NCBI GenBank assembly: GCA_900617105.1
Contig: UYFQ01000005.1
Coordinates: 124,001-188,000 of the forward strand
Reading direction: 5' to 3'
DNA length: 64,000 nt
From: Hydrurus foetidus
Taxonomy: Eukaryota
Under the pieces are notes generated by a model, which was not told the origin of the DNA, searched no databases, and saw nothing but the letters and a program-made list of their open reading frames with translations. The position numbers and the translations under genes were made by a program. Positions 1-64,000 of this stretch are shown in pieces. Each line of letters opens with the position of its first letter. The first letter of the stretch is position 1.

Positions 1-654
1 CTGACAGGTCAGCCGAACCGTCAGAACCCGACTATCACCGGTAAATCGGCCGACTCTTCATTGATTTGTGGCGTTTTTTTGCTGCACCATACGGATTTAA
101 ACCCCTTGCTCTCGGCTCTGCCTGAATGGGTACAGATCAGTGTTTCTAAGGCTGGGGATATGCACAATTTGTCCGGTGTGTCGCGGCTTTTGGCAGAAGA
201 AGTCAAGCGATCAGCAAGGGGAAGCAGTTACGTGACCGAACGTTTACTTGAAGTTTTGTGTGTGGAATCGGTTCGCGCTTATGTTGAGAATTTCGCCGTG
301 CAAGACGTTGGATGGTTTCGTGCCCTGAAGGACCCGGTCGTTGGGCGGGCAATCGCGAGTATTCATCAAAGCCCCGGCAACCCTTGGACCGTGGACAAAA
401 TAGCGCACAACGTTGCGCTGTCGCCATCCCGGTTGGCAGCACGTTTTGTTGAAGCGATGGGCTTGAGTCCCATGGCATATGTGACGCAATGGCGAATGAA
501 TGTGGCGTGTCGCAAGCTGAGGGATTCTCGTTTGACGGTGGACCAAATTTCTGCGGACGTGGGATACGAAAGCCCGGCCGCTTTCAACCGGGCATTCAAG
601 AACCGACTGGGCTATTCACCCGCAGCGTGGCGATCGCAGCGAGTTGCCACCTGA
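1..654 (+). CDS. AraC-family transcriptional regulator (cupin + HTH, RclR-like), 5'-truncated by the window edge
   Basis: Frame 1 is open from base 1. C-terminal AraC HTH signature (PWTVDKIA..VALSPSRLAARF..PMAYVTQWRM..VGYESPAAFNRAFK). Confidence 0.9.
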   Translation: MTGQPNRQNPTITGKSADSSLICGVFLLHHTDLNPLLSALPEWVQISVSKAGDMHNLSGVSRLLAEEVKRSARGSSYVTERLLEVLCVESVRAYVENFAVQDVGWFRALKDPVVGRAIASIHQSPGNPWTVDKIAHNVALSPSRLAARFVEAMGLSPMAYVTQWRMNVACRKLRDSRLTVDQISADVGYESPAAFNRAFKNRLGYSPAAWRSQRVAT

Positions 655-739
655 ATATGCTCCGAGGCGTCCCCGCCGCTCAGCCTTAGCGAGCGGGTGC
701 AGGGCAGTGGAGGCAGCAAAAATCACCCAAACGCTCGCC

Positions 740-3601
740 TCAGGCTTCCACAGCCGCTGACACAGCCTCCACCCGCACCGCGCAATGCTTGAACCCCGGA
801 ATCTTTCCAAACGGGTCTAACGCCGCGTTGGTCAGCAAATTCGCCGCCGCTTCCGCGTAGGCAAACGGGATGAACACCGAGCCTTCGGGCGTGCCGTTGT
901 CCAAACGGGCCAGCAGCGTGACGCTGCCACGACGCGAGCGCACGGCAATGTGACCACCCGCAGGAACACCCAGCCGGGCCAAGTCTTTGGCGCACAGGCT
1001 CGCAGTGGCTTCAGACTCCAAAGCGTCCAACACAGTGGCCCGCCTCGTCATGCTGCCGGTGTGCCAATGCTCCAACTGACGGCCCGTGATGAGCGTGAAG
1101 GGGTAATCCGCATCGGCGCGTTCGTCAGCAGGGATGAGGCCAGCGGGGACGAGCTTCAAACGGCCATCAGCCGTTGCGAACTGGTTGATGAAGACGGTGG
1201 GCTGACCAGGGTCTTCGGCGCTCAGACAAGGGTAGGTGACGCTGCCCTCACGCTCCAAGCGTTCCCAGGTGATGCCCGCGATGGCGGTGTGCATGGCTTG
1301 ACGCATCTCCTCGTACACAGCGGCCACGCCATCGTGTTCGCCCGCATAGTTCCACTGCAAACCCAAGCCCGCAGCGAGCTGCTGGATGATCCACAAATCA
1401 GGCCGCGCATCGCCGGGGGCATCAATGGCTTTGCGGCCCATTTGCACCATGCGGTCGGTGTTGCTGACGGTGCCGGTTTTCTCGGGCCAAGCCGTCGCGG
1501 GCAGCACCACGTCAGCGAGCCACGCGGTTTCGGTCATGAAGATGTCTTGCACCACCAGATGCTCAAGAGAAGCCAAGGCGTGGCGGGCGTGGTTCAAGTC
1601 AGGGTCGCTCATGGCGGGGTTTTCGCCCATCACGTACATGCCGCGTATTTTGTGCGGATCGCTGTCATCAGCGAGCGCCTTGTGCATGATTTCAACCACC
1701 GTGTAGCCGGGGGTTTTGTCCAACGGTGTTTGCCAGAAATCTTCAAACCAAGCGTGGGCAGCTGCGTTGTCCACGCGCTGGTAGTTGGGGAACATCATCG
1801 GGATCAAACCCGCGTCGCTGGCACCTTGCACGTTGTTTTGTCCGCGCAAAGGGTGCAAGCCGCTGCCGGGTTTGCCGATTTGGCCGGTGACGGCGCACAG
1901 CGCGATCAGGCAACGGGCGTTGTCGGTGCCGTGAACGTGCTGACTGATACCCATGCCCCACAGGATCATCGCGCTTTTGGCGGTGGCGAAGGCACGGGCC
2001 ACCTCGCGGATGGTTTCCGCCGGGATGCCACAAACCGGAGCCATCGCTTCGGGGCTGAAGTTGGCCACGTTTTCGGCCAGAGCGCTGTAGTTATGGGTGC
2101 GGTCAGCTATAAATTGCGTAGCAACCAGCCCCTCTTCAATCACCGTGTGGATCATGGCGTTGAGCAGAGCGACATCGCTGTCGGGCTTGAACTGCATCGT
2201 GCGCCACGCATGGCGGCCCATGTCGGTGATGCGCGGGTCAGCGAGGACGATTTTGGCACCACGCTGGGAAGCGTTTTTCATCCAGGTGGCGGCAACGGGG
2301 TGGTTGGCCGTGGGGTTGGAGCCGATCACCATGATGAGCTCGGCATGCTCCACGTCATTCACTTGGTTGCTGACAGCCCCTGAGCCCACGCCCTCCAGCA
2401 GTGCCGCAACGCTGGACGCATGGCACAAGCGGGTGCAGTGGTCGACGTTGTTTGAGCCAAAGCCGGTACGCACCAGTTTTTGGAACAGGTAGGCTTCTTC
2501 GTTCGTGCCTTTGGCGCTGCCAAAACCGGCGAGCGATTTGGGGCCGTAGCCATCGCGCAGCCCCGTTAATTTGCCCGTGGTCAGGGCCAGCGCTTCTTCC
2601 CAGGTGGCTTCGCGGAAGACTTCGCGCCAATCGGCATCGCGCACCGAGATGCGGGCGTTGAGCGCCTCTGCGTCTTTGGGCACATCAGCGCGGCGAATCA
2701 AGGGCACGGTGAGGCGACCCGCATGGTGAACGTAGTCGAAGCCAAACCGGCCTTTGACGCACAAGCGGCTTTGGTTGGCCGGGCCATCGCGACCATCCAC
2801 GCCGACGATTTTGTCGTCGCGCACCTTGTAGGTCAGCAAGCAGCCCACGCCGCAGAACGGGCAGACGGAATCGACGGCTTTATCGACGACTTGAGGGCCG
2901 ATAAGGGTCTTGGGGCTGAGTGCGCCGGTGGGGCAGGCTTGGACGCATTCCCCGCAAGCCACACAGCTGCTTTCGCCCATCGCATCGTTCAGGTCGAACA
3001 CGATCTCGCTGTGCGCCCCGCGTTTGGCGTAGCCGATCACGTCGTTCACCTGCTCTTCGCGACAGGCACGCACGCAGCGGTTGCACTGGATGCAAGCATC
3101 CAAGTTGACGGCCATCGCGGGATGAGACACGTCAGACGGGGGCTGTTCGCGGCGCAACGCTTTGAGTGCAGGTCGCACCGTCACGTCCATTGCGGTCGCC
3201 CAAGCGCTGAGTTCGCCATGCTGCTGGGTGGCATCGTCTTTACCCTGCGCATCGGCCAGCCATTTGTGCCCGGTGTCGGGCATGTCGGACAGCAGCATCT
3301 CCAGCACCATCTGCTGGCTTTTGAGCGCGCGAGGGCTGTTGGTTTGAACCGTCATCCCCGCTGTGGCCACACGGCAGCAGCTGGGAGCCAACGTGCGCTC
3401 ACCCGCCACTTCGACAACACACGCGCGGCAGTTGCCATCGGGGCGCATGCCGTCTGTGTAGCAAAGGTGGGGAATGTCAATGCCATGGCGCTGAGCGGCT
3501 TTGAAGAGGGTTTCGCCCTCGTAGGCCTGGATAGCGAGATTATTGAGTTGCAGGTCAACCATGATGGGGGTGACTTCGGCTCGTGTGGCTGGTGCGTTCA
3601 T
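740..3601 (-). CDS. fdhF: NAD-dependent formate dehydrogenase alpha subunit (molybdopterin Mo/W, N-terminal Fe-S domains; FdwA/Fdh1A-like)
   Basis: 2Fe-2S motif (HLC..GNCRACVVE), two 4Fe-4S CxxCxxCxxxC motifs, CPFCGVGC, active-site DHCTRLCH (Cys, not Sec), LRGQNNVQG. Confidence 0.95.
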   Translation of the reverse strand: MNAPATRAEVTPIMVDLQLNNLAIQAYEGETLFKAAQRHGIDIPHLCYTDGMRPDGNCRACVVEVAGERTLAPSCCRVATAGMTVQTNSPRALKSQQMVLEMLLSDMPDTGHKWLADAQGKDDATQQHGELSAWATAMDVTVRPALKALRREQPPSDVSHPAMAVNLDACIQCNRCVRACREEQVNDVIGYAKRGAHSEIVFDLNDAMGESSCVACGECVQACPTGALSPKTLIGPQVVDKAVDSVCPFCGVGCLLTYKVRDDKIVGVDGRDGPANQSRLCVKGRFGFDYVHHAGRLTVPLIRRADVPKDAEALNARISVRDADWREVFREATWEEALALTTGKLTGLRDGYGPKSLAGFGSAKGTNEEAYLFQKLVRTGFGSNNVDHCTRLCHASSVAALLEGVGSGAVSNQVNDVEHAELIMVIGSNPTANHPVAATWMKNASQRGAKIVLADPRITDMGRHAWRTMQFKPDSDVALLNAMIHTVIEEGLVATQFIADRTHNYSALAENVANFSPEAMAPVCGIPAETIREVARAFATAKSAMILWGMGISQHVHGTDNARCLIALCAVTGQIGKPGSGLHPLRGQNNVQGASDAGLIPMMFPNYQRVDNAAAHAWFEDFWQTPLDKTPGYTVVEIMHKALADDSDPHKIRGMYVMGENPAMSDPDLNHARHALASLEHLVVQDIFMTETAWLADVVLPATAWPEKTGTVSNTDRMVQMGRKAIDAPGDARPDLWIIQQLAAGLGLQWNYAGEHDGVAAVYEEMRQAMHTAIAGITWERLEREGSVTYPCLSAEDPGQPTVFINQFATADGRLKLVPAGLIPADERADADYPFTLITGRQLEHWHTGSMTRRATVLDALESEATASLCAKDLARLGVPAGGHIAVRSRRGSVTLLARLDNGTPEGSVFIPFAYAEAAANLLTNAALDPFGKIPGFKHCAVRVEAVSAAVEA
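2105..2153 (+). repeat. Dispersed fixed-spacing motif, partial copy (in FDH alpha)
   Basis: AGCTATAAATTGCGTAGC; only the left half matches. Confidence 0.5.
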
Positions 3602-5418
3602 GCGGCGCTCCCGATTTCTTGGGGAAAGTATTTTTGAATGCTGCGAATCGGGTTAGGCGCGGCCTGCCCGAGTCCGCAGATGGAGGCGTCACCCATGACT
3701 TGGCTCAAGTCCTCCAGCGTGTCGTTGTCCCACACGGGGGACTGCATCAGTTGGGCGGCTTTGGCGGTGCCGACGCGGCAGGGGGTGCATTGGCCGCAGC
3801 TTTCTTCCTCGAAGAAACGCATCACGTTCAGTGCTGCGTCGCGGGCTTTGTCGTGGTGGCCTAGGACGATGACGGCGGCCGAGCCTATGAAGCAGCCGTA
3901 GGGTTGCAGGGTGTCGAAATCCAGCGGGATGTTGTTAAGAGAAGCGGGCAGGATGCCGCCGCTGGCGCCGCCGGGCAGGTAGGCGTAGAGCTGGTGGCCG
4001 TCCGCCATGCCGCCGCAGTGCTCGTCAATCAGCTCTTGCAGCGTGATGCCTGCGGGGGCGATTTTGACGCCGGGCTGCTTGACCCGGCCACTGACGCTGA
4101 ACGAGCGAAAGCCTTTACGTCCGTGGCGGCCTTGCTCAACGAACCACTGGGGGCCGTGCTCGATGAGGTCGCGCACCCAGTACAGGGTTTCGAAGTTGTG
4201 CTCTAGCGTGGGGCGACCAAAAAGGCCAACTTGGGCAATGTAGGGTGGGCGCATGCGGGGCTCACCGCGTTTGCCTTCTATGCTCTCGATCATGGCGGAC
4301 TCTTCGCCGCAGATGTAGGCGCCGGCACCGCGACGCAGCTCAATCAAGGGCAAATTAGGGTATGGCGGATCGGCACGCAGCTTGGCCAATTCGGTGGTCA
4401 ACATGGCGCGGCAGTCATGGTATTCGTCGCGCAGATAAATGTAGATGGCGCTAATGCCTACGACTTGGGCGGCGATCAACATGCCCTCTAAAAATCGGTG
4501 CGGGTCGCGCTCCAGGTAGAAACGGTCTTTGAAGGTGCCGGGCTCGCCTTCGTCGATATTGACGGCCATGAGCTTGGGCGCAGACTCACCCCGCACGATG
4601 CGCCACTTGCGCCCTGCCGGAAAGCCCGCACCGCCTAAGCCACGAAGGCCCGAGTTTTCCATCGTTTTAAGGACAGCCTCCGTGTCTTGGGTGCCGGTGG
4701 CCAGGGCTGTGGCGAGGGCATAACCGCCCTCAGCACGGTAGGTGGCGTAATCTAAATTAATAGCTGAATTTGCATATGGATATTGCTGAAAAGGCACTTT
4801 TGATGCTGAAATTTCGCTCAAAACAACCGATTGCAAAATGTCCAGATCAGCATGAGGCACCGCACGCTGGCCCACCAGTGCAGCAGGGGCTTGCTCGCAG
4901 CGACCTATGCAGGGGGCTGCGATCACGCGGATATCGGCCTTACCCTCTTCACCACCCAAGATAGCGGGCAAACGGGCCAGCAAATCCTGCGCACCCGCCA
5001 GCGAACAGGCCAAGCCGTCGCACACCCGCACGGTCAGGCTGGGGGCGTGACCGTCGCCGTTCTCATCCCCTTTGACGACTTCAAAGTGGTGGTAGAAGGT
5101 GGCGACCTCGTACACCTCGGCCATCGAGAGCTTCATGGTTTTGGCCAAGGCCACCAGATGGCGGTCGTGCAAACAGCGGTAGGTGTCGTTCAGGCAGTGC
5201 AAATGCTCGATGAGCAAATCACGCCGGTAGCCGGTGGCGGGCTTCTCGCCGATCAATGCCTGCACCTCGGCCAGTGACACGTCGTCAGGCTGGCGGCCTT
5301 TGAGTTTGCTTTTGCGGTTGTTATCACGGCGCAAGCGCTCGCGCAACGCATCGGCAGTGGCCAGCAGGACGACGTTTTCAACAGCTTGGGGGGCAGTGCG
5401 TGGGGGGAGAAGGTTCAT
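3598..5418 (-). CDS. Formate dehydrogenase beta subunit (NuoE-like + NuoF-like fusion; FMN/NADH binding)
   Basis: EVATFYHHF, CDGLAC and CIGRC (NuoE-like); GLRGLGGAGFP, DEGEPGTFKD, GAGAYICGEE, SCGQCTPCRVG (NuoF-like). 4-bp overlap with the alpha gene. Confidence 0.93.
   Translation of the reverse strand: MNLLPPRTAPQAVENVVLLATADALRERLRRDNNRKSKLKGRQPDDVSLAEVQALIGEKPATGYRRDLLIEHLHCLNDTYRCLHDRHLVALAKTMKLSMAEVYEVATFYHHFEVVKGDENGDGHAPSLTVRVCDGLACSLAGAQDLLARLPAILGGEEGKADIRVIAAPCIGRCEQAPAALVGQRAVPHADLDILQSVVLSEISASKVPFQQYPYANSAINLDYATYRAEGGYALATALATGTQDTEAVLKTMENSGLRGLGGAGFPAGRKWRIVRGESAPKLMAVNIDEGEPGTFKDRFYLERDPHRFLEGMLIAAQVVGISAIYIYLRDEYHDCRAMLTTELAKLRADPPYPNLPLIELRRGAGAYICGEESAMIESIEGKRGEPRMRPPYIAQVGLFGRPTLEHNFETLYWVRDLIEHGPQWFVEQGRHGRKGFRSFSVSGRVKQPGVKIAPAGITLQELIDEHCGGMADGHQLYAYLPGGASGGILPASLNNIPLDFDTLQPYGCFIGSAAVIVLGHHDKARDAALNVMRFFEEESCGQCTPCRVGTAKAAQLMQSPVWDNDTLEDLSQVMGDASICGLGQAAPNPIRSIQKYFPQEIGSAA
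4747..4795 (+). repeat. Dispersed motif copy (FDH beta interdomain linker)
   Basis: GTAATCTAAATTAAT AGC TGAATTT GC ATATGGATATT GC TGAAA AGGC; left end degenerate. Confidence 0.6.
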
Positions 5419-5462
5419 GGCAGCTTTAAGAAACGACTTCAGAGGGTCAGGGATTCAGACGG

Positions 5463-7091
5463 TCAATTGAAAAATTTGGCAACGCTTTGCAATGTACGGT
5501 AGACACCCCAGGCCAGCGGAATACCCACGGCCATCCAAGCGACAACCACCACGGCGGGGCTGACGGTATCGCTGGCACTGCCACTGCCCTGCACTTCAGA
5601 GGCCGCTGCCTTTTCGTGGGCGAGACGTTTTTCAGCGGCCAGCTCGGTGTCCGTCATGAACCATTTATCGGCCAACGGGCGCACCATCAGGTTGCACACC
5701 AGACCAATCACCAACATTCCCACCAGGATGTACATGGTTTGGTTGTAGACCTGCTCACGCGGGATACCCATGCCCAGTTGGTACTCGCGCATGTAGTTCA
5801 CGACGACGGGGCCCAGCACACCAGCGGTGGCCCAGGCGGTCAGTAAACGGCCGTGGATAGCGCCCACCATCTGCGTGCCAAAGATGTCCGCCAAGTAAGC
5901 GGGCACCGTGGCAAAACCGCCGCCGTACATGCTCAAAATCACACAGAATGCGCCCACAAACAAGGCCACACTGCCCGCAGCTGCACTGCCAGGAATGCTG
6001 AAGTACATCACGCCACCCAACACAAAAAAGACGATGTAGGTGACTTTGCGGCCCAGTTTGTCAGACAGGCTGGCCCAAAAGAAGCGCCCGCCGATGTTGA
6101 ACAAGCTCAGCAGCGCGGTAAAGCCTGCGGCCACACTGGCAATGGCGGCCAGTTGGGTTTTGTCCAGCTCTCCGAACTTCTTGGCCACACCAATGAGCGA
6201 GCCACCAAACACCTCTTGCAGCATGGGGGATGCCATGCCGATCACACCGATACCGGCGCTGACGTTCATGCACAGCACCATCCAGATCAACCAAAACTGC
6301 GGAATGCCCCAAACCTTGCTGACATGCACATGGCGTTGGGTGATCATGGTGTTGTTGACTTGGGCTGGGGGTGGAGTCCAGCCTGCGGGCTTCCAACCTG
6401 TCTCCGGGATGCGGTAGCCAAAGGCACCGAACATCATGAACACGAAGTAAATCAGCGCCATCACCACAAAGGTTTGCGCCACGCCCACGCTGGTGGGGCT
6501 GGCAAAGTACTTCATCAGGTCAGCGGCCAAGGGCGAGCCAATCATCGCGCCGCCGCCGAAACCCATGATCGCCATGCCGGTGGCCATGCCCCGGCGGTCA
6601 GGGAACCATTTGATAAGAGTAGAGACGGGCGAGATGTAGCCCAGACCCAGGCCAATGCCACCGATCACACCCGAGCCCAAAATCATCAGCCAAAACTGGT
6701 GCAGGTAGACACCCAGGGCAGAAATCAACATGCCGCCGCACCAGCACACCGCTGACACCACACCCGCTTTGCGCGGGCCAGCACGCTCCAACCAGCCGCC
6801 CCAGGTGGCTGCGGACGAACCCAGCAGCACAAAAAACAGGGTGTACATCCAGCCGAGGGTGGAGATTTTCCAGTCACAGCTGCTGGTAAACAGCTCAGCA
6901 AAAAAACCCACATCCGGGCCGCATTTGATAGCGTCTTTGATGCCCAACGCTTTTGAGAGCGGCAGCCAAAAGACCGAGAAGCCATACGCCATGCCAATGC
7001 ACAGGTGAATCGCCAACGCGGCAGGGGGAACCAGCCAGCGGTTAAAGCCTGGCCCCGCGATGATCCGCTCTTTGTCCAAAATTCCAGTCAT
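5463..7091 (-). CDS. OFA-family MFS transporter (oxalate/formate antiporter-like)
   Basis: Multi-TM protein with GFNRWLVPPAALAIHLCIG and KWFPDRRGMATG motifs. Start placed at ATG 7091. Confidence 0.9.
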   Translation of the reverse strand: MTGILDKERIIAGPGFNRWLVPPAALAIHLCIGMAYGFSVFWLPLSKALGIKDAIKCGPDVGFFAELFTSSCDWKISTLGWMYTLFFVLLGSSAATWGGWLERAGPRKAGVVSAVCWCGGMLISALGVYLHQFWLMILGSGVIGGIGLGLGYISPVSTLIKWFPDRRGMATGMAIMGFGGGAMIGSPLAADLMKYFASPTSVGVAQTFVVMALIYFVFMMFGAFGYRIPETGWKPAGWTPPPAQVNNTMITQRHVHVSKVWGIPQFWLIWMVLCMNVSAGIGVIGMASPMLQEVFGGSLIGVAKKFGELDKTQLAAIASVAAGFTALLSLFNIGGRFFWASLSDKLGRKVTYIVFFVLGGVMYFSIPGSAAAGSVALFVGAFCVILSMYGGGFATVPAYLADIFGTQMVGAIHGRLLTAWATAGVLGPVVVNYMREYQLGMGIPREQVYNQTMYILVGMLVIGLVCNLMVRPLADKWFMTDTELAAEKRLAHEKAAASEVQGSGSASDTVSPAVVVVAWMAVGIPLAWGVYRTLQSVAKFFN

Positions 7092-7263
7092 GCTTGTCTC
7101 CGGTAGATTTTTGATTTGCCCCCGCACGCTTGCGGTTTGTCCGGCGATGGAGTGTCAACGCCCAACACAAAGCCATCAAATTCTTTCTCCGCATGTGGAC
7201 ATTCAAAAACTAAATGCGGCACCGCAGCAATTACGCAACGTCAAAATAAAAAGCGCAGCCGCA

Positions 7264-8208
7264 TCAAACAGCCAGCAAGCCACTGTGGGCCGCTGCGTGG
7301 CGCAGCCAAGTTTCGTCTTGCGCCAAAGCCATCGCGGCTTGCAGTGCGCGTGAGGCTTGTGCAGTGCCGTGCAGCATGAAGCCAATCGGTGTGCGTACAT
7401 CGGGGCCGACCAGTGCAAGGGCTTCCAGTTCGGCATAGCCACGCACGGTGCCCACCAGTGCGCCGGGCATCACGCTGCACACATTGCCCGCCACCACGCT
7501 CAGCGCCATGGTGAGGATGGAGTTGGTTTCGATCACGGGTTTGACAGGCGTACCCGCTGTGGTGAACGCCGCATCGACGATGGTGCGGTTGTGCATATCG
7601 GGCGTGAGCAAGCACAACGGCTGCAAGGCCGCGTCTGCCCAACGCAACTGCGGGCCAAACTGCAACTGCGATGCATGGGGCTTTGCAGCACGGCGCAGCA
7701 AAAAATAATGCTCAACGTACTGCGGTAAAGCGATCAGCTTGGTGCTCTGCAAACGCATGCGCTCGCTGTACCCCAAAGCCAAATCCACGGACAGGCTTTC
7801 AAGCCCCGTCTCAAGTTCAGATGAACTCATCGACAGCACCACGGGCACAATGCCGGGGTGACGGGCTTGCAACATGGCAGAAAACCGAGCCGCAATCGGG
7901 ATCGCTGTGGGAATAGCAGCAATGCGCAGCGCCCCTGTGGGTTGATGGGCCTCGCTGGCCAGCTCTTCTTGCAGCACCCGGTGCTCGTGCAGCATGCGCT
8001 GGGCAGAGGCCAGTACCCGCTCGCCCTCGGGTGTCAGGCCCGCGTAGGTGCGGCTGCGCTTGATGATGACCACGCCAAAATCTTGCTCCAACGCCCGCAA
8101 GGCGTTAGAGAGCGCTGGCTGGGTGATGTGGCACGACTGCGCGGCACGGGCAAAGTGCCGGTGCTCGCTCAACGCCACCAAATAGCGCATGGAAGCGAGC
8201 AAATTCAT
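7264..8208 (-). CDS. LysR-family transcriptional regulator
   Basis: N-terminal HFARAAQSCHITQPALSNAL HTH; 314 aa. Confidence 0.93.
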   Translation of the reverse strand: MNLLASMRYLVALSEHRHFARAAQSCHITQPALSNALRALEQDFGVVIIKRSRTYAGLTPEGERVLASAQRMLHEHRVLQEELASEAHQPTGALRIAAIPTAIPIAARFSAMLQARHPGIVPVVLSMSSSELETGLESLSVDLALGYSERMRLQSTKLIALPQYVEHYFLLRRAAKPHASQLQFGPQLRWADAALQPLCLLTPDMHNRTIVDAAFTTAGTPVKPVIETNSILTMALSVVAGNVCSVMPGALVGTVRGYAELEALALVGPDVRTPIGFMLHGTAQASRALQAAMALAQDETWLRHAAAHSGLLAV

Positions 8209-8223
8209 ACCACCTTACCCCCG

Positions 8224-9081
8224 TTACCCTTGCTGCAGCCGCGCATGGTGAAACCGCAAGTGGTCTTCCATGAAGCTGCTGATGAAGTAATAACCGTGAT
8301 CGTACCCGGCATGACGGCGCAGGGTGAGAGGCTGGTTTGCACGGGCACAGGCTTGCTCGAAGCGCTCAGGCAGCAGTTGCTCCGCCAAGAATTTATCGCC
8401 CAGCCCTTGGTCAATCAAGATACCTTGGGGAAACGGCGTTTGAGAAGCTGCCATCAAGGCACTGGCATCGTGTTGCGCCCAGGCCGCGCGGTCATCCCCC
8501 AGATAGCCGGTGAAGGCTTTGTGGCCCCAAGGGCATTCCGTGGGTGCGCAAATGGGGGCAAAGGCCGAGACGGATTTGAACAAAGCCGGGTGGCGCAAGG
8601 CCAAAGTCAGCGCACCATGCCCGCCCATTGAATGGCCAAAGATGCCTATCTGATTGCCCAGCAAAGGCAAAGCGTCCACCACCAGCGGCAGCAGCTCTTG
8701 GGTCAGGTAGCTTTCCATGCGGTAGTGGGTGGCCCAGAGCGCACGGGTCGCGTCCAGGTAAAACCCCGCCGCCACACCAAAATCCCAAGCGTCTGATTCA
8801 CCGGGAACCTGCGCCCCGCGTGGGCTGGTGTCGGGCGCCATCAGCGCCACACCCAGCTCAGCCGCCACGCGCTGCGCACCGGCCTTGGTCATGAAGGTTT
8901 CTTCGTTGCACGTCAGCCCGGCAAGGTAGAGCAAAGCAGGCACTTTGCCCTGCGCAGCTTGGGGTGGCAAAAAAACCGAAAACCGCATCGGCAAGCCGAT
9001 TTCACACGACGTATGTTCGTAAAAACGCTGCACACCGCCGAAGCAGGCGTGTTCGGAGAGGGTTTTGAGGGGTTCTGCCAT
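8224..9081 (-). CDS. fghA: S-formylglutathione hydrolase
   Basis: LAGLTCNEETF, GHSMGGHG nucleophile elbow, GYDHGYYF. Confidence 0.95.
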   Translation of the reverse strand: MAEPLKTLSEHACFGGVQRFYEHTSCEIGLPMRFSVFLPPQAAQGKVPALLYLAGLTCNEETFMTKAGAQRVAAELGVALMAPDTSPRGAQVPGESDAWDFGVAAGFYLDATRALWATHYRMESYLTQELLPLVVDALPLLGNQIGIFGHSMGGHGALTLALRHPALFKSVSAFAPICAPTECPWGHKAFTGYLGDDRAAWAQHDASALMAASQTPFPQGILIDQGLGDKFLAEQLLPERFEQACARANQPLTLRRHAGYDHGYYFISSFMEDHLRFHHARLQQG

Positions 9082-9091
9082 GGCTTAGTTT

Positions 9092-10021
9092 TTATCGCTG
9101 ACTGTTCATCATTGAGCGGCGTGCATTCACCAACTCCATCACCGCATCAGCAAACACCTGCGGCAGCTCTTGCGGCATGTTGTGGCCGACTCCGGGCACC
9201 AGCCGGTGCGAGCGTGGCCCGCTGAATTGCGGGGCATGGGCAGCCGCCGCTGCTGGGGGGCGCACGCCGTCGTCCATGCCATCGAAGGTGAGGGTCGGCA
9301 CGGTGATAACAGGCTGGAAGGCCAGACGACGCTCGATATCGGCATAGGCCGGGTCGCCAAGAACCAAGCCAAAGCGGTGGCGGTAGGAGTGGATCACGAC
9401 CTCTACGAAATCGGGGTTATCCATTGCCAATGCGCTGCGTTCAAACGTGGCATCGTCAAAGTGCCATGTGGGCGACCACTGTTGCCACAGCAGCCTGCAC
9501 ACCGCCCGCCTATCGGCCAGCAACGCGGCACGGCCACGCTCGCTGTGAAAGTAGTACTGGTACCAGAGGCGATGCTCATCCTCGGGTGGCTCAGGCAGCA
9601 TCGCTTTGGCGATGTTTTGGATGTTGTAACTGTTGAACGACACCAGCCCCGCGCAGCGCTCAGGCCACAACGCCGCCACGACACAGGCCGCACGCCCGCC
9701 CCAGTCGTAACCTGCCAACACGGCACTTGGCACCGCCAGCGCGTCCATCAACGCCAGTAAATCAGCCCCTAAAGCGGCCTGCTCGCCAGAGCGTGGGGTA
9801 GTGTCACTGAGAAATCGAGTGCCGCCATAGCCCCGCAGATAAGGCACGATGACGCGACAGCCTTGTGTTGCCAGCAGCGGAGCGACCTCGGCATAGGCAT
9901 GAATGTCATAAGGAAAGCCGTGCATCAGCAGCACAGGCACGCCGTTGGAGGGGCCCATCTCGGCATAGGCCACATGGAGCACACCCGCCCGCACCGTGCG
10001 CAAAGAGTCCATAGCAACCAT
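9092..10021 (-). CDS. Alpha/beta hydrolase (epoxide hydrolase-like, Asp nucleophile)
   Basis: HGFP, GYDWGG and C-terminal GVGHN motifs. Confidence 0.85.
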   Translation of the reverse strand: MVAMDSLRTVRAGVLHVAYAEMGPSNGVPVLLMHGFPYDIHAYAEVAPLLATQGCRVIVPYLRGYGGTRFLSDTTPRSGEQAALGADLLALMDALAVPSAVLAGYDWGGRAACVVAALWPERCAGLVSFNSYNIQNIAKAMLPEPPEDEHRLWYQYYFHSERGRAALLADRRAVCRLLWQQWSPTWHFDDATFERSALAMDNPDFVEVVIHSYRHRFGLVLGDPAYADIERRLAFQPVITVPTLTFDGMDDGVRPPAAAAAHAPQFSGPRSHRLVPGVGHNMPQELPQVFADAVMELVNARRSMMNSQR

Positions 10022-10044
10022 TGCCGTTTCCTTGTCCTGTGCGT

Positions 10045-10114
10045 TTAAAACAGCACCACGCCGCGAATCGACTCGCCGCGCTTCATCAGCTCAAAGCCTT
10101 TGTTGATGTCTTCC

Positions 10115-10146
<32 letters not shown>

Positions 10147-11163
10147 GCTGATCTTGCCTTCCATGTACCAGTCCACAATTTTCGGCACATCGGTACGGCC
10201 CCGTGCGCCACCAAAGGCTGAGCCTTCCCATTTGCGGCCTGTGACGAGCTGGAACGGACGGGTGCTGATTTCTGCCCCCGCTTCGGCCACGCCAATGACG
10301 ATGCTGCGGCCCCAGCCTTTGTGGGTGCATTCCAGCGCTTGGCGCATCACCTTGGTGTTGCCGATGCACTCGAAGCTGTAATCCGCACCGCCATCGGTCA
10401 ACTGGACGATCGCATCCACGATGTTGCCGCCTGCGGCTTCAATCGCTTTGGGGTTCAAAAAGTGCGTCATGCCGAACTGGCGGGCCATCGCTTCGCGCTC
10501 GGGATTCAGGTCAACACCGATGATTTTGTCGGCACCCACCATCTTCAGCCCTTGAATCACATTCAGGCCAATACCTCCTAGACCAAACACCACGGCGTTG
10601 GCACCGGCTTCGACTTTGGCCGTAAAAATCACCGCACCGATACCGGTGGTCACGCCGCAACCGATGTAGCACACCTTGTCGAATGGCGCGTCTTTGCGGA
10701 TTTTGGCCAGCGAGATTTCAGGCGCTACGGTGTAGTTGCTGAAAGTGCTGGTGCCCATGTAGTGGAAGATGGGCTTGCCATCGAGGCTGAAGCGGCTGGT
10801 GGCATCGGGCATCAAGCCTTTGCCTTGCGTGCCGCGAATCAGCTGGCAGAGGTTGGTTTTGCGCGAGAGGCAAAACTTGCACTGGCGGCATTCGGGCGTG
10901 TAGAGCGGGATCACATGGTCGCCCTTTTGCAGCGAAGTCACACCAGGGCCCACGTCCACCACAATGCCCGCGCCCTCGTGGCCCAGGATGGCGGGGAAGA
11001 TGCCTTCCGGGTCAGCGCCGCTGAGTGTGTAGTAGTCGGTGTGGCAAATGCCGGTGGCTTTGATCTCCACCAGCACTTCACCAAATTTCGGGCCTTGCAG
11101 GTCTACAGTTTCGATCGTGAGGGGCTCGCCCGCTTTCCAGGCGACAGCAGCTTTGGTTTTCAT
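10045..11163 (-). CDS. frmA: S-(hydroxymethyl)glutathione dehydrogenase / class III alcohol dehydrogenase
   Basis: [31 protein letters not shown]. Confidence 0.97.
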
Positions 11164-12248
11164 GTGTCGTTTGAGATTTTGATGGAAGGGAATTTCGACG
11201 AAAAATCTTTCGCTTTGCTGGCGATTTTGACGGCAACTTGGCGGGCTACCGCCTTGTAAATTTGCGACACACTCCCCTCAGGATCGGCCACCACCGTGGG
11301 TTTACCGCTATCAGCTTGCAAGCGGATGTTGATGTCCAGCGGCAGCGCACCCAGGTAGTCCATGCCGTACTCTGCCGCCATGTTCTTGCCGCCATCCACC
11401 CCAAAAATATGCTCGGTGTGGCCGCACTGGCTGCACACATGGACCGCCATGTTCTCAACAATGCCGAGGATGGGCACGCCCACCTTCTCAAACATTTTGA
11501 TGCCCTTTTTCGCGTCCAGCAGCGCAATGTCTTGCGGCGTGGTGACGATCACAGCGCCAGTCATCGGGACGCGCTGGCTGAGCGTGAGCTGAATGTCACC
11601 GGTGCCGGGGGGCATGTCGATGATGAGGTAGTCCAGATCGCGCCAGTTGGTTTGGCGCAGCAACTGCTCCAGCGCCTGGGTGGCCATCGGGCCGCGCCAG
11701 ATCATGGCGGCGTCTTTTTCCACCAAGAAACCGATGGACATGACCTGCACGCCGTGGTTTTCCAGTGGCTCCATCGTCTTGCCATCGTCGCTGTCAGGAC
11801 GGCCATCTAAACCCATCATCGTGGGCTGGCTGGGGCCGTAAATATCGGCATCAAGCAAACCCACCGACGCACCTTCAGCCGCCAGCGCCAACGCCAGATT
11901 GGCAGCAGTGGTGCTTTTGCCCACACCGCCCTTGCCCGAGGCCACAGCGATGATGTTTTTGACATTGGGCAGCAGCGCCACACCCCGCTGCGCCGCATGG
12001 GAGACGACTTTGCTGCTGAGGTTGACGGACACGTTGCCCACACCGGCCACGGTTTTGGCAGCGGCCACCAGCGCTTCGCGCAAAGCGGGGAACAGACTCT
12101 TGGCGGGGTAGCCGAGCTCCACGTCAAACGACACATCACCCTGGGTGACGATGAGGTTTTTGAGTGCTTTGGTGGTGACGAAATCTTTGCCCGTGTGGGG
12201 GTCAAGGACGGTTTGCAGGGCTTGTAACAATTGATCTGGGGAAGGCAT
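11160..12248 (-). CDS. apbC: Fe-S cluster carrier ATPase Mrp/ApbC
   Basis: [27 protein letters not shown]. Start moved to ATG 12248; stop overlaps the frmA start. Confidence 0.95.
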
Positions 12249-12350
12249 AAAAGGGGTGCTCCGGGTTGGCTTGGAGTGTAGCGAAGCGGGAATATCGAAA
12301 TCCCCCCTGCAATCGGTACTTGACGGAAGGCTTAAGGGAACACTAGCTTT

Positions 12351-12386
12351 GTCAATTGACCCAATCATCCCAATTGGGTCAATTGA
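12351..12386. promoter_or_regulatory. Inverted-repeat operator upstream of the Phd-PIN TA operon
   Basis: TCAATTGACCCAAT-N7-ATTGGGTCAATTGA (perfect 14-bp arms, each containing palindromic TCAATTGA), about 30 bp before the antitoxin ATG. Confidence 0.75.
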
Positions 12387-12418
12387 TAGAATCACCCCAT
12401 TCAACCAGGAACCACACC

Positions 12419-12739
12419 ATGCAAAAAGAAGCCACTGCGATGACCGTGCGCAACAACTTGGGCGCGTTGCTCAACGAGGTGCAGTACCGGCACGACAGCA
12501 TCATCATCACCAAAGCAGGCACACCTGTTGCCGCGATGGTGGACATGGCCACTTACGAGCGGATGCGGCGCAAAGACACGGGTGAGTTTGAGCGCCTGTG
12601 GGCTGAAATTGCCAAAGGCTTCGAAGATTTGAGCGAAGACGAAGCACAGGCTTTGGCAGATCAAGCCTTGCAAGAAGCACGCGATGAAATTACCAAAGAG
12701 AAAAACCGCCAAGCGGCTGAAAAACTGGCTGCCTTATGA
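12419..12739 (+). CDS. Phd/YefM-family antitoxin
   Basis: TAMTVRNNLGALLNEV..IIITKAGTPVAAMV Phd fold. AGGA RBS before ATG 12419. Confidence 0.88.
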   Translation: MQKEATAMTVRNNLGALLNEVQYRHDSIIITKAGTPVAAMVDMATYERMRRKDTGEFERLWAEIAKGFEDLSEDEAQALADQALQEARDEITKEKNRQAAEKLAAL

Positions 12740-13143
12740 GGCTGGCGATTGACAGCAACTTGGTGGTATCCAGCATTTTGATGCCCAAGTCTGTACCCGC
12801 CGCTGTCTTGAGTGCATGGCGCAACAGGGAATTCGCCTGGGTCAGCTGCGACGACCAGCTCCACGAACTGGGTACAGCTTTGACGCGCCCCCACATTTTG
12901 TCCAGGATTGCGCATGGTGCAGTTCCTGTGCAAGCGCTGCTCATGGAAATGCGTGCCGCCTGCGTATGGGCGACCCTTGAACGACCACTTACTGCTGTCT
13001 GCCGAGACCCCAGAGACGATTATTTGTTCGCGCTGCGTGACCAAGGTCATGTCAGCATGATCGTTTCTGGCGACAAAGATGTCTTGGCTTTGAAAGGCCG
13101 CTACCCCATATTAACCGCCCGTGAATTGATAGACAGGCTTTGA
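12736..13143 (+). CDS. PIN-domain toxin (VapC-like, PIN_3 type)
   Basis: [29 protein letters not shown] acidic PIN motifs. ATGA overlap with the antitoxin. Confidence 0.9.
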
Positions 13144-13145
13144 AA

Positions 13146-15251
13146 ATGACCATCACCACATCCCCCCGCAAACTCTTCGTCACCACCGCCCTCCCCTACG
13201 CCAACGGTAACTTCCACATCGGTCACATCATGGAGTACATCCAGGCCGATATTTGGGTGCGCGTTCAACGCATGCAGGGCCACAGCGTGAACTTCGTCGG
13301 GGCGGACGACACCCACGGTGCGCCCATCATGATTGCCGCCGAAAAAGCAGGCAAGACACCGCAGCAGTTCGTGGCCGATATCGCTGCCGGACGCAAGCCC
13401 TATCTGGAAGGCTTTCACATCGCGTTTGACAACTGGCACAGCACCGACGCGCCTGAAAACCACGCGATGGCGCAACAAATTTACCGTGACCTGAAAGCCA
13501 ATGGCCTGATCGCCAGCAAGGTGATCGAGCAGTTCTTTGACCCTGAAAAGAACATGTTCTTGCCTGACCGCTTCATCAAAGGCGAATGCCCCAAGTGCCA
13601 CAGCCTTGACCAGTACGGCGACAACTGCGAAAACTGCGGCGCGGTGTACGCCCCCACGGACTTGATCAACCCCTTCTCTGCGCTGAGCGGGGCTAAGCCG
13701 GTACTCAAGTCTTCCGAACACCTTTTTTTCACCCTGTCTGACCCGCGCTGCGTGGAATTTTTGGAGCGTTGGACGCAAGACGGCAAGCTGCAACCCGAGG
13801 TGGCGAACAAGGTCAAAGAATGGTTCTCCGTGCGTACCAACCCCGACGGCACGACGAGCGAAGGCTTGGGCGACTGGGATATCAGCCGCGATGCGCCCTA
13901 CTTCGGCATTGAAATCCCCGATGCCCCAGGCAAATACTTCTACGTCTGGCTGGACGCCCCCGTGGGCTACCTCGCCTCGCTGCAAAATTTGCTGAACAAG
14001 CGCGGCGAAGACTACGACGCCTACATGGCCGACCCGGCACTGGAGCAGTACCACTTCATCGGCAAAGACATCGTCACCTTCCACACCTTGTTTTGGCCTG
14101 CGATGCTGCATTTCAGTGGCCGCAAGACACCTACCTCGGTGTTTGTGCATGGCTTTTTGACCGTCAACAACGGTGAAAAGATGAGCAAGAGCCGGGGCAC
14201 TGGGTTGGATCCGCTCAAATACCTGAGCCTGGGCATGAACCCCGAGTGGCTGCGCTACTACATCGCCGCCAAGCTGAATGGCCGCAACGAAGACATCGAC
14301 TTCAACCCCGATGATTTTCTGGCGCGAGTGAACAGCGATCTGGTGGGCAAGTACATCAACATCGCTTCGCGGGCTGCGGGCTTCATCGCCAAACGCTTTG
14401 CTGGAAAATTAGGTGCCTTATCGGACTCTGGCGCTGAATTGGTCAGCGTACTCAGCTCACAAAATGAGAGCATTCAGCAGCTCTACAACGACCGCGACTA
14501 CGGCAAAGCCCTGCGTGAAGTCATGCTCTTTGCCGACCGTGTGAACGCGTACGTTGACCAAAACAAACCCTGGGACATCGCCAAGCAGCCGGGGCAAGAC
14601 GAGCGCCTGCAAGACGTATGCAGCACCTGCATCGAAGCCTTCCGCCTGCTCACCGCCTACCTCAAGCCGGTGCTGCCAGCATTGGCCGGCCAGGTGGAGG
14701 CGTTCTTGCAGTGCGCGCCACTGGACTTTGCGAACGCCACCACGCCTTTGGGCGCAGGCCACACCATCGGTGACTACAAGCACCTGATGCAACGGGTTGA
14801 CCCCAAAGTGCTTGAGGCTTTGTTTGAAGTACCAGAACCGGCTTCACCGCTTGCTTTATCTGCGCTAGAAGCTATAGAAAACGTAGCACCCGGCGGCGAA
14901 GCCATCGCCCCCACCATCGGCATCGACGACTTCGCCAAAATCGACCTGCGCATCGCCAAAATCGTCAACTGCGAGGCAGTGGCGGGCAGCACCAAGCTGC
15001 TTCGTCTGACGCTGGACGTGGGTGAAGCCCAGCACCGCAACGTCTTCAGCGGCATCGCCAGCGCCTACAAGCCCGAAGACCTCATTGGCCAGCTCACCGT
15101 GATGGTGGCGAATTTGGCCCCACGCAAGATGAAGTTTGGCGTGTCCGAGGGCATGGTGCTGGCAGGCAGCCACGGGGATGAGAAAACCAACCCTGGCATC
15201 TACGTGCTGACACCATGGCCGGGTGCTGTACCTGGCATGCGGGTGCGTTAA
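13146..15251 (+). CDS. metG: Methionine--tRNA ligase with C-terminal tRNA-binding domain
   Basis: [12 protein letters not shown] (HIGH), KMSKS, zinc knuckle, C-terminal [25 protein letters not shown]. Confidence 0.98.
14424..14472 (-). repeat. Dispersed motif copy (in metG)
   Basis: TGCTCTCATTTTGTG AGC TGAGTAC GC TGACCAATTCA GC GCCAG AGTC. Confidence 0.75.
14840..14888 (-). repeat. Dispersed motif copy (metG linker)
   Basis: TGCTACGTTTTCTAT AGC TTCTAGC GC AGATAAAGCAA GC GGTGA AGCC. Confidence 0.85.
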
Positions 15252-15302
15252 CCCGTCCACCTTGAACCTTTTTCAGATCTGAATGTTGCTCACCGTCGCG
15301 CC

Positions 15303-16049
15303 ATGTTTCCCTTGATTCACGGCTGGGTCGATGTTCAACGTACCCAGCGGGCCAACACACGCCTGGGCGCGACACTTTGCTTTGTGGCGGGTGCTGCCAA
15401 CGCAGGCGGATTTTTGGCCGTTGGGCAGTACACCTCGCACATGACGGGCGTGGTGTCGTCCATCGCCGACCACATCGTGCTGGGCAACGTGACGCTGGCG
15501 CTGGCCGGCTTGGGCACTTTGGTGGCTTTTTTGCTGGGGGCGATGACCACGGCATGGCTGGTGAACTGGGGCTTGCGCCACCACCTGCACAGCAGCTACG
15601 GCCTGCCCTTGTTACTAGAAGCGGTAGCCCTTCTGGCGTTTGGCCTCTTTGGTGCCGCCATCAAGCTGTTTGCGCTGGTTTTTTTACCCCTCACGGTGCT
15701 GGTGCTGTGCTTCATCATGGGGCTGCAAAACGCGGTTATCACCAAAATTTCGAAAGCCGAAATCCGCACCACCCATGTCACGGGGCTGGTGACGGATTTG
15801 GGCATTGAACTGGGCCGTTTGCTCTACATCAACCGCTCAGGGCTGGGTGACAAAGTATTTGCTCGCCGCGACAAACTGCGGATTCAAAGCCTGCTGATCG
15901 CCAGCTTTTTTACGGGTGGTGTGGTGGGCGCACTGGGGTTCAAGCACCTGGGGTACATCTCGGCACTGCCGCTGGCGTTGGTATTGCTGGTGCTGGTCGC
16001 ACGGTCTGTGCTGGAAGATGTGCGGCAGTGGCTCCACGGGCTATCGTGA
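15303..16049 (+). CDS. YoaK / DUF1275 membrane protein
   Basis: FVAGAANA, YTSHMTG, MGLQNA, RTTHVTG motifs. Confidence 0.88.
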   Translation: MFPLIHGWVDVQRTQRANTRLGATLCFVAGAANAGGFLAVGQYTSHMTGVVSSIADHIVLGNVTLALAGLGTLVAFLLGAMTTAWLVNWGLRHHLHSSYGLPLLLEAVALLAFGLFGAAIKLFALVFLPLTVLVLCFIMGLQNAVITKISKAEIRTTHVTGLVTDLGIELGRLLYINRSGLGDKVFARRDKLRIQSLLIASFFTGGVVGALGFKHLGYISALPLALVLLVLVARSVLEDVRQWLHGLS

Positions 16050-16105
16050 TGCGGTCATAAAAACTGTTGAATTACAATTGCATTACATTTTTTGGAGCTC
16101 GCCTT

Positions 16106-16387
16106 ATGAAAACCGCAACCCTCCCCGCCGTGCGCGTCCAGCCTGAAATGCGCGCTCTTGCCGAATCGGTGTTGAACGAAGGCGAATCGCTGTCGATGTT
16201 CATTGAAGACAGCCTGAAAAAGCAAATCGCCTTTCGCCAAAGCGAGCGGGACTTCATCGCACGCGGCATGGCCTCTGCGGCGCGGGCCAAGGAGACGGGG
16301 ATTTACTTCACCGCAGAAGAAAGCCTAGGTCGTCTGCGTGCCATGCTGGAAGCCAAGAAGTTGGAACTCAAGCAAAAAGCGGCTTGA
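16106..16387 (+). CDS. YlcI/YnfO-like antitoxin
   Basis: MKTATLPAVRV..AESVLNEGESLSMFIE..DFIARG; GGAG RBS; directly upstream of a RelE/ParE gene. Confidence 0.8.
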   Translation: MKTATLPAVRVQPEMRALAESVLNEGESLSMFIEDSLKKQIAFRQSERDFIARGMASAARAKETGIYFTAEESLGRLRAMLEAKKLELKQKAA

Positions 16388-16393
16388 CACTTT

Positions 16394-16702
16394 ATGAAGC
16401 ACTACAAAGTACAGCTCTCACCCGATGCGCAAGACGATTTGGAACGGCTGTATGACTTCTTGCTGGGAATGGAGGAAACGGTAGCGCTACGGGCGATGGA
16501 CGCTATTGAATCGAGCTACCGACACCTAGAGCGCGCCCCGTTCAGTTGCCGCAAAGCCGCCGACGGTGAATTGGGTTCACGCTGGCGTGAGCTGCTCATC
16601 AACTTCGGCGCTTCAGGCTACGTGGCACTGTTTGAGATTGAAAACGACACCACCGTGACGATCACAGCAGTGCGGCACCAGCGCGAGAGTGATTACCACT
16701 GA
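16394..16702 (+). CDS. RelE/ParE-family toxin
   Basis: YKVQLSPDAQDDLERLYDFL..RELLINFGASGYVALFEI..AVRHQRE. Confidence 0.88.
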   Translation: MKHYKVQLSPDAQDDLERLYDFLLGMEETVALRAMDAIESSYRHLERAPFSCRKAADGELGSRWRELLINFGASGYVALFEIENDTTVTITAVRHQRESDYH

Positions 16703-16709
16703 GCCGAAA

Positions 16710-17282
16710 CTACGCTCTCGGCAGTGTCACACCAACCTGACCTTGGTACTTGCCACCCCGGTCTTTGTACGACACCTCGCACACATCATCCGGGTCGCTC
16801 TCGAAAAACAGCACTTGGGCACAACCCTCACCAGCGTAGATTTTAGCGGGCAGGGGTGTGGTGTTAGAGAACTCCAGCGTCACGTAGCCTTCCCATTCGG
16901 GCTCAAAGGGTGTCACGTTGACGATGATGCCGCAGCGGGCGTAGGTGCTTTTACCCAGGCAAATCGTCAGCACATTGCGTGGAATACGGAAGTACTCCAG
17001 CGTGCGGGCCAGAGCGAAACTGTTGGGCGGAATGATGCAGCTGTCGCCTGAAAAATCGACAAAGCTTTTTTCATCAAAGTTCTTCGGGTCCACCACGGTG
17101 CTGTGGATGTTGGTGAAGACTTTGAATTCTGGCGCACAGCGGATGTCGTAGCCATAGCTGCTGGTGCCGTAAGAGATGATTTTGTTCCCATCGCGCTGCC
17201 GAATTTGGCCAGGCTCGAAGGGTTCAATCATGCCGGTTTGTTCGGCCATGCGCCGAATCCATTTGTCGCTTTTGATACTCAT
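16710..17282 (-). CDS. dcd: dCTP deaminase
   Basis: [34 protein letters not shown]. Start moved to 17282. Confidence 0.97.
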
Positions 17283-17373
17283 AGAAGCGATTGTAGGCAA
17301 GCAGACTTCAAGATGATGACAAAGACTATGCAGGGACACGCATCAGCCTTACCTGAACGCCATCGCATCACAT

Positions 17374-17399
17374 GAACTTTCAGTAATTACTGAAAGTTC
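17374..17399. promoter_or_regulatory. Perfect 26-bp palindromic operator upstream of the GbsR-type regulator/cydAB
   Basis: GAACTTTCAGTAA|TTACTGAAAGTTC, 26 bp before ATG 17426. Confidence 0.8.
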
Positions 17400-17425
17400 G
17401 TGTAATTCTTGCTAGAATTTGACCT

Positions 17426-18046
17426 ATGTCATTGCAAGATCATCTCCCCCCTCTCAACCGCGAGTTCGTCGCCCACTTTGGTGAAATGGGCAGCCGTTGG
17501 GGCATCAACCGCACTGTCGGCCAGATTTACGCACTGATCTTCATCTCGCAGCGCGGCCTTCATGCCGATGAAATTGCCGAAACACTGGAGTTTTCGCGCT
17601 CCAACGTCAGCATGGGCTTGAAAGAGCTGCAAGCGTGGCGCTTGGTGCGCCTGCGCCACCAACCCGGCGACCGGCGCGAGTACTTTGAAGCGCCAGGGGA
17701 TGTGTGGGAAATATTTCGGGTGCTGGCCGAAGAGCGCCGCCGCCGCGAGGTGGAGCCTACCTTGTCCATGCTGCGCACCGCACTGCTGGAACAACCCGCC
17801 ACCGAGGCAGAGATCTTCGCCCAGGGCCGCATGCGCGAGATGCACGATCTGATTGACCGGCTGATGACGTGGTTTGACGATGTGCAAAAGCTCGCCCCCG
17901 AAACGGCCAAGCAGCTCATGGGCATGGGCACCAAAGTCACGAAAGTGCTGGAATTCAAAGACCGTTTAAAAGGTCAGCTGTCCGGCAAAGCGCCATCCCG
18001 CGCGGTAAGTAAAGACACCAACAGCGCAGACCAGCGCTTAGGCTAG
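17426..18046 (+). CDS. GbsR/MarR-family regulator of the cytochrome bd operon (CydE-like)
   Basis: FGEMGSRWGINRTVGQIYAL..SRSNVSMGLKELQAW; first gene of the cydAB operon. Confidence 0.88.
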   Translation: MSLQDHLPPLNREFVAHFGEMGSRWGINRTVGQIYALIFISQRGLHADEIAETLEFSRSNVSMGLKELQAWRLVRLRHQPGDRREYFEAPGDVWEIFRVLAEERRRREVEPTLSMLRTALLEQPATEAEIFAQGRMREMHDLIDRLMTWFDDVQKLAPETAKQLMGMGTKVTKVLEFKDRLKGQLSGKAPSRAVSKDTNSADQRLG

Positions 18047-18069
18047 TCACAGACCTGGAGCCATCCACC

Positions 18070-19461
18070 ATGGATACTTTGATGCTGTCGCGCTTGCAGT
18101 TTGCAGCCAACATCAGCTTTCACATCCTCTTCCCCACCATCACGATTGCCTTGTGCTGGTTTTTGCTGTTCTTTAGGGTGCGCTTCGTGCAGACGAAAGA
18201 CCCGGCGTGGGACGAAGCCCATTATTTTTGGACCAAAGTCTTCGCGCTGACCTTTGCACTGGGCGTGGTGTCAGGCATCGTGATGAGCTTTCAGTTCGGC
18301 ACCAACTGGCCGGGCTTCATGCAAAAGACGGGCAATATCTCGGGGCCGCTGCTGGGCTACGAAGTGCTGACCGCGTTCTTTTTAGAAGCCACCTTCCTGG
18401 GCATCATGCTGTTTGGCAGAGGGCGGGTGTCTGAACGGGTGCATGTGGTGGCAACGGCGTTGGTCACGTTGGGCACCACCATGTCGGCGTTTTGGATCTT
18501 GAGTTTGAACTCGTGGATGCAAACCCCCGCAGGCTATGAGATCGCCTTTGGCAAGTTTTACGCCAAAGACTGGCTGGAAGTGGTGTTCAACCCTTCTTTC
18601 CCCTACCGATTCGCGCATGTACTTATTGCATCTACGCTGACTGCTTCTTTTTTAATAGCAGGTTTGTCCGCATGGCAGTTGCTGAAAAACAGCGCCACCG
18701 CTGGTACGCACAAGGCGATGCGCACCGCCCTCATTGCGGCAGCCATTGCGATGCCTTTGCAGTTTTTGGTGGGCGATGCACATGGCCTGAACACCTTGCA
18801 CCACCAGCCCGCCAAGATCGCCGCCATTGAAGGCATCTGGCACACCGAAAAGGGCGCACCGCTGACGCTGTTTGGTTGGCCTGACGAAAAACAAGGCAAA
18901 ACGCTGTACGCGGTGCAAATCCCCAAGCTGGCCAGCCTGATTTTGGCGCACGACATTGACGCGGAACTCAAAGGTTTGAATGAGTTTGAGGGCAAGCACC
19001 CACCCGTCGCCCCGGTGTTCTGGGCCTTCCGCGTGATGGTGGGTGTGGGCAGCTTGATGCTGGCGGTGGCGTGGTTCAGCGTGCTGATGCTGTGGCGCAG
19101 CCGGGGCACGCAGCGCTCAGGAGTCAGTGTGGTCAGTCTGCCCAAACCACTGCTCATCGTGCTGTCGTGCATGACGTTTGCAGGCTGGGTGGCCACCTTG
19201 GCGGGCTGGTACGTGACGGAAATTGGCCGTCAGCCGTTCATTGTTTACGGCTTGGTTCGCACGAGTGAGGTCGTAGCGCAAACCGCACCGCCCCTGGTGG
19301 CTATCACGCTGGCGGCCTATGTGATCGTCTACGGGCTGCTGCTGGTGACGTATGCCGGGGTGCTGAAGTACATGGCGGAGAACCCGCACAAACATGCACC
19401 GCATGGCGCGGAAACACCCCATGCCGTGGTGGGCGTACACACCCCCGTCATCGTCCATTAA
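18070..19461 (+). CDS. cydA: Cytochrome bd ubiquinol oxidase subunit I (short Q-loop, CioA-like)
   Basis: SRLQFA..FHILFP, FQFGTNW, NSWMQTP, QPAKIAAIEG, EIGRQP. Confidence 0.96.
   Translation: MDTLMLSRLQFAANISFHILFPTITIALCWFLLFFRVRFVQTKDPAWDEAHYFWTKVFALTFALGVVSGIVMSFQFGTNWPGFMQKTGNISGPLLGYEVLTAFFLEATFLGIMLFGRGRVSERVHVVATALVTLGTTMSAFWILSLNSWMQTPAGYEIAFGKFYAKDWLEVVFNPSFPYRFAHVLIASTLTASFLIAGLSAWQLLKNSATAGTHKAMRTALIAAAIAMPLQFLVGDAHGLNTLHHQPAKIAAIEGIWHTEKGAPLTLFGWPDEKQGKTLYAVQIPKLASLILAHDIDAELKGLNEFEGKHPPVAPVFWAFRVMVGVGSLMLAVAWFSVLMLWRSRGTQRSGVSVVSLPKPLLIVLSCMTFAGWVATLAGWYVTEIGRQPFIVYGLVRTSEVVAQTAPPLVAITLAAYVIVYGLLLVTYAGVLKYMAENPHKHAPHGAETPHAVVGVHTPVIVH
18612..18660 (-). repeat. Dispersed motif copy (in cydA)
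   Basis: TGCTATTAAAAAAGA AGC AGTCAGC GT AGATGCAATAA GT. Confidence 0.65.
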
Positions 19462-19472
19462 AAGGAACAACC

Positions 19473-20495
19473 ATGAACACGATGCCTTGGAACATGCCGT
19501 GGAGCACCCTGTTGCCGCTGATTTTTTTGGCGGTGATGGGCCTCGCCCTGCTGGCCTATGTGATTTTGGACGGCTTTGATTTAGGCCTGGGCCTGCTGTT
19601 GCCCATCGCCACAGACGACCAAAAAGACGTGATGATCGCCAGCATTGGCCCCTTTTGGGATGCGAACGAGACCTGGCTGGTGCTGGGCGTGGGCGTGCTG
19701 CTTGTAGCCTTCCCCATGGCGCATGGCATCGTGCTGCAAGCGCTGTATTTGCCAGTGGCGGTGATGCTGATTGGGCTGATTTTGCGCGGTGTGTCGTTTG
19801 ACTTTCGCGTCAAGGCACCCGTGCAATACAAGTCCTTTTGGAACCGTGCCTTCTTCGCAGGTTCGCTCTTGGCCAGTGTGGCGCAGGGCTGGATGCTGGG
19901 CAGCTACATCACTGGATTTGACAACGGTTGGCTGGGTTTGACCTTCAGTCTGGGCATCGCACTGACACTGCCAGCCGCCTATGTGCTGTTGGGTGCTGGC
20001 TGGCTCATCATGAAGACCGATGGCCCGCTGCAAGACTTGGCCATTACCAGCGCACGCCGCGTGCTGTGGCCTATGGGTATCGCGCTGATGGCTATTTCTG
20101 CGGCCACGCCACTGGTCAACCCTGACGTGGTGGCCAAATGGTTCTCACTGCCCGCCATATTCTGGCTGATGCCGATTCCGCTGACCTGCTTGGTGGCCTT
20201 CTTTGCCCTGCGCCGGGTGCTGCTGCGCCCTGATTTGGTGAAAGCAGGCCAAGGCTGGGTGGTGTTTGGAGCCACGGTGGTGATCTTCATCATGGCGTTT
20301 TGCGGGCTGTCGTACAGCATCTACCCGGACATCGTGATTGGCCGCATGACGGTGTGGGATGCCGCCATTTCCACCGAAGCGCTGAACGTGATTTTTGTGG
20401 GTGTAGCGATCACGCTGCCCGTCATCATCGTGTACACGGTGTTCATGTACCGGGTGTTTTGGGGCAAGGCGCGGGAATTGAACTACGGGGCTTGA
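19473..20495 (+). CDS. cydB: Cytochrome bd ubiquinol oxidase subunit II
   Basis: ILDGFDLG, IGPFWDANETWLV, ILRGVSFDFR. Confidence 0.96.
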   Translation: MNTMPWNMPWSTLLPLIFLAVMGLALLAYVILDGFDLGLGLLLPIATDDQKDVMIASIGPFWDANETWLVLGVGVLLVAFPMAHGIVLQALYLPVAVMLIGLILRGVSFDFRVKAPVQYKSFWNRAFFAGSLLASVAQGWMLGSYITGFDNGWLGLTFSLGIALTLPAAYVLLGAGWLIMKTDGPLQDLAITSARRVLWPMGIALMAISAATPLVNPDVVAKWFSLPAIFWLMPIPLTCLVAFFALRRVLLRPDLVKAGQGWVVFGATVVIFIMAFCGLSYSIYPDIVIGRMTVWDAAISTEALNVIFVGVAITLPVIIVYTVFMYRVFWGKARELNYGA

Positions 20496-20519
20496 TACAA
20501 AGGGGAAGGCCCAGCGCCG

Positions 20520-21800
20520 CTACCCCTGCGCGATGACGGTGCGCTCCACCAGCCGGTCATCGCCCAGCACGATCATCGCAAACAGCAGCTCGTCCAAACT
20601 GCGGGCTTGGGTGGTTTTGCGGGCCAGCAAAGGCGTGGCCTCGGGGTTCAAGACGATGAAGTCAGCCTCGCAGCCTACAGTCAAGTTGCCCACCATGCCA
20701 CCCAAGCCCAACGCGGCTGCAGCACCTGCAGTGTGCTGCCACCACAGGTGCTGAGGGCTTAAAGACAGACCCGGCTTGGTTTGTCCTTCTCGTCCCACGT
20801 AATAAGCGGCCAGCATGGTGTGAAACGGGCTGAAGCTGGTGCCACCGCCGACATCGCTGGCCAAGCCATAACGGTAGCCCGCACGGTTTGCTGCATCGTA
20901 ATCAAAGAATCCGCTGCCTAAAAACAAATTGCTGGTGGGACTGACCGCCGCCGCCGCACCGCTGTCACGCATCAAGGCGCGGTCAGCGTCGTCAAAATGG
21001 ATACAGTGGGCGTAGACCGCACGCTCGCGCAGCAGGCCGAAATCGCCGTAAACGCCCAAATAGCTGCGCGATGTGGGAAACAACTCGCGCACCCAAGCAA
21101 CTTCGTCTTTGTTTTCGGCAACGTGGGATTGAATCCACACATCAGGGTATTTGGCAGCCAACTCGCCCGCCCCCTTCAGCTGCGCCTCGGTGGAGGTGGG
21201 CGCAAAACGTGGCGTAATGGCGTAACCTAGACGACCCACGCCATGCCATTGCTGAATCAGCGTTTCGGTGTCGATCAGGCTTTGCTCGGTGTCATCGCGC
21301 ACGCCGTCCGGGGAGTTTCGGTCTTGCAGCACTTTGCCGGTGATGAGGCGCAGGTGGTTCTTTTGCGCCTCAGTGAACAGCGCGTTGACTGAAGCCGGGT
21401 GAGAAGTGGCAAACGTAAGCGCGGTGGTCACGCCGTTGCGCAGCAATTCTGCTATAAAAAACTGAGCTACCTCAGCAGCATAGTCAGGCGCTGAGAAGCG
21501 TTTTTCATGCGGGAAAGTGTAATTCTCTAGCCACGGAAGCAAGCCCGCAGCCGGGGCACCGATCACATCGGTTTGCGGGTAGTGGATGTGCAAATCCACA
21601 AAACCCGGCGCGATGATGCGGCCCGGCAAATGCTCGACAGGCACATCCGGAAATTGCCCCCTCAATGCGCTGTAAGCACCTACCGCCAGTACCGTCTCAC
21701 GCCCCAGGGCGTTAGGCGCAACCACCAAGAGGCCATCATCCTCATAGTGTGCGCAATGGTCATCGGAGAAGCGAAGAATGGCGGAACGGTAGGCTTTCAT
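20520..21800 (-). CDS. guaD: Guanine deaminase
   Basis: PGFVDLHIHYPQ, YAITPRFA, QSHVAEN, ASDVGGGTS. Confidence 0.95.
   Translation of the reverse strand: MKAYRSAILRFSDDHCAHYEDDGLLVVAPNALGRETVLAVGAYSALRGQFPDVPVEHLPGRIIAPGFVDLHIHYPQTDVIGAPAAGLLPWLENYTFPHEKRFSAPDYAAEVAQFFIAELLRNGVTTALTFATSHPASVNALFTEAQKNHLRLITGKVLQDRNSPDGVRDDTEQSLIDTETLIQQWHGVGRLGYAITPRFAPTSTEAQLKGAGELAAKYPDVWIQSHVAENKDEVAWVRELFPTSRSYLGVYGDFGLLRERAVYAHCIHFDDADRALMRDSGAAAAVSPTSNLFLGSGFFDYDAANRAGYRYGLASDVGGGTSFSPFHTMLAAYYVGREGQTKPGLSLSPQHLWWQHTAGAAAALGLGGMVGNLTVGCEADFIVLNPEATPLLARKTTQARSLDELLFAMIVLGDDRLVERTVIAQG
21450..21498 (+). repeat. Dispersed motif copy (in guaD)
   Basis: TGCTATAAAAAACTG AGC TACCTCA GC AGCATAGTCAG GC GCT. 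Confidence 0.8.
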
Positions 21801-21860
21801 GGCTGAGGAGGATACGGGGAATTGACCCCTTTGCGATACGACTTCCCCGATAGACCCTAT

Positions 21861-23399
21861 TCAAGAGCCACCGTCAGCAGTTTTGAAGGCGGCCACCAAG
21901 TCCACCAACTCAACCGCTTGCTCCTTCAAACTGCTGGTTGCAGCAGCAATTTGCTCGACCAAAGCTGCGTTTTGCTGCGTTGCTTGATCTATTTGGATGA
22001 CCGCTTCGCCCACCTGTGACACCCCGGCGTTTTGCTCGGAACTGGCCATGCTGATTTCGCCCATTATGTCCGTCACCCGCTTGATCGCACCCACTACATC
22101 GCCCATCGTGGCACCGGCTTTATCGACCAGCAACGTACCCTTCGCCACACGCTCGACGCTGGCCTGAATCAAGGTTTTGATTTCCTTGGCAGCGTCTGCG
22201 GAGCGGCCTGCCAAGCTGCGCACCTCAGAGGCGACCACCGCAAATCCACGCCCTTGCTCGCCTGCCCGTGCCGCTTCCACGGCTGCATTCAGCGCAAGGA
22301 TGTTGGTCTGAAAGGCAATGCCATCAATCACACCAATGATATCGGCAATCATGTGCGAGGCAATGTTGATGCCCTTCATGGTTTCCACCACTTGGCCTAC
22401 CACCTCGCCGCCCTGAATGGCGACCGCACTAGCGCGCTGAGCCAGTTGGTTACCTGCCTGGGCGTTGTCTGCGCTTTGTTTGACCTGGGCACCCAGCTGC
22501 TCCATTGAAGCAGCGGTTTCTTCCAAGGCACTGGCTTGGCTTTCAGTGCGGGCAGATAAATCATGGTTGCCCTGTTCGATTTCAGCGCTGGCCAACGCCA
22601 CGCCTTCAGAGCTGCGCCGCACGTTGGTCACCAGCATAGACAAGTGGGTCTGCATCTGGCCCAGCGAAGTAAGCAACGCTGCAAGCTCATCGTGACCGGA
22701 GCTATTAATGCGGTTGTTCAGATTGCCCCGCGCCACCTGTTCAGCCACATGCACGGCCTGGGTCAGGGGTTGGACGATTTTTTGACTCAACCAAATACTG
22801 CCAGCAAGGCCCACAGCGGTCACTATCACCATCACACCCAGCGCCAGCATACTGTTGCGGCGGGCATCCGCATTGGCGTCAGCTGCGGCCTCGGCTTCTT
22901 CTTTGGACAACTGAGCCTTCAGCGCCACCAGCAGCACCACGGCATCGCGGTCTTTGCCACGTGCCGCAGCATCACCGGCGCGAAAATCAAAATCGGCCGC
23001 CTTGTACACCTCAAAGGCTTTGCGGTAGGCATCGGCGGTACCGACCATAGCCAGGGTAAGTTGCTGGCCCGTGGTTTTAGCCGAGCCTGCGGCCAGCAGA
23101 CCGTTCAAAGCGACCAAACGCTGGTTCACATCGTCCATGGCTTTGAGGTGTGCGGCCCAGTATTTATCCAAATCTTTGGGGTCTTTTCCGCGCAGCAGCA
23201 CGTTTTTCCATTCCTGGATGGCGAGGGAAAAATGGGCGTCCACTTCAGCGGCTTTTTTGTGCGCGGCGACCGTGTGCAGCACACCATTCGCGTATAGATT
23301 CACTGAATCCATCAGTTTAAAAATGCCAAAGATACCGCCAGCAAACAACAAGCTCAACGCCAATGCGAAGGCCAAGGGTATCTTGACACGTAACTTCAT
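21861..23399 (-). CDS. Methyl-accepting chemotaxis protein
   Basis: Two TM segments, [34 protein letters not shown]. Confidence 0.95.
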
Positions 23400-23512
23400 G
23401 GCGACATCCTTCAGTGAAGAAAAATCAGTTATCGAACATAGCAAAAACCTAATCTGTCATCATCACACTGCATGAAAACCCTTACCCTTCACGGGACAAG
23501 CCCCACACCAAC

Positions 23513-23583
23513 GGCCCACCTTTTTCAGTCAAACGCTCTTGCAACTCGTCCAAAAAGGCTTCGACCGAGGAAGTATCGACAAA
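23513..23583 (-). pseudogene. Decayed internal fragment of yceH
   Basis: 62/71 nt identical to 25824-25894; translates [23 protein letters not shown] vs [23 protein letters not shown]. Confidence 0.85.
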
Positions 23584-23609
23584 TCGGAGAACAGCGGCGC
23601 GGTAAGCCT

Positions 23610-25403
23610 TCAAAAGCTTTCCCAATCAGCATCATTGGGTTTGGCTGCCTGTTTAGGTGATGCCGCTGGCGTGCTGGTTGCCGTGGCCGGTTGAGTCAAG
23701 CGCGGCGGCACCATCGGCTTCGCGGCAGGACGTGGCGACGAGGCCAGCGCTTTCGGTGCAGTGCGATGAGCGACAGCAGGGGGTGCTTCCACCTTCGGGC
23801 GAGACACCTGGGCATGCTTCATCGCAGTACCACCGCCACTGCGCACAACCCCCACAGGCGTACCGACGTTGAATACCGAAACCACTTCGGCTAAATACTT
23901 CGCTTGGTCGCGCAACCCGGCAGCGGCGGCGGCAGACTCTTCAACCAGCGCCGCATTTTGCTGCGTCATTTGGTCCAAATTCGCCACCGCCGAGTTGACA
24001 TGGCTGATGCCGTCGCGCTGCTCATTGGAAGCCGCACTGATCTCACCTATCAAATCACTCACGCGGCGCACACTGCTGACGATTTCTGCCATCGCTGTAC
24101 CGGCCTGCGTGACCTGTTGCGAGCCAGATTGCACGGTTTCTTCCGATGCAGCGATCAGCACTTTGATTTCTTTGGCTGCCTCTGCGGACCGCTTGGCCAA
24201 GCTGCGAACTTCAGAGGCCACCACCGCAAAGCCACGGCCTTGTTCACCAGCGCGAGCAGCTTCCACGGCCGCATTCAGCGCCAGAATGTTGGTTTGAAAA
24301 GCGATACCGTCAATGGTGCCAATGATGTCGGCAATTTTGCGTGAGGCATTGCTGATGTTTTGCATGCTGACCACCACCTGCCCGACGACTTCACCGCCAT
24401 GGGTTGCAGCCTGTGCCGCAGTAGATGCCAACTGACTGGCTTGGCGCGCGGTGTCAGCCGATTGGGTCACTGTGCTGGTCAGCTCTTCCATGCTGGAGGC
24501 TGTTTGTTGCAGGTTAGAGGCCGTTTGCTCGGTACGGTTCGAAAGATCTTGGTTGCCATTGGCAATTTCATTGGACGCTGTTGAAACCGATTCCGTACCG
24601 GTACGCACCTCAGAGACCAGCATGCGCAACTTGACAGCCATACTGGACAGCGAACGCAGCAAGTGACCAAACTCATCACCCCGAGACTCAGAGACTTCTT
24701 GCGTCAAATCGCCCGCCGCAATCGCCTCAGCCACTGCCATGGCCTGTGCCAGCGGGCGGTTGATCGAGCGCACCAGCACGATGGCCAGGAACATGCCAAA
24801 ACCAAAAACAACCGCAGCCACCAAGGCGGCAATCAGCAGCATTTGATGGCGTGCTTCCATCGCAGCGACCCGTGAGTCATCTCGCTGGCGCGCTTGTACC
24901 GCCACATACTGGTCAATCGCCTCCAAATAAACTTTGGTGCCTGGTTTGTAAATCGCATCAGAGAATGCTTGCCGCGCAGCCACATCGCCTGTCGCCTTGA
25001 GCTGATTCGTTGTTGCAGCCTGCCCCCGCAGGAAAGCCCGTGCAGTCGCAATTTTTTCAAGGGCGGCCTTGTCGTCGGGTGTGGTCGCAGCTTTGACAAG
25101 TGCTTCTTGAATGGGCGTTATTTCGGCGGTCATCGCGGCAACACGCTCATCAAAATTTTTGCTCATCCCATCGTCAGTCGTTACAAGACTAGACATCGCT
25201 AAAGTCGTCGCCATGCCAGCCAAACCTCGCCACTGAATGGAGGCCGCACTCTGTTTCTCACTGACATTCACCAAGCGTTCAGTCGCATCAATGGTGTTCA
25301 GCAAGCGTACTTGCAGTGCAATGGCAACAAGCAGTATGGCGACCATCAAACCGATAATCGAAATCCACAGCTTGTGAGCCAGCTTCAGGTTGTTGAATGT
25401 CAT
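23610..25403 (-). CDS. Methyl-accepting chemotaxis protein with C-terminal pentapeptide DWESF
   Basis: MCP signalling domain; Pro/Ala tail ending in a CheR/CheB-docking pentapeptide. Confidence 0.95.
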
Positions 25404-25465
25404 ATGCAGAGTTTCTTCGTAGTTTTAAGGGGGGAGGGAACATGCGGGTTGCCAATGCACAGGCC

Positions 25466-25480
25466 GCAATCAACGTGCCA
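25466..25480 (-). promoter_or_regulatory. Putative sigma-54 promoter for the MCP gene
   Basis: Minus strand TGGCAC-GTTGA-TTGC matches the -24/-12 consensus, about 60 bp upstream of ATG 25403. Confidence 0.65.
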
Positions 25481-25573
25481 TTCAACGCTGACTATAGGCA
25501 CTTGGCATAACCCCCGTTCCAAACTCGGGTACAGGTGACAACTTGCAGGCACACAGACACCTCACAACGAGCA

Positions 25574-26260
25574 CTATGGCGAGCTGGCAGAGGTGAGAGC
25601 GGCTGGCAATGCCAAACCCAGCTCGTGTGCCAAATAGGCGACTGCGCTGCTCAACTGGGCCACCTCTTGCTCCAACGCAAGCACACGGCTTTGCAGCGTG
25701 GAATCATGGGTACCGTCTACAGCACCAGAACGGAGCAAAGCCGAGGCATCTACCGGGCCACTCAACAAATGCGCCCAGCGTTGTTCACGCGCCCCCGGCG
25801 TACGCGGCAGACACACCACCAGTGGCCCACCTTTTTCAACCGAACGCTCTTGCAGTTCGTCCAAAAAGGCCTCAACCGAGGAAATATCGGCAAACTTGTA
25901 CCAACGCTCGGTGTTGATGCGCAGCTCGCCCGCCGTTTGAGGGCCACGCAAGATCAGCAAGCCCAAGATCACCGCCGATTGCTCGGGCACACCCACGCCG
26001 CGCTGGAAGTTGTGCTCGTAGCGAGCTACGCGGCCACCGCTGGATTCGTGCGTCAAGTTCAGCAGCTTCAACTCGTCCAACGCCTCTTGGGCTTGGGCGT
26101 CAGTGATGTTCATCACCACGTCACGGCTGGTTTTTTGATTGCAGCCACTGACCAACGCGTTCAGCGTCAGTGGGTAGGTGTCAGGCACCGTGCGGGCCTT
26201 TTCCATCAGCGTACCGAGAACACGGGCTTCAATGGCGCTAAGGGGTCTTATCGTGGGCAT
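25574..26260 (-). CDS. yceH: YceH / DUF480 family protein
   Basis: [49 protein letters not shown]. Confidence 0.92.
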
Positions 26261-26291
26261 GGCGTTCCTTGAGTCAAGTTCAGTGAGGCTT

Positions 26292-26936
26292 TCAGTGCGG
26301 TTTGGGCAACTGCGCTACTGCACGCGCAATCGATTCACCCCATAGCTTATAGCCCCCAGGGGTGAAGTGCATGCCGTCGAGCGTAGGCCATTCGCCGGGT
26401 TTGGCCATGCTGAGCGAGTTAATGTAGGTGCAGGGCGACACCGTGAGGGCCAAAAAATCGGAGGTGAGCTTCACCCGCGCATAAGTCTTGCCTAAGCTGC
26501 CGCCTTCCGCTCCCCAGGCTGGCCCTACCCAGGCGCATGCGGTGTTCGTTTTGGCAATCGCCCCGGTGAGTTTCCACACCTCTTGCGAGGCCCACTGCTT
26601 GGGAAAATAAGGCTCGGCATACCCCGCCAAGGTGTCGCCCATGACGATCAGCACCAACTGCGGGTGCTCAGCTTCAATCAGCTGCGCGACAGGTTTGGTC
26701 TTTGCAGCCCGATTGAGGCTGATGCGCAGCGGGCCTTTGCCCACCCGCTCTGCCCCGCCGCAGTCGCCGTTGGTAGCCTGTAGCCACGCGCTGGGTGTGA
26801 GCCCACACACGCCTATCGAATGCACCTGCGCCCCGGCGTTGACCAAGCTGTCGTGCAGGCTGGAAATCAAATACCCCGGTGCCCCCATATGGCTGGCACC
26901 CACAATCAAAATACTGAGACCTGAAAGCATATTCAT
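26292..26936 (-). CDS. SGNH/GDSL-family protein, WssF/BcsX-like (polysaccharide acetylation)
   Basis: IVGASH block I, GVCG, CAWVGP, DGMH (DxxH). Family assigned from recall. Confidence 0.7.
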
Positions 26937-26983
26937 TCATTTTCGTTATGCATGTTGTCGGTTTTGAGATGTTCGGGGCTGGC

Positions 26984-28276
26984 TTAGCGTGTGCCGTAAA
27001 CGCCCTCCAAACCGGTGCTGCCCAGCGCCAAGGTCGCAGCCAAAAGCAACACCGTAACCCAGGGCTTGCGCCACAAACGGTAATCACCGCACTGCCGTGG
27101 CAACAGCGCTTCAGCCGCGATGACCAGCGTTGCGGCCAGCAGGGTCAGACCAGTTTGAAAATCCATTTCCAAATGTAACAGCCATGCATCACGCCCCCCT
27201 TCAAAGTACAGGATTTGATTGAATTTAAGCCCCAAAGTGGGCATGTCCAGCTCCGAAAAAATCAAGCGACCGAACACCACGATGGCGGGAAACAACAGCA
27301 GATTCAGCCACCGCCCCCAGCGCTTGAGAGGCCCACGGGCCAGCCGGTACGTCAGCAACCACCCCGTGGCGTGAAATACCCCCCACAGCATGAATTTAAG
27401 CGACACCCCATGCCACAGCGCCGAACAGGCAAACACCCCCAGCACCGCAGCGCTCAGCCCCCAACGGGCTTTGAGGGGGTTGAAAAACAAAGGCTTGAAC
27501 ACAGCCCCCAAGCTGGTGTGCCAGCGCTGCCAGTAGCCGATCACATCGCGGGCGGCAAAGGGGCTTTTGAAATTCACATCGGTTTTAACGCCCACCGCGT
27601 TCAGCACACCAAACACCATGAACGAGATGCCGCTGAAATTGAAGTACACATAGGCTTCGAAAGCCACAGCAAACGCCAGAATATCCACGGCATCGGCAGA
27701 TTCTTTAAGCACCAACAAAGGGGCCAAAGCGACGGCCAGCACACCATAAAAGAATGCCCCCAGCACCACCCAAGCGCCATAAAACTTGATCCGACGCCAG
27801 CGCAAAGGCCGTTGTGAAGGCCGCATTGAATGGGGCTTGACCGGAAGCGCACAAGGCCCGGAATTCCACCTCAGCGGATGCAAGACGTGCCCCACCAGCC
27901 GAGCCGAACTCAGATTTCCAGTGAAGACATGCAACGCCAGCCCCGCCGTCACAAACGACACACCCAGCCAAGGCCATGTTGCATCCCGTACCCCATGACC
28001 CACCATGAACCCCGTCAACACACCAATGTGGCCAGTGAGCGTCAGCACAGGGGTGATGAAAAACACGGCATAGGCCAGCCAGCGCCGCAGCGCAGGCCGC
28101 TGGCCAGACGGGAAACCCAAGGCGCAGTAGAGCAACCAAACACCGCCGCCCACAGCCAACGTGTAGGTGCCCGCCCAAAGGCCGTTCGCGGTGTGAGGGT
28201 GGGTGTAGGCGATCAGCGCATAAGAAGCAGCAAAAACGGCTACGGCCAATACCTGCCGCAGACGCTGCTTCAGCAC
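26984..28276 (-). CDS. MBOAT-family O-acyltransferase (AlgI/WssH/DltB-like)
   Basis: YFNFSG, NFKSPF, YWQRWHTSL, SALWHG..WGVFH motifs; multi-TM; GTG start. Confidence 0.85.
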   Translation of the reverse strand: MLKQRLRQVLAVAVFAASYALIAYTHPHTANGLWAGTYTLAVGGGVWLLYCALGFPSGQRPALRRWLAYAVFFITPVLTLTGHIGVLTGFMVGHGVRDATWPWLGVSFVTAGLALHVFTGNLSSARLVGHVLHPLRWNSGPCALPVKPHSMRPSQRPLRWRRIKFYGAWVVLGAFFYGVLAVALAPLLVLKESADAVDILAFAVAFEAYVYFNFSGISFMVFGVLNAVGVKTDVNFKSPFAARDVIGYWQRWHTSLGAVFKPLFFNPLKARWGLSAAVLGVFACSALWHGVSLKFMLWGVFHATGWLLTYRLARGPLKRWGRWLNLLLFPAIVVFGRLIFSELDMPTLGLKFNQILYFEGGRDAWLLHLEMDFQTGLTLLAATLVIAAEALLPRQCGDYRLWRKPWVTVLLLAATLALGSTGLEGVYGTR

Positions 28277-28291
28277 GGCTTTAACACGGTG

Positions 28292-30353
<2,062 letters not shown>

Positions 30354-30383
30354 GGAGGACTCTTATTTTCAGGGCGGTAAACC

Positions 30384-30411
30384 AAAAGAGCTGCACGAAG
30401 GCAGCTCTTTT
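30384..30411. terminator. Intrinsic terminator-like hairpin after the BMP gene
   Basis: AAAAGAGCTGC-ACGAAG-GCAGCTCTTTT. Confidence 0.7.
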
Positions 30412-30432
30412 CAAGTTCAGACAGCGAAAGAA

Positions 30433-31614
30433 TTACTTCTTATCGCCGCCAGGAACCTTGCCTTCCACGCCTTTAACGTAAAAGTTAACGGCACCGAGTT
30501 GCGCATCAGCACCCGTCCATTCTTTGCCTTCTTTGTCTTTGACAGGCTTGCCGTCTTGACCTGTGAGTGGGCCTTTCCAGATGGAGATGCTGCCGTCTTT
30601 CAAACCGGCTTTGATCTCGTCAATCTTCTTTTTGGTCTCTTCAGGCACGTCGGCGGCCAAGGACACCATGTCGATCGCGCCTTCTTTCACACCCCACCAC
30701 GTTTGACCGGTGGCCCATTTGCCTTCCAGTGCATCTTTGGTCGCCGCGATGTAGTACGGTGTCCAGTTGATGACAGCGGAACCCAAATGCGCTTTGGGGC
30801 CGTAGGCGGTCATGTCGCTGTCCCAGCCGAAAGCACGTTTGCCTTTAGATTCAGCGGTTTGCAGCACGGCTGACGAATCGGTGTTTTGCATCAGCACGTC
30901 AGCACCGCCGTTGATGAGCGAGGTAGCGGCTTCGGTTTCTTTCGGTGGGTTGAACCACTCGTTCACCCAAACCACTTTGGTCTTGATTTTGGGGTTGACC
31001 GACTGCGCACCCATCGTGAAGCTGTTGATGTTGCGGATGACTTCAGGAATTGGCACCGAACCGACAAAACCCAGCACGTTGGATTTGGTCATACTGCCCG
31101 CAATCACACCGGCCATGTACGCGCCTTCGTAGGTGCGGCTGTCGTAGGTGCGCAGGTTGTCGGCGGTTTTGTAGCCGGTGGCGTGCTCGAACTTCACATC
31201 CTTCAGATCAGCAGCGACCTTGAGCATGGGTTCCATGTAGCCAAAGGTGGTGCCAAAAATGAGCTTGTTGCCCTGCGATGCCATGTCACGGAACACGCGC
31301 TCAGCGTCGGCAGACTCTGGCACTTTTTCGACGAAGCTGGTGACGATCTTGTCGCCGAATTCTTTCTCCAAAGCCTTGCGGGCGTTGTCGTGCGCGAACG
31401 TCCAGCCACCATCACCCACTGGGCCGACATAGGCAAAACCGATTTTGAGCGGCTCAGGTTTGGGGGCCGGTGCAGGGGCTGCCGCGACGGGCGCAGGGGC
31501 CGGTGCAGGGGGTGGCGGCGGTGGAGGGGAACAAGCCACCAAAGCGGCCGTCGCCGCCGCAGCAGCACTCAGCGCGCTCAGTCTCAGCAGGGAACGTTTT
31601 TGCAAATCGGTCAT
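30433..31614 (-). CDS. BMP-family ABC substrate-binding lipoprotein (purine/nucleoside)
   Basis: LVAC lipobox, Pro/Ala linker, YVGPVGDGGWTFAHD, FEHATGY. Start 31614. Confidence 0.92.
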   Translation of the reverse strand: MTDLQKRSLLRLSALSAAAAATAALVACSPPPPPPPAPAPAPVAAAPAPAPKPEPLKIGFAYVGPVGDGGWTFAHDNARKALEKEFGDKIVTSFVEKVPESADAERVFRDMASQGNKLIFGTTFGYMEPMLKVAADLKDVKFEHATGYKTADNLRTYDSRTYEGAYMAGVIAGSMTKSNVLGFVGSVPIPEVIRNINSFTMGAQSVNPKIKTKVVWVNEWFNPPKETEAATSLINGGADVLMQNTDSSAVLQTAESKGKRAFGWDSDMTAYGPKAHLGSAVINWTPYYIAATKDALEGKWATGQTWWGVKEGAIDMVSLAADVPEETKKKIDEIKAGLKDGSISIWKGPLTGQDGKPVKDKEGKEWTGADAQLGAVNFYVKGVEGKVPGGDKK

Positions 31615-31693
31615 GGAGAAATCCTTTTGGAGGTTGATGGAAGTTAAAGAAGGGACGACGGAAAACAAAGATTATGAGTGAAGATCAGCAAGC

Positions 31694-32614
31694 TCAAGAC
31701 CCCGCATAAAACGGCTTGCCAATACTGGCTGGCATGTTGATGCGTATCCACTGCGGATTGCGCGAAATCAACGCCAACACGACGATGGTAGACACATAGG
31801 GCAGCATCGACAAAAACTGGCTGGGAATCTCAACGCCTAAGCCTTGCAGGTAAAAATCAAGCTGCGTCATGCCGCCGAACAGGTAAGCGCCCAGCAAAAC
31901 CCGTACCGGACGCCACGTTGCAAAGGTGGTCAGCGCCAGCGCAATCCAGCCTTTGCCAGATACCATGCCCTCGACCCACAGCGGCGCATACACCACCGAC
32001 AAATAGGCCCCAGCCAGCCCGCACATCGCGCCACCCGCCACCACGGCTACCATGCGGATACGGCGCACCGGGTAGCCTAATGCATGGGCCGATTCAGGCG
32101 ATTCGCCCACCGAGCGCAGCACCAAGCCAGCACGGGTTTTGTACAAAAACCAGACCAAGGCGAGCGTGAAAATCACTGTCACATAAACCAGCGGATGGTG
32201 CTGAAACAGCGCCGGCCCGATAAAGGGAATATCGGCCAAACCAGGCACAGCGTAATGCGTTTGCTCAGGCAGTTTCTCTTGCACGTACTTGATGCCTGCG
32301 AACGCGGAAAACCCCGTGCCAAACAAGCTCAACGCCAAGCCAGTGGCGTACTGGTTGGTGTTGAGCCAAATCACCAGCACCCCAAAAATAGCTGCCAGCA
32401 CCGCCCCTGCGGCCATGCCTGCCAAGAAGCCTATCCACGGGTTGCCCGTGTGAACGACAGCCGCAAACCCTGCAATGGCCGCGCACAGCATCATGCCCTC
32501 AGCCCCTAGGTTAACGATGCCCGCCTTCTCATTGATGAGCAGCCCCAAAGCTGCAATCGCGAGCACAGTGCCCGCGTTGAAGGTGGCGGCGAGTAAGAGT
32601 GCGAATGATTCCAT
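31694..32614 (-). CDS. Nucleoside-type ABC transporter permease
   Basis: EKAGIVNLGAEG, GLVLRSVGESP, GKGWIALA. Confidence 0.92.
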   Translation of the reverse strand: MESFALLLAATFNAGTVLAIAALGLLINEKAGIVNLGAEGMMLCAAIAGFAAVVHTGNPWIGFLAGMAAGAVLAAIFGVLVIWLNTNQYATGLALSLFGTGFSAFAGIKYVQEKLPEQTHYAVPGLADIPFIGPALFQHHPLVYVTVIFTLALVWFLYKTRAGLVLRSVGESPESAHALGYPVRRIRMVAVVAGGAMCGLAGAYLSVVYAPLWVEGMVSGKGWIALALTTFATWRPVRVLLGAYLFGGMTQLDFYLQGLGVEIPSQFLSMLPYVSTIVVLALISRNPQWIRINMPASIGKPFYAGS

Positions 32615-32654
32615 GTGCTGACCTTTTGTTCTTTATTTCTTCTTCAATTCTTCT

Positions 32655-33722
32655 TCAGTTCTTCTTGCGAGCGACATAAACCACCCGGTACGCCATCAGC
32701 GTATCCGCCGCCAACAGCGTGAACAGCAGCAGCCCCTGGAACACCCCTGTCAGCGATTTGGGCAGGCCCATGCGGGACTGGGCCATCTCACCGCCGATGT
32801 AGAACAGGCTCATCAGCAGGGACGAGAACACGATGCCCACTGGGTGCAAGCGCCCGACAAAAGCCACGATGATGGCCGCAAAGCCGTAGCCTGCGGGCAC
32901 GTAGGGGGTGAGTTGACCAATCGGCCCGGCCACTTCCAGCGCACCAGCCAAGCCCGCCGCGCCGCCTGAAGTCAGCAAAGCGATGTACAGCGCACGGCGG
33001 GACGAAAACCCAGCATACCTTGCCGCCGCCGGAGCTAAACCGCCCACCTGCTGCGCAAAACCAGCGCGGGTGCGGAACAAAAACACCCACATCAGCGCCG
33101 CACCGGCCAGCCCGATCAACAAGCCAATCGACACGCGCGACCCGGCCATCAAGCGGGGGATTTGCGTGGTTTTCTCAAAGGTTTGGGTTTGCGGAAAGTT
33201 GTAGCCGTTAGGGTCTTTCCACGGGCCTTCCACCATGTAGCCCAAGAGCAAAATCGCCACGTACACCAGCATCAGACTGACCAAAATTTCGCTGGCGTTG
33301 AACTTGTCGCGCAGCACCGCCGTGAGGCCCGCCCACACCATGCCGCCCACAACACCGGCGACGAGGATGGGCAGCACGATCCAGCCGCCCGTCGTCTTGT
33401 CGGCCATCAGCGCCACGCCGCTGGCGAACACGGCACCGATCACATACTGGCCTTCAGCACCGATGTTCCAAACGTTCGAGCGAAAGCACACACCTAAGCC
33501 CAGTGCGATGACGAGCAACGGCGTGGCCTTGACCATCAACTCGCCGATGCCCCGCGCTGTTTTGACGGGTTCCCAAAAGAACACCTGCAAGCCCTTAACG
33601 GGGTCTTTGCCCAAAGCCACAAACAGCAGCACGCCGATGATGACCGTGACCAGCAGCGCCAACACGGGGGCCGCGTAAGTCCAAAATTGAGAGGGCTGAG
33701 GCCGCGCTTCGAGCTTAAACAT
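32655..33722 (-). CDS. Nucleoside-type ABC transporter permease
   Basis: WNIGAEGQ, EILVSLML, GYGFAAIIVAFVGRLHP. Confidence 0.92.
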   Translation of the reverse strand: MFKLEARPQPSQFWTYAAPVLALLVTVIIGVLLFVALGKDPVKGLQVFFWEPVKTARGIGELMVKATPLLVIALGLGVCFRSNVWNIGAEGQYVIGAVFASGVALMADKTTGGWIVLPILVAGVVGGMVWAGLTAVLRDKFNASEILVSLMLVYVAILLLGYMVEGPWKDPNGYNFPQTQTFEKTTQIPRLMAGSRVSIGLLIGLAGAALMWVFLFRTRAGFAQQVGGLAPAAARYAGFSSRRALYIALLTSGGAAGLAGALEVAGPIGQLTPYVPAGYGFAAIIVAFVGRLHPVGIVFSSLLMSLFYIGGEMAQSRMGLPKSLTGVFQGLLLFTLLAADTLMAYRVVYVARKKN

Positions 33723-35286
33723 GGGCTACAGCCTCCTTGTGAATTTGCGTTGCTGTCCATGCCGTGGAATCGCTAGCTGCATCCCACAGCCCCGACATCC
33801 ATTCGCCAATCTGTGGCACCGTGGCCTTGTCCCGCGCCACTGAAGGCGACAACTGCCCCTTGGCGATCACATACAGGCGGTCGGATACTTCGAACAACTC
33901 GTCCAGCTCTTCGCTGACCACCAGCACGGCGCAACCGGCATCGCGCAGCGCCAAAATTGCGCCACGAATTTGCGCCGCTGCGCCCACGTCCACCCCCCAA
34001 GTGGGCTGAGAGACGATCAGCAGCTTGGGGGCCGCGTCAATCTCGCGCCCCACGATGAACTTTTGCAGATTACCGCCTGAGAGCGATTTGGCAGGCGCAT
34101 TCGGGCCACCGGCCTTCACGTTGAAGCGCTCGATGATGGCAGCGGCTTGGGCTTCCATCGCTTTGATGTTGAGCCAACCGCCCCGCCCTACCGCGTTGTC
34201 GCGGGTCAGCAGCAGGTTGTGCGCGAGACCCAAGAGCGGCACCGCCCCCCGGCCCAAGCGCTCTTCGGGCACAAACTGCAAACCCAAATCTCGCCGTGCG
34301 CGTGGCCCCAACTTGCCTACAGGCTGGCCAAAAATTTGCACCATGCCGGGTGCAGCGCGGGTGTCTTCGCCCGACAAACTGTAGAGCAGCTCGCGCTGGC
34401 CGTTGCCCGACACCCCGGCGATACCCACCACCTCGCCCGCCCGCACATCCAGCGTGATGCCGTCCAGCGTGACACCGAACTGGTCTTCTTTTTCCAGCGA
34501 CAAGCCCTGCACGCTGAGCACCACATCACCCGTTTGAGAGGTCTTGTGGACGAGCGCTGGCGGCTCAGCACCGATCATCAAGCGGCTGAGCGAGGCATTG
34601 GTTTCTTGGCGAGGATCGCACACGCCGGTGAGCTTGCCCGCACGCAGCACCGTGCAAGCGCTGCACAACTCGCGAATTTCGTGCAGCTTGTGGCTGATAT
34701 AGAGGATGCTGCAACCCTCGCTGACCAGTTGCTTCAGCACAATGAAAAGCTTCTCCACCGCCTGCGGGGTCAGCACCGAGGTGGGCTCGTCCAGGATCAA
34801 CAGCTTGGGGTTGGTCAGCAGGGCGCGGATGATTTCTACCCGCTGCATCTCGCCCACACTCAGGGTGTGTACCGGGCGGCTGGGGTCAATGTCCAGCCCG
34901 TACTGGGTGGCTTTGGCGACGATGCTTTGGGTGACGTGCGGCAGGGTGAGTGATTTGTCCAGCCCCAACCACACGTTTTCGGCTACGGTGAGTGTGTCAA
35001 ACAGGCTGAAATGCTGGAACACCATGCTGATACCCAGCGCCCGCGCCTCTTGCGGATTGCGGATAGCCACCAGCTGGCCGTTGTAGCTGACCGTGCCCTC
35101 ATCGGGCTTGACCGAGCCGTAGATGATTTTCATCAGTGTCGATTTGCCCGCGCCGTTTTCGCCCAACACAGCATGGGCCTCACCGGGGGCGACGGTGAGA
35201 GAGACATTGCTATTGGCAATGACCGAGGGGTAACGCTTGGTGATGCCACTCAGTTGCAAGCGAGGATGCAGGGCAGGAGCAGTCAT
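33715..35286 (-). CDS. Nucleoside-type ABC transporter ATP-binding protein (two ABC domains)
   Basis: GENGAGKST, ILDEPT, LSGGNLQK, QPTWGVD. Confidence 0.95.
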   Translation of the reverse strand: MTAPALHPRLQLSGITKRYPSVIANSNVSLTVAPGEAHAVLGENGAGKSTLMKIIYGSVKPDEGTVSYNGQLVAIRNPQEARALGISMVFQHFSLFDTLTVAENVWLGLDKSLTLPHVTQSIVAKATQYGLDIDPSRPVHTLSVGEMQRVEIIRALLTNPKLLILDEPTSVLTPQAVEKLFIVLKQLVSEGCSILYISHKLHEIRELCSACTVLRAGKLTGVCDPRQETNASLSRLMIGAEPPALVHKTSQTGDVVLSVQGLSLEKEDQFGVTLDGITLDVRAGEVVGIAGVSGNGQRELLYSLSGEDTRAAPGMVQIFGQPVGKLGPRARRDLGLQFVPEERLGRGAVPLLGLAHNLLLTRDNAVGRGGWLNIKAMEAQAAAIIERFNVKAGGPNAPAKSLSGGNLQKFIVGREIDAAPKLLIVSQPTWGVDVGAAAQIRGAILALRDAGCAVLVVSEELDELFEVSDRLYVIAKGQLSPSVARDKATVPQIGEWMSGLWDAASDSTAWTATQIHKEAVAHV

Positions 35287-35335
35287 GTCTGGCGAGTCTC
35301 TTTTGGGGTGTGCTTAACTGGCATGGATGAAGGTA

Positions 35336-36295
35336 TCACAGCGCTGCAGCTACGGCCTTGATGCGTTCGCGCAACCACCGCGCTGCACTGGAGGTGTGCG
35401 TGCGCTCGTGCCACAGCTGGTAATAGTGCATACGGGGGAACACGACGGGGCATTTCAAAATCCTTAAAACACTGAGGTCGATGCCCGCTGGCGTACCCGC
35501 AGGGGTCAGCGCATTCACATAACGGGCACAAAACTGACTGCTTGTGGTGAGCACCAGCAAGCTCGATGCCACCATGGCAGGCATCAGCCCAAAATGGGCA
35601 CAACGGGCCGTGATATTGCGCTTCAAACCCATGGATTCCAGATGGTCATCAATCACCCCACGGGCACCGGGGTGCGTGGGTGTAGGTGCAATATGCTCGG
35701 CCTCCAGCCATCCTGCAACGTCCCAGCCACGCCGCACTGCCGGGTGTTCACGACTGATCAGGCTGACGACATCGTCTTCAAACAAACGCCCCAGGTGCAA
35801 GTCCTCTGCCGCATGGAGCCAGTTGCCGATCACCACATCAACATCGCCTTGTGCCAGACGCGCTTGGTAGTCAGAATTGGCCGACAGCGGGTGAATTTCA
35901 ATCTGGCACAGCGGTGCCAAGGTTTTTATTTGACTGACCAGCTGTGGCAGAAAGAGGGGATCGAGATAATCGGCAGCGGCCACACGAAAGGTCTGACGCG
36001 AGGTTTTAGCATCAAACCCCCTGGCATCAGAAAACAGCACTTCAGCGGCACGAAGAATGCTGGCAGCAGGCTCGACCATCTGCACTGCCGCCTCCGTGGG
36101 CACCATAGTGGAACCTGAACGCACCAAAAGCGGGTCGCCAGCCAAGTTCCGCAAACGCTTAAGCGAAGCGGAAACGGAAGGTTGGTGCATCCCAAGACGG
36201 ATGGCGGCACGAGAGACACTGCGTTCAGTCAACACGGTATGCAAGACCCTGATTAAGTGGAGGTCTATCTTGTCGAAAAGTGCTTGATTTCTCAT
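35336..36295 (-). CDS. LysR-family regulator divergent from xdhAB
   Basis: IDLHLIRVL..SVSRAA..QPSVSASLKRLR..DPLLVR. Confidence 0.93.
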   Translation of the reverse strand: MRNQALFDKIDLHLIRVLHTVLTERSVSRAAIRLGMHQPSVSASLKRLRNLAGDPLLVRSGSTMVPTEAAVQMVEPAASILRAAEVLFSDARGFDAKTSRQTFRVAAADYLDPLFLPQLVSQIKTLAPLCQIEIHPLSANSDYQARLAQGDVDVVIGNWLHAAEDLHLGRLFEDDVVSLISREHPAVRRGWDVAGWLEAEHIAPTPTHPGARGVIDDHLESMGLKRNITARCAHFGLMPAMVASSLLVLTTSSQFCARYVNALTPAGTPAGIDLSVLRILKCPVVFPRMHYYQLWHERTHTSSAARWLRERIKAVAAAL

Positions 36296-36412
36296 ACCGG
36301 TAGTTGCATTCTTGTTATAGGCGGATGCTTATGCTGCAAAGCCCCAGTGGGGTTTAGGCTGTAGAAACCTACAAATTGCTAAAGATTAAATTTCAAACTA
36401 AGCCACGGGTTC

Positions 36413-37918
36413 ATGAACACACAAACTCTCAAATTCATCCGGCGCGGCGAGTTGGTCTCGCTTTCCAATGTACCACCCGACCACACGCTTTTGGACTTAC
36501 TTCGGGAAGACCTGGGGTGTACCGGCACGAAAGAAGGGTGTGGTGAAGGCGACTGCGGCGCATGCACCGTGGTGCTGGGCGAGGCAAGCGCTGACGGACG
36601 CCAAGTCAACTTCCGCGCCATCAACAGCTGCATCCGCTTGGCCCATTCGATCAACGGCATGGCCTTGTGGACTGTGGAAGACCTTGCTGCGCCTGATGGC
36701 ACGCCCCACCCGGTGCAGCAAACGATGGTGCAGTGCCACGCCAGCCAGTGCGGGTTTTGCACGCCGGGCTTTGTGATGAGCTTGTTCGGCACCTACCAAA
36801 ACCACGTCTGCAAGGACAAGCCCGTGACACGCGAACTGGCGCAAACCGAGCTGTCAGGCAACCTGTGCCGCTGCACCGGCTACCGGCCCATTTTTGACGC
36901 AGCGCAGGCAATGGCTGACTTGCCACGGGTGCAGGTTGACGAAGCAGAATTGCTACAAAAACTGAAGCTGCTCACGCAGACAGAATATGCGGTTGAGGCT
37001 GATTTATCACCTGAATCAACACCTCAACCCACCTACCAAGCCCCCACCACCCTGCCCGGCTTGCTCGCCGCCCGCGTCGCCCACCCCGAGGCCCAACTGG
37101 TTGCCGGATGCACCGATGTGGGCCTGTGGGTAACGAAGCAGCACAAGCAGTTCACCCGTGTGTTGGACGTGACCCGCGTTACCGAGTTGCGCCGCATTGA
37201 ACAACACCCGCAGCACATCGCCATCGGGGCTGCTGTCACGTTGAACGATGCCTTCGCCGCGTTGGTCGCAGAGCGCCCTCAGCTCCAAACCTTCGCCCAC
37301 CGTTTCGCGGGCCTGCCGGTGCGCAACTCAGGGACGTTGGGCGGCAACGTGGCGAACGGCTCACCGATTGGCGACTCGATGCCGCTGCTGATCGCGCTGG
37401 GGGCGACGGTGGTGCTGATGAGCATGCGTGGAGGGGAAGTCACTGAGCGAGAGATGCCGCTGGAGGCGCTCTACACCGGGTACCGGCAAAACGTGATGGC
37501 CAAAGACGAGTTGCTGGCGTGGATCAAGGTGCCACGGCCCTTGCCGGGTGAAAACCTCAAGGTCTACAAAATCTCCAAGCGCTTCGACGACGACATCTCC
37601 GCTGTCTGCCTCGCCATCCGCTTGCACATCCACGACGGCACCATCACCTCCGCGTCAATAGGCGCAGGGGGTGTGGCCGCAGTGCCTGCACGCGCTATCA
37701 AAACAGAAGCTGCTCTAGCAGGTAAAGCTTACTCCAAAGCCACTGTAGATGCAGCCATGCAGGTGCTGCGTGCTGAATTCCAACCTCTGTCTGACATGCG
37801 AGCCTCTGCCGCTTACCGCACGCAGGTGCTGGGCAATTTGCTGCAACGCTACTGGCTGGAAAGCCAAGGCGTTGCGCAGATCAATCTGGACAACTTCACG
37901 CTGAAAGAGCTGGCATGA
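36413..37918 (+). CDS. xdhA: Xanthine dehydrogenase small subunit (2Fe-2S/FAD)
   Basis: GTKEGCGEGDCGAC, SQCGFCTPGF, GNLCRCTGY, YKISKRFDDDIS. Confidence 0.96.
   Translation: MNTQTLKFIRRGELVSLSNVPPDHTLLDLLREDLGCTGTKEGCGEGDCGACTVVLGEASADGRQVNFRAINSCIRLAHSINGMALWTVEDLAAPDGTPHPVQQTMVQCHASQCGFCTPGFVMSLFGTYQNHVCKDKPVTRELAQTELSGNLCRCTGYRPIFDAAQAMADLPRVQVDEAELLQKLKLLTQTEYAVEADLSPESTPQPTYQAPTTLPGLLAARVAHPEAQLVAGCTDVGLWVTKQHKQFTRVLDVTRVTELRRIEQHPQHIAIGAAVTLNDAFAALVAERPQLQTFAHRFAGLPVRNSGTLGGNVANGSPIGDSMPLLIALGATVVLMSMRGGEVTEREMPLEALYTGYRQNVMAKDELLAWIKVPRPLPGENLKVYKISKRFDDDISAVCLAIRLHIHDGTITSASIGAGGVAAVPARAIKTEAALAGKAYSKATVDAAMQVLRAEFQPLSDMRASAAYRTQVLGNLLQRYWLESQGVAQINLDNFTLKELA
36951..36999 (+). repeat. 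Dispersed motif copy (in xdhA)
   Basis: TGCTACAAAAACTGA AGC TGCTCAC GC AGACAGAATAT GC GGTTG AGGC. Confidence 0.85.
37693..37741 (+). repeat. Dispersed motif copy (in xdhA)
   Basis: CGCTATCAAAACAGA AGC TGCTCTA GC AGGTAAAGCTT AC TCCAA AGCC. Confidence 0.8.
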
Positions 37919-40266
37919 ACACCACAACAGCCTCTTCAACAGCCCCTGCCCCAGCCGTTTCAGCAAGCCCCGCAGCAGGCCAATCCCGCCCGCACGAAAG
38001 CGCCCGCGCCCAAGTCGCCGGGGCTGCCACCTACATCGACGACATCCCCGAGGTCAAAGGCACGCTGTACGCCGCGCCCATCCTCGCAACAGTCGCCCAC
38101 GGGCGGCTGCGGGGTGTGGACACCAGCGCCGCGCGGGCCATGCCCGGTGTGCGCGGCGTGATCGTGTCCAGCGACATCCCCGGCGACCCCATCCTCGCCA
38201 GCTTCTCGCACGACGAACCCATCTTTGCCACCACGCTGGTCGAACACATCGGCCAAGTCATCGGCGTGGTGGTGGCAGATTCGGTGATGGCGGCGCGGCG
38301 TGCTGCGCGGCTGGTCTTGCTCGACATCGAAGCCCTGCCCGCCATCCTCACCGTGCAAGACGCATTGAAGGCGCAAAACTACGTGCTGCCCCCCGTCACC
38401 GTCACCCGAGGCGACGCGGTGGCTGCGATGCAAACCTCCCCACACACGCTGACAGGCACGCTCGAAGTCGGCGGCCAAGAGCACTTCTACCTGGAAGGCC
38501 AAGTCGCCTACGTGCTGCCCCAAGAGCAAAACCAGTGGCGCGTCTACAGCAGCACCCAGCACCCCGGCGAAACCCAGCACTGGGTGGCGCACGCGCTGGG
38601 CTTGCCCGTCAATGCCATCACCGTCGAATGCCGCCGCATGGGCGGGGGCTTTGGTGGCAAAGAAACCCAAAGCGGCCACATGGCGGTATGGGCCGCGGTG
38701 GCGGCGAACAAACTCAAATGCCCCGTCAAACTGCGCCTAGACCGCGACGATGATTTCATGGTCACAGGCAAGCGCCACCCCTTCTTTTACGACTACACCG
38801 TGGGCTTTGACGACACGGGCCGCATCACCGCCCTGCAACTGATGATGGCAGCCAACTGCGGCTTCAGCGCCGATTTGAGCGGCCCGGTGGCCGACCGCGC
38901 CATCTTCCACGCCGACAACGGCTACTACCTGAGCGACGTGGCCATCACTTCGTACCGCTGCAAACTCAACACCCAAAGCCACACCGCCTTCCGAGGCTTC
39001 GGCGGGCCGCAGGGGATGATCGTCACCGAAGCCATCATCGGCAACATCGCCCGCCAGCTCGGCCTGGACGCGCTGGACGTGCGCCAACGCAATCTCTACG
39101 GCACCCCGGAGCACGAACCCGAGCGCAGCACCACCCACTACGGCATGGCGGTGGAAGACAACATCCTGCCACAATTGCTATCAAAATTAGAGCTGTCTGC
39201 GCAGTATCGAGAAAGGCGAGAGGCCATAAAGGCTTGGAACAAGACCAGCCCCGTCATCCAGCGCGGCATCGCCATCACCCCGGTCAAATTCGGCATCAGC
39301 TTCACCGCCACACTGTTCAACCAAGCCGGGGCGCTGGTGCATGTCTACACCGATGGCAGCGTGCAGGTGAACCACGGCGGCACCGAGATGGGCCAAGGCT
39401 TGAACACCAAAATCGCCCAAATCGTGGCCGATGAACTCGGGGTGCCCTTCGAGCGCGTGCAGTCCACCGCCAGCGACACCAGCAAAATCCCCAACGCTTC
39501 GGCCACCGCCGCGTCTGCTGGCACCGATTTGAATGGTCGCGCCGCCCAGTTCGCCGCCCGCCACGTGCGCGACAACCTGGCCGCATTCGTCTGCGGGCTG
39601 GACGCTTGCGGTGCAGGTGCCGTGCGCTTTGCCGGTGGGCAGGTCATCACGCCAACGCGCACGCGCAGCTTTGACGAGGTGGTGGCAGCGGCCTACGCCA
39701 ACCGCATCCAGCTGTGGAGCGACGGCTTTTACCGCACACCCAAAATCCACTACGACAAAACCACCCTGACCGGCCGCCCGTTCTACTACTTCGCCTACGG
39801 CGCCGCCTGCACCGAAGTCGCCATCGACACGCTGACAGGCGAGAGCCGGGTGCTGAAGGTGGACATCCTGCACGACGTAGGCACCAGCATCAACCCCGCT
39901 ATCGACATCGGTCAAATCGAAGGCGGCTTCGTGCAGGGCATGGGCTGGTTGACGACAGAGGAGCTGGTCTGGAACGCCAAAGGCCACCTTTCCACCCACG
40001 CCCCAAGTACCTACAAAATCCCAGCAACGGGGGACATCCCCGCGCACTTCAAAGTCGATCTGTGGCCCGAGCCGAACCGCGAAGACAACGTGTTCGGCTC
40101 CAAAGCCGTGGGCGAGCCACCGTTCATGCTGGCGATCAGCGTGTTCGAGGCGCTGCGGGATGCGGTCGCAGGTGTGACTGGGGCGGTACAGCCGGGGTTG
40201 AATGCGCCTGCTACGGGGGAGCGGGTGTTAGGGGCGTTGGGGGCGTTGGGGGCGTTGGGGATTTGA
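37915..40266 (+). CDS. xdhB: Xanthine dehydrogenase molybdopterin-binding subunit
   Basis: GQEHFYLE, RMGGGFGGKE, TAFRGFGGPQG, GGTEMGQG, SKAVGEPP. Confidence 0.96.
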   Translation: MNTTTASSTAPAPAVSASPAAGQSRPHESARAQVAGAATYIDDIPEVKGTLYAAPILATVAHGRLRGVDTSAARAMPGVRGVIVSSDIPGDPILASFSHDEPIFATTLVEHIGQVIGVVVADSVMAARRAARLVLLDIEALPAILTVQDALKAQNYVLPPVTVTRGDAVAAMQTSPHTLTGTLEVGGQEHFYLEGQVAYVLPQEQNQWRVYSSTQHPGETQHWVAHALGLPVNAITVECRRMGGGFGGKETQSGHMAVWAAVAANKLKCPVKLRLDRDDDFMVTGKRHPFFYDYTVGFDDTGRITALQLMMAANCGFSADLSGPVADRAIFHADNGYYLSDVAITSYRCKLNTQSHTAFRGFGGPQGMIVTEAIIGNIARQLGLDALDVRQRNLYGTPEHEPERSTTHYGMAVEDNILPQLLSKLELSAQYRERREAIKAWNKTSPVIQRGIAITPVKFGISFTATLFNQAGALVHVYTDGSVQVNHGGTEMGQGLNTKIAQIVADELGVPFERVQSTASDTSKIPNASATAASAGTDLNGRAAQFAARHVRDNLAAFVCGLDACGAGAVRFAGGQVITPTRTRSFDEVVAAAYANRIQLWSDGFYRTPKIHYDKTTLTGRPFYYFAYGAACTEVAIDTLTGESRVLKVDILHDVGTSINPAIDIGQIEGGFVQGMGWLTTEELVWNAKGHLSTHAPSTYKIPATGDIPAHFKVDLWPEPNREDNVFGSKAVGEPPFMLAISVFEALRDAVAGVTGAVQPGLNAPATGERVLGALGALGALGI
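39176..39224 (+). repeat. Dispersed motif copy (in xdhB)
   Basis: TGCTATCAAAATTAG AGC TGTCTGC GC AGTATCGAGAA AG GCGAG AGGC. Confidence 0.85.
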
Positions 40267-40359
40267 AGCCTTGGATGAAACCGCACCCGATCAACCCTGG
40301 GCCGAATTCGCTATCATTCCTTAGATTTCATAGCGACTTACCCACTTCAGCCCATCCAA

Positions 40360-41373
40360 ATGTCCGAGCTCAGCTTTAGTCAACACGTTTTCCCAGACGC
40401 GGATCGTCTCTGGCTTCAGGCCGCTGCAGCGGAACGGCCTTTCGATCCACGTGCAGCGAAGGCGCGGCTATACGGAAAGCTGCCACTTGACTTCAATCCT
40501 CACACGGTCGACCAGCGTTTCTATCGAGATGACCGCCTAACTCTTCTGGGCATCCGCGTCTTCCGCCCGGAGGATCCTATTTTTCCGGCGATTGACGAAC
40601 TTCTCCTTCGCCTTCGAGAGATGATCTTGGCCGATCCAACAATCGATACGCTCAGTGTTCAAGAGCTGACCACGCTGACAGGTCAATCTGAGTCTCTTCT
40701 CCGACACGCAATCAACTTTCTATCAACGATTGGCTCGTTCTTCTCCGGCCACTCAGCGAGTCCCACTGGAGAAACAGAGCGGGTGTGGTTCACCGGATCA
40801 ACTGGCTTCGATGCCATTCTTCGATACAACAACATCGACTCTCTGCTTCAAGAGTGGTACGAGAGAAGTGATCCGGCACGGCGAAGCTCCTTGTTTGACG
40901 ACCTCTTTTCCGCAATAAAGGAACCCGAGTCATTGCTGACGGCTCCCTTAGATCGCACGGCGGTTGTAAAGAGAAACACCGCGTTTGTCATCATGCCGAT
41001 CGATCCCAGCAAACCAGAGCTTGAGGACGTTTTGGTCGCGATAAAGGAAGTCTGCGCCACGTTCACTGTTAAGGCTTATCGAGCAGACGAGATTGAACAT
41101 CAGGATCGAATCACGAACGTAATACTCGACGAAATACGAGACTGCGACGTGCTTATTGCCGACCTTAGCCATGAACGGCCAAACGTCTACTACGAGATCG
41201 GCTATGCACACGCTCTGAATAAGAAACCAATACTCTATCGGCGCCAAGGAACCCGACTTCACTTCGATCTGGCAGTTCACAACGTCCCCGAGTATCGCAA
41301 CGTGACAGAACTTCGCGAATTGCTTCGCAAGCGGCTAGAGGCAATTCTTGGTCGATTGCCAGGTGAAATCTAA
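40360..41373 (+). CDS. Hypothetical protein with C-terminal nucleoside 2-deoxyribosyltransferase-like domain
   Basis: AFVIMP..AYRADE..ILDEIRDCDVLIADLS..PNVYYEIGYAHALNK..FDL; atypical codon usage (many CGA/CTT). Confidence 0.75.
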   Translation: MSELSFSQHVFPDADRLWLQAAAAERPFDPRAAKARLYGKLPLDFNPHTVDQRFYRDDRLTLLGIRVFRPEDPIFPAIDELLLRLREMILADPTIDTLSVQELTTLTGQSESLLRHAINFLSTIGSFFSGHSASPTGETERVWFTGSTGFDAILRYNNIDSLLQEWYERSDPARRSSLFDDLFSAIKEPESLLTAPLDRTAVVKRNTAFVIMPIDPSKPELEDVLVAIKEVCATFTVKAYRADEIEHQDRITNVILDEIRDCDVLIADLSHERPNVYYEIGYAHALNKKPILYRRQGTRLHFDLAVHNVPEYRNVTELRELLRKRLEAILGRLPGEI

Positions 41374-41408
41374 CGCAGACAACTGGGTCAGGTATTGCAA
41401 TGAAAAAT

Positions 41409-41457
41409 TGCTATATTTTCAGTAGCTCACAGCGCATACCAAAAAAGCGCTAAAGCC
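41409..41457 (+). repeat. Dispersed motif copy (intergenic, closest to consensus)
   Basis: TGCTATATTTTCAGT AGC TCACAGC GC ATACCAAAAAA GC GCTAA AGCC. Confidence 0.88.
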
Positions 41458-41468
41458 CTTTTGCATTG

Positions 41469-41512
41469 GAAATACCCAATATGGGCATGATGAAACCCAA
41501 TATGGGTATTTC
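41469..41512. promoter_or_regulatory. Operator-like repeats of a decayed wHTH-nucleotidyltransferase gene
   Basis: ACCCAATATGGG twice (41474-41485, 41495-41506) within outer inverted arms GAAATACCCA/TGGGTATTTC. Confidence 0.6.
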
Positions 41513-41720
41513 AACCACTCACCCTCCACCCACATCACTTGCCGATGCCCTTTTCCCCAAGGTGCGTAAGCGTGTGCTGGCGCGGTGCTGTTTGGCACGC
41601 CTGACCGCAGCTTCTAGGCCAACGAGGTGATCGCGCTGGCGCAGTCTGGGCTATGGCGAGCTGTTTGGCGCATTGGAAAGCAACAGCCCAAAATTTGGTT
41701 CATCGGAAACGAAGCGCAAT
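41487..41720 (+). pseudogene. Collapsed pseudogene of a wHTH + minimal nucleotidyltransferase (MNT-type antitoxin-like) protein
   Basis: Pieces SLADALFPKVRKRVLA / frameshift / VLFGTPDRSF*ANEVIALAQSG / YGELFGALES / QPKIWFIGNE resemble the N-terminal, middle and C-terminal parts of this family (from recall). Confidence 0.7.
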
Positions 41721-41749
41721 GCCGTGCACCCAGCGCTTGAGGGCCGGGT

Positions 41750-42892
41750 TCAAACCCCCACCGGCACCACCTCAGCCAGTGCCCGCTCCAGCTGCCCCAC
41801 GGTACGTGCCACGTCGTGCCATTTCTCCAGCCCAAACAAGCCCAGCCGGAAGGTGCGGAAGTCTGCTGGTTCGTCGCATTGCAGGGGTACACCCGCAGCG
41901 GTTTGCAGGCCAGCGGCCAGGAATTTTTTGCTGGACTGGATGTCGGCATCGTCGGTGTAGCTGACCACCACGCCGGGGGCTTGGAAGCCTGGGGCGGCTA
42001 CGCTGGCAAAGCCGTGGTCTTCGAGCAGGGCGCGGACTTGGCGGCCCAGTTCGATTTGCTCTTCGCGCACTTTGGCGAAACCGTAGGCTTGGGTTTCTTG
42101 CATGGTGTCGCGCAGACGCAGCAGGGCATCGGTGGGCAGGGTGGTGTGGTAGGCGTGGCCGCCCTGTTCGTAGGTTTCCATGATGGCTAGCCACTTGCGT
42201 AAATCCATCGCGAAGGTGCTGCTTTGGGTGCTGTCGATGGCGGTGCGGGCACGCTCGCTGAGCATGACCATTGCGCAGCAGGGTGAGCTGCTCCAGCCTT
42301 TTTGCGGGGCGCTGATGAGCACGTCCACACCCGTCGCCCGCATGTCCACCCAGACGGCACCGGACGCGATGCAGTCGAGCACCAGCAGGCCGCCGACGGC
42401 ATGTACTGCGTCGGCCAGCGCTTTGAGATAACCATCGGGCAAGATCATGCCGGCCGCTGTTTCCACGTGGGGGGCGAAGACGACGGCGGGGCGCTCGCGG
42501 GTGATGGTGGCTACGGCTTCTTCGATGGGGACGGGGGCCCAGGGGGACGTCGCGCTGGTGGTGTCGGCACGCCGGGCCTTCAGGACGGTGTGCGAGCTGG
42601 GGATTTTCCCCATGTCAAAAATCTGCGTCCAGCGGTAACTGAACCAGCCGTTGCGGATGACCAGCACATGCTTGTCGCCCGCGAATTGCCGCGCCACGGA
42701 TTCCATGCCAAACGTGCCGCTGCCCGGCACCAGTGCAACAGAATGGGCGGCGTAGACGGTTTTGAGCATGGCGGAGATGTCCTTCATCACGCCCTGAAAG
42801 CGTTTGGACATGTGGTTCAGCGCGCGGTCGGTGTAGACCACCGAAAACTCAAGCAGGCCATCGGGGTCGATGTGGGGAAGCAGTCCAGGCAT
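41750..42892 (-). CDS. Class V PLP-dependent aminotransferase (alanine-glyoxylate/serine-pyruvate-like)
   Basis: PGSGTFGME, PHVET, LDCIASG, SAPQKGW (PLP Lys). Start 42892. Confidence 0.9.
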   Translation of the reverse strand: MPGLLPHIDPDGLLEFSVVYTDRALNHMSKRFQGVMKDISAMLKTVYAAHSVALVPGSGTFGMESVARQFAGDKHVLVIRNGWFSYRWTQIFDMGKIPSSHTVLKARRADTTSATSPWAPVPIEEAVATITRERPAVVFAPHVETAAGMILPDGYLKALADAVHAVGGLLVLDCIASGAVWVDMRATGVDVLISAPQKGWSSSPCCAMVMLSERARTAIDSTQSSTFAMDLRKWLAIMETYEQGGHAYHTTLPTDALLRLRDTMQETQAYGFAKVREEQIELGRQVRALLEDHGFASVAAPGFQAPGVVVSYTDDADIQSSKKFLAAGLQTAAGVPLQCDEPADFRTFRLGLFGLEKWHDVARTVGQLERALAEVVPVGV

Positions 42893-42993
42893 GGTGTCTC
42901 CTAAAGGAAGCCGCCAAACGCTGGCGGGAAGAAAGAATATACAGTCATGCGCATTCTCTTGTTTAATCATCCTTTGACTATTTTTTGACCATC

Positions 42994-43857
42994 ATGATGA
43001 AAACACCGGCTTCAAAACTGCGTACAGCGGCTGCGGCTGTGGGACTTCTGCTCAGTTTTTCAACAGCATGGGCGCAAAGCCCCCTTGTCATTGGAAAAAC
43101 CCAGGGCACTGCGTTGGCACACACGGCGGTGTCCAGCCCCGAGGTTATCGCCCGCGCTCAGGTGGCTTTGCCAGCGGGATTGACGCAATCAGCCGTGTTT
43201 TTCGGCAAGTGGCGCGATATGCCCTCAACGCTCAAGGGCAAAGCGCCTGTGGTGGTCTTTCTTCATGGCTCTTCGGGGTTGGGGCTCAAAGCCATCGAGG
43301 TATGGCAGCGCTGGCTGGCCGAAATGGGCGTGGCCAGTGTCGCGCCCGATTCTTTTGCACTGGCTGACCGCTTGACGTACACATCGCCCCTTGCCGATAA
43401 GGCCATTTACGAGCAAATCCACGCCTTGCGCAGCAGCGAAATTGTGCTGGCCGTCAAGGCGTTGCAAGATGCACCCTGGGCCGACACGAAGCATTTGGCT
43501 TTGGCAGGCACCAGCGAAGGCGCTGTGGCGGTGGCCCGTTACACGGGGGATGCGTTTGCGGCACGCATGGTGTACGCCTGGAGTTGCGAGGACAACTACT
43601 TTGTGGAGTCGCACCGCACCGCCATCCCGACTGAGCAACCTTTATTGAACATCATCAGCTTGGTTGATCCCTTTTTCTCATCGACCAACACTTGGCTTGG
43701 CAATGCAACACCCCGAGGCCATTGCGGGGACACGACCCGCACCTACAAAAATACCACGGTGGTCTTGCTGGGCAGCGCACCGCACACACTGCTGAACCTG
43801 CCTGCGGCGCAAAGTGCTACCGCTGAGTTTGTGCGGCAAACGCTGCTCAAGCCTTGA
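42994..43857 (+). CDS. Exported alpha/beta hydrolase (dienelactone hydrolase-like)
   Basis: Signal peptide (AWA|Q), FLHGSSG, GTSEG elbow, C-terminal His. Confidence 0.75.
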   Translation: MMKTPASKLRTAAAAVGLLLSFSTAWAQSPLVIGKTQGTALAHTAVSSPEVIARAQVALPAGLTQSAVFFGKWRDMPSTLKGKAPVVVFLHGSSGLGLKAIEVWQRWLAEMGVASVAPDSFALADRLTYTSPLADKAIYEQIHALRSSEIVLAVKALQDAPWADTKHLALAGTSEGAVAVARYTGDAFAARMVYAWSCEDNYFVESHRTAIPTEQPLLNIISLVDPFFSSTNTWLGNATPRGHCGDTTRTYKNTTVVLLGSAPHTLLNLPAAQSATAEFVRQTLLKP

Positions 43858-43957
43858 AGGTACAGCCTTGCGCATGAAGATGGGGAAACCCACGGGAATC
43901 GCTGAGGTGCTCGCTATTTGCCTGTGTTAACGTACAGCTTTTGTACCCAGGGAAACC

Positions 43958-44641
43958 ATGCGATTCAACGCTCTCTCACTTGTCGTCCTCCTTCTCGCCA
44001 GCCTGAGCGCCTGTGGCGGCGGGGGTGGCTCAACAAGCACAACGCCGCCCACAGCCACCAGCAACTCAACGGCCACAACAACGGTCGCCGCCAACACACT
44101 GCAAGTCCCCGTGTTGCGCGTTCATGACGGCGATACGCTGACGGTGCTGGACGCGGCCAAGCAAGAAATGCACATCCGCTTCAGCGGCATTGATGCACCC
44201 GAGACCGATCAGGCTTACGGCAGTGCGTCCGGTCAAAATGTGTCCAGCTTGGTGCTGGGTAAAACGGTGGGTGTGCATTGGGACAAGGTGGACATGTACG
44301 GGCGCTACGTGGGCATCATCACGCTGAACGGGCAAGACATCAATCTGTTGCAGATTGAGCGCGGCTTGGCGTGGCATTACAAAGCCTACGCGAGCGAGCA
44401 AACACCCCAAAATGCAGCCCTGTACGCCGCCGCAGAGACCAAGGCCAGAGCCGCCAAGGTGGGTTTGTGGGCAGACACGGCCCCTATGGCCCCGTGGGAT
44501 TGGCGCAAGCAGGGCGCGGTGACCCCCACCACCACGCCGACACCCAGCACGCCGGGCACCACGCCCGTTTGCTACACCGGGCCGAATGGCGGCACGTACA
44601 CGCTGACCGCTGCGGGCAATAAGAACTACGAAGGTTGCTGA
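43958..44641 (+). CDS. Thermonuclease (SNase)-family lipoprotein
   Basis: LSAC lipobox, Thr-rich linker, VHDGDT, IRFSGIDAPE, DMYGR, GLAW, PWDWR; C-terminal CYTGPNGG motif. Confidence 0.92.
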   Translation: MRFNALSLVVLLLASLSACGGGGGSTSTTPPTATSNSTATTTVAANTLQVPVLRVHDGDTLTVLDAAKQEMHIRFSGIDAPETDQAYGSASGQNVSSLVLGKTVGVHWDKVDMYGRYVGIITLNGQDINLLQIERGLAWHYKAYASEQTPQNAALYAAAETKARAAKVGLWADTAPMAPWDWRKQGAVTPTTTPTPSTPGTTPVCYTGPNGGTYTLTAAGNKNYEGC

Positions 44642-44647
44642 ACTATC

Positions 44648-44682
44648 AGCTTATTCCCTGATTTCTCCAACCCGACCAAGGC
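44648..44682 (-). pseudogene. Short remnant of the yceD 3' end
   Basis: AGCTTATT-CCCTGATTTCTCCAACCCGACCAAGGC vs 52004-52039 AGCTTATTTCCCTGATTTTTTCAACCCCGCCAACGC (30/36). Confidence 0.6.
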
Positions 44683-44734
44683 TGACGGAAAGCATGAACA
44701 GCATGTACAAACCAAACTGGATGCCCCTGCGATC

Positions 44735-45634
44735 TCAGAACACACCGCTGTCAGTCGTGAAATCGACCGCTTGAACCATCATGACTCGCAAGGCTTCTAC
44801 CAGCGGGCGCAGATCATTGCGCCGAGTGTGCAGCGCATAGTCCAGCGGGTCTAAGGGGTAAGGGCTGTGCAGACGCACCAGCACGCCCCTGGCCTCCAGC
44901 GCCTTGGCCCAGCCTACAGGCAACAAGCCGATACCACCGCCCTGTGCCAGCAGACCCACAATGGCACCCCATTGATTGCAGACCAATCGCCGTTGTGGCT
45001 GTGCACCGGCCCGCAGTAACCAAGCGTCAATGATGGGTGTAACGCCCGAGCCCAGGGGCAGCGTAACCAGCGGATGCAACTTCAAGGCTGTAGCGTCCAT
45101 CACCGTGAGGCCAGCGGCCACATCGGAGCGAGCACACCACGCAAATTCGGCCTGTGCCAGTCGGGTGCTCTGCAAAGCACTGCAGCGCGACTGCCCGGCA
45201 ATCACGGCCACGTCCAGTTCACCCCGGTCCAGTCTGTCGGCCAGGGCTTCGCCAATATCCACGTGCACCGTCACGTCAAGCTGAGGATGGGCGCGGCCCA
45301 TAGCAGCCACCAGACGCGGCAACCAGGTCAGGGCGCTGAGCTCACCTGCGCCAATGTGGCACGGCCCGCGCAAACCCGCCACCGCACCCATGTCCTGGCG
45401 CAAGCGCTCAGCCTGTTGCAGCAACGCCCCTGCCAATGGCAGCAACCGCGTGCCCGTCTCAGTCAACTCAGCGCGGTGTCCTGCCCGGTCAAAGAGGGAC
45501 TGACCCAGTGAGGCCTCCAGCTCGGTAATGCGCTTAGACAGCGAGGACACCGACAGATGCACACGCGCTGCCGCCATGGCAAAGGTGCTGCAGCTTGCCG
45601 CCCAGTAGAAGGCCTCCAGTTGTTTGAGTGTCAT
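44735..45634 (-). CDS. LysR-family regulator
   Basis: MTLKQLEAFYWAA..SVSSLSKRITELE. Confidence 0.93.
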   Translation of the reverse strand: MTLKQLEAFYWAASCSTFAMAAARVHLSVSSLSKRITELEASLGQSLFDRAGHRAELTETGTRLLPLAGALLQQAERLRQDMGAVAGLRGPCHIGAGELSALTWLPRLVAAMGRAHPQLDVTVHVDIGEALADRLDRGELDVAVIAGQSRCSALQSTRLAQAEFAWCARSDVAAGLTVMDATALKLHPLVTLPLGSGVTPIIDAWLLRAGAQPQRRLVCNQWGAIVGLLAQGGGIGLLPVGWAKALEARGVLVRLHSPYPLDPLDYALHTRRNDLRPLVEALRVMMVQAVDFTTDSGVF

Positions 45635-45774
45635 GCCGTGGTCATTTCAAATCAAATAGCAAAAAAGCATCAAGTTGTTTCTATAAAGCGAAAATGATAA
45701 TCGACTTAAAGTCGCTTTCTTAATTCAATGGAAATACCGACACTGGCGGCTGTTACACCCTTGGAAAGCTCACA

Positions 45775-47025
45775 GTGTCTGCATCCATCCCATCGAACGT
45801 GCCACGCAGCACCCCTGTCAACCCCTGGCAATCCTTCCAAGGCGCAAGCCGTAAGGGGCGCACGCGGAACCTGCTTTCGCTGGACGATTTTGAAAATGCC
45901 GCCAAGCGCGTTCTGCCCAGACCGATCTTTGGTTACGTGGCGGGTGCGGCGGAAAGCAACCACGCGCTGAACGACAACCGCCGTGCCTTTGATGAGCTGG
46001 CCTTTGTGCCACGGGTGTTGTGCAATGTGGCGCAGCGCCAGCAAGGCGTCACGCTGTTCGGCATGCCCTACAGCAGCCCTTTTGGCATTGCCCCCATGGG
46101 TATTGCTGCGCTGTCCGCCTACCGGGGCGACGTGGTGCTGGCACGTGCAGCCGCGCAAGCCCAGATTCCCGCCGTACTCAGCGGTTCATCCCTCATTCGG
46201 CTAGAAACCGTGATGGAAGCCGCTCCCGGCACCTGGTTCCAAGCCTACCTGCCAGGGGCAACAGACCGTATTGATGCCTTGCTGCGCCGCGTGGCGCAAG
46301 CCGGGGTGCAAACCTTGGTCATCACAGTGGACATTCCGGTAGCTGGCAACCGTGAAAACAACGTTCGCTCTGGCTTCTCTACCCCTTTGCGACCCAGCCT
46401 GCGCTTGGCATGGGACGGCTTGATTCGCCCGCGCTGGCTGGTGGGAACGATGTTGCGCACACTGGCCCGCCACGGTATGCCGCACTTTGAAAACTCGTTC
46501 GCCGAGCGCGGCGCACCTATTCTGTCTTCGCGTGTGCAACGTGACTTTGCAGCGCGAGATCACTTTGACTGGAGCCACATCGCCCACATCCGCCGCCAAT
46601 GGAAAGGCGCGTTGGTGGTCAAAGGCATCCTCAGCCCACTGGATGCATCGCTGGCCCGCCAGCACGGTGCGGACGGCATCATCGTCAGCAACCACGGGGG
46701 CCGCCAGTTGGACGGTGCAATTGCACCGCTGCGTGTGCTTCAGTCCGTGGTTGAACAGGCAGGGGACATGACGGTGATGTTGGATGGCGGTATCCGTCGT
46801 GGCACCGATGTGCTCAAGGCGCTGGCCCTGGGTGCCAAGGCCGTGTTCGTAGGTCGTCCCTTCAACTACGCTGCGGCGGTAGATGGCGAGTCAGGTGTGG
46901 CGTGTGCCATTGAGCTGCTGCGCGCCGAGGTTGACCGCAACCTGGCCATGCTGGGTGCCACTGCCTGCAAAGAACTCGGGCCAGCGCACCTGATGAACAG
47001 AACATCGCCCTTACGACATCCCTGA
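45775..47025 (+). CDS. FMN-dependent alpha-hydroxy acid dehydrogenase/oxidase (LldD/MdlB family)
   Basis: GIAPMG, ITVD, VKGI, SNHGGRQLD, DGGIRRGTD. GTG start. Confidence 0.92.
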   Translation: MSASIPSNVPRSTPVNPWQSFQGASRKGRTRNLLSLDDFENAAKRVLPRPIFGYVAGAAESNHALNDNRRAFDELAFVPRVLCNVAQRQQGVTLFGMPYSSPFGIAPMGIAALSAYRGDVVLARAAAQAQIPAVLSGSSLIRLETVMEAAPGTWFQAYLPGATDRIDALLRRVAQAGVQTLVITVDIPVAGNRENNVRSGFSTPLRPSLRLAWDGLIRPRWLVGTMLRTLARHGMPHFENSFAERGAPILSSRVQRDFAARDHFDWSHIAHIRRQWKGALVVKGILSPLDASLARQHGADGIIVSNHGGRQLDGAIAPLRVLQSVVEQAGDMTVMLDGGIRRGTDVLKALALGAKAVFVGRPFNYAAAVDGESGVACAIELLRAEVDRNLAMLGATACKELGPAHLMNRTSPLRHP

Positions 47026-47078
47026 AAGCGCATGAGCGCCACTGCCTTGCCTAATCATCCACCACCACAGATACCCAC

Positions 47079-48074
47079 ATGAACCAGCTCCACAAAAACC
47101 TTCTGATGCACCACTTACTGGCAGCCACAACCTTGCTCGCCAGCACCCTGGGCGGCATGCCCGTTATGGCCCAGGATTACCCCAACAAATCGGTACGACT
47201 GATCGTGCCTTTTGCGGCTGGCGGCACCACCGACATCATCGCCCGGGTGGTGTCCAGCGGCACAGCAGCTGTGCTAGGCCAAGCCCTTGTCGTTGACAAC
47301 AAAGGCGGCGGTGGAGGCTCTATTGGCACCCTGGAGCTGGCCCGCCAGCGCCCCGACGGCTACACCCTGGGCATGGCCACCGTTTCAACCACCGCGTCTG
47401 GCCCTGCGATCAACAAAAAGATCGGCTACGACCCGCTCACCGATTTCACACCCATCATCAACATAGCAGCCACGCCTAACGTGATCGCCGTACACCCGGA
47501 CTTCCCGGCACGGGATTACAAAACATTCTTGCAGACCATCAAAAGCAACCCCGGCAAATACAGCTTTGCCAGCGCAGGCACAGCGTCTATCGGTCACATG
47601 CAAATGGAATTGTTCAAAAGCCTGTCCGGCACCTTCATGACGCACATTCCCTACCGGGGATCAGGCCCGGCCCTGAACGATACCGTGGCAGGCCAGGTAC
47701 CCATCGTTTTCGACAACCTGCCCTCCGCCCTGCCCTTCATCAAATCAGGCCAGCTGATAGCCATCGTGGTGGCGGCACCGCAGCGTCTGACGCAATTGCC
47801 TACCGTACCCACGTTCAAGGAGATGGGGTTGGACGCCGTGAACCGCATGGCCTACTACGGCGTGGTTGGCCCCAAAGGGCTGCCCCGTGCAGTGGTGGAC
47901 AAAGTGGCCACAGCCATTAAGCGCACGGCTGAACAGCCCGATGTAAAAAAACGCATTGAGGACACCGGCTCGATACTGATCCTGAATACCCCGGACGAGT
48001 TTGCAGCCCAGGTTCGCACCGAGCTGGAGGTATACAAACGGGTGGTGGAAAAGCAAAAGCTCACACTGGATTGA
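47079..48074 (+). CDS. Bug/TctC tripartite tricarboxylate transporter substrate-binding protein
   Basis: YPNKSVRLIVPFAAGGTTD, PDGYTL, HIPYRGSGPA. Confidence 0.93.
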   Translation: MNQLHKNLLMHHLLAATTLLASTLGGMPVMAQDYPNKSVRLIVPFAAGGTTDIIARVVSSGTAAVLGQALVVDNKGGGGGSIGTLELARQRPDGYTLGMATVSTTASGPAINKKIGYDPLTDFTPIINIAATPNVIAVHPDFPARDYKTFLQTIKSNPGKYSFASAGTASIGHMQMELFKSLSGTFMTHIPYRGSGPALNDTVAGQVPIVFDNLPSALPFIKSGQLIAIVVAAPQRLTQLPTVPTFKEMGLDAVNRMAYYGVVGPKGLPRAVVDKVATAIKRTAEQPDVKKRIEDTGSILILNTPDEFAAQVRTELEVYKRVVEKQKLTLD

Positions 48075-48249
48075 CAATCCCCCGGGGGGGAAACAATAAA
48101 GCAGGTTCTGGGCGCTGTGGGTGTTGTGCCTGCCCGCATTCCGGGCTTAAAGCTGACGTTGTAGCTTCTCATGCATAAGCAGACATGGTGTCCAGCGTGG
48201 CAGCGATGCCCTGTGGATCGCTGTAGCGTCGGAGTGGAACCGAGACAGG

Positions 48250-49071
48250 CTAGAAGTGGTATTGCGCCCGCAGCATCGGTGTCTTGGCCAGCGAGCCAGG
48301 CACATTGGACGGGTTGCCAAATTTGTTGCGCCAGTACTGGTAGCCCACACCGGCGCGAAAGGTGTTTTTACCTGCCCCCATCAGCGTGCCCACGTCGTAA
48401 AACAAGGTAGCGTCAATGTTGGTCTCAGGCGAAGTGCCACCGCCAAACTCGTTGCTGCCTTTGGCTGCGATGTAGTTCATGAAGCCCTCAAACGACAAAC
48501 CCGGCACCGCGCTGACGGGAATGCCCCAGGCAGCCGTCAGCATGGGGTGGGTTTTGTAGGTGTAGCGGCTGGTAATGCTTTTGGGCATATTGCTTTCTTG
48601 CAAGACCAGCAGGCTGACGTTCAAAAAGCCGGGCACGTTCATCATCAGCGTGGGGCCAACCACCAACATGCGTTTTTTGGAGGCATAGCCGGTGTCATTT
48701 TTGGTGTTCCAGTCAAAACCCGCTGTGAGGCCAACACCACGCACGGGGCCAAACGCATAGGTTTTGCCGGTGATTTTGCCCATGTCCAGCGTGTTGCGGT
48801 AGACCACGTAAGCCTCTTGTGCGCTCCCGTCCACGCCATCGGACTGCAACAAATCCACGTTCAGGTAATTACTGCCGTACTTGTAGCCGCTGGCGTGGGT
48901 GATGTTGACGATGTCTTTGGCAATTTTTTTGCCGTTAAAGGGCTCTTGAAAATTGCTGCCGTAGCGGTACCCGATGGAAGTGTCGCTCCATTCAGCAGCT
49001 TGAGCAGATTGGCCAGCAGCCAAAGCGGAAGCGGCGGCGATAAGCACTGCGCCAGTTTTTTTGAAATTCAT
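48250..49071 (-). CDS. Outer-membrane beta-barrel, Tsx-like nucleoside/purine channel
   Basis: Signal peptide AQA|AEWSD, HASGYKYGSNY, YQYWRNKFG, C-terminal Phe. Confidence 0.75.
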   Translation of the reverse strand: MNFKKTGAVLIAAASALAAGQSAQAAEWSDTSIGYRYGSNFQEPFNGKKIAKDIVNITHASGYKYGSNYLNVDLLQSDGVDGSAQEAYVVYRNTLDMGKITGKTYAFGPVRGVGLTAGFDWNTKNDTGYASKKRMLVVGPTLMMNVPGFLNVSLLVLQESNMPKSITSRYTYKTHPMLTAAWGIPVSAVPGLSFEGFMNYIAAKGSNEFGGGTSPETNIDATLFYDVGTLMGAGKNTFRAGVGYQYWRNKFGNPSNVPGSLAKTPMLRAQYHF

Positions 49072-49116
49072 CGGGTGCCCTTTGAGGTTGATTTGAAAAA
49101 CAAGAACCTCAGGAAT

Positions 49117-49132
49117 TGCAAGCATCATGCCA
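49117..49132 (-). promoter_or_regulatory. Putative sigma-54 promoter of the Tsx-like gene
   Basis: Minus strand TGGCAT-GATGC-TTGCA; NtrC-like boxes upstream (49172-49188, half site 49213-49219). Confidence 0.65.
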
Positions 49133-49255
49133 ATCCTGAGGGGCGCTTTCACATCAAAAACAAGAGCACGCTACGCCTATTTGGTGCGCTTTTCACCAGA
49201 AGAATAAGGGTATGCACCAATACGACAATTGCGGATGAACTGCCGTTCGTCAAAG

Positions 49256-49403
49256 GCTCATTGAAAAGCATATTTCCCTGATTTTTCAGCACAGGCAACG
49301 CTGGAAACGGGATTTCTTTGACAGGGGGACACGTCATGCACCGTCACCATCGGCAGCTACATCAGCAACTCGTCCTCGATCAGCGCTGGCAGGTGAGCGG
49401 CAC
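49256..49403 (-). pseudogene. Internally deleted duplicate of yceD
   Basis: Three colinear blocks match 51993-52060, 52111-52175 and 52308-52330; the second junction lies at a shared CAGCGCT. Confidence 0.88.
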
Positions 49404-49547
49404 ACCGCACATCACGCTCCTGAACACCCAACCCTGGTGGTGAATCTGGTGCTTGGGATAGCAAATCGGGCGATTCACGCGTATTGAGGGTGTTTCAACG
49501 GTGTGATACTTGACCCCATGAGGTTGAAACGCCTGTCCGTAAATAAA

Positions 49548-50000
49548 CTAAAGAATCTTGCTGAAGCTGACGGTACTTCCAAGCGGGTAGGATGATCGGC
49601 AGTTATACCCTTGGGCTGCGCCAAGTGGACTTGACGATACTGACGCGATTACAGCATTAACGCCTTGAGTAAAGAAGCTTAAGCCTAAGGTCAGATTGCA
49701 AGCTCGGTAGGCTGCATAACCATTTATTGTCGCTGTACTGCCAGTGATTGTTCCATTTCGTACAGTAAAAACATCAAGAACAGAAGGATAAACCGTACCA
49801 CCTGCAGTGGATAAAGATACACCAGTTACATCATTAACACTATAAAGTGTGGTGATTAATGTTGAGTTACTCTGATAGACAGTAAGGTAAGTACTCTGAG
49901 ACACATCATCCAAATATATTCCATCGTATAGCCCAGCTGCATAGGCCACGCCAAAAAAATGACTGATAAATAAACTTAAAATAATTATTTGTTTTTTCAT
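49548..50000 (-). CDS. Secreted hypothetical protein homologous to the C-terminal domain of the adjacent peptidase
   Basis: Signal peptide (AYA|A); AT-rich; shares GIY, TLITT.YS, AGG, FTV.NGT, GY...R.CN and terminal KIL with the neighbour. Confidence 0.8.
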   Translation of the reverse strand: MKKQIIILSLFISHFFGVAYAAGLYDGIYLDDVSQSTYLTVYQSNSTLITTLYSVNDVTGVSLSTAGGTVYPSVLDVFTVRNGTITGSTATINGYAAYRACNLTLGLSFFTQGVNAVIASVSSSPLGAAQGYNCRSSYPLGSTVSFSKIL

Positions 50001-50010
50001 TTCTATTAAT

Positions 50011-51717
50011 TCACAGTATTTTTTTCCAAATTAAAACAGTACCAACTTTATCGGCAACTTGACAAGCTATATTTTGCGAAACACCTGAAGCGCTGGCGCT
50101 TGATGCAGTAATAGTTGATGTTGCGGTAGTTGCCGTAAATGCAATCGCAACAGAAATATTACAAGTGCGAAAATTATCATAACCACTGACTGCTCCCTGC
50201 AGCCCATTGACTGTACCATTGAGTACTGTAAAGTAATCAATGTATTCTGGATTTATATAACCGCCTGCCAATTTTAAAAATAAAGTAGAAGAAAGAAAAC
50301 CTGAATATGTAGTGGTTATTAATGTGTTGTTATTTTTATAAGCAGTCATATAAAGTCCAGCATTGGAAATGCTTTGGTATATACCTGAAATATCAATCGA
50401 TGGTGCCGTTGGCGTACTGGTGCCACTGTTAACTGATGCGCGAAAATTAGCCACAGATAAGGCCGAACCATTGAGGACACGGCTGTTATCTGCGCTGCCA
50501 GTAATCCCTGTCGATCGTCCATTAAAGCTTACTGTGGGATTAGAAAAATACTGTATTCGAGTGCAGTCAACACCGACCGCTACGCAGGCGGTGTTGTAAG
50601 ACATGATGGTCCTCCATTTGCCTGGTACGTTCACGAGTCCGTGGGCATAGGCCAAAGGTGTTGTGGAGCTGTCTACGAACGTATCGTGTTTGGCACCACT
50701 GTTGTGCCCCATTTCGTGTGAAAAGGAATAGTTGCCTGTTGCACACCCGCGTGTTGTCACCGAAAAACCCAGGGTTTCATCGCTGTTCACCCAACCTAAT
50801 CCGCAGGCTGTTGCGTCTTCAATCCAAAAACTGACAAGGTCTGCCCCATAGGTATTTCTGGTCGTATGAATACTGTCCAGGCAACCATCCGTTTTAGAGG
50901 TGATGCAATTCAAGGCTGCTGCGAATACGTCAGGATTCTTGTTCAATGATTCGCTGAAAGCGACTTCTTCTGAGCGAACGACCCGTACTCGTTGCGAAAT
51001 CCCACTGTTTTGGTAAGCCATATTGGACTCGGCAACAGCGAGATCAATCAACGTTGTTATCGCAGCTGTGCCACCCGCAGCAGCACGAGCAGCGGCGGTG
51101 TAGACCACCAAAACATCAATCATGCTGCCGTCATCCGCTTGGGCTACCGCTATATTTTTTAACGCACTGACTTTGTCAGGCGCAGACAAAGGACCAGAAG
51201 GCGGATGATCAGGTGGGAATTGTGAAGAGTCAATTTGCTCAATCCGGTACATGCCAGGTTGAACATACCGAATATGAAACCTTGCGTCTGGCATTGTGAT
51301 ATTGCCCGATACGATGCCATTGCTAACTGCCAAGACAACAGCGCTGTCCTGCACGCCTACCAAGCGTCCCGTCCATGAAAAACCGCGCTCTGTTTTCGTA
51401 ACCTCAGACGCAACAGCAGTAAAACTTGCATCTTCAAACAGATTCAGTATCACCGTTGGGGTATCAATTACATCCTTGTTCGCTGTTGAACCTAACGCAA
51501 CGACTTGAGGCAGATTGATCGACATCTCTCGGGAGCGAATAACTTGCTTGTCTGTACTGGATGCTGAAGCAGAGCGTGGAAATTGCAAGGTTATTGGTGC
51601 GAACAACATACCAACGCTAGCCTGCGCAACCGCTTGAGGGGGCGCAATAAAGAACAATCCCAATGAGGATACCCCAATATATAGCAAGCCGAAAAAAGAG
51701 CGTTTTATAATATTCAT
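50011..51717 (-). CDS. Secreted reprolysin-like (M12) zinc metallopeptidase with unassigned C-terminal domain
   Basis: Signal peptide, IDVLVVYT, ADLV, CGLGW, HEMGHNSGAKH (HExxHxxGxxH), Met-turn TIMSY; AT-rich. Confidence 0.88.
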   Translation of the reverse strand: MNIIKRSFFGLLYIGVSSLGLFFIAPPQAVAQASVGMLFAPITLQFPRSASASSTDKQVIRSREMSINLPQVVALGSTANKDVIDTPTVILNLFEDASFTAVASEVTKTERGFSWTGRLVGVQDSAVVLAVSNGIVSGNITMPDARFHIRYVQPGMYRIEQIDSSQFPPDHPPSGPLSAPDKVSALKNIAVAQADDGSMIDVLVVYTAAARAAAGGTAAITTLIDLAVAESNMAYQNSGISQRVRVVRSEEVAFSESLNKNPDVFAAALNCITSKTDGCLDSIHTTRNTYGADLVSFWIEDATACGLGWVNSDETLGFSVTTRGCATGNYSFSHEMGHNSGAKHDTFVDSSTTPLAYAHGLVNVPGKWRTIMSYNTACVAVGVDCTRIQYFSNPTVSFNGRSTGITGSADNSRVLNGSALSVANFRASVNSGTSTPTAPSIDISGIYQSISNAGLYMTAYKNNNTLITTTYSGFLSSTLFLKLAGGYINPEYIDYFTVLNGTVNGLQGAVSGYDNFRTCNISVAIAFTATTATSTITASSASASGVSQNIACQVADKVGTVLIWKKIL

Positions 51718-52006
51718 CGATTTAAAAAATAAATTGCAACAACTCAATGATAAAGAGCTTTGAGAAACCTTAGTACAAATAAAAATTCATGCTACTAACA
51801 TGGTATTTGAAAATGAGTAATGCTATCGCAGCCTAGGCTACTTTGCGGCACAACAGTCTTATTCAGTTTACTCGTTGAGGGTGGCTTTGTCACATAAATA
51901 CTTTGCAGGCCCAGGGCTGTTCCTGTCGTTTGACGCTACCCGCCTCGGAGGAAGCTATTTGTGCAACAAAGTCCTTCAGACTTGAACTCGACGCTCATTG
52001 AAAAGC

Positions 52007-52564
52007 TTATTTCCCTGATTTTTTCAACCCCGCCAACGCGGCAAAGGGGTTTTCTTTGGCGGACACAGCCTCTGCAAACCCAGCATCCGCTACTTGCAGC
52101 TTCACTTTGACGGGGCACACGTCATGCACCGGCACCATAGGCAACGACATCAGCAACTCGTCCTCAACCAGCGCTTGCAAATCAAACGTGTGGCTGGTGA
52201 CGAGCAAATCTTCTTCAGCATCGTCGTCTTGCGCCTCGGCGGTGGCCTCGTCCGCGACAAAGCGAAACCAGCGGTCAGCGTACAAATCAGCGTCCATGCG
52301 GGTCAGGCAGCGCTGGCAGGTGAGCGGCACGCAGGCATCTGCGGTGATGTGCAGCCAGGCCTGCGAAGGCTCACCGTGTTTTTCGCGCCACTCACCTTGG
52401 GCAGTCCATTCCACGGTGGAATCCGTGGGTGAATCAGCGTCAGGTGCAAGGCTCTCATGGGTTAGGCGCTCATATTTTGAGAGTGGATCAGTAGCGCAAA
52501 GCGTGGCATTAGCCAGGGCAAAGGCTTGAACATCAAGGCGTAGGGGGTCAAACTCTGTAGTCAT
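52007..52564 (-). CDS. yceD: YceD / DUF177 family protein
   Basis: LTCQRCL, LVEDELLMSLPMVPVHDVCP, ENPFAALAGLKK; divergent from maf. Start 52564. Confidence 0.93.
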   Translation of the reverse strand: MTTEFDPLRLDVQAFALANATLCATDPLSKYERLTHESLAPDADSPTDSTVEWTAQGEWREKHGEPSQAWLHITADACVPLTCQRCLTRMDADLYADRWFRFVADEATAEAQDDDAEEDLLVTSHTFDLQALVEDELLMSLPMVPVHDVCPVKVKLQVADAGFAEAVSAKENPFAALAGLKKSGK

Positions 52565-52633
52565 GGGGGCAGTGTAAAAGAAAGCCGGAAGGCATACAGC
52601 GGCAAGCGCCGCCGAATCCGCGAAAATCAGCGG

Positions 52634-53278
52634 ATGACCTCTGTGCCCTCCCCCCTCCTTTACGCCGCCCCCACCACCCCATCCCATCCACCCGGACAAG
52701 CCCGCCGCCTGATTCTCGGCTCCAGTTCGCGCTACCGGCGTGAGCTGCTCCAGCGCTTGCGGCTGCCCTTTGACGTGCATTCGCCGGATGTAGACGAAAC
52801 CCCGCTGCCCGGCGAAGCCCCGTCCGCCCTCGCCTGCCGCCTCGCCGTCGCCAAAGCCCGTGCCGTGGCGGCGCTGTACCCCGATGCGGTGGTGATTGGT
52901 TCTGACCAGGTGGCGGATCTGAACGGCGAGCCGCTGGGCAAGCCGGGCAACCACGCGCGGGCTGTCGCGCAACTGCGGCGGATGCGCGGGCAATCGGTGG
53001 TGTTTCAAACGGCGGTGGCGGTGGCTTGTCTGGCGACAGGCTTTGAGCAGATGCTGCTGGCCCCGGTGCGGGTGCAGTTCCGTGATCTGGACGATGCGGA
53101 AATCGAAAGCTATTTGCGTGCCGAAGAACCCTATGACTGCGCAGGCAGCGCCAAAAGCGAAGGTTTGGGCATTGCGCTGCTCTCGCGCATCGACAACGAT
53201 GACCCCAGCGCCTTGGTGGGCCTGCCACTGATCCGCACCTGCGAACTGTTACGCGCCGCTGGCGTGAAGGTGCTGTGA
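52634..53278 (+). CDS. maf: Maf/YceF nucleoside triphosphate pyrophosphatase
   Basis: LILGSSSRYRRELL, VDETP, IGSDQV, PYDCAGS, LVGLP. Confidence 0.94.
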   Translation: MTSVPSPLLYAAPTTPSHPPGQARRLILGSSSRYRRELLQRLRLPFDVHSPDVDETPLPGEAPSALACRLAVAKARAVAALYPDAVVIGSDQVADLNGEPLGKPGNHARAVAQLRRMRGQSVVFQTAVAVACLATGFEQMLLAPVRVQFRDLDDAEIESYLRAEEPYDCAGSAKSEGLGIALLSRIDNDDPSALVGLPLIRTCELLRAAGVKVL

Positions 53279-54090
53279 TGACCCCGACGACAACATTAAA
53301 CACGGACAAACCCATGAACGGTCGCCTCTACCTCGTCCCCGCGCCTTTGGATTTCGGCTGTGACACCCAAGCCCCGCTGGACGATGTGATCCCCCGTGGC
53401 ACGCTGGTCGTCGCGGCGCGTTTGCAGCACTGGGTGTGCGAAAACGCCAAGACCACGCGGGCTTATTTGAAGCGTGTTAACGCCTTGCAGCCCTTGTCCT
53501 GCGAGCTACAGGCGCTACACATTCAGGAGTTACCGCGTGAAGTCCACAAAAAGGGCGACCACCAGCCCCACAGCTTTGACGCCAAGCCGCTGCTGGCCGC
53601 TGCACTGGCGGCGAACGGCGGGCACGACATCGGGCTGGTCAGCGAGGCGGGAATGCCTGCGGTGGCTGACCCTGGTTCGTCCGTGGTGCGGGCCGCCCAT
53701 GAACTGGGGCTGACGGTGGTGCCGCTGGTCGGGCCGGTGTCACTGCTGCTGGCCTTGGCGGCGAGCGGCTTGAACGGGCAAAACTTCGCCTTTGTCGGCT
53801 ACCTGCCCCAGGATGGCGATGCCCGTACCGCACGCATCCGCGAGCTGGAGTCCCTGGCACTGAAAACCGGCCAAGCGCAGTTGTTCATTGAAACGCCCTA
53901 CCGCAATGCGCAGTTGCTGCAAGCATTGGTACAGACGCTGCAAGCCAATACCCGGCTGGCCGTCAGCAGCGGCTTGACGCTGGCGACGGCGGCGACGTGC
54001 AGCCAAGGGGTGAAAGCGTGGAAGCAGAACTTGAACGCCGCCGGTGCGCCGAACAATTCGACACCGGCGGTGTTTGCTATCGGGCGGTAA
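53275..54090 (+). CDS. SAM-dependent methyltransferase (tetrapyrrole methylase/RsmI-like)
   Basis: GRLYLVP, SEAGMPAVADPG, PLVGPVS, FIETPYRN. Confidence 0.88.
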   Translation: MMTPTTTLNTDKPMNGRLYLVPAPLDFGCDTQAPLDDVIPRGTLVVAARLQHWVCENAKTTRAYLKRVNALQPLSCELQALHIQELPREVHKKGDHQPHSFDAKPLLAAALAANGGHDIGLVSEAGMPAVADPGSSVVRAAHELGLTVVPLVGPVSLLLALAASGLNGQNFAFVGYLPQDGDARTARIRELESLALKTGQAQLFIETPYRNAQLLQALVQTLQANTRLAVSSGLTLATAATCSQGVKAWKQNLNAAGAPNNSTPAVFAIGR

Positions 54091-54093
54091 TCC

Positions 54094-55773
54094 TTATTTC
54101 TTCCAAACCGCGGCCAAAGCCTTCAACTTGGCCCAACCCGAGAGCCTGTCATCGGTGAGCGCGTCCAACCAGTCCGACAGTTTTTTCGATTTCGCCATCG
54201 TGTAAAACGTCAGACCCAGCGTCAGCAGCAGGGTGACGGCGAAATACACCGTTTTGGTCGTCAAGGGTTCGTCCGCTGCGGCAATCAGGTTCATGCCCAA
54301 AAAGCCGGTGGTGATGGTGCCGATCAAGCCCATGATCGTCACCACGGTGAGGCGCACTACGGTGTTGGCTTGGCGGCGCAGGCTGTCAGCGTCGAGGTAA
54401 GCGTTCATGTCGCTGACGCGCTGCTTCACTTCGTCGTACAGCGGATCAAGTCCGAGGTGGGTGCCGCACAGCCGAGAGAGGGCGCGGATTTGCGGTTGCT
54501 CAGAAATCGCGTGGAACCAGTAGCGGTGGGTAAAGCGCAAAAAACCTTCAAAACTGCGGCGAATGGTGCGTTTAAACTCGCGCACGCTGTCAGGGTTGCG
54601 CACATCCAACCGCCGCAATGCCTCGACCAGCCGCTCTGAAAACATGAGCAAGGCGGCTTTTTGAAAGTGCGCAATCAAGAACAGTAAAAAATGCTGATGC
54701 CGAAACTGCGCTAGCACGCCCCGGTCGCGGCCGGTGAAGTAAACGGAATCAGCCCGCCCCACCACCACCAGCGCATGTCCACAGCACAGGTAGCGCGTGT
54801 GCGGGGCGGCACCACCACGCTGCCAAAAACGGTCGTAGCAGTGTTGGTGCTCGAAATCGGCAAGGTGCTGTTCGGCGAAGGGCAACGCTGAGTGCGCACC
54901 ATCCGACACATGGGCTGGCGCATCGGTGGGTGGTAGTAAGTCATCCGCAGCCCCCGTCACCAGCCCCAGACGCACAAAATCACTCCGCGTGAGCGCTGTG
55001 GGGTCGTCCACGGCCAGATAGCCCATCACCGGCATCCGGTAGTACTCGATCTGGCGGTAGCGCAACGCACCCGGCTGAGGGGAATGGTCGCTGACCAGCG
55101 GCTGCAGCAGCCACGCCCAGTGGGCGCTGAAGCGGGGTGCGCGGTGCTCGCTCACGAAAGCCAGAAAATCATCGCGCACTTGGGAATCTGACGCGGCCAG
55201 CACCGCCCCCTGCGCGTCCAGCCATTCCACGCTGTGCATGCCATGCAGCGCCTGCCCATCGTCCGACCAGCCCGCAGGGTAGGCACGGCCAAAGCGGTAC
55301 AGCAGCTCTTGCGCCACAGCCAAGGGCATGGGGCCACCGGCCACTTCGACGTTCAGGAAAACCAAATCCACGTCGTAAAAGAAGTACAGGTCGATGTGGA
55401 CGATGCTCAAAAGCTGGGGCGCTTCGCCACGCCGCGCCACCAAGCGCACCGCCGCAACATCGGTACGGCGCAGCACGTGCATGGGGGAAGCGCCATCCAG
55501 TCCGTCCTTTTTCGCCTGCGCGCGCTGGGTACGGCCCTCGCCGTACAAAAACCGCTGCACGTAGGGCAAGAAGCTCACAAACTCGTTGTAATGCCGCTCG
55601 TGAAACTGCCCTGAATCGCCGGTGTACTCGTCATCCACCACCGCCCAAGGCGAGCCGGGCAAACTTTGCAGCTGCTGCCACGGCGGGGCATCCCCACTGA
55701 ACGGCATCAGGCGCAACGGCCAGAGCAGGATTTGGCGGAACTGCTGAACATGGGTCTGTGCCGTTGCATCCAT
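54094..55773 (-). CDS. CorA-like membrane protein with extended N-terminal domain
   Basis: C-terminal RLTVVT..TGFLGMN plus a second TM helix; 559 aa. Confidence 0.75.
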   Translation of the reverse strand: MDATAQTHVQQFRQILLWPLRLMPFSGDAPPWQQLQSLPGSPWAVVDDEYTGDSGQFHERHYNEFVSFLPYVQRFLYGEGRTQRAQAKKDGLDGASPMHVLRRTDVAAVRLVARRGEAPQLLSIVHIDLYFFYDVDLVFLNVEVAGGPMPLAVAQELLYRFGRAYPAGWSDDGQALHGMHSVEWLDAQGAVLAASDSQVRDDFLAFVSEHRAPRFSAHWAWLLQPLVSDHSPQPGALRYRQIEYYRMPVMGYLAVDDPTALTRSDFVRLGLVTGAADDLLPPTDAPAHVSDGAHSALPFAEQHLADFEHQHCYDRFWQRGGAAPHTRYLCCGHALVVVGRADSVYFTGRDRGVLAQFRHQHFLLFLIAHFQKAALLMFSERLVEALRRLDVRNPDSVREFKRTIRRSFEGFLRFTHRYWFHAISEQPQIRALSRLCGTHLGLDPLYDEVKQRVSDMNAYLDADSLRRQANTVVRLTVVTIMGLIGTITTGFLGMNLIAAADEPLTTKTVYFAVTLLLTLGLTFYTMAKSKKLSDWLDALTDDRLSGWAKLKALAAVWKK

Positions 55774-55813
55774 CGTGTGAAGCCTTACTTTGGTTTTACG
55801 CTACCCGCTCGAA

Positions 55814-56971
55814 TCACCCGCGCCGCGTCTTCACCGCCTGCGCCAACACACCCAGCGTCGCCACGGAATCATCCCAGCCAATGCACGCATCGGTGATGCT
55901 GGTGCCATAGGTTAACTGGCTGGAATCGTCTTTGCCGGGGGTGAACTTTTGGGCTCCGGCGTTGATGTGGCTTTCGATCATCACGCCAAAGATGCTGTGC
56001 GAGCCACCCGAGATTTGCGCAGCAATATCGCTCGCCACTTCAATCTGCTTTTGGTGCTGCTTGCTGCTGTTGGCATGGCTGCAATCAACCATCAATGAAG
56101 CGGGCAATTTGGCGGCAACCAGGTCTTTGCAGGCGGCAGCCACGCTGGCGGCATCGTAGTTCGGGGCTTTGCCGCCACGCAGGATGACGTGGCAGTCTTT
56201 GTTGCCATTGGTTTGCACAATGGCGACTTGGCCGTTTTTGTGGATCGACAAAAAGTGGTGTCCGCCCGCTGCGGCCTGGATGGCGTCGGTGGCGATTTTG
56301 ATGTTGCCATCGGTGCCGTTTTTAAAGCCGATGGGGGCGGACAAGCCCGAGGCCAGTTCGCGGTGAACTTGGCTCTCCGTCGTGCGGGCACCAATGGCGC
56401 CCCAGGAGATCAAATCGCCGATGTACTGGGGCGAGATCACGTCCAAGAATTCGCTGCCTGCGGGCAAGCCGATGCGGTTGATCTCGATCAGCAACTGGCG
56501 GGCAATGCGCAGACCTTCGTCAATGCGGCAGCTCTCGTCGAGGTACGGATCGTTGATGAGACCCTTCCAGCCCACCGTGGTGCGGGGCTTTTCGAAGTAC
56601 ACACGCATCACGATTTCCAGCGTATCGGCGTACTTCTCGCGCATCGGCTTCAGGCGGCGGGCGTAGTCGATGGCAGCGGCGGGGTCGTGGATGGAGCAAG
56701 GGCCAATCACCACCAACAAACGGTCGTCCTTGCCCGTCATGATGTTGTGGATGCGCTTGCGCGTGCCGTCAATCAGCTGCTCGGTGGCGGTGCCCCGGAT
56801 GGGAAAGAAGCGGATGAGATGTTCTGGAGGGGGCAACACGGTGATGTCCTTGATACGCTCGTCGTCGGTCTGGCTGGTGCGGTCGATGGGTTGCGTGCCG
56901 GGTGGATACCAGGTGTCGGCATCGGTGGAGCTGGCAGAGGAATTGGCGGAGGCATGTTTCAGAGCGGTCAT
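55814..56971 (-). CDS. aroG: DAHP synthase (type I-alpha)
   Basis: VIGPCSIHD, RVYFEKPRTTVGWKGLINDP, IGARTTESQ, VDCSHANS, SITDAC. Confidence 0.96.
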   Translation of the reverse strand: MTALKHASANSSASSTDADTWYPPGTQPIDRTSQTDDERIKDITVLPPPEHLIRFFPIRGTATEQLIDGTRKRIHNIMTGKDDRLLVVIGPCSIHDPAAAIDYARRLKPMREKYADTLEIVMRVYFEKPRTTVGWKGLINDPYLDESCRIDEGLRIARQLLIEINRIGLPAGSEFLDVISPQYIGDLISWGAIGARTTESQVHRELASGLSAPIGFKNGTDGNIKIATDAIQAAAGGHHFLSIHKNGQVAIVQTNGNKDCHVILRGGKAPNYDAASVAAACKDLVAAKLPASLMVDCSHANSSKQHQKQIEVASDIAAQISGGSHSIFGVMIESHINAGAQKFTPGKDDSSQLTYGTSITDACIGWDDSVATLGVLAQAVKTRRG

Positions 56972-57019
56972 CGTGGTTTCCTCAAGGTGAAATCAAAAAA
57001 TCAACAAAATACAAGGGGC

Positions 57020-57056
57020 AAAAAAAAACCGCCTGAGCTGTGAAACTCTGGCGGTT
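57020..57056 (-). terminator. Attenuator terminator upstream of DAHP synthase
   Basis: Minus strand AACCGCCAGAG-TTTCACAG-CTCAGGCGGTT with a 9-T run, about 50 nt before the aroG ATG. Confidence 0.85.
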
Positions 57057-57074
57057 GTCGTGAGGTGTGCAGGT

Positions 57075-57146
57075 CTACAGTTGCGCCTCTCGTCCGCCGG
57101 GGACTGAGAACCAAAAGTAAAAATAGGCAAATTTGCGAAGCTGCAT
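57075..57146 (-). CDS. Aromatic amino acid leader peptide MQLRKFAYFYFWFSVPGGREAQL
   Basis: ATG CAG CTT CGC AAA TTT GCC TAT TTT TAC TTT TGG TTC ... CTG TAG; 7 of 8 consecutive codons are Phe/Tyr/Trp; directly precedes the terminator and aroG. Confidence 0.85.
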   Translation of the reverse strand: MQLRKFAYFYFWFSVPGGREAQL

Positions 57147-57208
57147 GGTTGTGGAATGTAGCACAGGCGCCTGAGCACCTGGGTGTGGCAAATGATTTGG
57201 ACGAGACC

Positions 57209-58669
57209 TCAAGCCGTCCCCCCCACCGTCAACCCATCAATCCGCAGCGTAGGCTGACCCACGCCCACAGGCACGCTCTGGCCTTCTTTGCCACACGTAC
57301 CCACACCGGGGTCAAGCTTCATGTCATTGCCGATCAAACTGACTTTCTTCAGGCATTCTGGCCCGCTGCCCACAATCGTGGCGCCTTTGACGGGGTACAA
57401 AATCTTGCCGTTTTCAACCCAAAACGCTTCGCTCGCAGAGAACACAAACTTGCCTGAGGTGATGTCCACCTGACCGCCGCCGAAGTTGCTGGCGTACAGG
57501 CCTTTTTTGATGCTGGCGATGACTTCTTGCGGGTCTTTGTCGCCGCCCAGCATGTAGGTGTTGGTCATGCGCGGCATGGGGACGTGGGCGTAGCTTTCGC
57601 GGCGGCCGTTGCCGGTGGGTTTGACACCCATCAGGCGGGCGTTCATGCTGTCTTGGATGTAGCTTTTCAGGATGCCGTCTTCGATCAGTACGTTACGCTG
57701 ACTGACATGGCCTTCGTCGTCCACGTTGAGGGAGCCACGGCGGTCTGGGATGGTGCCGTCGTCGAGCACCGTCACGCCCTTGGCGGCGACGCGCTGACCA
57801 ATGCGGCCTGCGAAGGCGCTAGAGCCTTTGCGGTTGAAATCACCTTCCAGGCCGTGGCCGATGGCTTCGTGCAGCAAGATGCCGGGCCAGCCGGAGCCCA
57901 GCACCACAGTCATCTCGCCTGCGGGGGCGGGGCGGGCCTCTAAGTTGGTCAAGGCGGCATTCACCGCATCGCTCACGTATTCTTCGATCTTGGCCTCGTC
58001 AAAGTAGGCGAAGCCAAAGCGGCCACCACCGCCACCAGAGCCGGTTTCGCGGCGGCCATTTTGTTCGACCATCACGGTGACGGACAAGCGTACCAGCGGG
58101 CGCACATCGGCGGCCAGGGTGCCGTCCAGGCGAGCGACCATCACCACGTCGTACTCGCTGGCCAAACCGGCCATCACTTGGATGATGCGCGGGTCTTTGG
58201 CGCGCGCTAGTTTTTCGACGCGGCCCAGCAGCTCGACTTTGGCGGTGCTGTCCATCGAGGCGATGGGGTCAAGGCCGTTGTAGAGCGAGCGGCTTTTTGC
58301 TATCTTTTGGGTAGCTACCTTCGCCCGTTTGTTCTGCGATGCAGCCGAAATCGTGCGCACTGTGCGTGCCGCATCGAGCAGCGAGGCTTCAGAAATATCG
58401 TCCGAGTAAGCGAACGCGGTTTTTTCGCCGCTGACGGCCCGCACACCCACACCTTGGTCGATGCTGAAGGAGCCGGTTTTGACGATGCCCTCTTCCAGAC
58501 TCCAGCCTTCGCTGCGGGTGTATTGGAAGTACAAATCGGCATCGTCCACCTGGTGGGCGGTGATCTCGGCCAGCGCACGGCGCAGGTGCGACTCGTCGAG
58601 ACCGAAAGGTTGGAGCAGCAGGCCTTGGGCAACGGCCAAGCGTTCAATGGTGGGTTCGCGTGAAATCAT
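57209..58669 (-). CDS. tldD: Metalloprotease TldD
   Basis: DADLYFQ, DVRPLVR, LLHEAIGHGLEGDFNRKG, PRMTNT, CGKEGQ. Start 58669. Confidence 0.96.
   Translation of the reverse strand: MISREPTIERLAVAQGLLLQPFGLDESHLRRALAEITAHQVDDADLYFQYTRSEGWSLEEGIVKTGSFSIDQGVGVRAVSGEKTAFAYSDDISEASLLDAARTVRTISAASQNKRAKVATQKIAKSRSLYNGLDPIASMDSTAKVELLGRVEKLARAKDPRIIQVMAGLASEYDVVMVARLDGTLAADVRPLVRLSVTVMVEQNGRRETGSGGGGGRFGFAYFDEAKIEEYVSDAVNAALTNLEARPAPAGEMTVVLGSGWPGILLHEAIGHGLEGDFNRKGSSAFAGRIGQRVAAKGVTVLDDGTIPDRRGSLNVDDEGHVSQRNVLIEDGILKSYIQDSMNARLMGVKPTGNGRRESYAHVPMPRMTNTYMLGGDKDPQEVIASIKKGLYASNFGGGQVDITSGKFVFSASEAFWVENGKILYPVKGATIVGSGPECLKKVSLIGNDMKLDPGVGTCGKEGQSVPVGVGQPTLRIDGLTVGGTA
58298..58346 (+). repeat. Dispersed motif copy (in tldD)
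   Basis: TGCTATCTTTTGGGT AGC TACCTTC GC CCGTTTGTTCT GC GATGC AGCC. Confidence 0.85.
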
Positions 58670-59570
58670 GGTGGGATTGTAGGTATTTGAAAACTGCCGC
58701 ATCGTCCAGCTCAGCCATGCCCGCCTGGGAGGCTGCCTCAAACACCGCTGCGGCGCTGGCACCCAGCGGGCCGGTGAAGCCTGCGGCTTGGGCAGCAGCC
58801 ACGGCGAGGCGGGTGTCTTTTTGCAGCAGCGTCATGTGGGCGCGGGGGGCGTAGTCGCCCTCGCCCACAACTTCGCCCGCGTTCACCAAGACACGCCGCA
58901 TGCGGTCGGTGCCGATCCAGCTTTGGCCGCTGGACTGCTCGATCACACGCAACGTGGTGGCCAAATCCAAGCCCATGCGCTGGGCCATCGCCATGCCTTC
59001 CGCCGCGCCAACGAGGTTGATGCCTGCGACGAGGTTGTTCACCAGCTTGGTACGTGCACCGTCACCAGGGCGCTGGCTGACGTGGTGGCGCTGGTGCGAC
59101 AAGGCTTGGAGCAGCGCGTCGTTCGCTGCCAGCACGGCATCGGGGGCGGCCAGCATCAGGCTCATGCTGCCATCGCGGGCACGGGCTGGGCCGCCGGACA
59201 TGGGTGCGTCGATGGTGTGGACACCGCGCTCAGCCAGCAGGCGAGCGAAGCGCTCCACGTCTTCGGGGGCGATGGTGGGGCACAGCAGCACGGTGTGGCG
59301 GGATGAGAAGCTCTCGTGGGCACCATTGGGGCCAAAAAGCACGGATTCGGTTTGCGCCGCGTCCACCACACAGACGATGAGCGCTATGCAATTCAGAGCT
59401 ACCCACGCAGCATTGGCGTGTAGCACAGCCCCCAATGCTTGCAATTCAGCCGTTTTAACCGCGTCCACGTCATGCACATGAACGGGCCAGCCCTGTGCGA
59501 GCAAATTAGCGGCCATCGCACCACCCATGTTGCCAACGCCGATGATGCCGATGTGTGGTTTGTGGCTCAT
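58644..59570 (-). CDS. NAD(P)-dependent beta-hydroxyacid dehydrogenase (3-hydroxyisobutyrate dehydrogenase family)
   Basis: GVGNMG, DAPMSGG, KLVNN, LQKD. Confidence 0.9.
   Translation of the reverse strand: MSHKPHIGIIGVGNMGGAMAANLLAQGWPVHVHDVDAVKTAELQALGAVLHANAAWVALNCIALIVCVVDAAQTESVLFGPNGAHESFSSRHTVLLCPTIAPEDVERFARLLAERGVHTIDAPMSGGPARARDGSMSLMLAAPDAVLAANDALLQALSHQRHHVSQRPGDGARTKLVNNLVAGINLVGAAEGMAMAQRMGLDLATTLRVIEQSSGQSWIGTDRMRRVLVNAGEVVGEGDYAPRAHMTLLQKDTRLAVAAAQAAGFTGPLGASAAAVFEAASQAGMAELDDAAVFKYLQSHHDFTRTHH
59382..59430 (+). repeat. Dispersed motif copy (in the beta-hydroxyacid dehydrogenase gene)
   Basis: CGCTATGCAATTCAG AGC TACCCAC GC AGCATTGGCGT GT AGCAC AGCC. Confidence 0.75.
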
Positions 59571-59580
59571 GGCGTGATCT

Positions 59581-60735
59581 TCACGATTGAACCAATCTTT
59601 TCGATTTCGCAATCGACATCAAGATTCCAATCCCCAGCCCCAGCGTGACCATCGCGGTGCCGCCGTAGCTGATAAAGGGCAAGGGCACGCCCACCACAGG
59701 CAAGATGCCGCTGACCATGCCCATGTTGACGAAAGCGTAGGTGAAAAAAATCAGCGACACACTGCCCGCCAGCAAACGGGTAAACAGCGTAGAGGCGTAG
59801 ATCGCGATCATCAACCCGCGCATCAGCAAAAAGATGAAGCCGCAAATCAGCAACAAGTTACCCATCAAGCCGTATTCCTCAGAAAACGCCGCAAAGATGA
59901 AATCGGTGGTGCGCTCTGGGATGAAGTCCAAATGGGTTTGTGTACCTTGCATAAAGCCTTTGCCCCACATGCCACCTGAGCCGATGGCGATCATGCCCTG
60001 GATAATGTGAAAGCCTTTACCCAGCGGGTCACGCGAGGGATCCAGCAGAGTGCAAATGCGCTGCTGCTGGTAGTCGTGCAGCACAGGCCAGCGAAAACCA
60101 TCCACGCACAACAGAGGTTCGTACCAGACGATGGCCGCCATGCCGACAAGCCCAATCAGCAGCGGTGGCAAGATCAGCTTCCAGCTCAAACCGGCGAAAA
60201 AAATCACCGACAAGCCTGCCGACAGCACCAAAATGCCGGTGCCCAAGTCGGGTTGTTTGATGATGAGCCCCACCGGCACGGCCAGCAGCACCAACGCCAC
60301 ACCAAAATCCAGCGGGCGCAGCAGCCCTTCGCGCTTTTGAAACCACCATGCGAGCATCAGCGGCATGGCAATTTTGAGAATTTCACTGGGTTGGATGGTG
60401 ACACCCAAGTTCAGCCATCGGCGTGCCCCTTTTTTAGTAACCCCAAACACCGCCACCGCCACCAGCAGCGTGACGCCCACCACGTAAAGTGGCACGGCCA
60501 AGGACATGAGCCGTTGGGGGGGGATTTGCGCAACAAAAAACATAATAGTGCCTGCAATCAGCATGTTGCGGCCATGATCGACAAAGCGTGCGCCGTGGTC
60601 GTAGCCCGATGAATACATGGTCAGCAGCCCAGCGCAGGCGAGCAGGAACACCGCAAAAGCCAGCGGGCCGTCAAAGCCCTGAAACAAGGGTGCGATTCGC
60701 TTGAACAGCGAGGGTTTATCAAATACAAAAGCCAT
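59581..60735 (-). CDS. rodA: Rod shape-determining protein RodA
   Basis: GARRWL, IQPSE, QPDLGT, PERTTDFIF, GVPLPFISYGG. Confidence 0.96.
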   Translation of the reverse strand: MAFVFDKPSLFKRIAPLFQGFDGPLAFAVFLLACAGLLTMYSSGYDHGARFVDHGRNMLIAGTIMFFVAQIPPQRLMSLAVPLYVVGVTLLVAVAVFGVTKKGARRWLNLGVTIQPSEILKIAMPLMLAWWFQKREGLLRPLDFGVALVLLAVPVGLIIKQPDLGTGILVLSAGLSVIFFAGLSWKLILPPLLIGLVGMAAIVWYEPLLCVDGFRWPVLHDYQQQRICTLLDPSRDPLGKGFHIIQGMIAIGSGGMWGKGFMQGTQTHLDFIPERTTDFIFAAFSEEYGLMGNLLLICGFIFLLMRGLMIAIYASTLFTRLLAGSVSLIFFTYAFVNMGMVSGILPVVGVPLPFISYGGTAMVTLGLGIGILMSIAKSKRLVQS

Positions 60736-60802
60736 GCGGGTGATTATCCCGCAGGGCGCTCGCGTCCCTGCTGCGGGGACTGAACCGTGGACGGGTTCAA
60801 CG

Positions 60803-63511
60803 TCAGCAGCGCTTGTCGCTCAGGGCTTCCAGTACGGCAAGTGCCTCTTGAAATTCAAACGCCTGAACATGCTCCGACAGTCTTTCCACCTGGCGTTTTG
60901 TCGCCGCACTGGCATGGCCTAAATCCAACGCATCGACAAGGTCTAGCGCATCGGCATCGTTGTCCAGCAGCAAGCGCCGCAAAGCGTTCAGCTGTGCCAA
61001 GGGGATGGGTGTGTTGCTCACCGCCTCCCCCAGTGCTGCGGGGGGCGGTGCTGGTGAATCTGGTGATTTTGGCGGCGCTAATGCCTGGGCAATACCGTCC
61101 ATCACGGTGTCGAGCAAGGGTGTCAATTCGGCCAGCGTTTTGACGGCATCGCTCGCCTGTGCCAAATGGCTCTGGGCTTCCAGTCGCCCAGCAACCGTTT
61201 GTAATGCGCTAGCCCCCAGGGTACCTGCCAAGCCCTTGAGCGTATGGGCTGCACGCTGGGCTGCCCCCCAGTCTGCCGCCTTTGCCAGTGCAGCGAAGCG
61301 TTGAACGAAATCACGTTCATGCGCTAAAAAATTCTTCAACAGCTTCAGGTACAGCCGGGTGTTGCCCGCCACGTGACCCAAACCCTGTTGCATGTCAACA
61401 CCGGGCAAAGTAGCCGGTAAATCGCCGGGGGGTGCTGGCGCTGGCAGCACTGTGACAGGTGGAAGAAAAGGTATAGCAGCAACCGCAGGCACTACGGCTG
61501 TGGCCAACCGTTTCTCTTGCGCCCGTGCGCCAAACCATTTGGCCAAGGTGGCGTACAGCGCATCCACGTTGATGGGCTTGGCCACATGGTCGTTCATGCC
61601 TGCCGCAAAACAGCGCTCCAGGTCGGCTTGCATGGCGTTGGCCGTCAAAGCGATGAGGATGGTGTCTTTGAATTGTGGCTGCTTACGAATAGCTCGGGCG
61701 GTTTGGTAGCCGTCCATGATGGGCATTTGAATGTCCGACAAAATGCCATCGAACTGCTCCACCGCCAAAATGTCCAGGGCCTCTTGTCCGTGGTTGGCGA
61801 TGGTAGCGGTGATGCCCACATTCTCCAGCAGGGCCATCGCTAACTCTTGGTTCATCAGGTTGTCTTCAATCAGCAGCAGATGCAAGCCCGCCAAATCGGT
61901 GCTGGCAGGCTGGGTAGCAGGGTACGAGGTACTTTTCGACGCTTGCGGCACACCCCGCCCCAACCAGACGTTGAAGCTGAACACCGAGCCCACGCCCTCG
62001 GTACTCGTCACGTGAAACTCACCATCCATCAGCGTTACCAGCTGGTGCGAGATCACCAAACCCAGGCCAGTGCCACCGAACTGGCGTGTGCTGGAGCTGT
62101 CACCTTGACTGAAAGGCTGGAACATCTTCTGCAACTGCTCTGCCCGCATACCGATGCCGGTGTCGCGCACTGAGAAATGCAAAGAGACACGATCGTCTTC
62201 CGGCGCTGATACAGTTGATGGTGAGGCGGGAGTTGAGGATAAAGACACCGACAAAACCACCTCGCCTTGGGCTGTGAATTTGATGGCGTTGCTTAGCAGG
62301 CTCACCAGCACTTGGCTGAGGCGAAAAGCATCGCCCACAAAGTACGTAGGCAAGTCGCTCGCCACATCAAACACCAAGCGCAAGGCTTTTTCGCGAGCAC
62401 TCTCACTCACCAAATCAGCCACCTCGGTCAGCATGTCATGCAAAGAGAAGGGTGCGGCTTCCAAGCTCATCTTGCCGACATCAATTTTGGCGAAATCCAA
62501 AATGTCGTTGATGATGCGCAACAGCGACTGCGAGGCCGTGGTGATTTTGTCCAGGTAGTTGGTTTGCTGGGGCGTGAGGCTGGTTTTCAGCGCCAGATGG
62601 CTCATGCCGATGATGGCGTTCATCGGCGTGCGTATCTCATGGCTCATGTTGGCCAAAAAGTCAGTGCGCATGCGGGTGATTTCTTCTGCCATGTCTTTGG
62701 CGCGTTTGAGCTCGGTCACGTCAAAGAACCAGGCAATAACACAGGGCGCGTTGTCGTACACGATGTGGATGAACGAGGCCATCACCTGCAAAACTGTATT
62801 GGCCTTGGTTCGTATGCCCAAGGGCATATTGAGGATGTTTTCGCCGCGGCGCAGTACCTCTCCGATGTGCCTGTCATGCTCGGGGTTCTCGTAGGTTGTC
62901 CAGTCACTGAGGTTGGCAAGCTGCGTTTTAGGTACCTGAAACAAATCCGCACAGGCTTGGTTCACAAACAACAAACCCCGGTCTTTTAGCACCGATACGC
63001 GCAGCGCGACGGGACTTTGCTCCAGCATGTCACGGATTTGATGCTCGCGCTGCGCCATCGCTGCGGTGCGGTTGGCCACTTCACGCTCTAGACCGGTTTT
63101 GTTGTGTTCCAGCTCGGTGATCAATTGCTCACGGGTTTTGACGCTCAAGATGGCGCGCAGCTGCGGCACTTCACGCAACGCTAAGACGGGCAGTTCCACA
63201 TCTACCACCGCATGCGTCGTATCCGTCGTATCACCTGACAGCACGGTAAAAAAGGGGGTGATTTTGTGCAACTGAGGCGAGGTCACGCAACGGGCTTGCA
63301 AACGCAGTGCTTGGGCGCTAAGTGACACATCTATCTGTACGGCACCTACAGCTTGCAGCGAACGGCACAGCACCGTAAAGCCACTCAAGAGGAAATCAGA
63401 TTTATCGGGTGTTACAGCGCAAAGTTGAAGCAGCATGCGCATTTTGGCGCGCGCCAAGTGAACACTGCTCACATCGGCCAATGCCAAGATGCCCAGTGGT
63501 TCAATGGCCAT
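60803..63511 (-). CDS. Soluble hybrid histidine kinase (N-terminal unknown/RsbT-like, PAS, HisKA, HATPase, REC, HPt)
   Basis: [44 protein letters not shown]; no TM. Start placed at ATG 63511, overlapping the upstream gene. Confidence 0.92.
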
Positions 63512-64000
63512 GGCGCAGCACCGCACAGGCGGCGTCGTCGTGGGCCTTGCCATAGACCCGCAGCACTTCATTAGCAATGCGCCGCACCGGCCAACTTTTA
63601 AGCGAGAGCAATTGACTGCTGTCCACACGTTCGGACATACCGTCAGTTGCCAGCAGCAGCACATCACCCACATTCATCGGCAAAACGATAGGGCGTAGCC
63701 TTGGCATATTGCCCCCCAAAATACCAGGCTGTGCACTGATAGACGTTACTTTGTCTTGCAAGGCGTAAAACAGGGTGTTACCCACACCAGCCACCGTGAC
63801 TTGCGATGACTTTGGCGCGGACGCTGACGAGGTCACGCAAGCGAGACTGATGGCAACACCCCGGCTGCCTTTGATGTCACGGTGCAAGGCGTACAGCAGC
63901 GCCTCAACATCGCCCGAGGCGTGCGCCATCAACCAGCGCTCGCAGTGCAGCGCCAGCGAATGGGCTTCGTCACCATGACCCAGCACGTCGATCATGCCGA
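63501..64000 (-). CDS. SpoIIE/RsbX-like PP2C phosphatase (5'-truncated)
   Basis: IDVLGHG, GSRG, AGVGN, PGILG, LLATDG, DDA. Confidence 0.85.

Follow-up and report, generated by a model that had tools for sequence, protein, structure and literature searches.

The window analyzed here (the whole stretch of 64,000 nucleotides) carries 15 copies of a real DNA element of ~66 bp with fixed internal spacing, and by analogy with known uptake sequences this element quite possibly spreads by molecular drive as a self tag of the DNA-uptake type. An initial annotation had described 12 copies of a ~49-bp motif. All 12 are present, and the peptides quoted for them (LLSKLEL, RAIKTEAA, VATQKIA, and ASFLIA) read as given; the length fell short, however, of an element that has two more A/T tracts at positions 52 to 55 and 62 to 65. 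The copy placed at 2105 exists but lies on the minus strand and starts at 2123, the plus-strand call at 2105 being the left palindrome read backwards. The scoring matrix was trained exclusively on copies found at the 80 metG loci in other genomes. The 12 copies scored 12.6 to 51.6 bits, and the matrix yielded three further ones (28557+, 53531-, and 52485-), so that the sites above 12 bits comprise 13 in coding sequences (CDSs) and 2 in intergenic DNA (Table 1).

Table 1. Copies of the element in the window, with scores from the other-genome metG matrix
Location of copy	Position	Strand	Score (bits)	Remark
Formate dehydrogenase alpha (sense)	2058..2123	-	21.5	Lineage-specific
Linker of NuoEF-like formate dehydrogenase beta subunit (antisense)	4747..4812	+	32.6	
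metG aa 423-445 (antisense)	14407..14472	-	37.3	
metG C-terminal linker (antisense)	14823..14888	-	46.9	Ancient site
cydA (antisense)	18595..18660	-	12.6	Weak copy
guaD (antisense)	21450..21515	+	16.9	
Adenosine deaminase (antisense)	28557..28622	+	23.7	Added; absent from the initial list
xdhA interdomain linker (sense)	36951..37016	+	46.5	Ancient site
xdhA C-terminal domain (sense)	37693..37758	+	18.1	Recent gain common to G201
xdhB (sense)	39176..39241	+	45.4	
Intergenic, between convergent ORFs 40360-41373 and 41750-42970	41409..41474	+	51.6	Strongest in window
Intergenic	52420..52485	-	17.5	Weak copy; absent from the initial list
rsmI-like methyltransferase gene (antisense)	53466..53531	-	29.3	Added
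tldD (antisense)	58298..58363	+	28.3	Common to G201
3-Hydroxyisobutyrate/threonate dehydrogenase-family gene (antisense)	59382..59447	+	19.1	

By codon-shuffled controls, the matches exceed chance. Over 200 synonymous recodings of the window, CDS matches above 12 bits averaged 0.46 and never exceeded 2, compared with the 13 observed. The originally proposed pattern, with up to two mismatches allowed, matched 9 times, compared with an average of 1.5 and at most 3 matches over 100 codon shuffles. Every one of the 13 copies in CDSs also beat recodings of its own peptide (the fraction of 20,000 scoring at least as high was at most 3.5e-4); since these sites were picked post hoc, the whole-window recoding is the fair test, not the per-site one. 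Of the codons in the patches first reported at the copies, CTA, ATA, and TTA are rare here (2 to 5%).

The element is compound and rigid. Its left palindrome is GCTAY-N7-RTAGC, with an A/T centre and an invariant AGC; GC steps at positions 24 to 27 and 39 to 42 form a middle dyad; and the right end consists of GGC and the two A/T tracts. Dyad centres fall near positions 10 and 33, with a pairing axis at 53. Genome-wide tests were run on relatives, namely, Acidovorax sp. LjRoot129 (G325) and the closest xdhB relative (G201). The spacers had zero offset in 116 of 118 held-out G325 sites and in 84/84 G201 sites. Information content and copy similarity were estimated from 193 of ~800 copies in one genome; these carry ~69 bits, where ~14 would suffice. 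The strongest column couplings were between adjacent AA/TT steps, and coupling fell off with distance. Base-pair covariation was absent in either dyad, with observed values equal to expected ones. Scores were bimodal, and intermediate sites were so few in G325 and G201 that the steps leading from background to a complete site are not visible. Neighbouring copies recurred at fixed geometries, with start-to-start distances of 18 bp (5 cases) and 105 bp (10 cases).

The element ranges across the family, many members of which carry hundreds of copies: strict matches, 10 to 552 per genome, occurred in 61 of 301 Comamonadaceae genomes. The complete Acidovorax chromosome has one site per 6.7 kb, with 46 strict matches on the plus strand and 47 on the minus strand, intermingled along its length; the strand bias relative to ori/ter that the initial annotation had raised, a bias that switches there being a trait of KOPS and Chi, was not seen in this chromosome. 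(An apparent replichore polarity, drawn from runs of plus-strand matches, was a listing artefact.) Spacing was more even than that of random slots (CV of 0.75 versus 0.92 +/- 0.07; p=0.003). We found 210 sites in 1.4 Mb of Acidovorax chromosome and none in 200 kb of its second contig, C2, a second replicon. Slots beside atypical (low-GC3) genes were depleted as well: a site was present in 6/61 of them versus 107/436 other slots in a first stretch and in 2/34 versus 31/164 in a second. Convergent gaps were favored (46/102, compared with 73/395 co-directional and 7/123 divergent gaps), and the element often lay no more than 30 bp from a stop codon. Copies inside genes occurred in both orientations. 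That the copies lie mostly in genes holds for the window (13/15) but is peculiar to this organism, as the CDS share was 24/150 in Acidovorax and 35/105 in G201.

Phages carry the motif at lower density. Their copies adjoin many gene types and do not mark a single position, TerS accounting for 4 of 148 phage frames scanned (from 164 frames in 100 dereplicated loci), and the idea of a pac site was dropped. A blastn search of plasmids, of low sensitivity, returned two partial matches, in Comamonas and Acidovorax plasmids. A within-genus comparison set 58 motif-rich against 9 motif-poor genomes. Labels of genomes as motif-poor are approximate because the regular expression misjudges some dialects, among them G346 and several Comamonas, whose matrix counts are normal. 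Motif-poor genomes retain 9 to 37 left dyads, one of them upstream of gyrB. The extra symmetry of these dyads was an artefact of a symmetric search pattern.

Judged by comparison of orthologs, sites in structured protein regions arise without indels and cost amino-acid changes. Alignments were indel-free in 13/13 orthologs at the formate dehydrogenase alpha site (motif in 0/13) and in 30/30 at both the xdhA C-terminal site (motif in 1) and the xdhB site (19 scoring above 12 bits). Length was equal across 120/120 homologs of guaD, in 119/120 homologs of the 3-hydroxyisobutyrate/threonate dehydrogenase-family gene (whose site scores 62.5 bits in G201), and in 48/78 orthologs at metG aa 423-445, a site common only to L041. 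Two of two adenosine deaminase orthologs had neither indel nor motif, and the single orthologs compared for cydA and the rsmI-like gene were of equal length and lacked the motif. Residues rare among orthologs were enriched at four of six tested sites (fdhA, 9/23; metG, 9/23; metG linker, 5/22; xdhA, 7/23), with no excess at the xdhA linker (3/20) or xdhB (2/23). The initial view that the motif is written into codon choice thus holds insofar as structured sites are indel-free, but amino acids are altered too. That it is not inserted holds for structured regions but not clearly for flexible linkers, where a site goes with extra length and insertion is possible. The metG C-terminal linker site, found in 31/76 orthologs, comes with a linker ~6 aa longer; site-bearing phage TerS linkers span 67 to 73 aa versus mostly 48 to 64 aa; and the formate dehydrogenase beta linker, with the motif in 10/18 orthologs, varies in length in all 18. 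The xdhA interdomain linker site is present in 26/30 orthologs, the remaining four being from motif-poor genomes.

Sites keep genome-specific dialects, and old sites match the dialect of their own genome. Scored with own versus foreign matrices, the orthologous xdhA site gave 44.6 versus 7.8 in G325 and 78.2 versus 50.1 in G201, and the metG linker site gave 33.7 versus 12.1 and 62.4 versus 32.2, respectively; all 27 of 27 G201 CDS sites preferred their own dialect. Intergenic sites held position in 18/20 Acidovorax-genus genomes, with one site decayed in register and one partly deleted in the other two. In lineages losing the system, sites decay in place. Indel-free structured sites, rigid spacing, lack of stem covariation, and this decay support the original proposal, in that the DNA itself is under selection or under drive. 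The tree of MetG was a quick one built from that gene alone.

Among the options first put forward, the evidence leans to an uptake-type signal. A sequence-specific DNA-transfer step, probably uptake in natural transformation, would favor fragments with a better site, and better-site alleles would replace their homologs through recombination. Some protein would read duplex sequence and shape, and drive, not host benefit, would account for the surplus information. Taken jointly, and with slightly more reserve, the element may be a third, independently evolved genome-wide self-recognition signal: 66 bp, ~69 bits, dyad-built, driven into chromosomes and resident phages, rewriting ~20 codons of conserved enzymes, and re-tuning ~1000 old sites when receptor preference shifts.

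The model for this reading is the uptake sequences described for only two families in PMC7811141, PMC2817400, and a 2025 preprint, the USS of Pasteurellaceae and the DUS of Neisseriaceae. In the available portion of PMC2817400, these arise by mutation and recombination, not insertion, lie in both orientations with spacing more even than random and a frame bias, are missing from genes without homologs, and have non-palindromic 9- to 10-bp cores at about one per kb. New DUS often arise in a single step (PMC2397512, in part), and A/T tracts, recognized through their shape, are a feature of the USS as well (PMC7811141, in part). The element resembles them in its hundreds to thousands of dispersed copies on both strands, evenness above random, frame bias and peptide enrichment in genes, where the sites of structured regions arise in place, dialects, depletion in foreign or accessory DNA (C2, the low-GC3 slots, and the lower density in phages), and A/T tracts beside a GC core. 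The Acidovorax block ACAAGCGCT and the A. pleuropneumoniae core ACAAGCGGT (PMC2817400, in part) are one base apart, which may be chance. Unlike USS and DUS, the element is 66 bp long with ~69 bits, dyad-built, and 4 to 7 times sparser (one per 3.4 to 6.7 kb); with dyads over 66 bp and no short non-palindromic core, it is not filed as either.

Both Acidovorax temperans and A. facilis are competent for natural transformation, with no sequence named in the accessible part of PMC4212676, and uptake by Verminephrobacter eiseniae resists competing DNA (same source). Species-restricted transformation in A. temperans could stem from recombination barriers alone. V. eiseniae is the only family member known to take up DNA selectively; its entry in the part of the 2017 table available (PMC5217627) holds a single pair, unrelated to this motif, and no pair belonging to it. 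ComEC was found in 57/58 genomes and a ComP/PilE domain in 56/58, motif-poor ones included, and short HhH proteins occurred in motif-rich and motif-poor genomes alike. The profiles of ComEC, ComP/PilE, and HhH/ComEA do not separate rich from poor genomes. The tree of PilE, the only pilin compared, showed no clustering by motif status (81/500 shuffles as low). The dyad build suits a dimeric cytoplasmic protein, which counts against uptake.

Such a build would be at home in an alternative that we consider unlikely: a dimeric or tetrameric nucleoid-associated protein binds dyads separated by about two turns of the helix, bends the DNA at the A/T tracts, and organizes chromosome structure or supercoiling, its sites being kept by direct selection. 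The dyad centres and pairing axis, the fixed geometries of neighbours, the rigid spacing, the preference for convergent gaps, and the left dyads persisting in motif-poor genomes are all consistent with this. The left dyad would also fit the T-N11-A rule of LysR-type proteins and may resemble Lrp-family boxes. Sites were found, however, at 0/10 rRNA-operon ends and 1/10 rplQ ends (1/20 in all, which likewise lends no support to the topoisomerase role first suggested). No association was found with how long the converging transcription runs are (p=0.39), the link to codon bias was weak (p=0.02), and replichore polarity was absent. Further, 69 bits would be far above the need of a nucleoid protein, and a tiny per-site benefit would fit poorly with rewritten conserved residues and whole-genome dialect shifts. 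KOPS, matS, parS, Chi, and LysR/Lrp-type operators are duplex sites read by proteins and able to occur inside genes. With this group the element would share a T-N11-A dyad and repeated dyads ~21 to 24 bp apart. It differs in that no strand polarity or regional clustering was seen, in having many more copies than operators, in its exclusion from divergent promoters, and in its much higher information.

Rather more doubtful is a REP/RPE-like element that a putative domesticated enzyme would copy into gaps and linkers and that would be homogenized by gene conversion, itself able to overwrite coding DNA as well. Like REP, REPIN, BIME, and RPE, the element is short, abundant, intergenic, and rare in divergent gaps (an avoidance also found in the available portion of PMC5217627), and it adds peptide to linkers. 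In one dialect, that of Acidovorax, an imperfect 7-bp stem follows an RTAG tetramer; among 60 copies, 65% had a folding z below -2. The bimodal scores agree with this reading, as does one intergenic gap, which measures 55 to 63 bp in most genomes carrying the site and 19 bp where the site is missing. Against this, the stem is disrupted in the dialect of G201 (z below -2 for 30% of 60 copies), and the conserved, covarying hairpin of REP/REPIN was not found in either dyad. Near-identical copy families were likewise missing among the 193 of ~800 copies, the most similar pair sharing 58/66 bases, as a third-order positional model predicts. A single-copy RAYT-like gene sits beside gltB in 48/50 genomes, rich and poor, and no cognate RAYT flanked by and co-occurring with the repeats was found in PF01797, the only enzyme family profiled. 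Of 30 Y1_Tnp loci, 5 contain a copy that scores more than 15 bits; the shared copy lies at the 3' end alone. Neither terminal repeats nor target duplications were observed at copies, and no transposase was found flanking them. Unlike REP, REPIN, BIME, and RPE, the element keeps its positions across species and genera and is written at the same length into folded domains.

That the element acts as RNA (a terminator or a pause, processing, or stability element) is highly improbable: its closeness to stop codons (often within 30 bp) and its hairpin in Acidovorax would suit this, but it was sense 41 times versus antisense 32 in co-directional gaps, lay nearer the upstream stop in only 15/33 roomy gaps, and occurs mid-gene in both orientations without covariation. 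None of 4227 Rfam families matched the window at gathering score, and Burkholderiales-1 RNA, considered as an identity, has a different sequence.

A third, unrelated, and much longer uptake-type signal with repeated losses and dialects would, if true, provide an independent test of selfish drive versus benefit, account for the rare-codon patches and odd peptides in these proteomes, and offer a practical handle for transforming Acidovorax-group bacteria, in a family that is major in freshwater, soil, and host-associated settings. Should a nucleoid protein be responsible, the sites would mark an unknown chromosome organizer with ~1000 high-information sites. The dialects can trace island donors and phage hosts.

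We did not find the whole element in the published literature, only fragments of it among the spaced motif pairs that Tong, Schliekelman, and Mrazek reported in 2017 and left unexplained (PMC5217627). These are, in the part of that paper available, separate pentamer pairs for each genome, with no common element, coding-sequence analysis, or mechanism. Under either reading they become one testable element: GCTTAT-N5-AAGCG of Acidovorax ebreus falls exactly on positions 26 to 41, ATAGCT-N22-CAAAAG of Polaromonas naphthalenivorans on positions 14 to 47, and Rhodoferax pairs such as TGCTA-N36-CTAGA on positions 1 to 46.

The initial annotation had placed 12 copies of the motif in the window. All 12 were present in the sequence, with their host genes and quoted peptides correctly assigned; the copy at 2105 is real but lies on the minus strand, starting at 2123. 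A 66-column matrix trained solely on copies from 80 metG loci of other Burkholderiales, in which the same motif was found, recovered these 12 and 3 further copies from the 64-kb window, 13 of the 15 being within genes. In the comparison with synonymously recoded sequence that had been proposed, these 13 CDS matches stood against a mean of 0.46 and a maximum of 2 in 200 recodings. The nearest relative of the window's MetG is at locus L041 (83-84% identity), its XdhB is 81-82% identical to those of several compared genomes, and the window has most sites in common with genome G201, its closest xdhB relative. By these matches, the source organism is a member of the Comamonadaceae.

The anatomy of the motif was derived from 193 copies on one Acidovorax chromosome, about a quarter of which was sampled. 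The left part is a palindrome, GCTAY-N7-RTAGC, with an A/T centre, and the AGC at positions 16 to 18 is 99-100% invariant. A second dyad, GCGCTT-N7-AAGCGCT, is centred at position 33, and the right part carries GGC at 47 to 49 and A/T tracts at 52 to 55 and 62 to 65. The total information content is about 69 bits, whereas about 14 are enough to single out 800 sites. The blocks keep a rigid spacing, with zero offset in 116 of 118 held-out sites of G325 (Acidovorax sp. LjRoot129) and in 84 of 84 sites of G201. Where neighbouring copies have opposite orientations, the distance between them is fixed at either 18 bp (5 cases, with the left palindrome in common) or 105 bp (10 cases). Coupling between columns weakens with distance and is strongest at adjacent AA/TT steps, which suggests that the motif is read by shape, as duplex DNA.

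The motif occurs in genome-specific dialects. Orthologous xdhA and metG sites score highest on the matrix of their own genome (tested sites were excluded from training), and all 27 coding sites of G201 favour its dialect, which has TTGAGCAG and AAGGGCT in the middle and thereby breaks the stem. No copy families were found in the quarter of the chromosome sampled; the closest pair shares 58 of 66 bases, a likeness that a third-order positional model reproduces. Because sites match their own dialect and copy families are absent, we conclude that every site is moulded where it stands to fit the current preference of its genome. Both G325 and G201 have a bimodal score distribution that contains few intermediates, and mid-range scores are commoner in the window.

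Ortholog alignments, also proposed in the initial annotation, revealed no insertions in folded protein regions: length is unchanged at the xdhB and xdhA C-terminal sites (30/30 orthologs), at fdhA (13/13) and at guaD (120/120), as it is at the dehydrogenase site (119/120). At the metG site, 48 of 78 orthologs have the window's length. The impression that the proteins still read like their families holds in that family residues are retained, but 4 of 6 tested sites have an excess of residues that orthologs seldom carry. The xdhA linker site is present in 26 of 30 orthologs, a set chosen mostly from motif-rich genomes, and absent only in four from motif-poor genomes, whose linkers differ in length by about 2 amino acids. 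TerS linkers that contain the motif peptide span 67-73 amino acids, compared with mostly 48-64 in those lacking it, and the MetG linker is about 6 longer with its site; these gains count against pure overwriting. Within one genus, intergenic sites hold their position in 18 of 20 genomes; in the other two, which are motif-poor, one site has decayed in register without length change and another gap is down to 19 bp.

By our own gene caller, 24 of 150 G325 sites lie in CDSs, and its gaps hold 46 sites in 102 convergent, 73 in 395 co-directional, and 7 in 123 divergent cases. The coding share is 35/105 in G201 and 13/15 in the window, and it rises as GC falls (65%, 61%, 58%), as would be expected if the A/T-rich blocks were written by substitution. 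Antisense phase 2 accounts for 23 of 48 coding copies.

Among 301 Comamonadaceae genomes, strict matches number 10 to 552 in 61 and zero in 194, while reversed-pattern controls gave 0-2 per strand. The 67 genomes of the G325 genus divide into 58 with at least 36 loose matches and 9 with at most 15. Rich genomes include Acidovorax, Diaphorobacter, Simplicispira, Curvibacter, and most tested Rhodoferax and Polaromonas; Delftia, Hydrogenophaga, Limnohabitans, Paracidovorax citrulli, Comamonas koreensis, and most Variovorax are poor by regex counting, which overlooks some dialects. At least 6 to 7 changes of state are needed on a quick MetG tree. Outside the family, 250 genomes of the class gave at most 11 left-palindrome matches each (controls, up to 18) versus 353 in G325, a result independent of the unpublished genomes G494 and G572 in that sample. 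A site occurs on average every 6.7 kb in G325 and every 3.4 kb in G201. Orientations are balanced and intermixed, and the strand bias raised earlier is not seen. Spacing is evener than random placement in slots permits, slots adjoining low-GC3 genes are depleted, and contig C2 (56% GC) has no site in 200 kb.

Viral contigs contributed 114 loci with the motif, and 50 viral records selected for holding a match contained 49 loose matches in about 2.2 Mb, about one-third of host density. Phage copies are located in Cro-like tails, TerS linkers, and primase linkers, among others. At eleven loci, Cro-like proteins of phages have C-terminal tails derived from the motif (e.g., AQAATENVA), which suggests accretion at the C-terminus and a means of predicting hosts. 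A single full copy (66 bits, Rhodoferax-like dialect) at L451:1453-1518 in Limnohabitans genome G343, which is otherwise motif-free, adjoins low-GC3 restriction-type genes and is likely a tracer of horizontal transfer.

The motif is a real, family-wide, largely undescribed element, and the evidence that it has reshaped DNA within genes without displacing it is strong. It works most like uptake sequences, yet we do not class it as one. The reading we favour, tentatively and at somewhat below an even chance, is molecular drive, powered by a bias at some step of DNA transfer. Such a step would spread the motif through genomes and would explain its surplus information, amino-acid cost, dialect sweeps, and even spacing, its absence from foreign DNA, and its decay where the system was lost; it would likewise fix rare linker insertions. 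The motif's traits match those given for USS and DUS in the relevant parts of PMC2817400 and PMC2397512, and Acidovorax temperans and A. facilis are recorded as transformable in the pertinent section of PMC4212676. Counting against this reading, competence genes do not track the motif, and V. eiseniae lacks listed pairs of this motif in the portion of the PMC5217627 supplement covered. Of 58 genomes, 57 have ComEC and 56 have a ComP/PilE domain; PilE sequences do not group according to whether the motif is present, and rich and poor genomes alike encode short HhH proteins; no partner was found among the RAYT-like, ComEC, ComP/PilE, and HhH proteins profiled. Binding by a cytoplasmic dimer array is a better match than uptake for the built-in dyads and the constant spacing of paired copies, and we consider it doubtful overall. 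A topology test covered 10 rRNA-operon ends from 4 genomes and 10 rplQ ends; sites lay at 0 and 1 of these, respectively, versus about 23% of ordinary slots. A REP/RPE-like element, slightly less probable again, would fit the placement and the linker gains; the single-copy RAYT-like gene (about 232 amino acids) conserved upstream of gltB is present in 48 of 50 genomes irrespective of the motif. That gene has its own short repeats, TGTCCCC / TCTGACCCC. An RNA role is very improbable, neither the left nor the middle dyad having base-pair covariation beyond independent columns.

In the parts covered, PMC5217627 reports pentamer pairs, termed potential novel motifs, that map exactly onto the motif in three genomes (for Rhodoferax, among 30 of its 140 supplement rows). 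We found no account of the element as a whole, of its copies within genes, or of a function in the literature searched, which included few subscription papers. Row 487 of supplement 2 lists for V. eiseniae an unrelated, unexplained GGCAG-N45-CTGCC pair (274 copies, 90% intergenic), a candidate signal for the selective uptake of that species.

Left palindromes persist in motif-poor genomes (9-37; 0 in Hydrogenophaga and 2 in Limnohabitans). In four such genomes, many stand directly upstream of housekeeping genes, which we take from N-terminal sequence to be gyrB, folE, ubiE, parA, hisH, mlaD, and plsX. Since TGCTAT resembles an extended -10 box, these remnants may be co-opted promoters.

Other repeats in the window
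Feature	Positions	Location
Duplicated 31-nt (97%) and 68-nt (88%) pieces	49256-49391 and 51993-52179	either side of ORF 50011-51747
9-nt tandem repeat	40214-40273	xdhB 3' end
93-nt direct repeat (81%)	23491-23583 and 25802-25894	one copy between two chemoreceptor genes, the other within ORF 25574-26260

The ORF between the duplicated pieces, near a yceD-like gene, matches a Mep72-like metzincin protease below the cut-off, and the arrangement is possibly an insertion scar.
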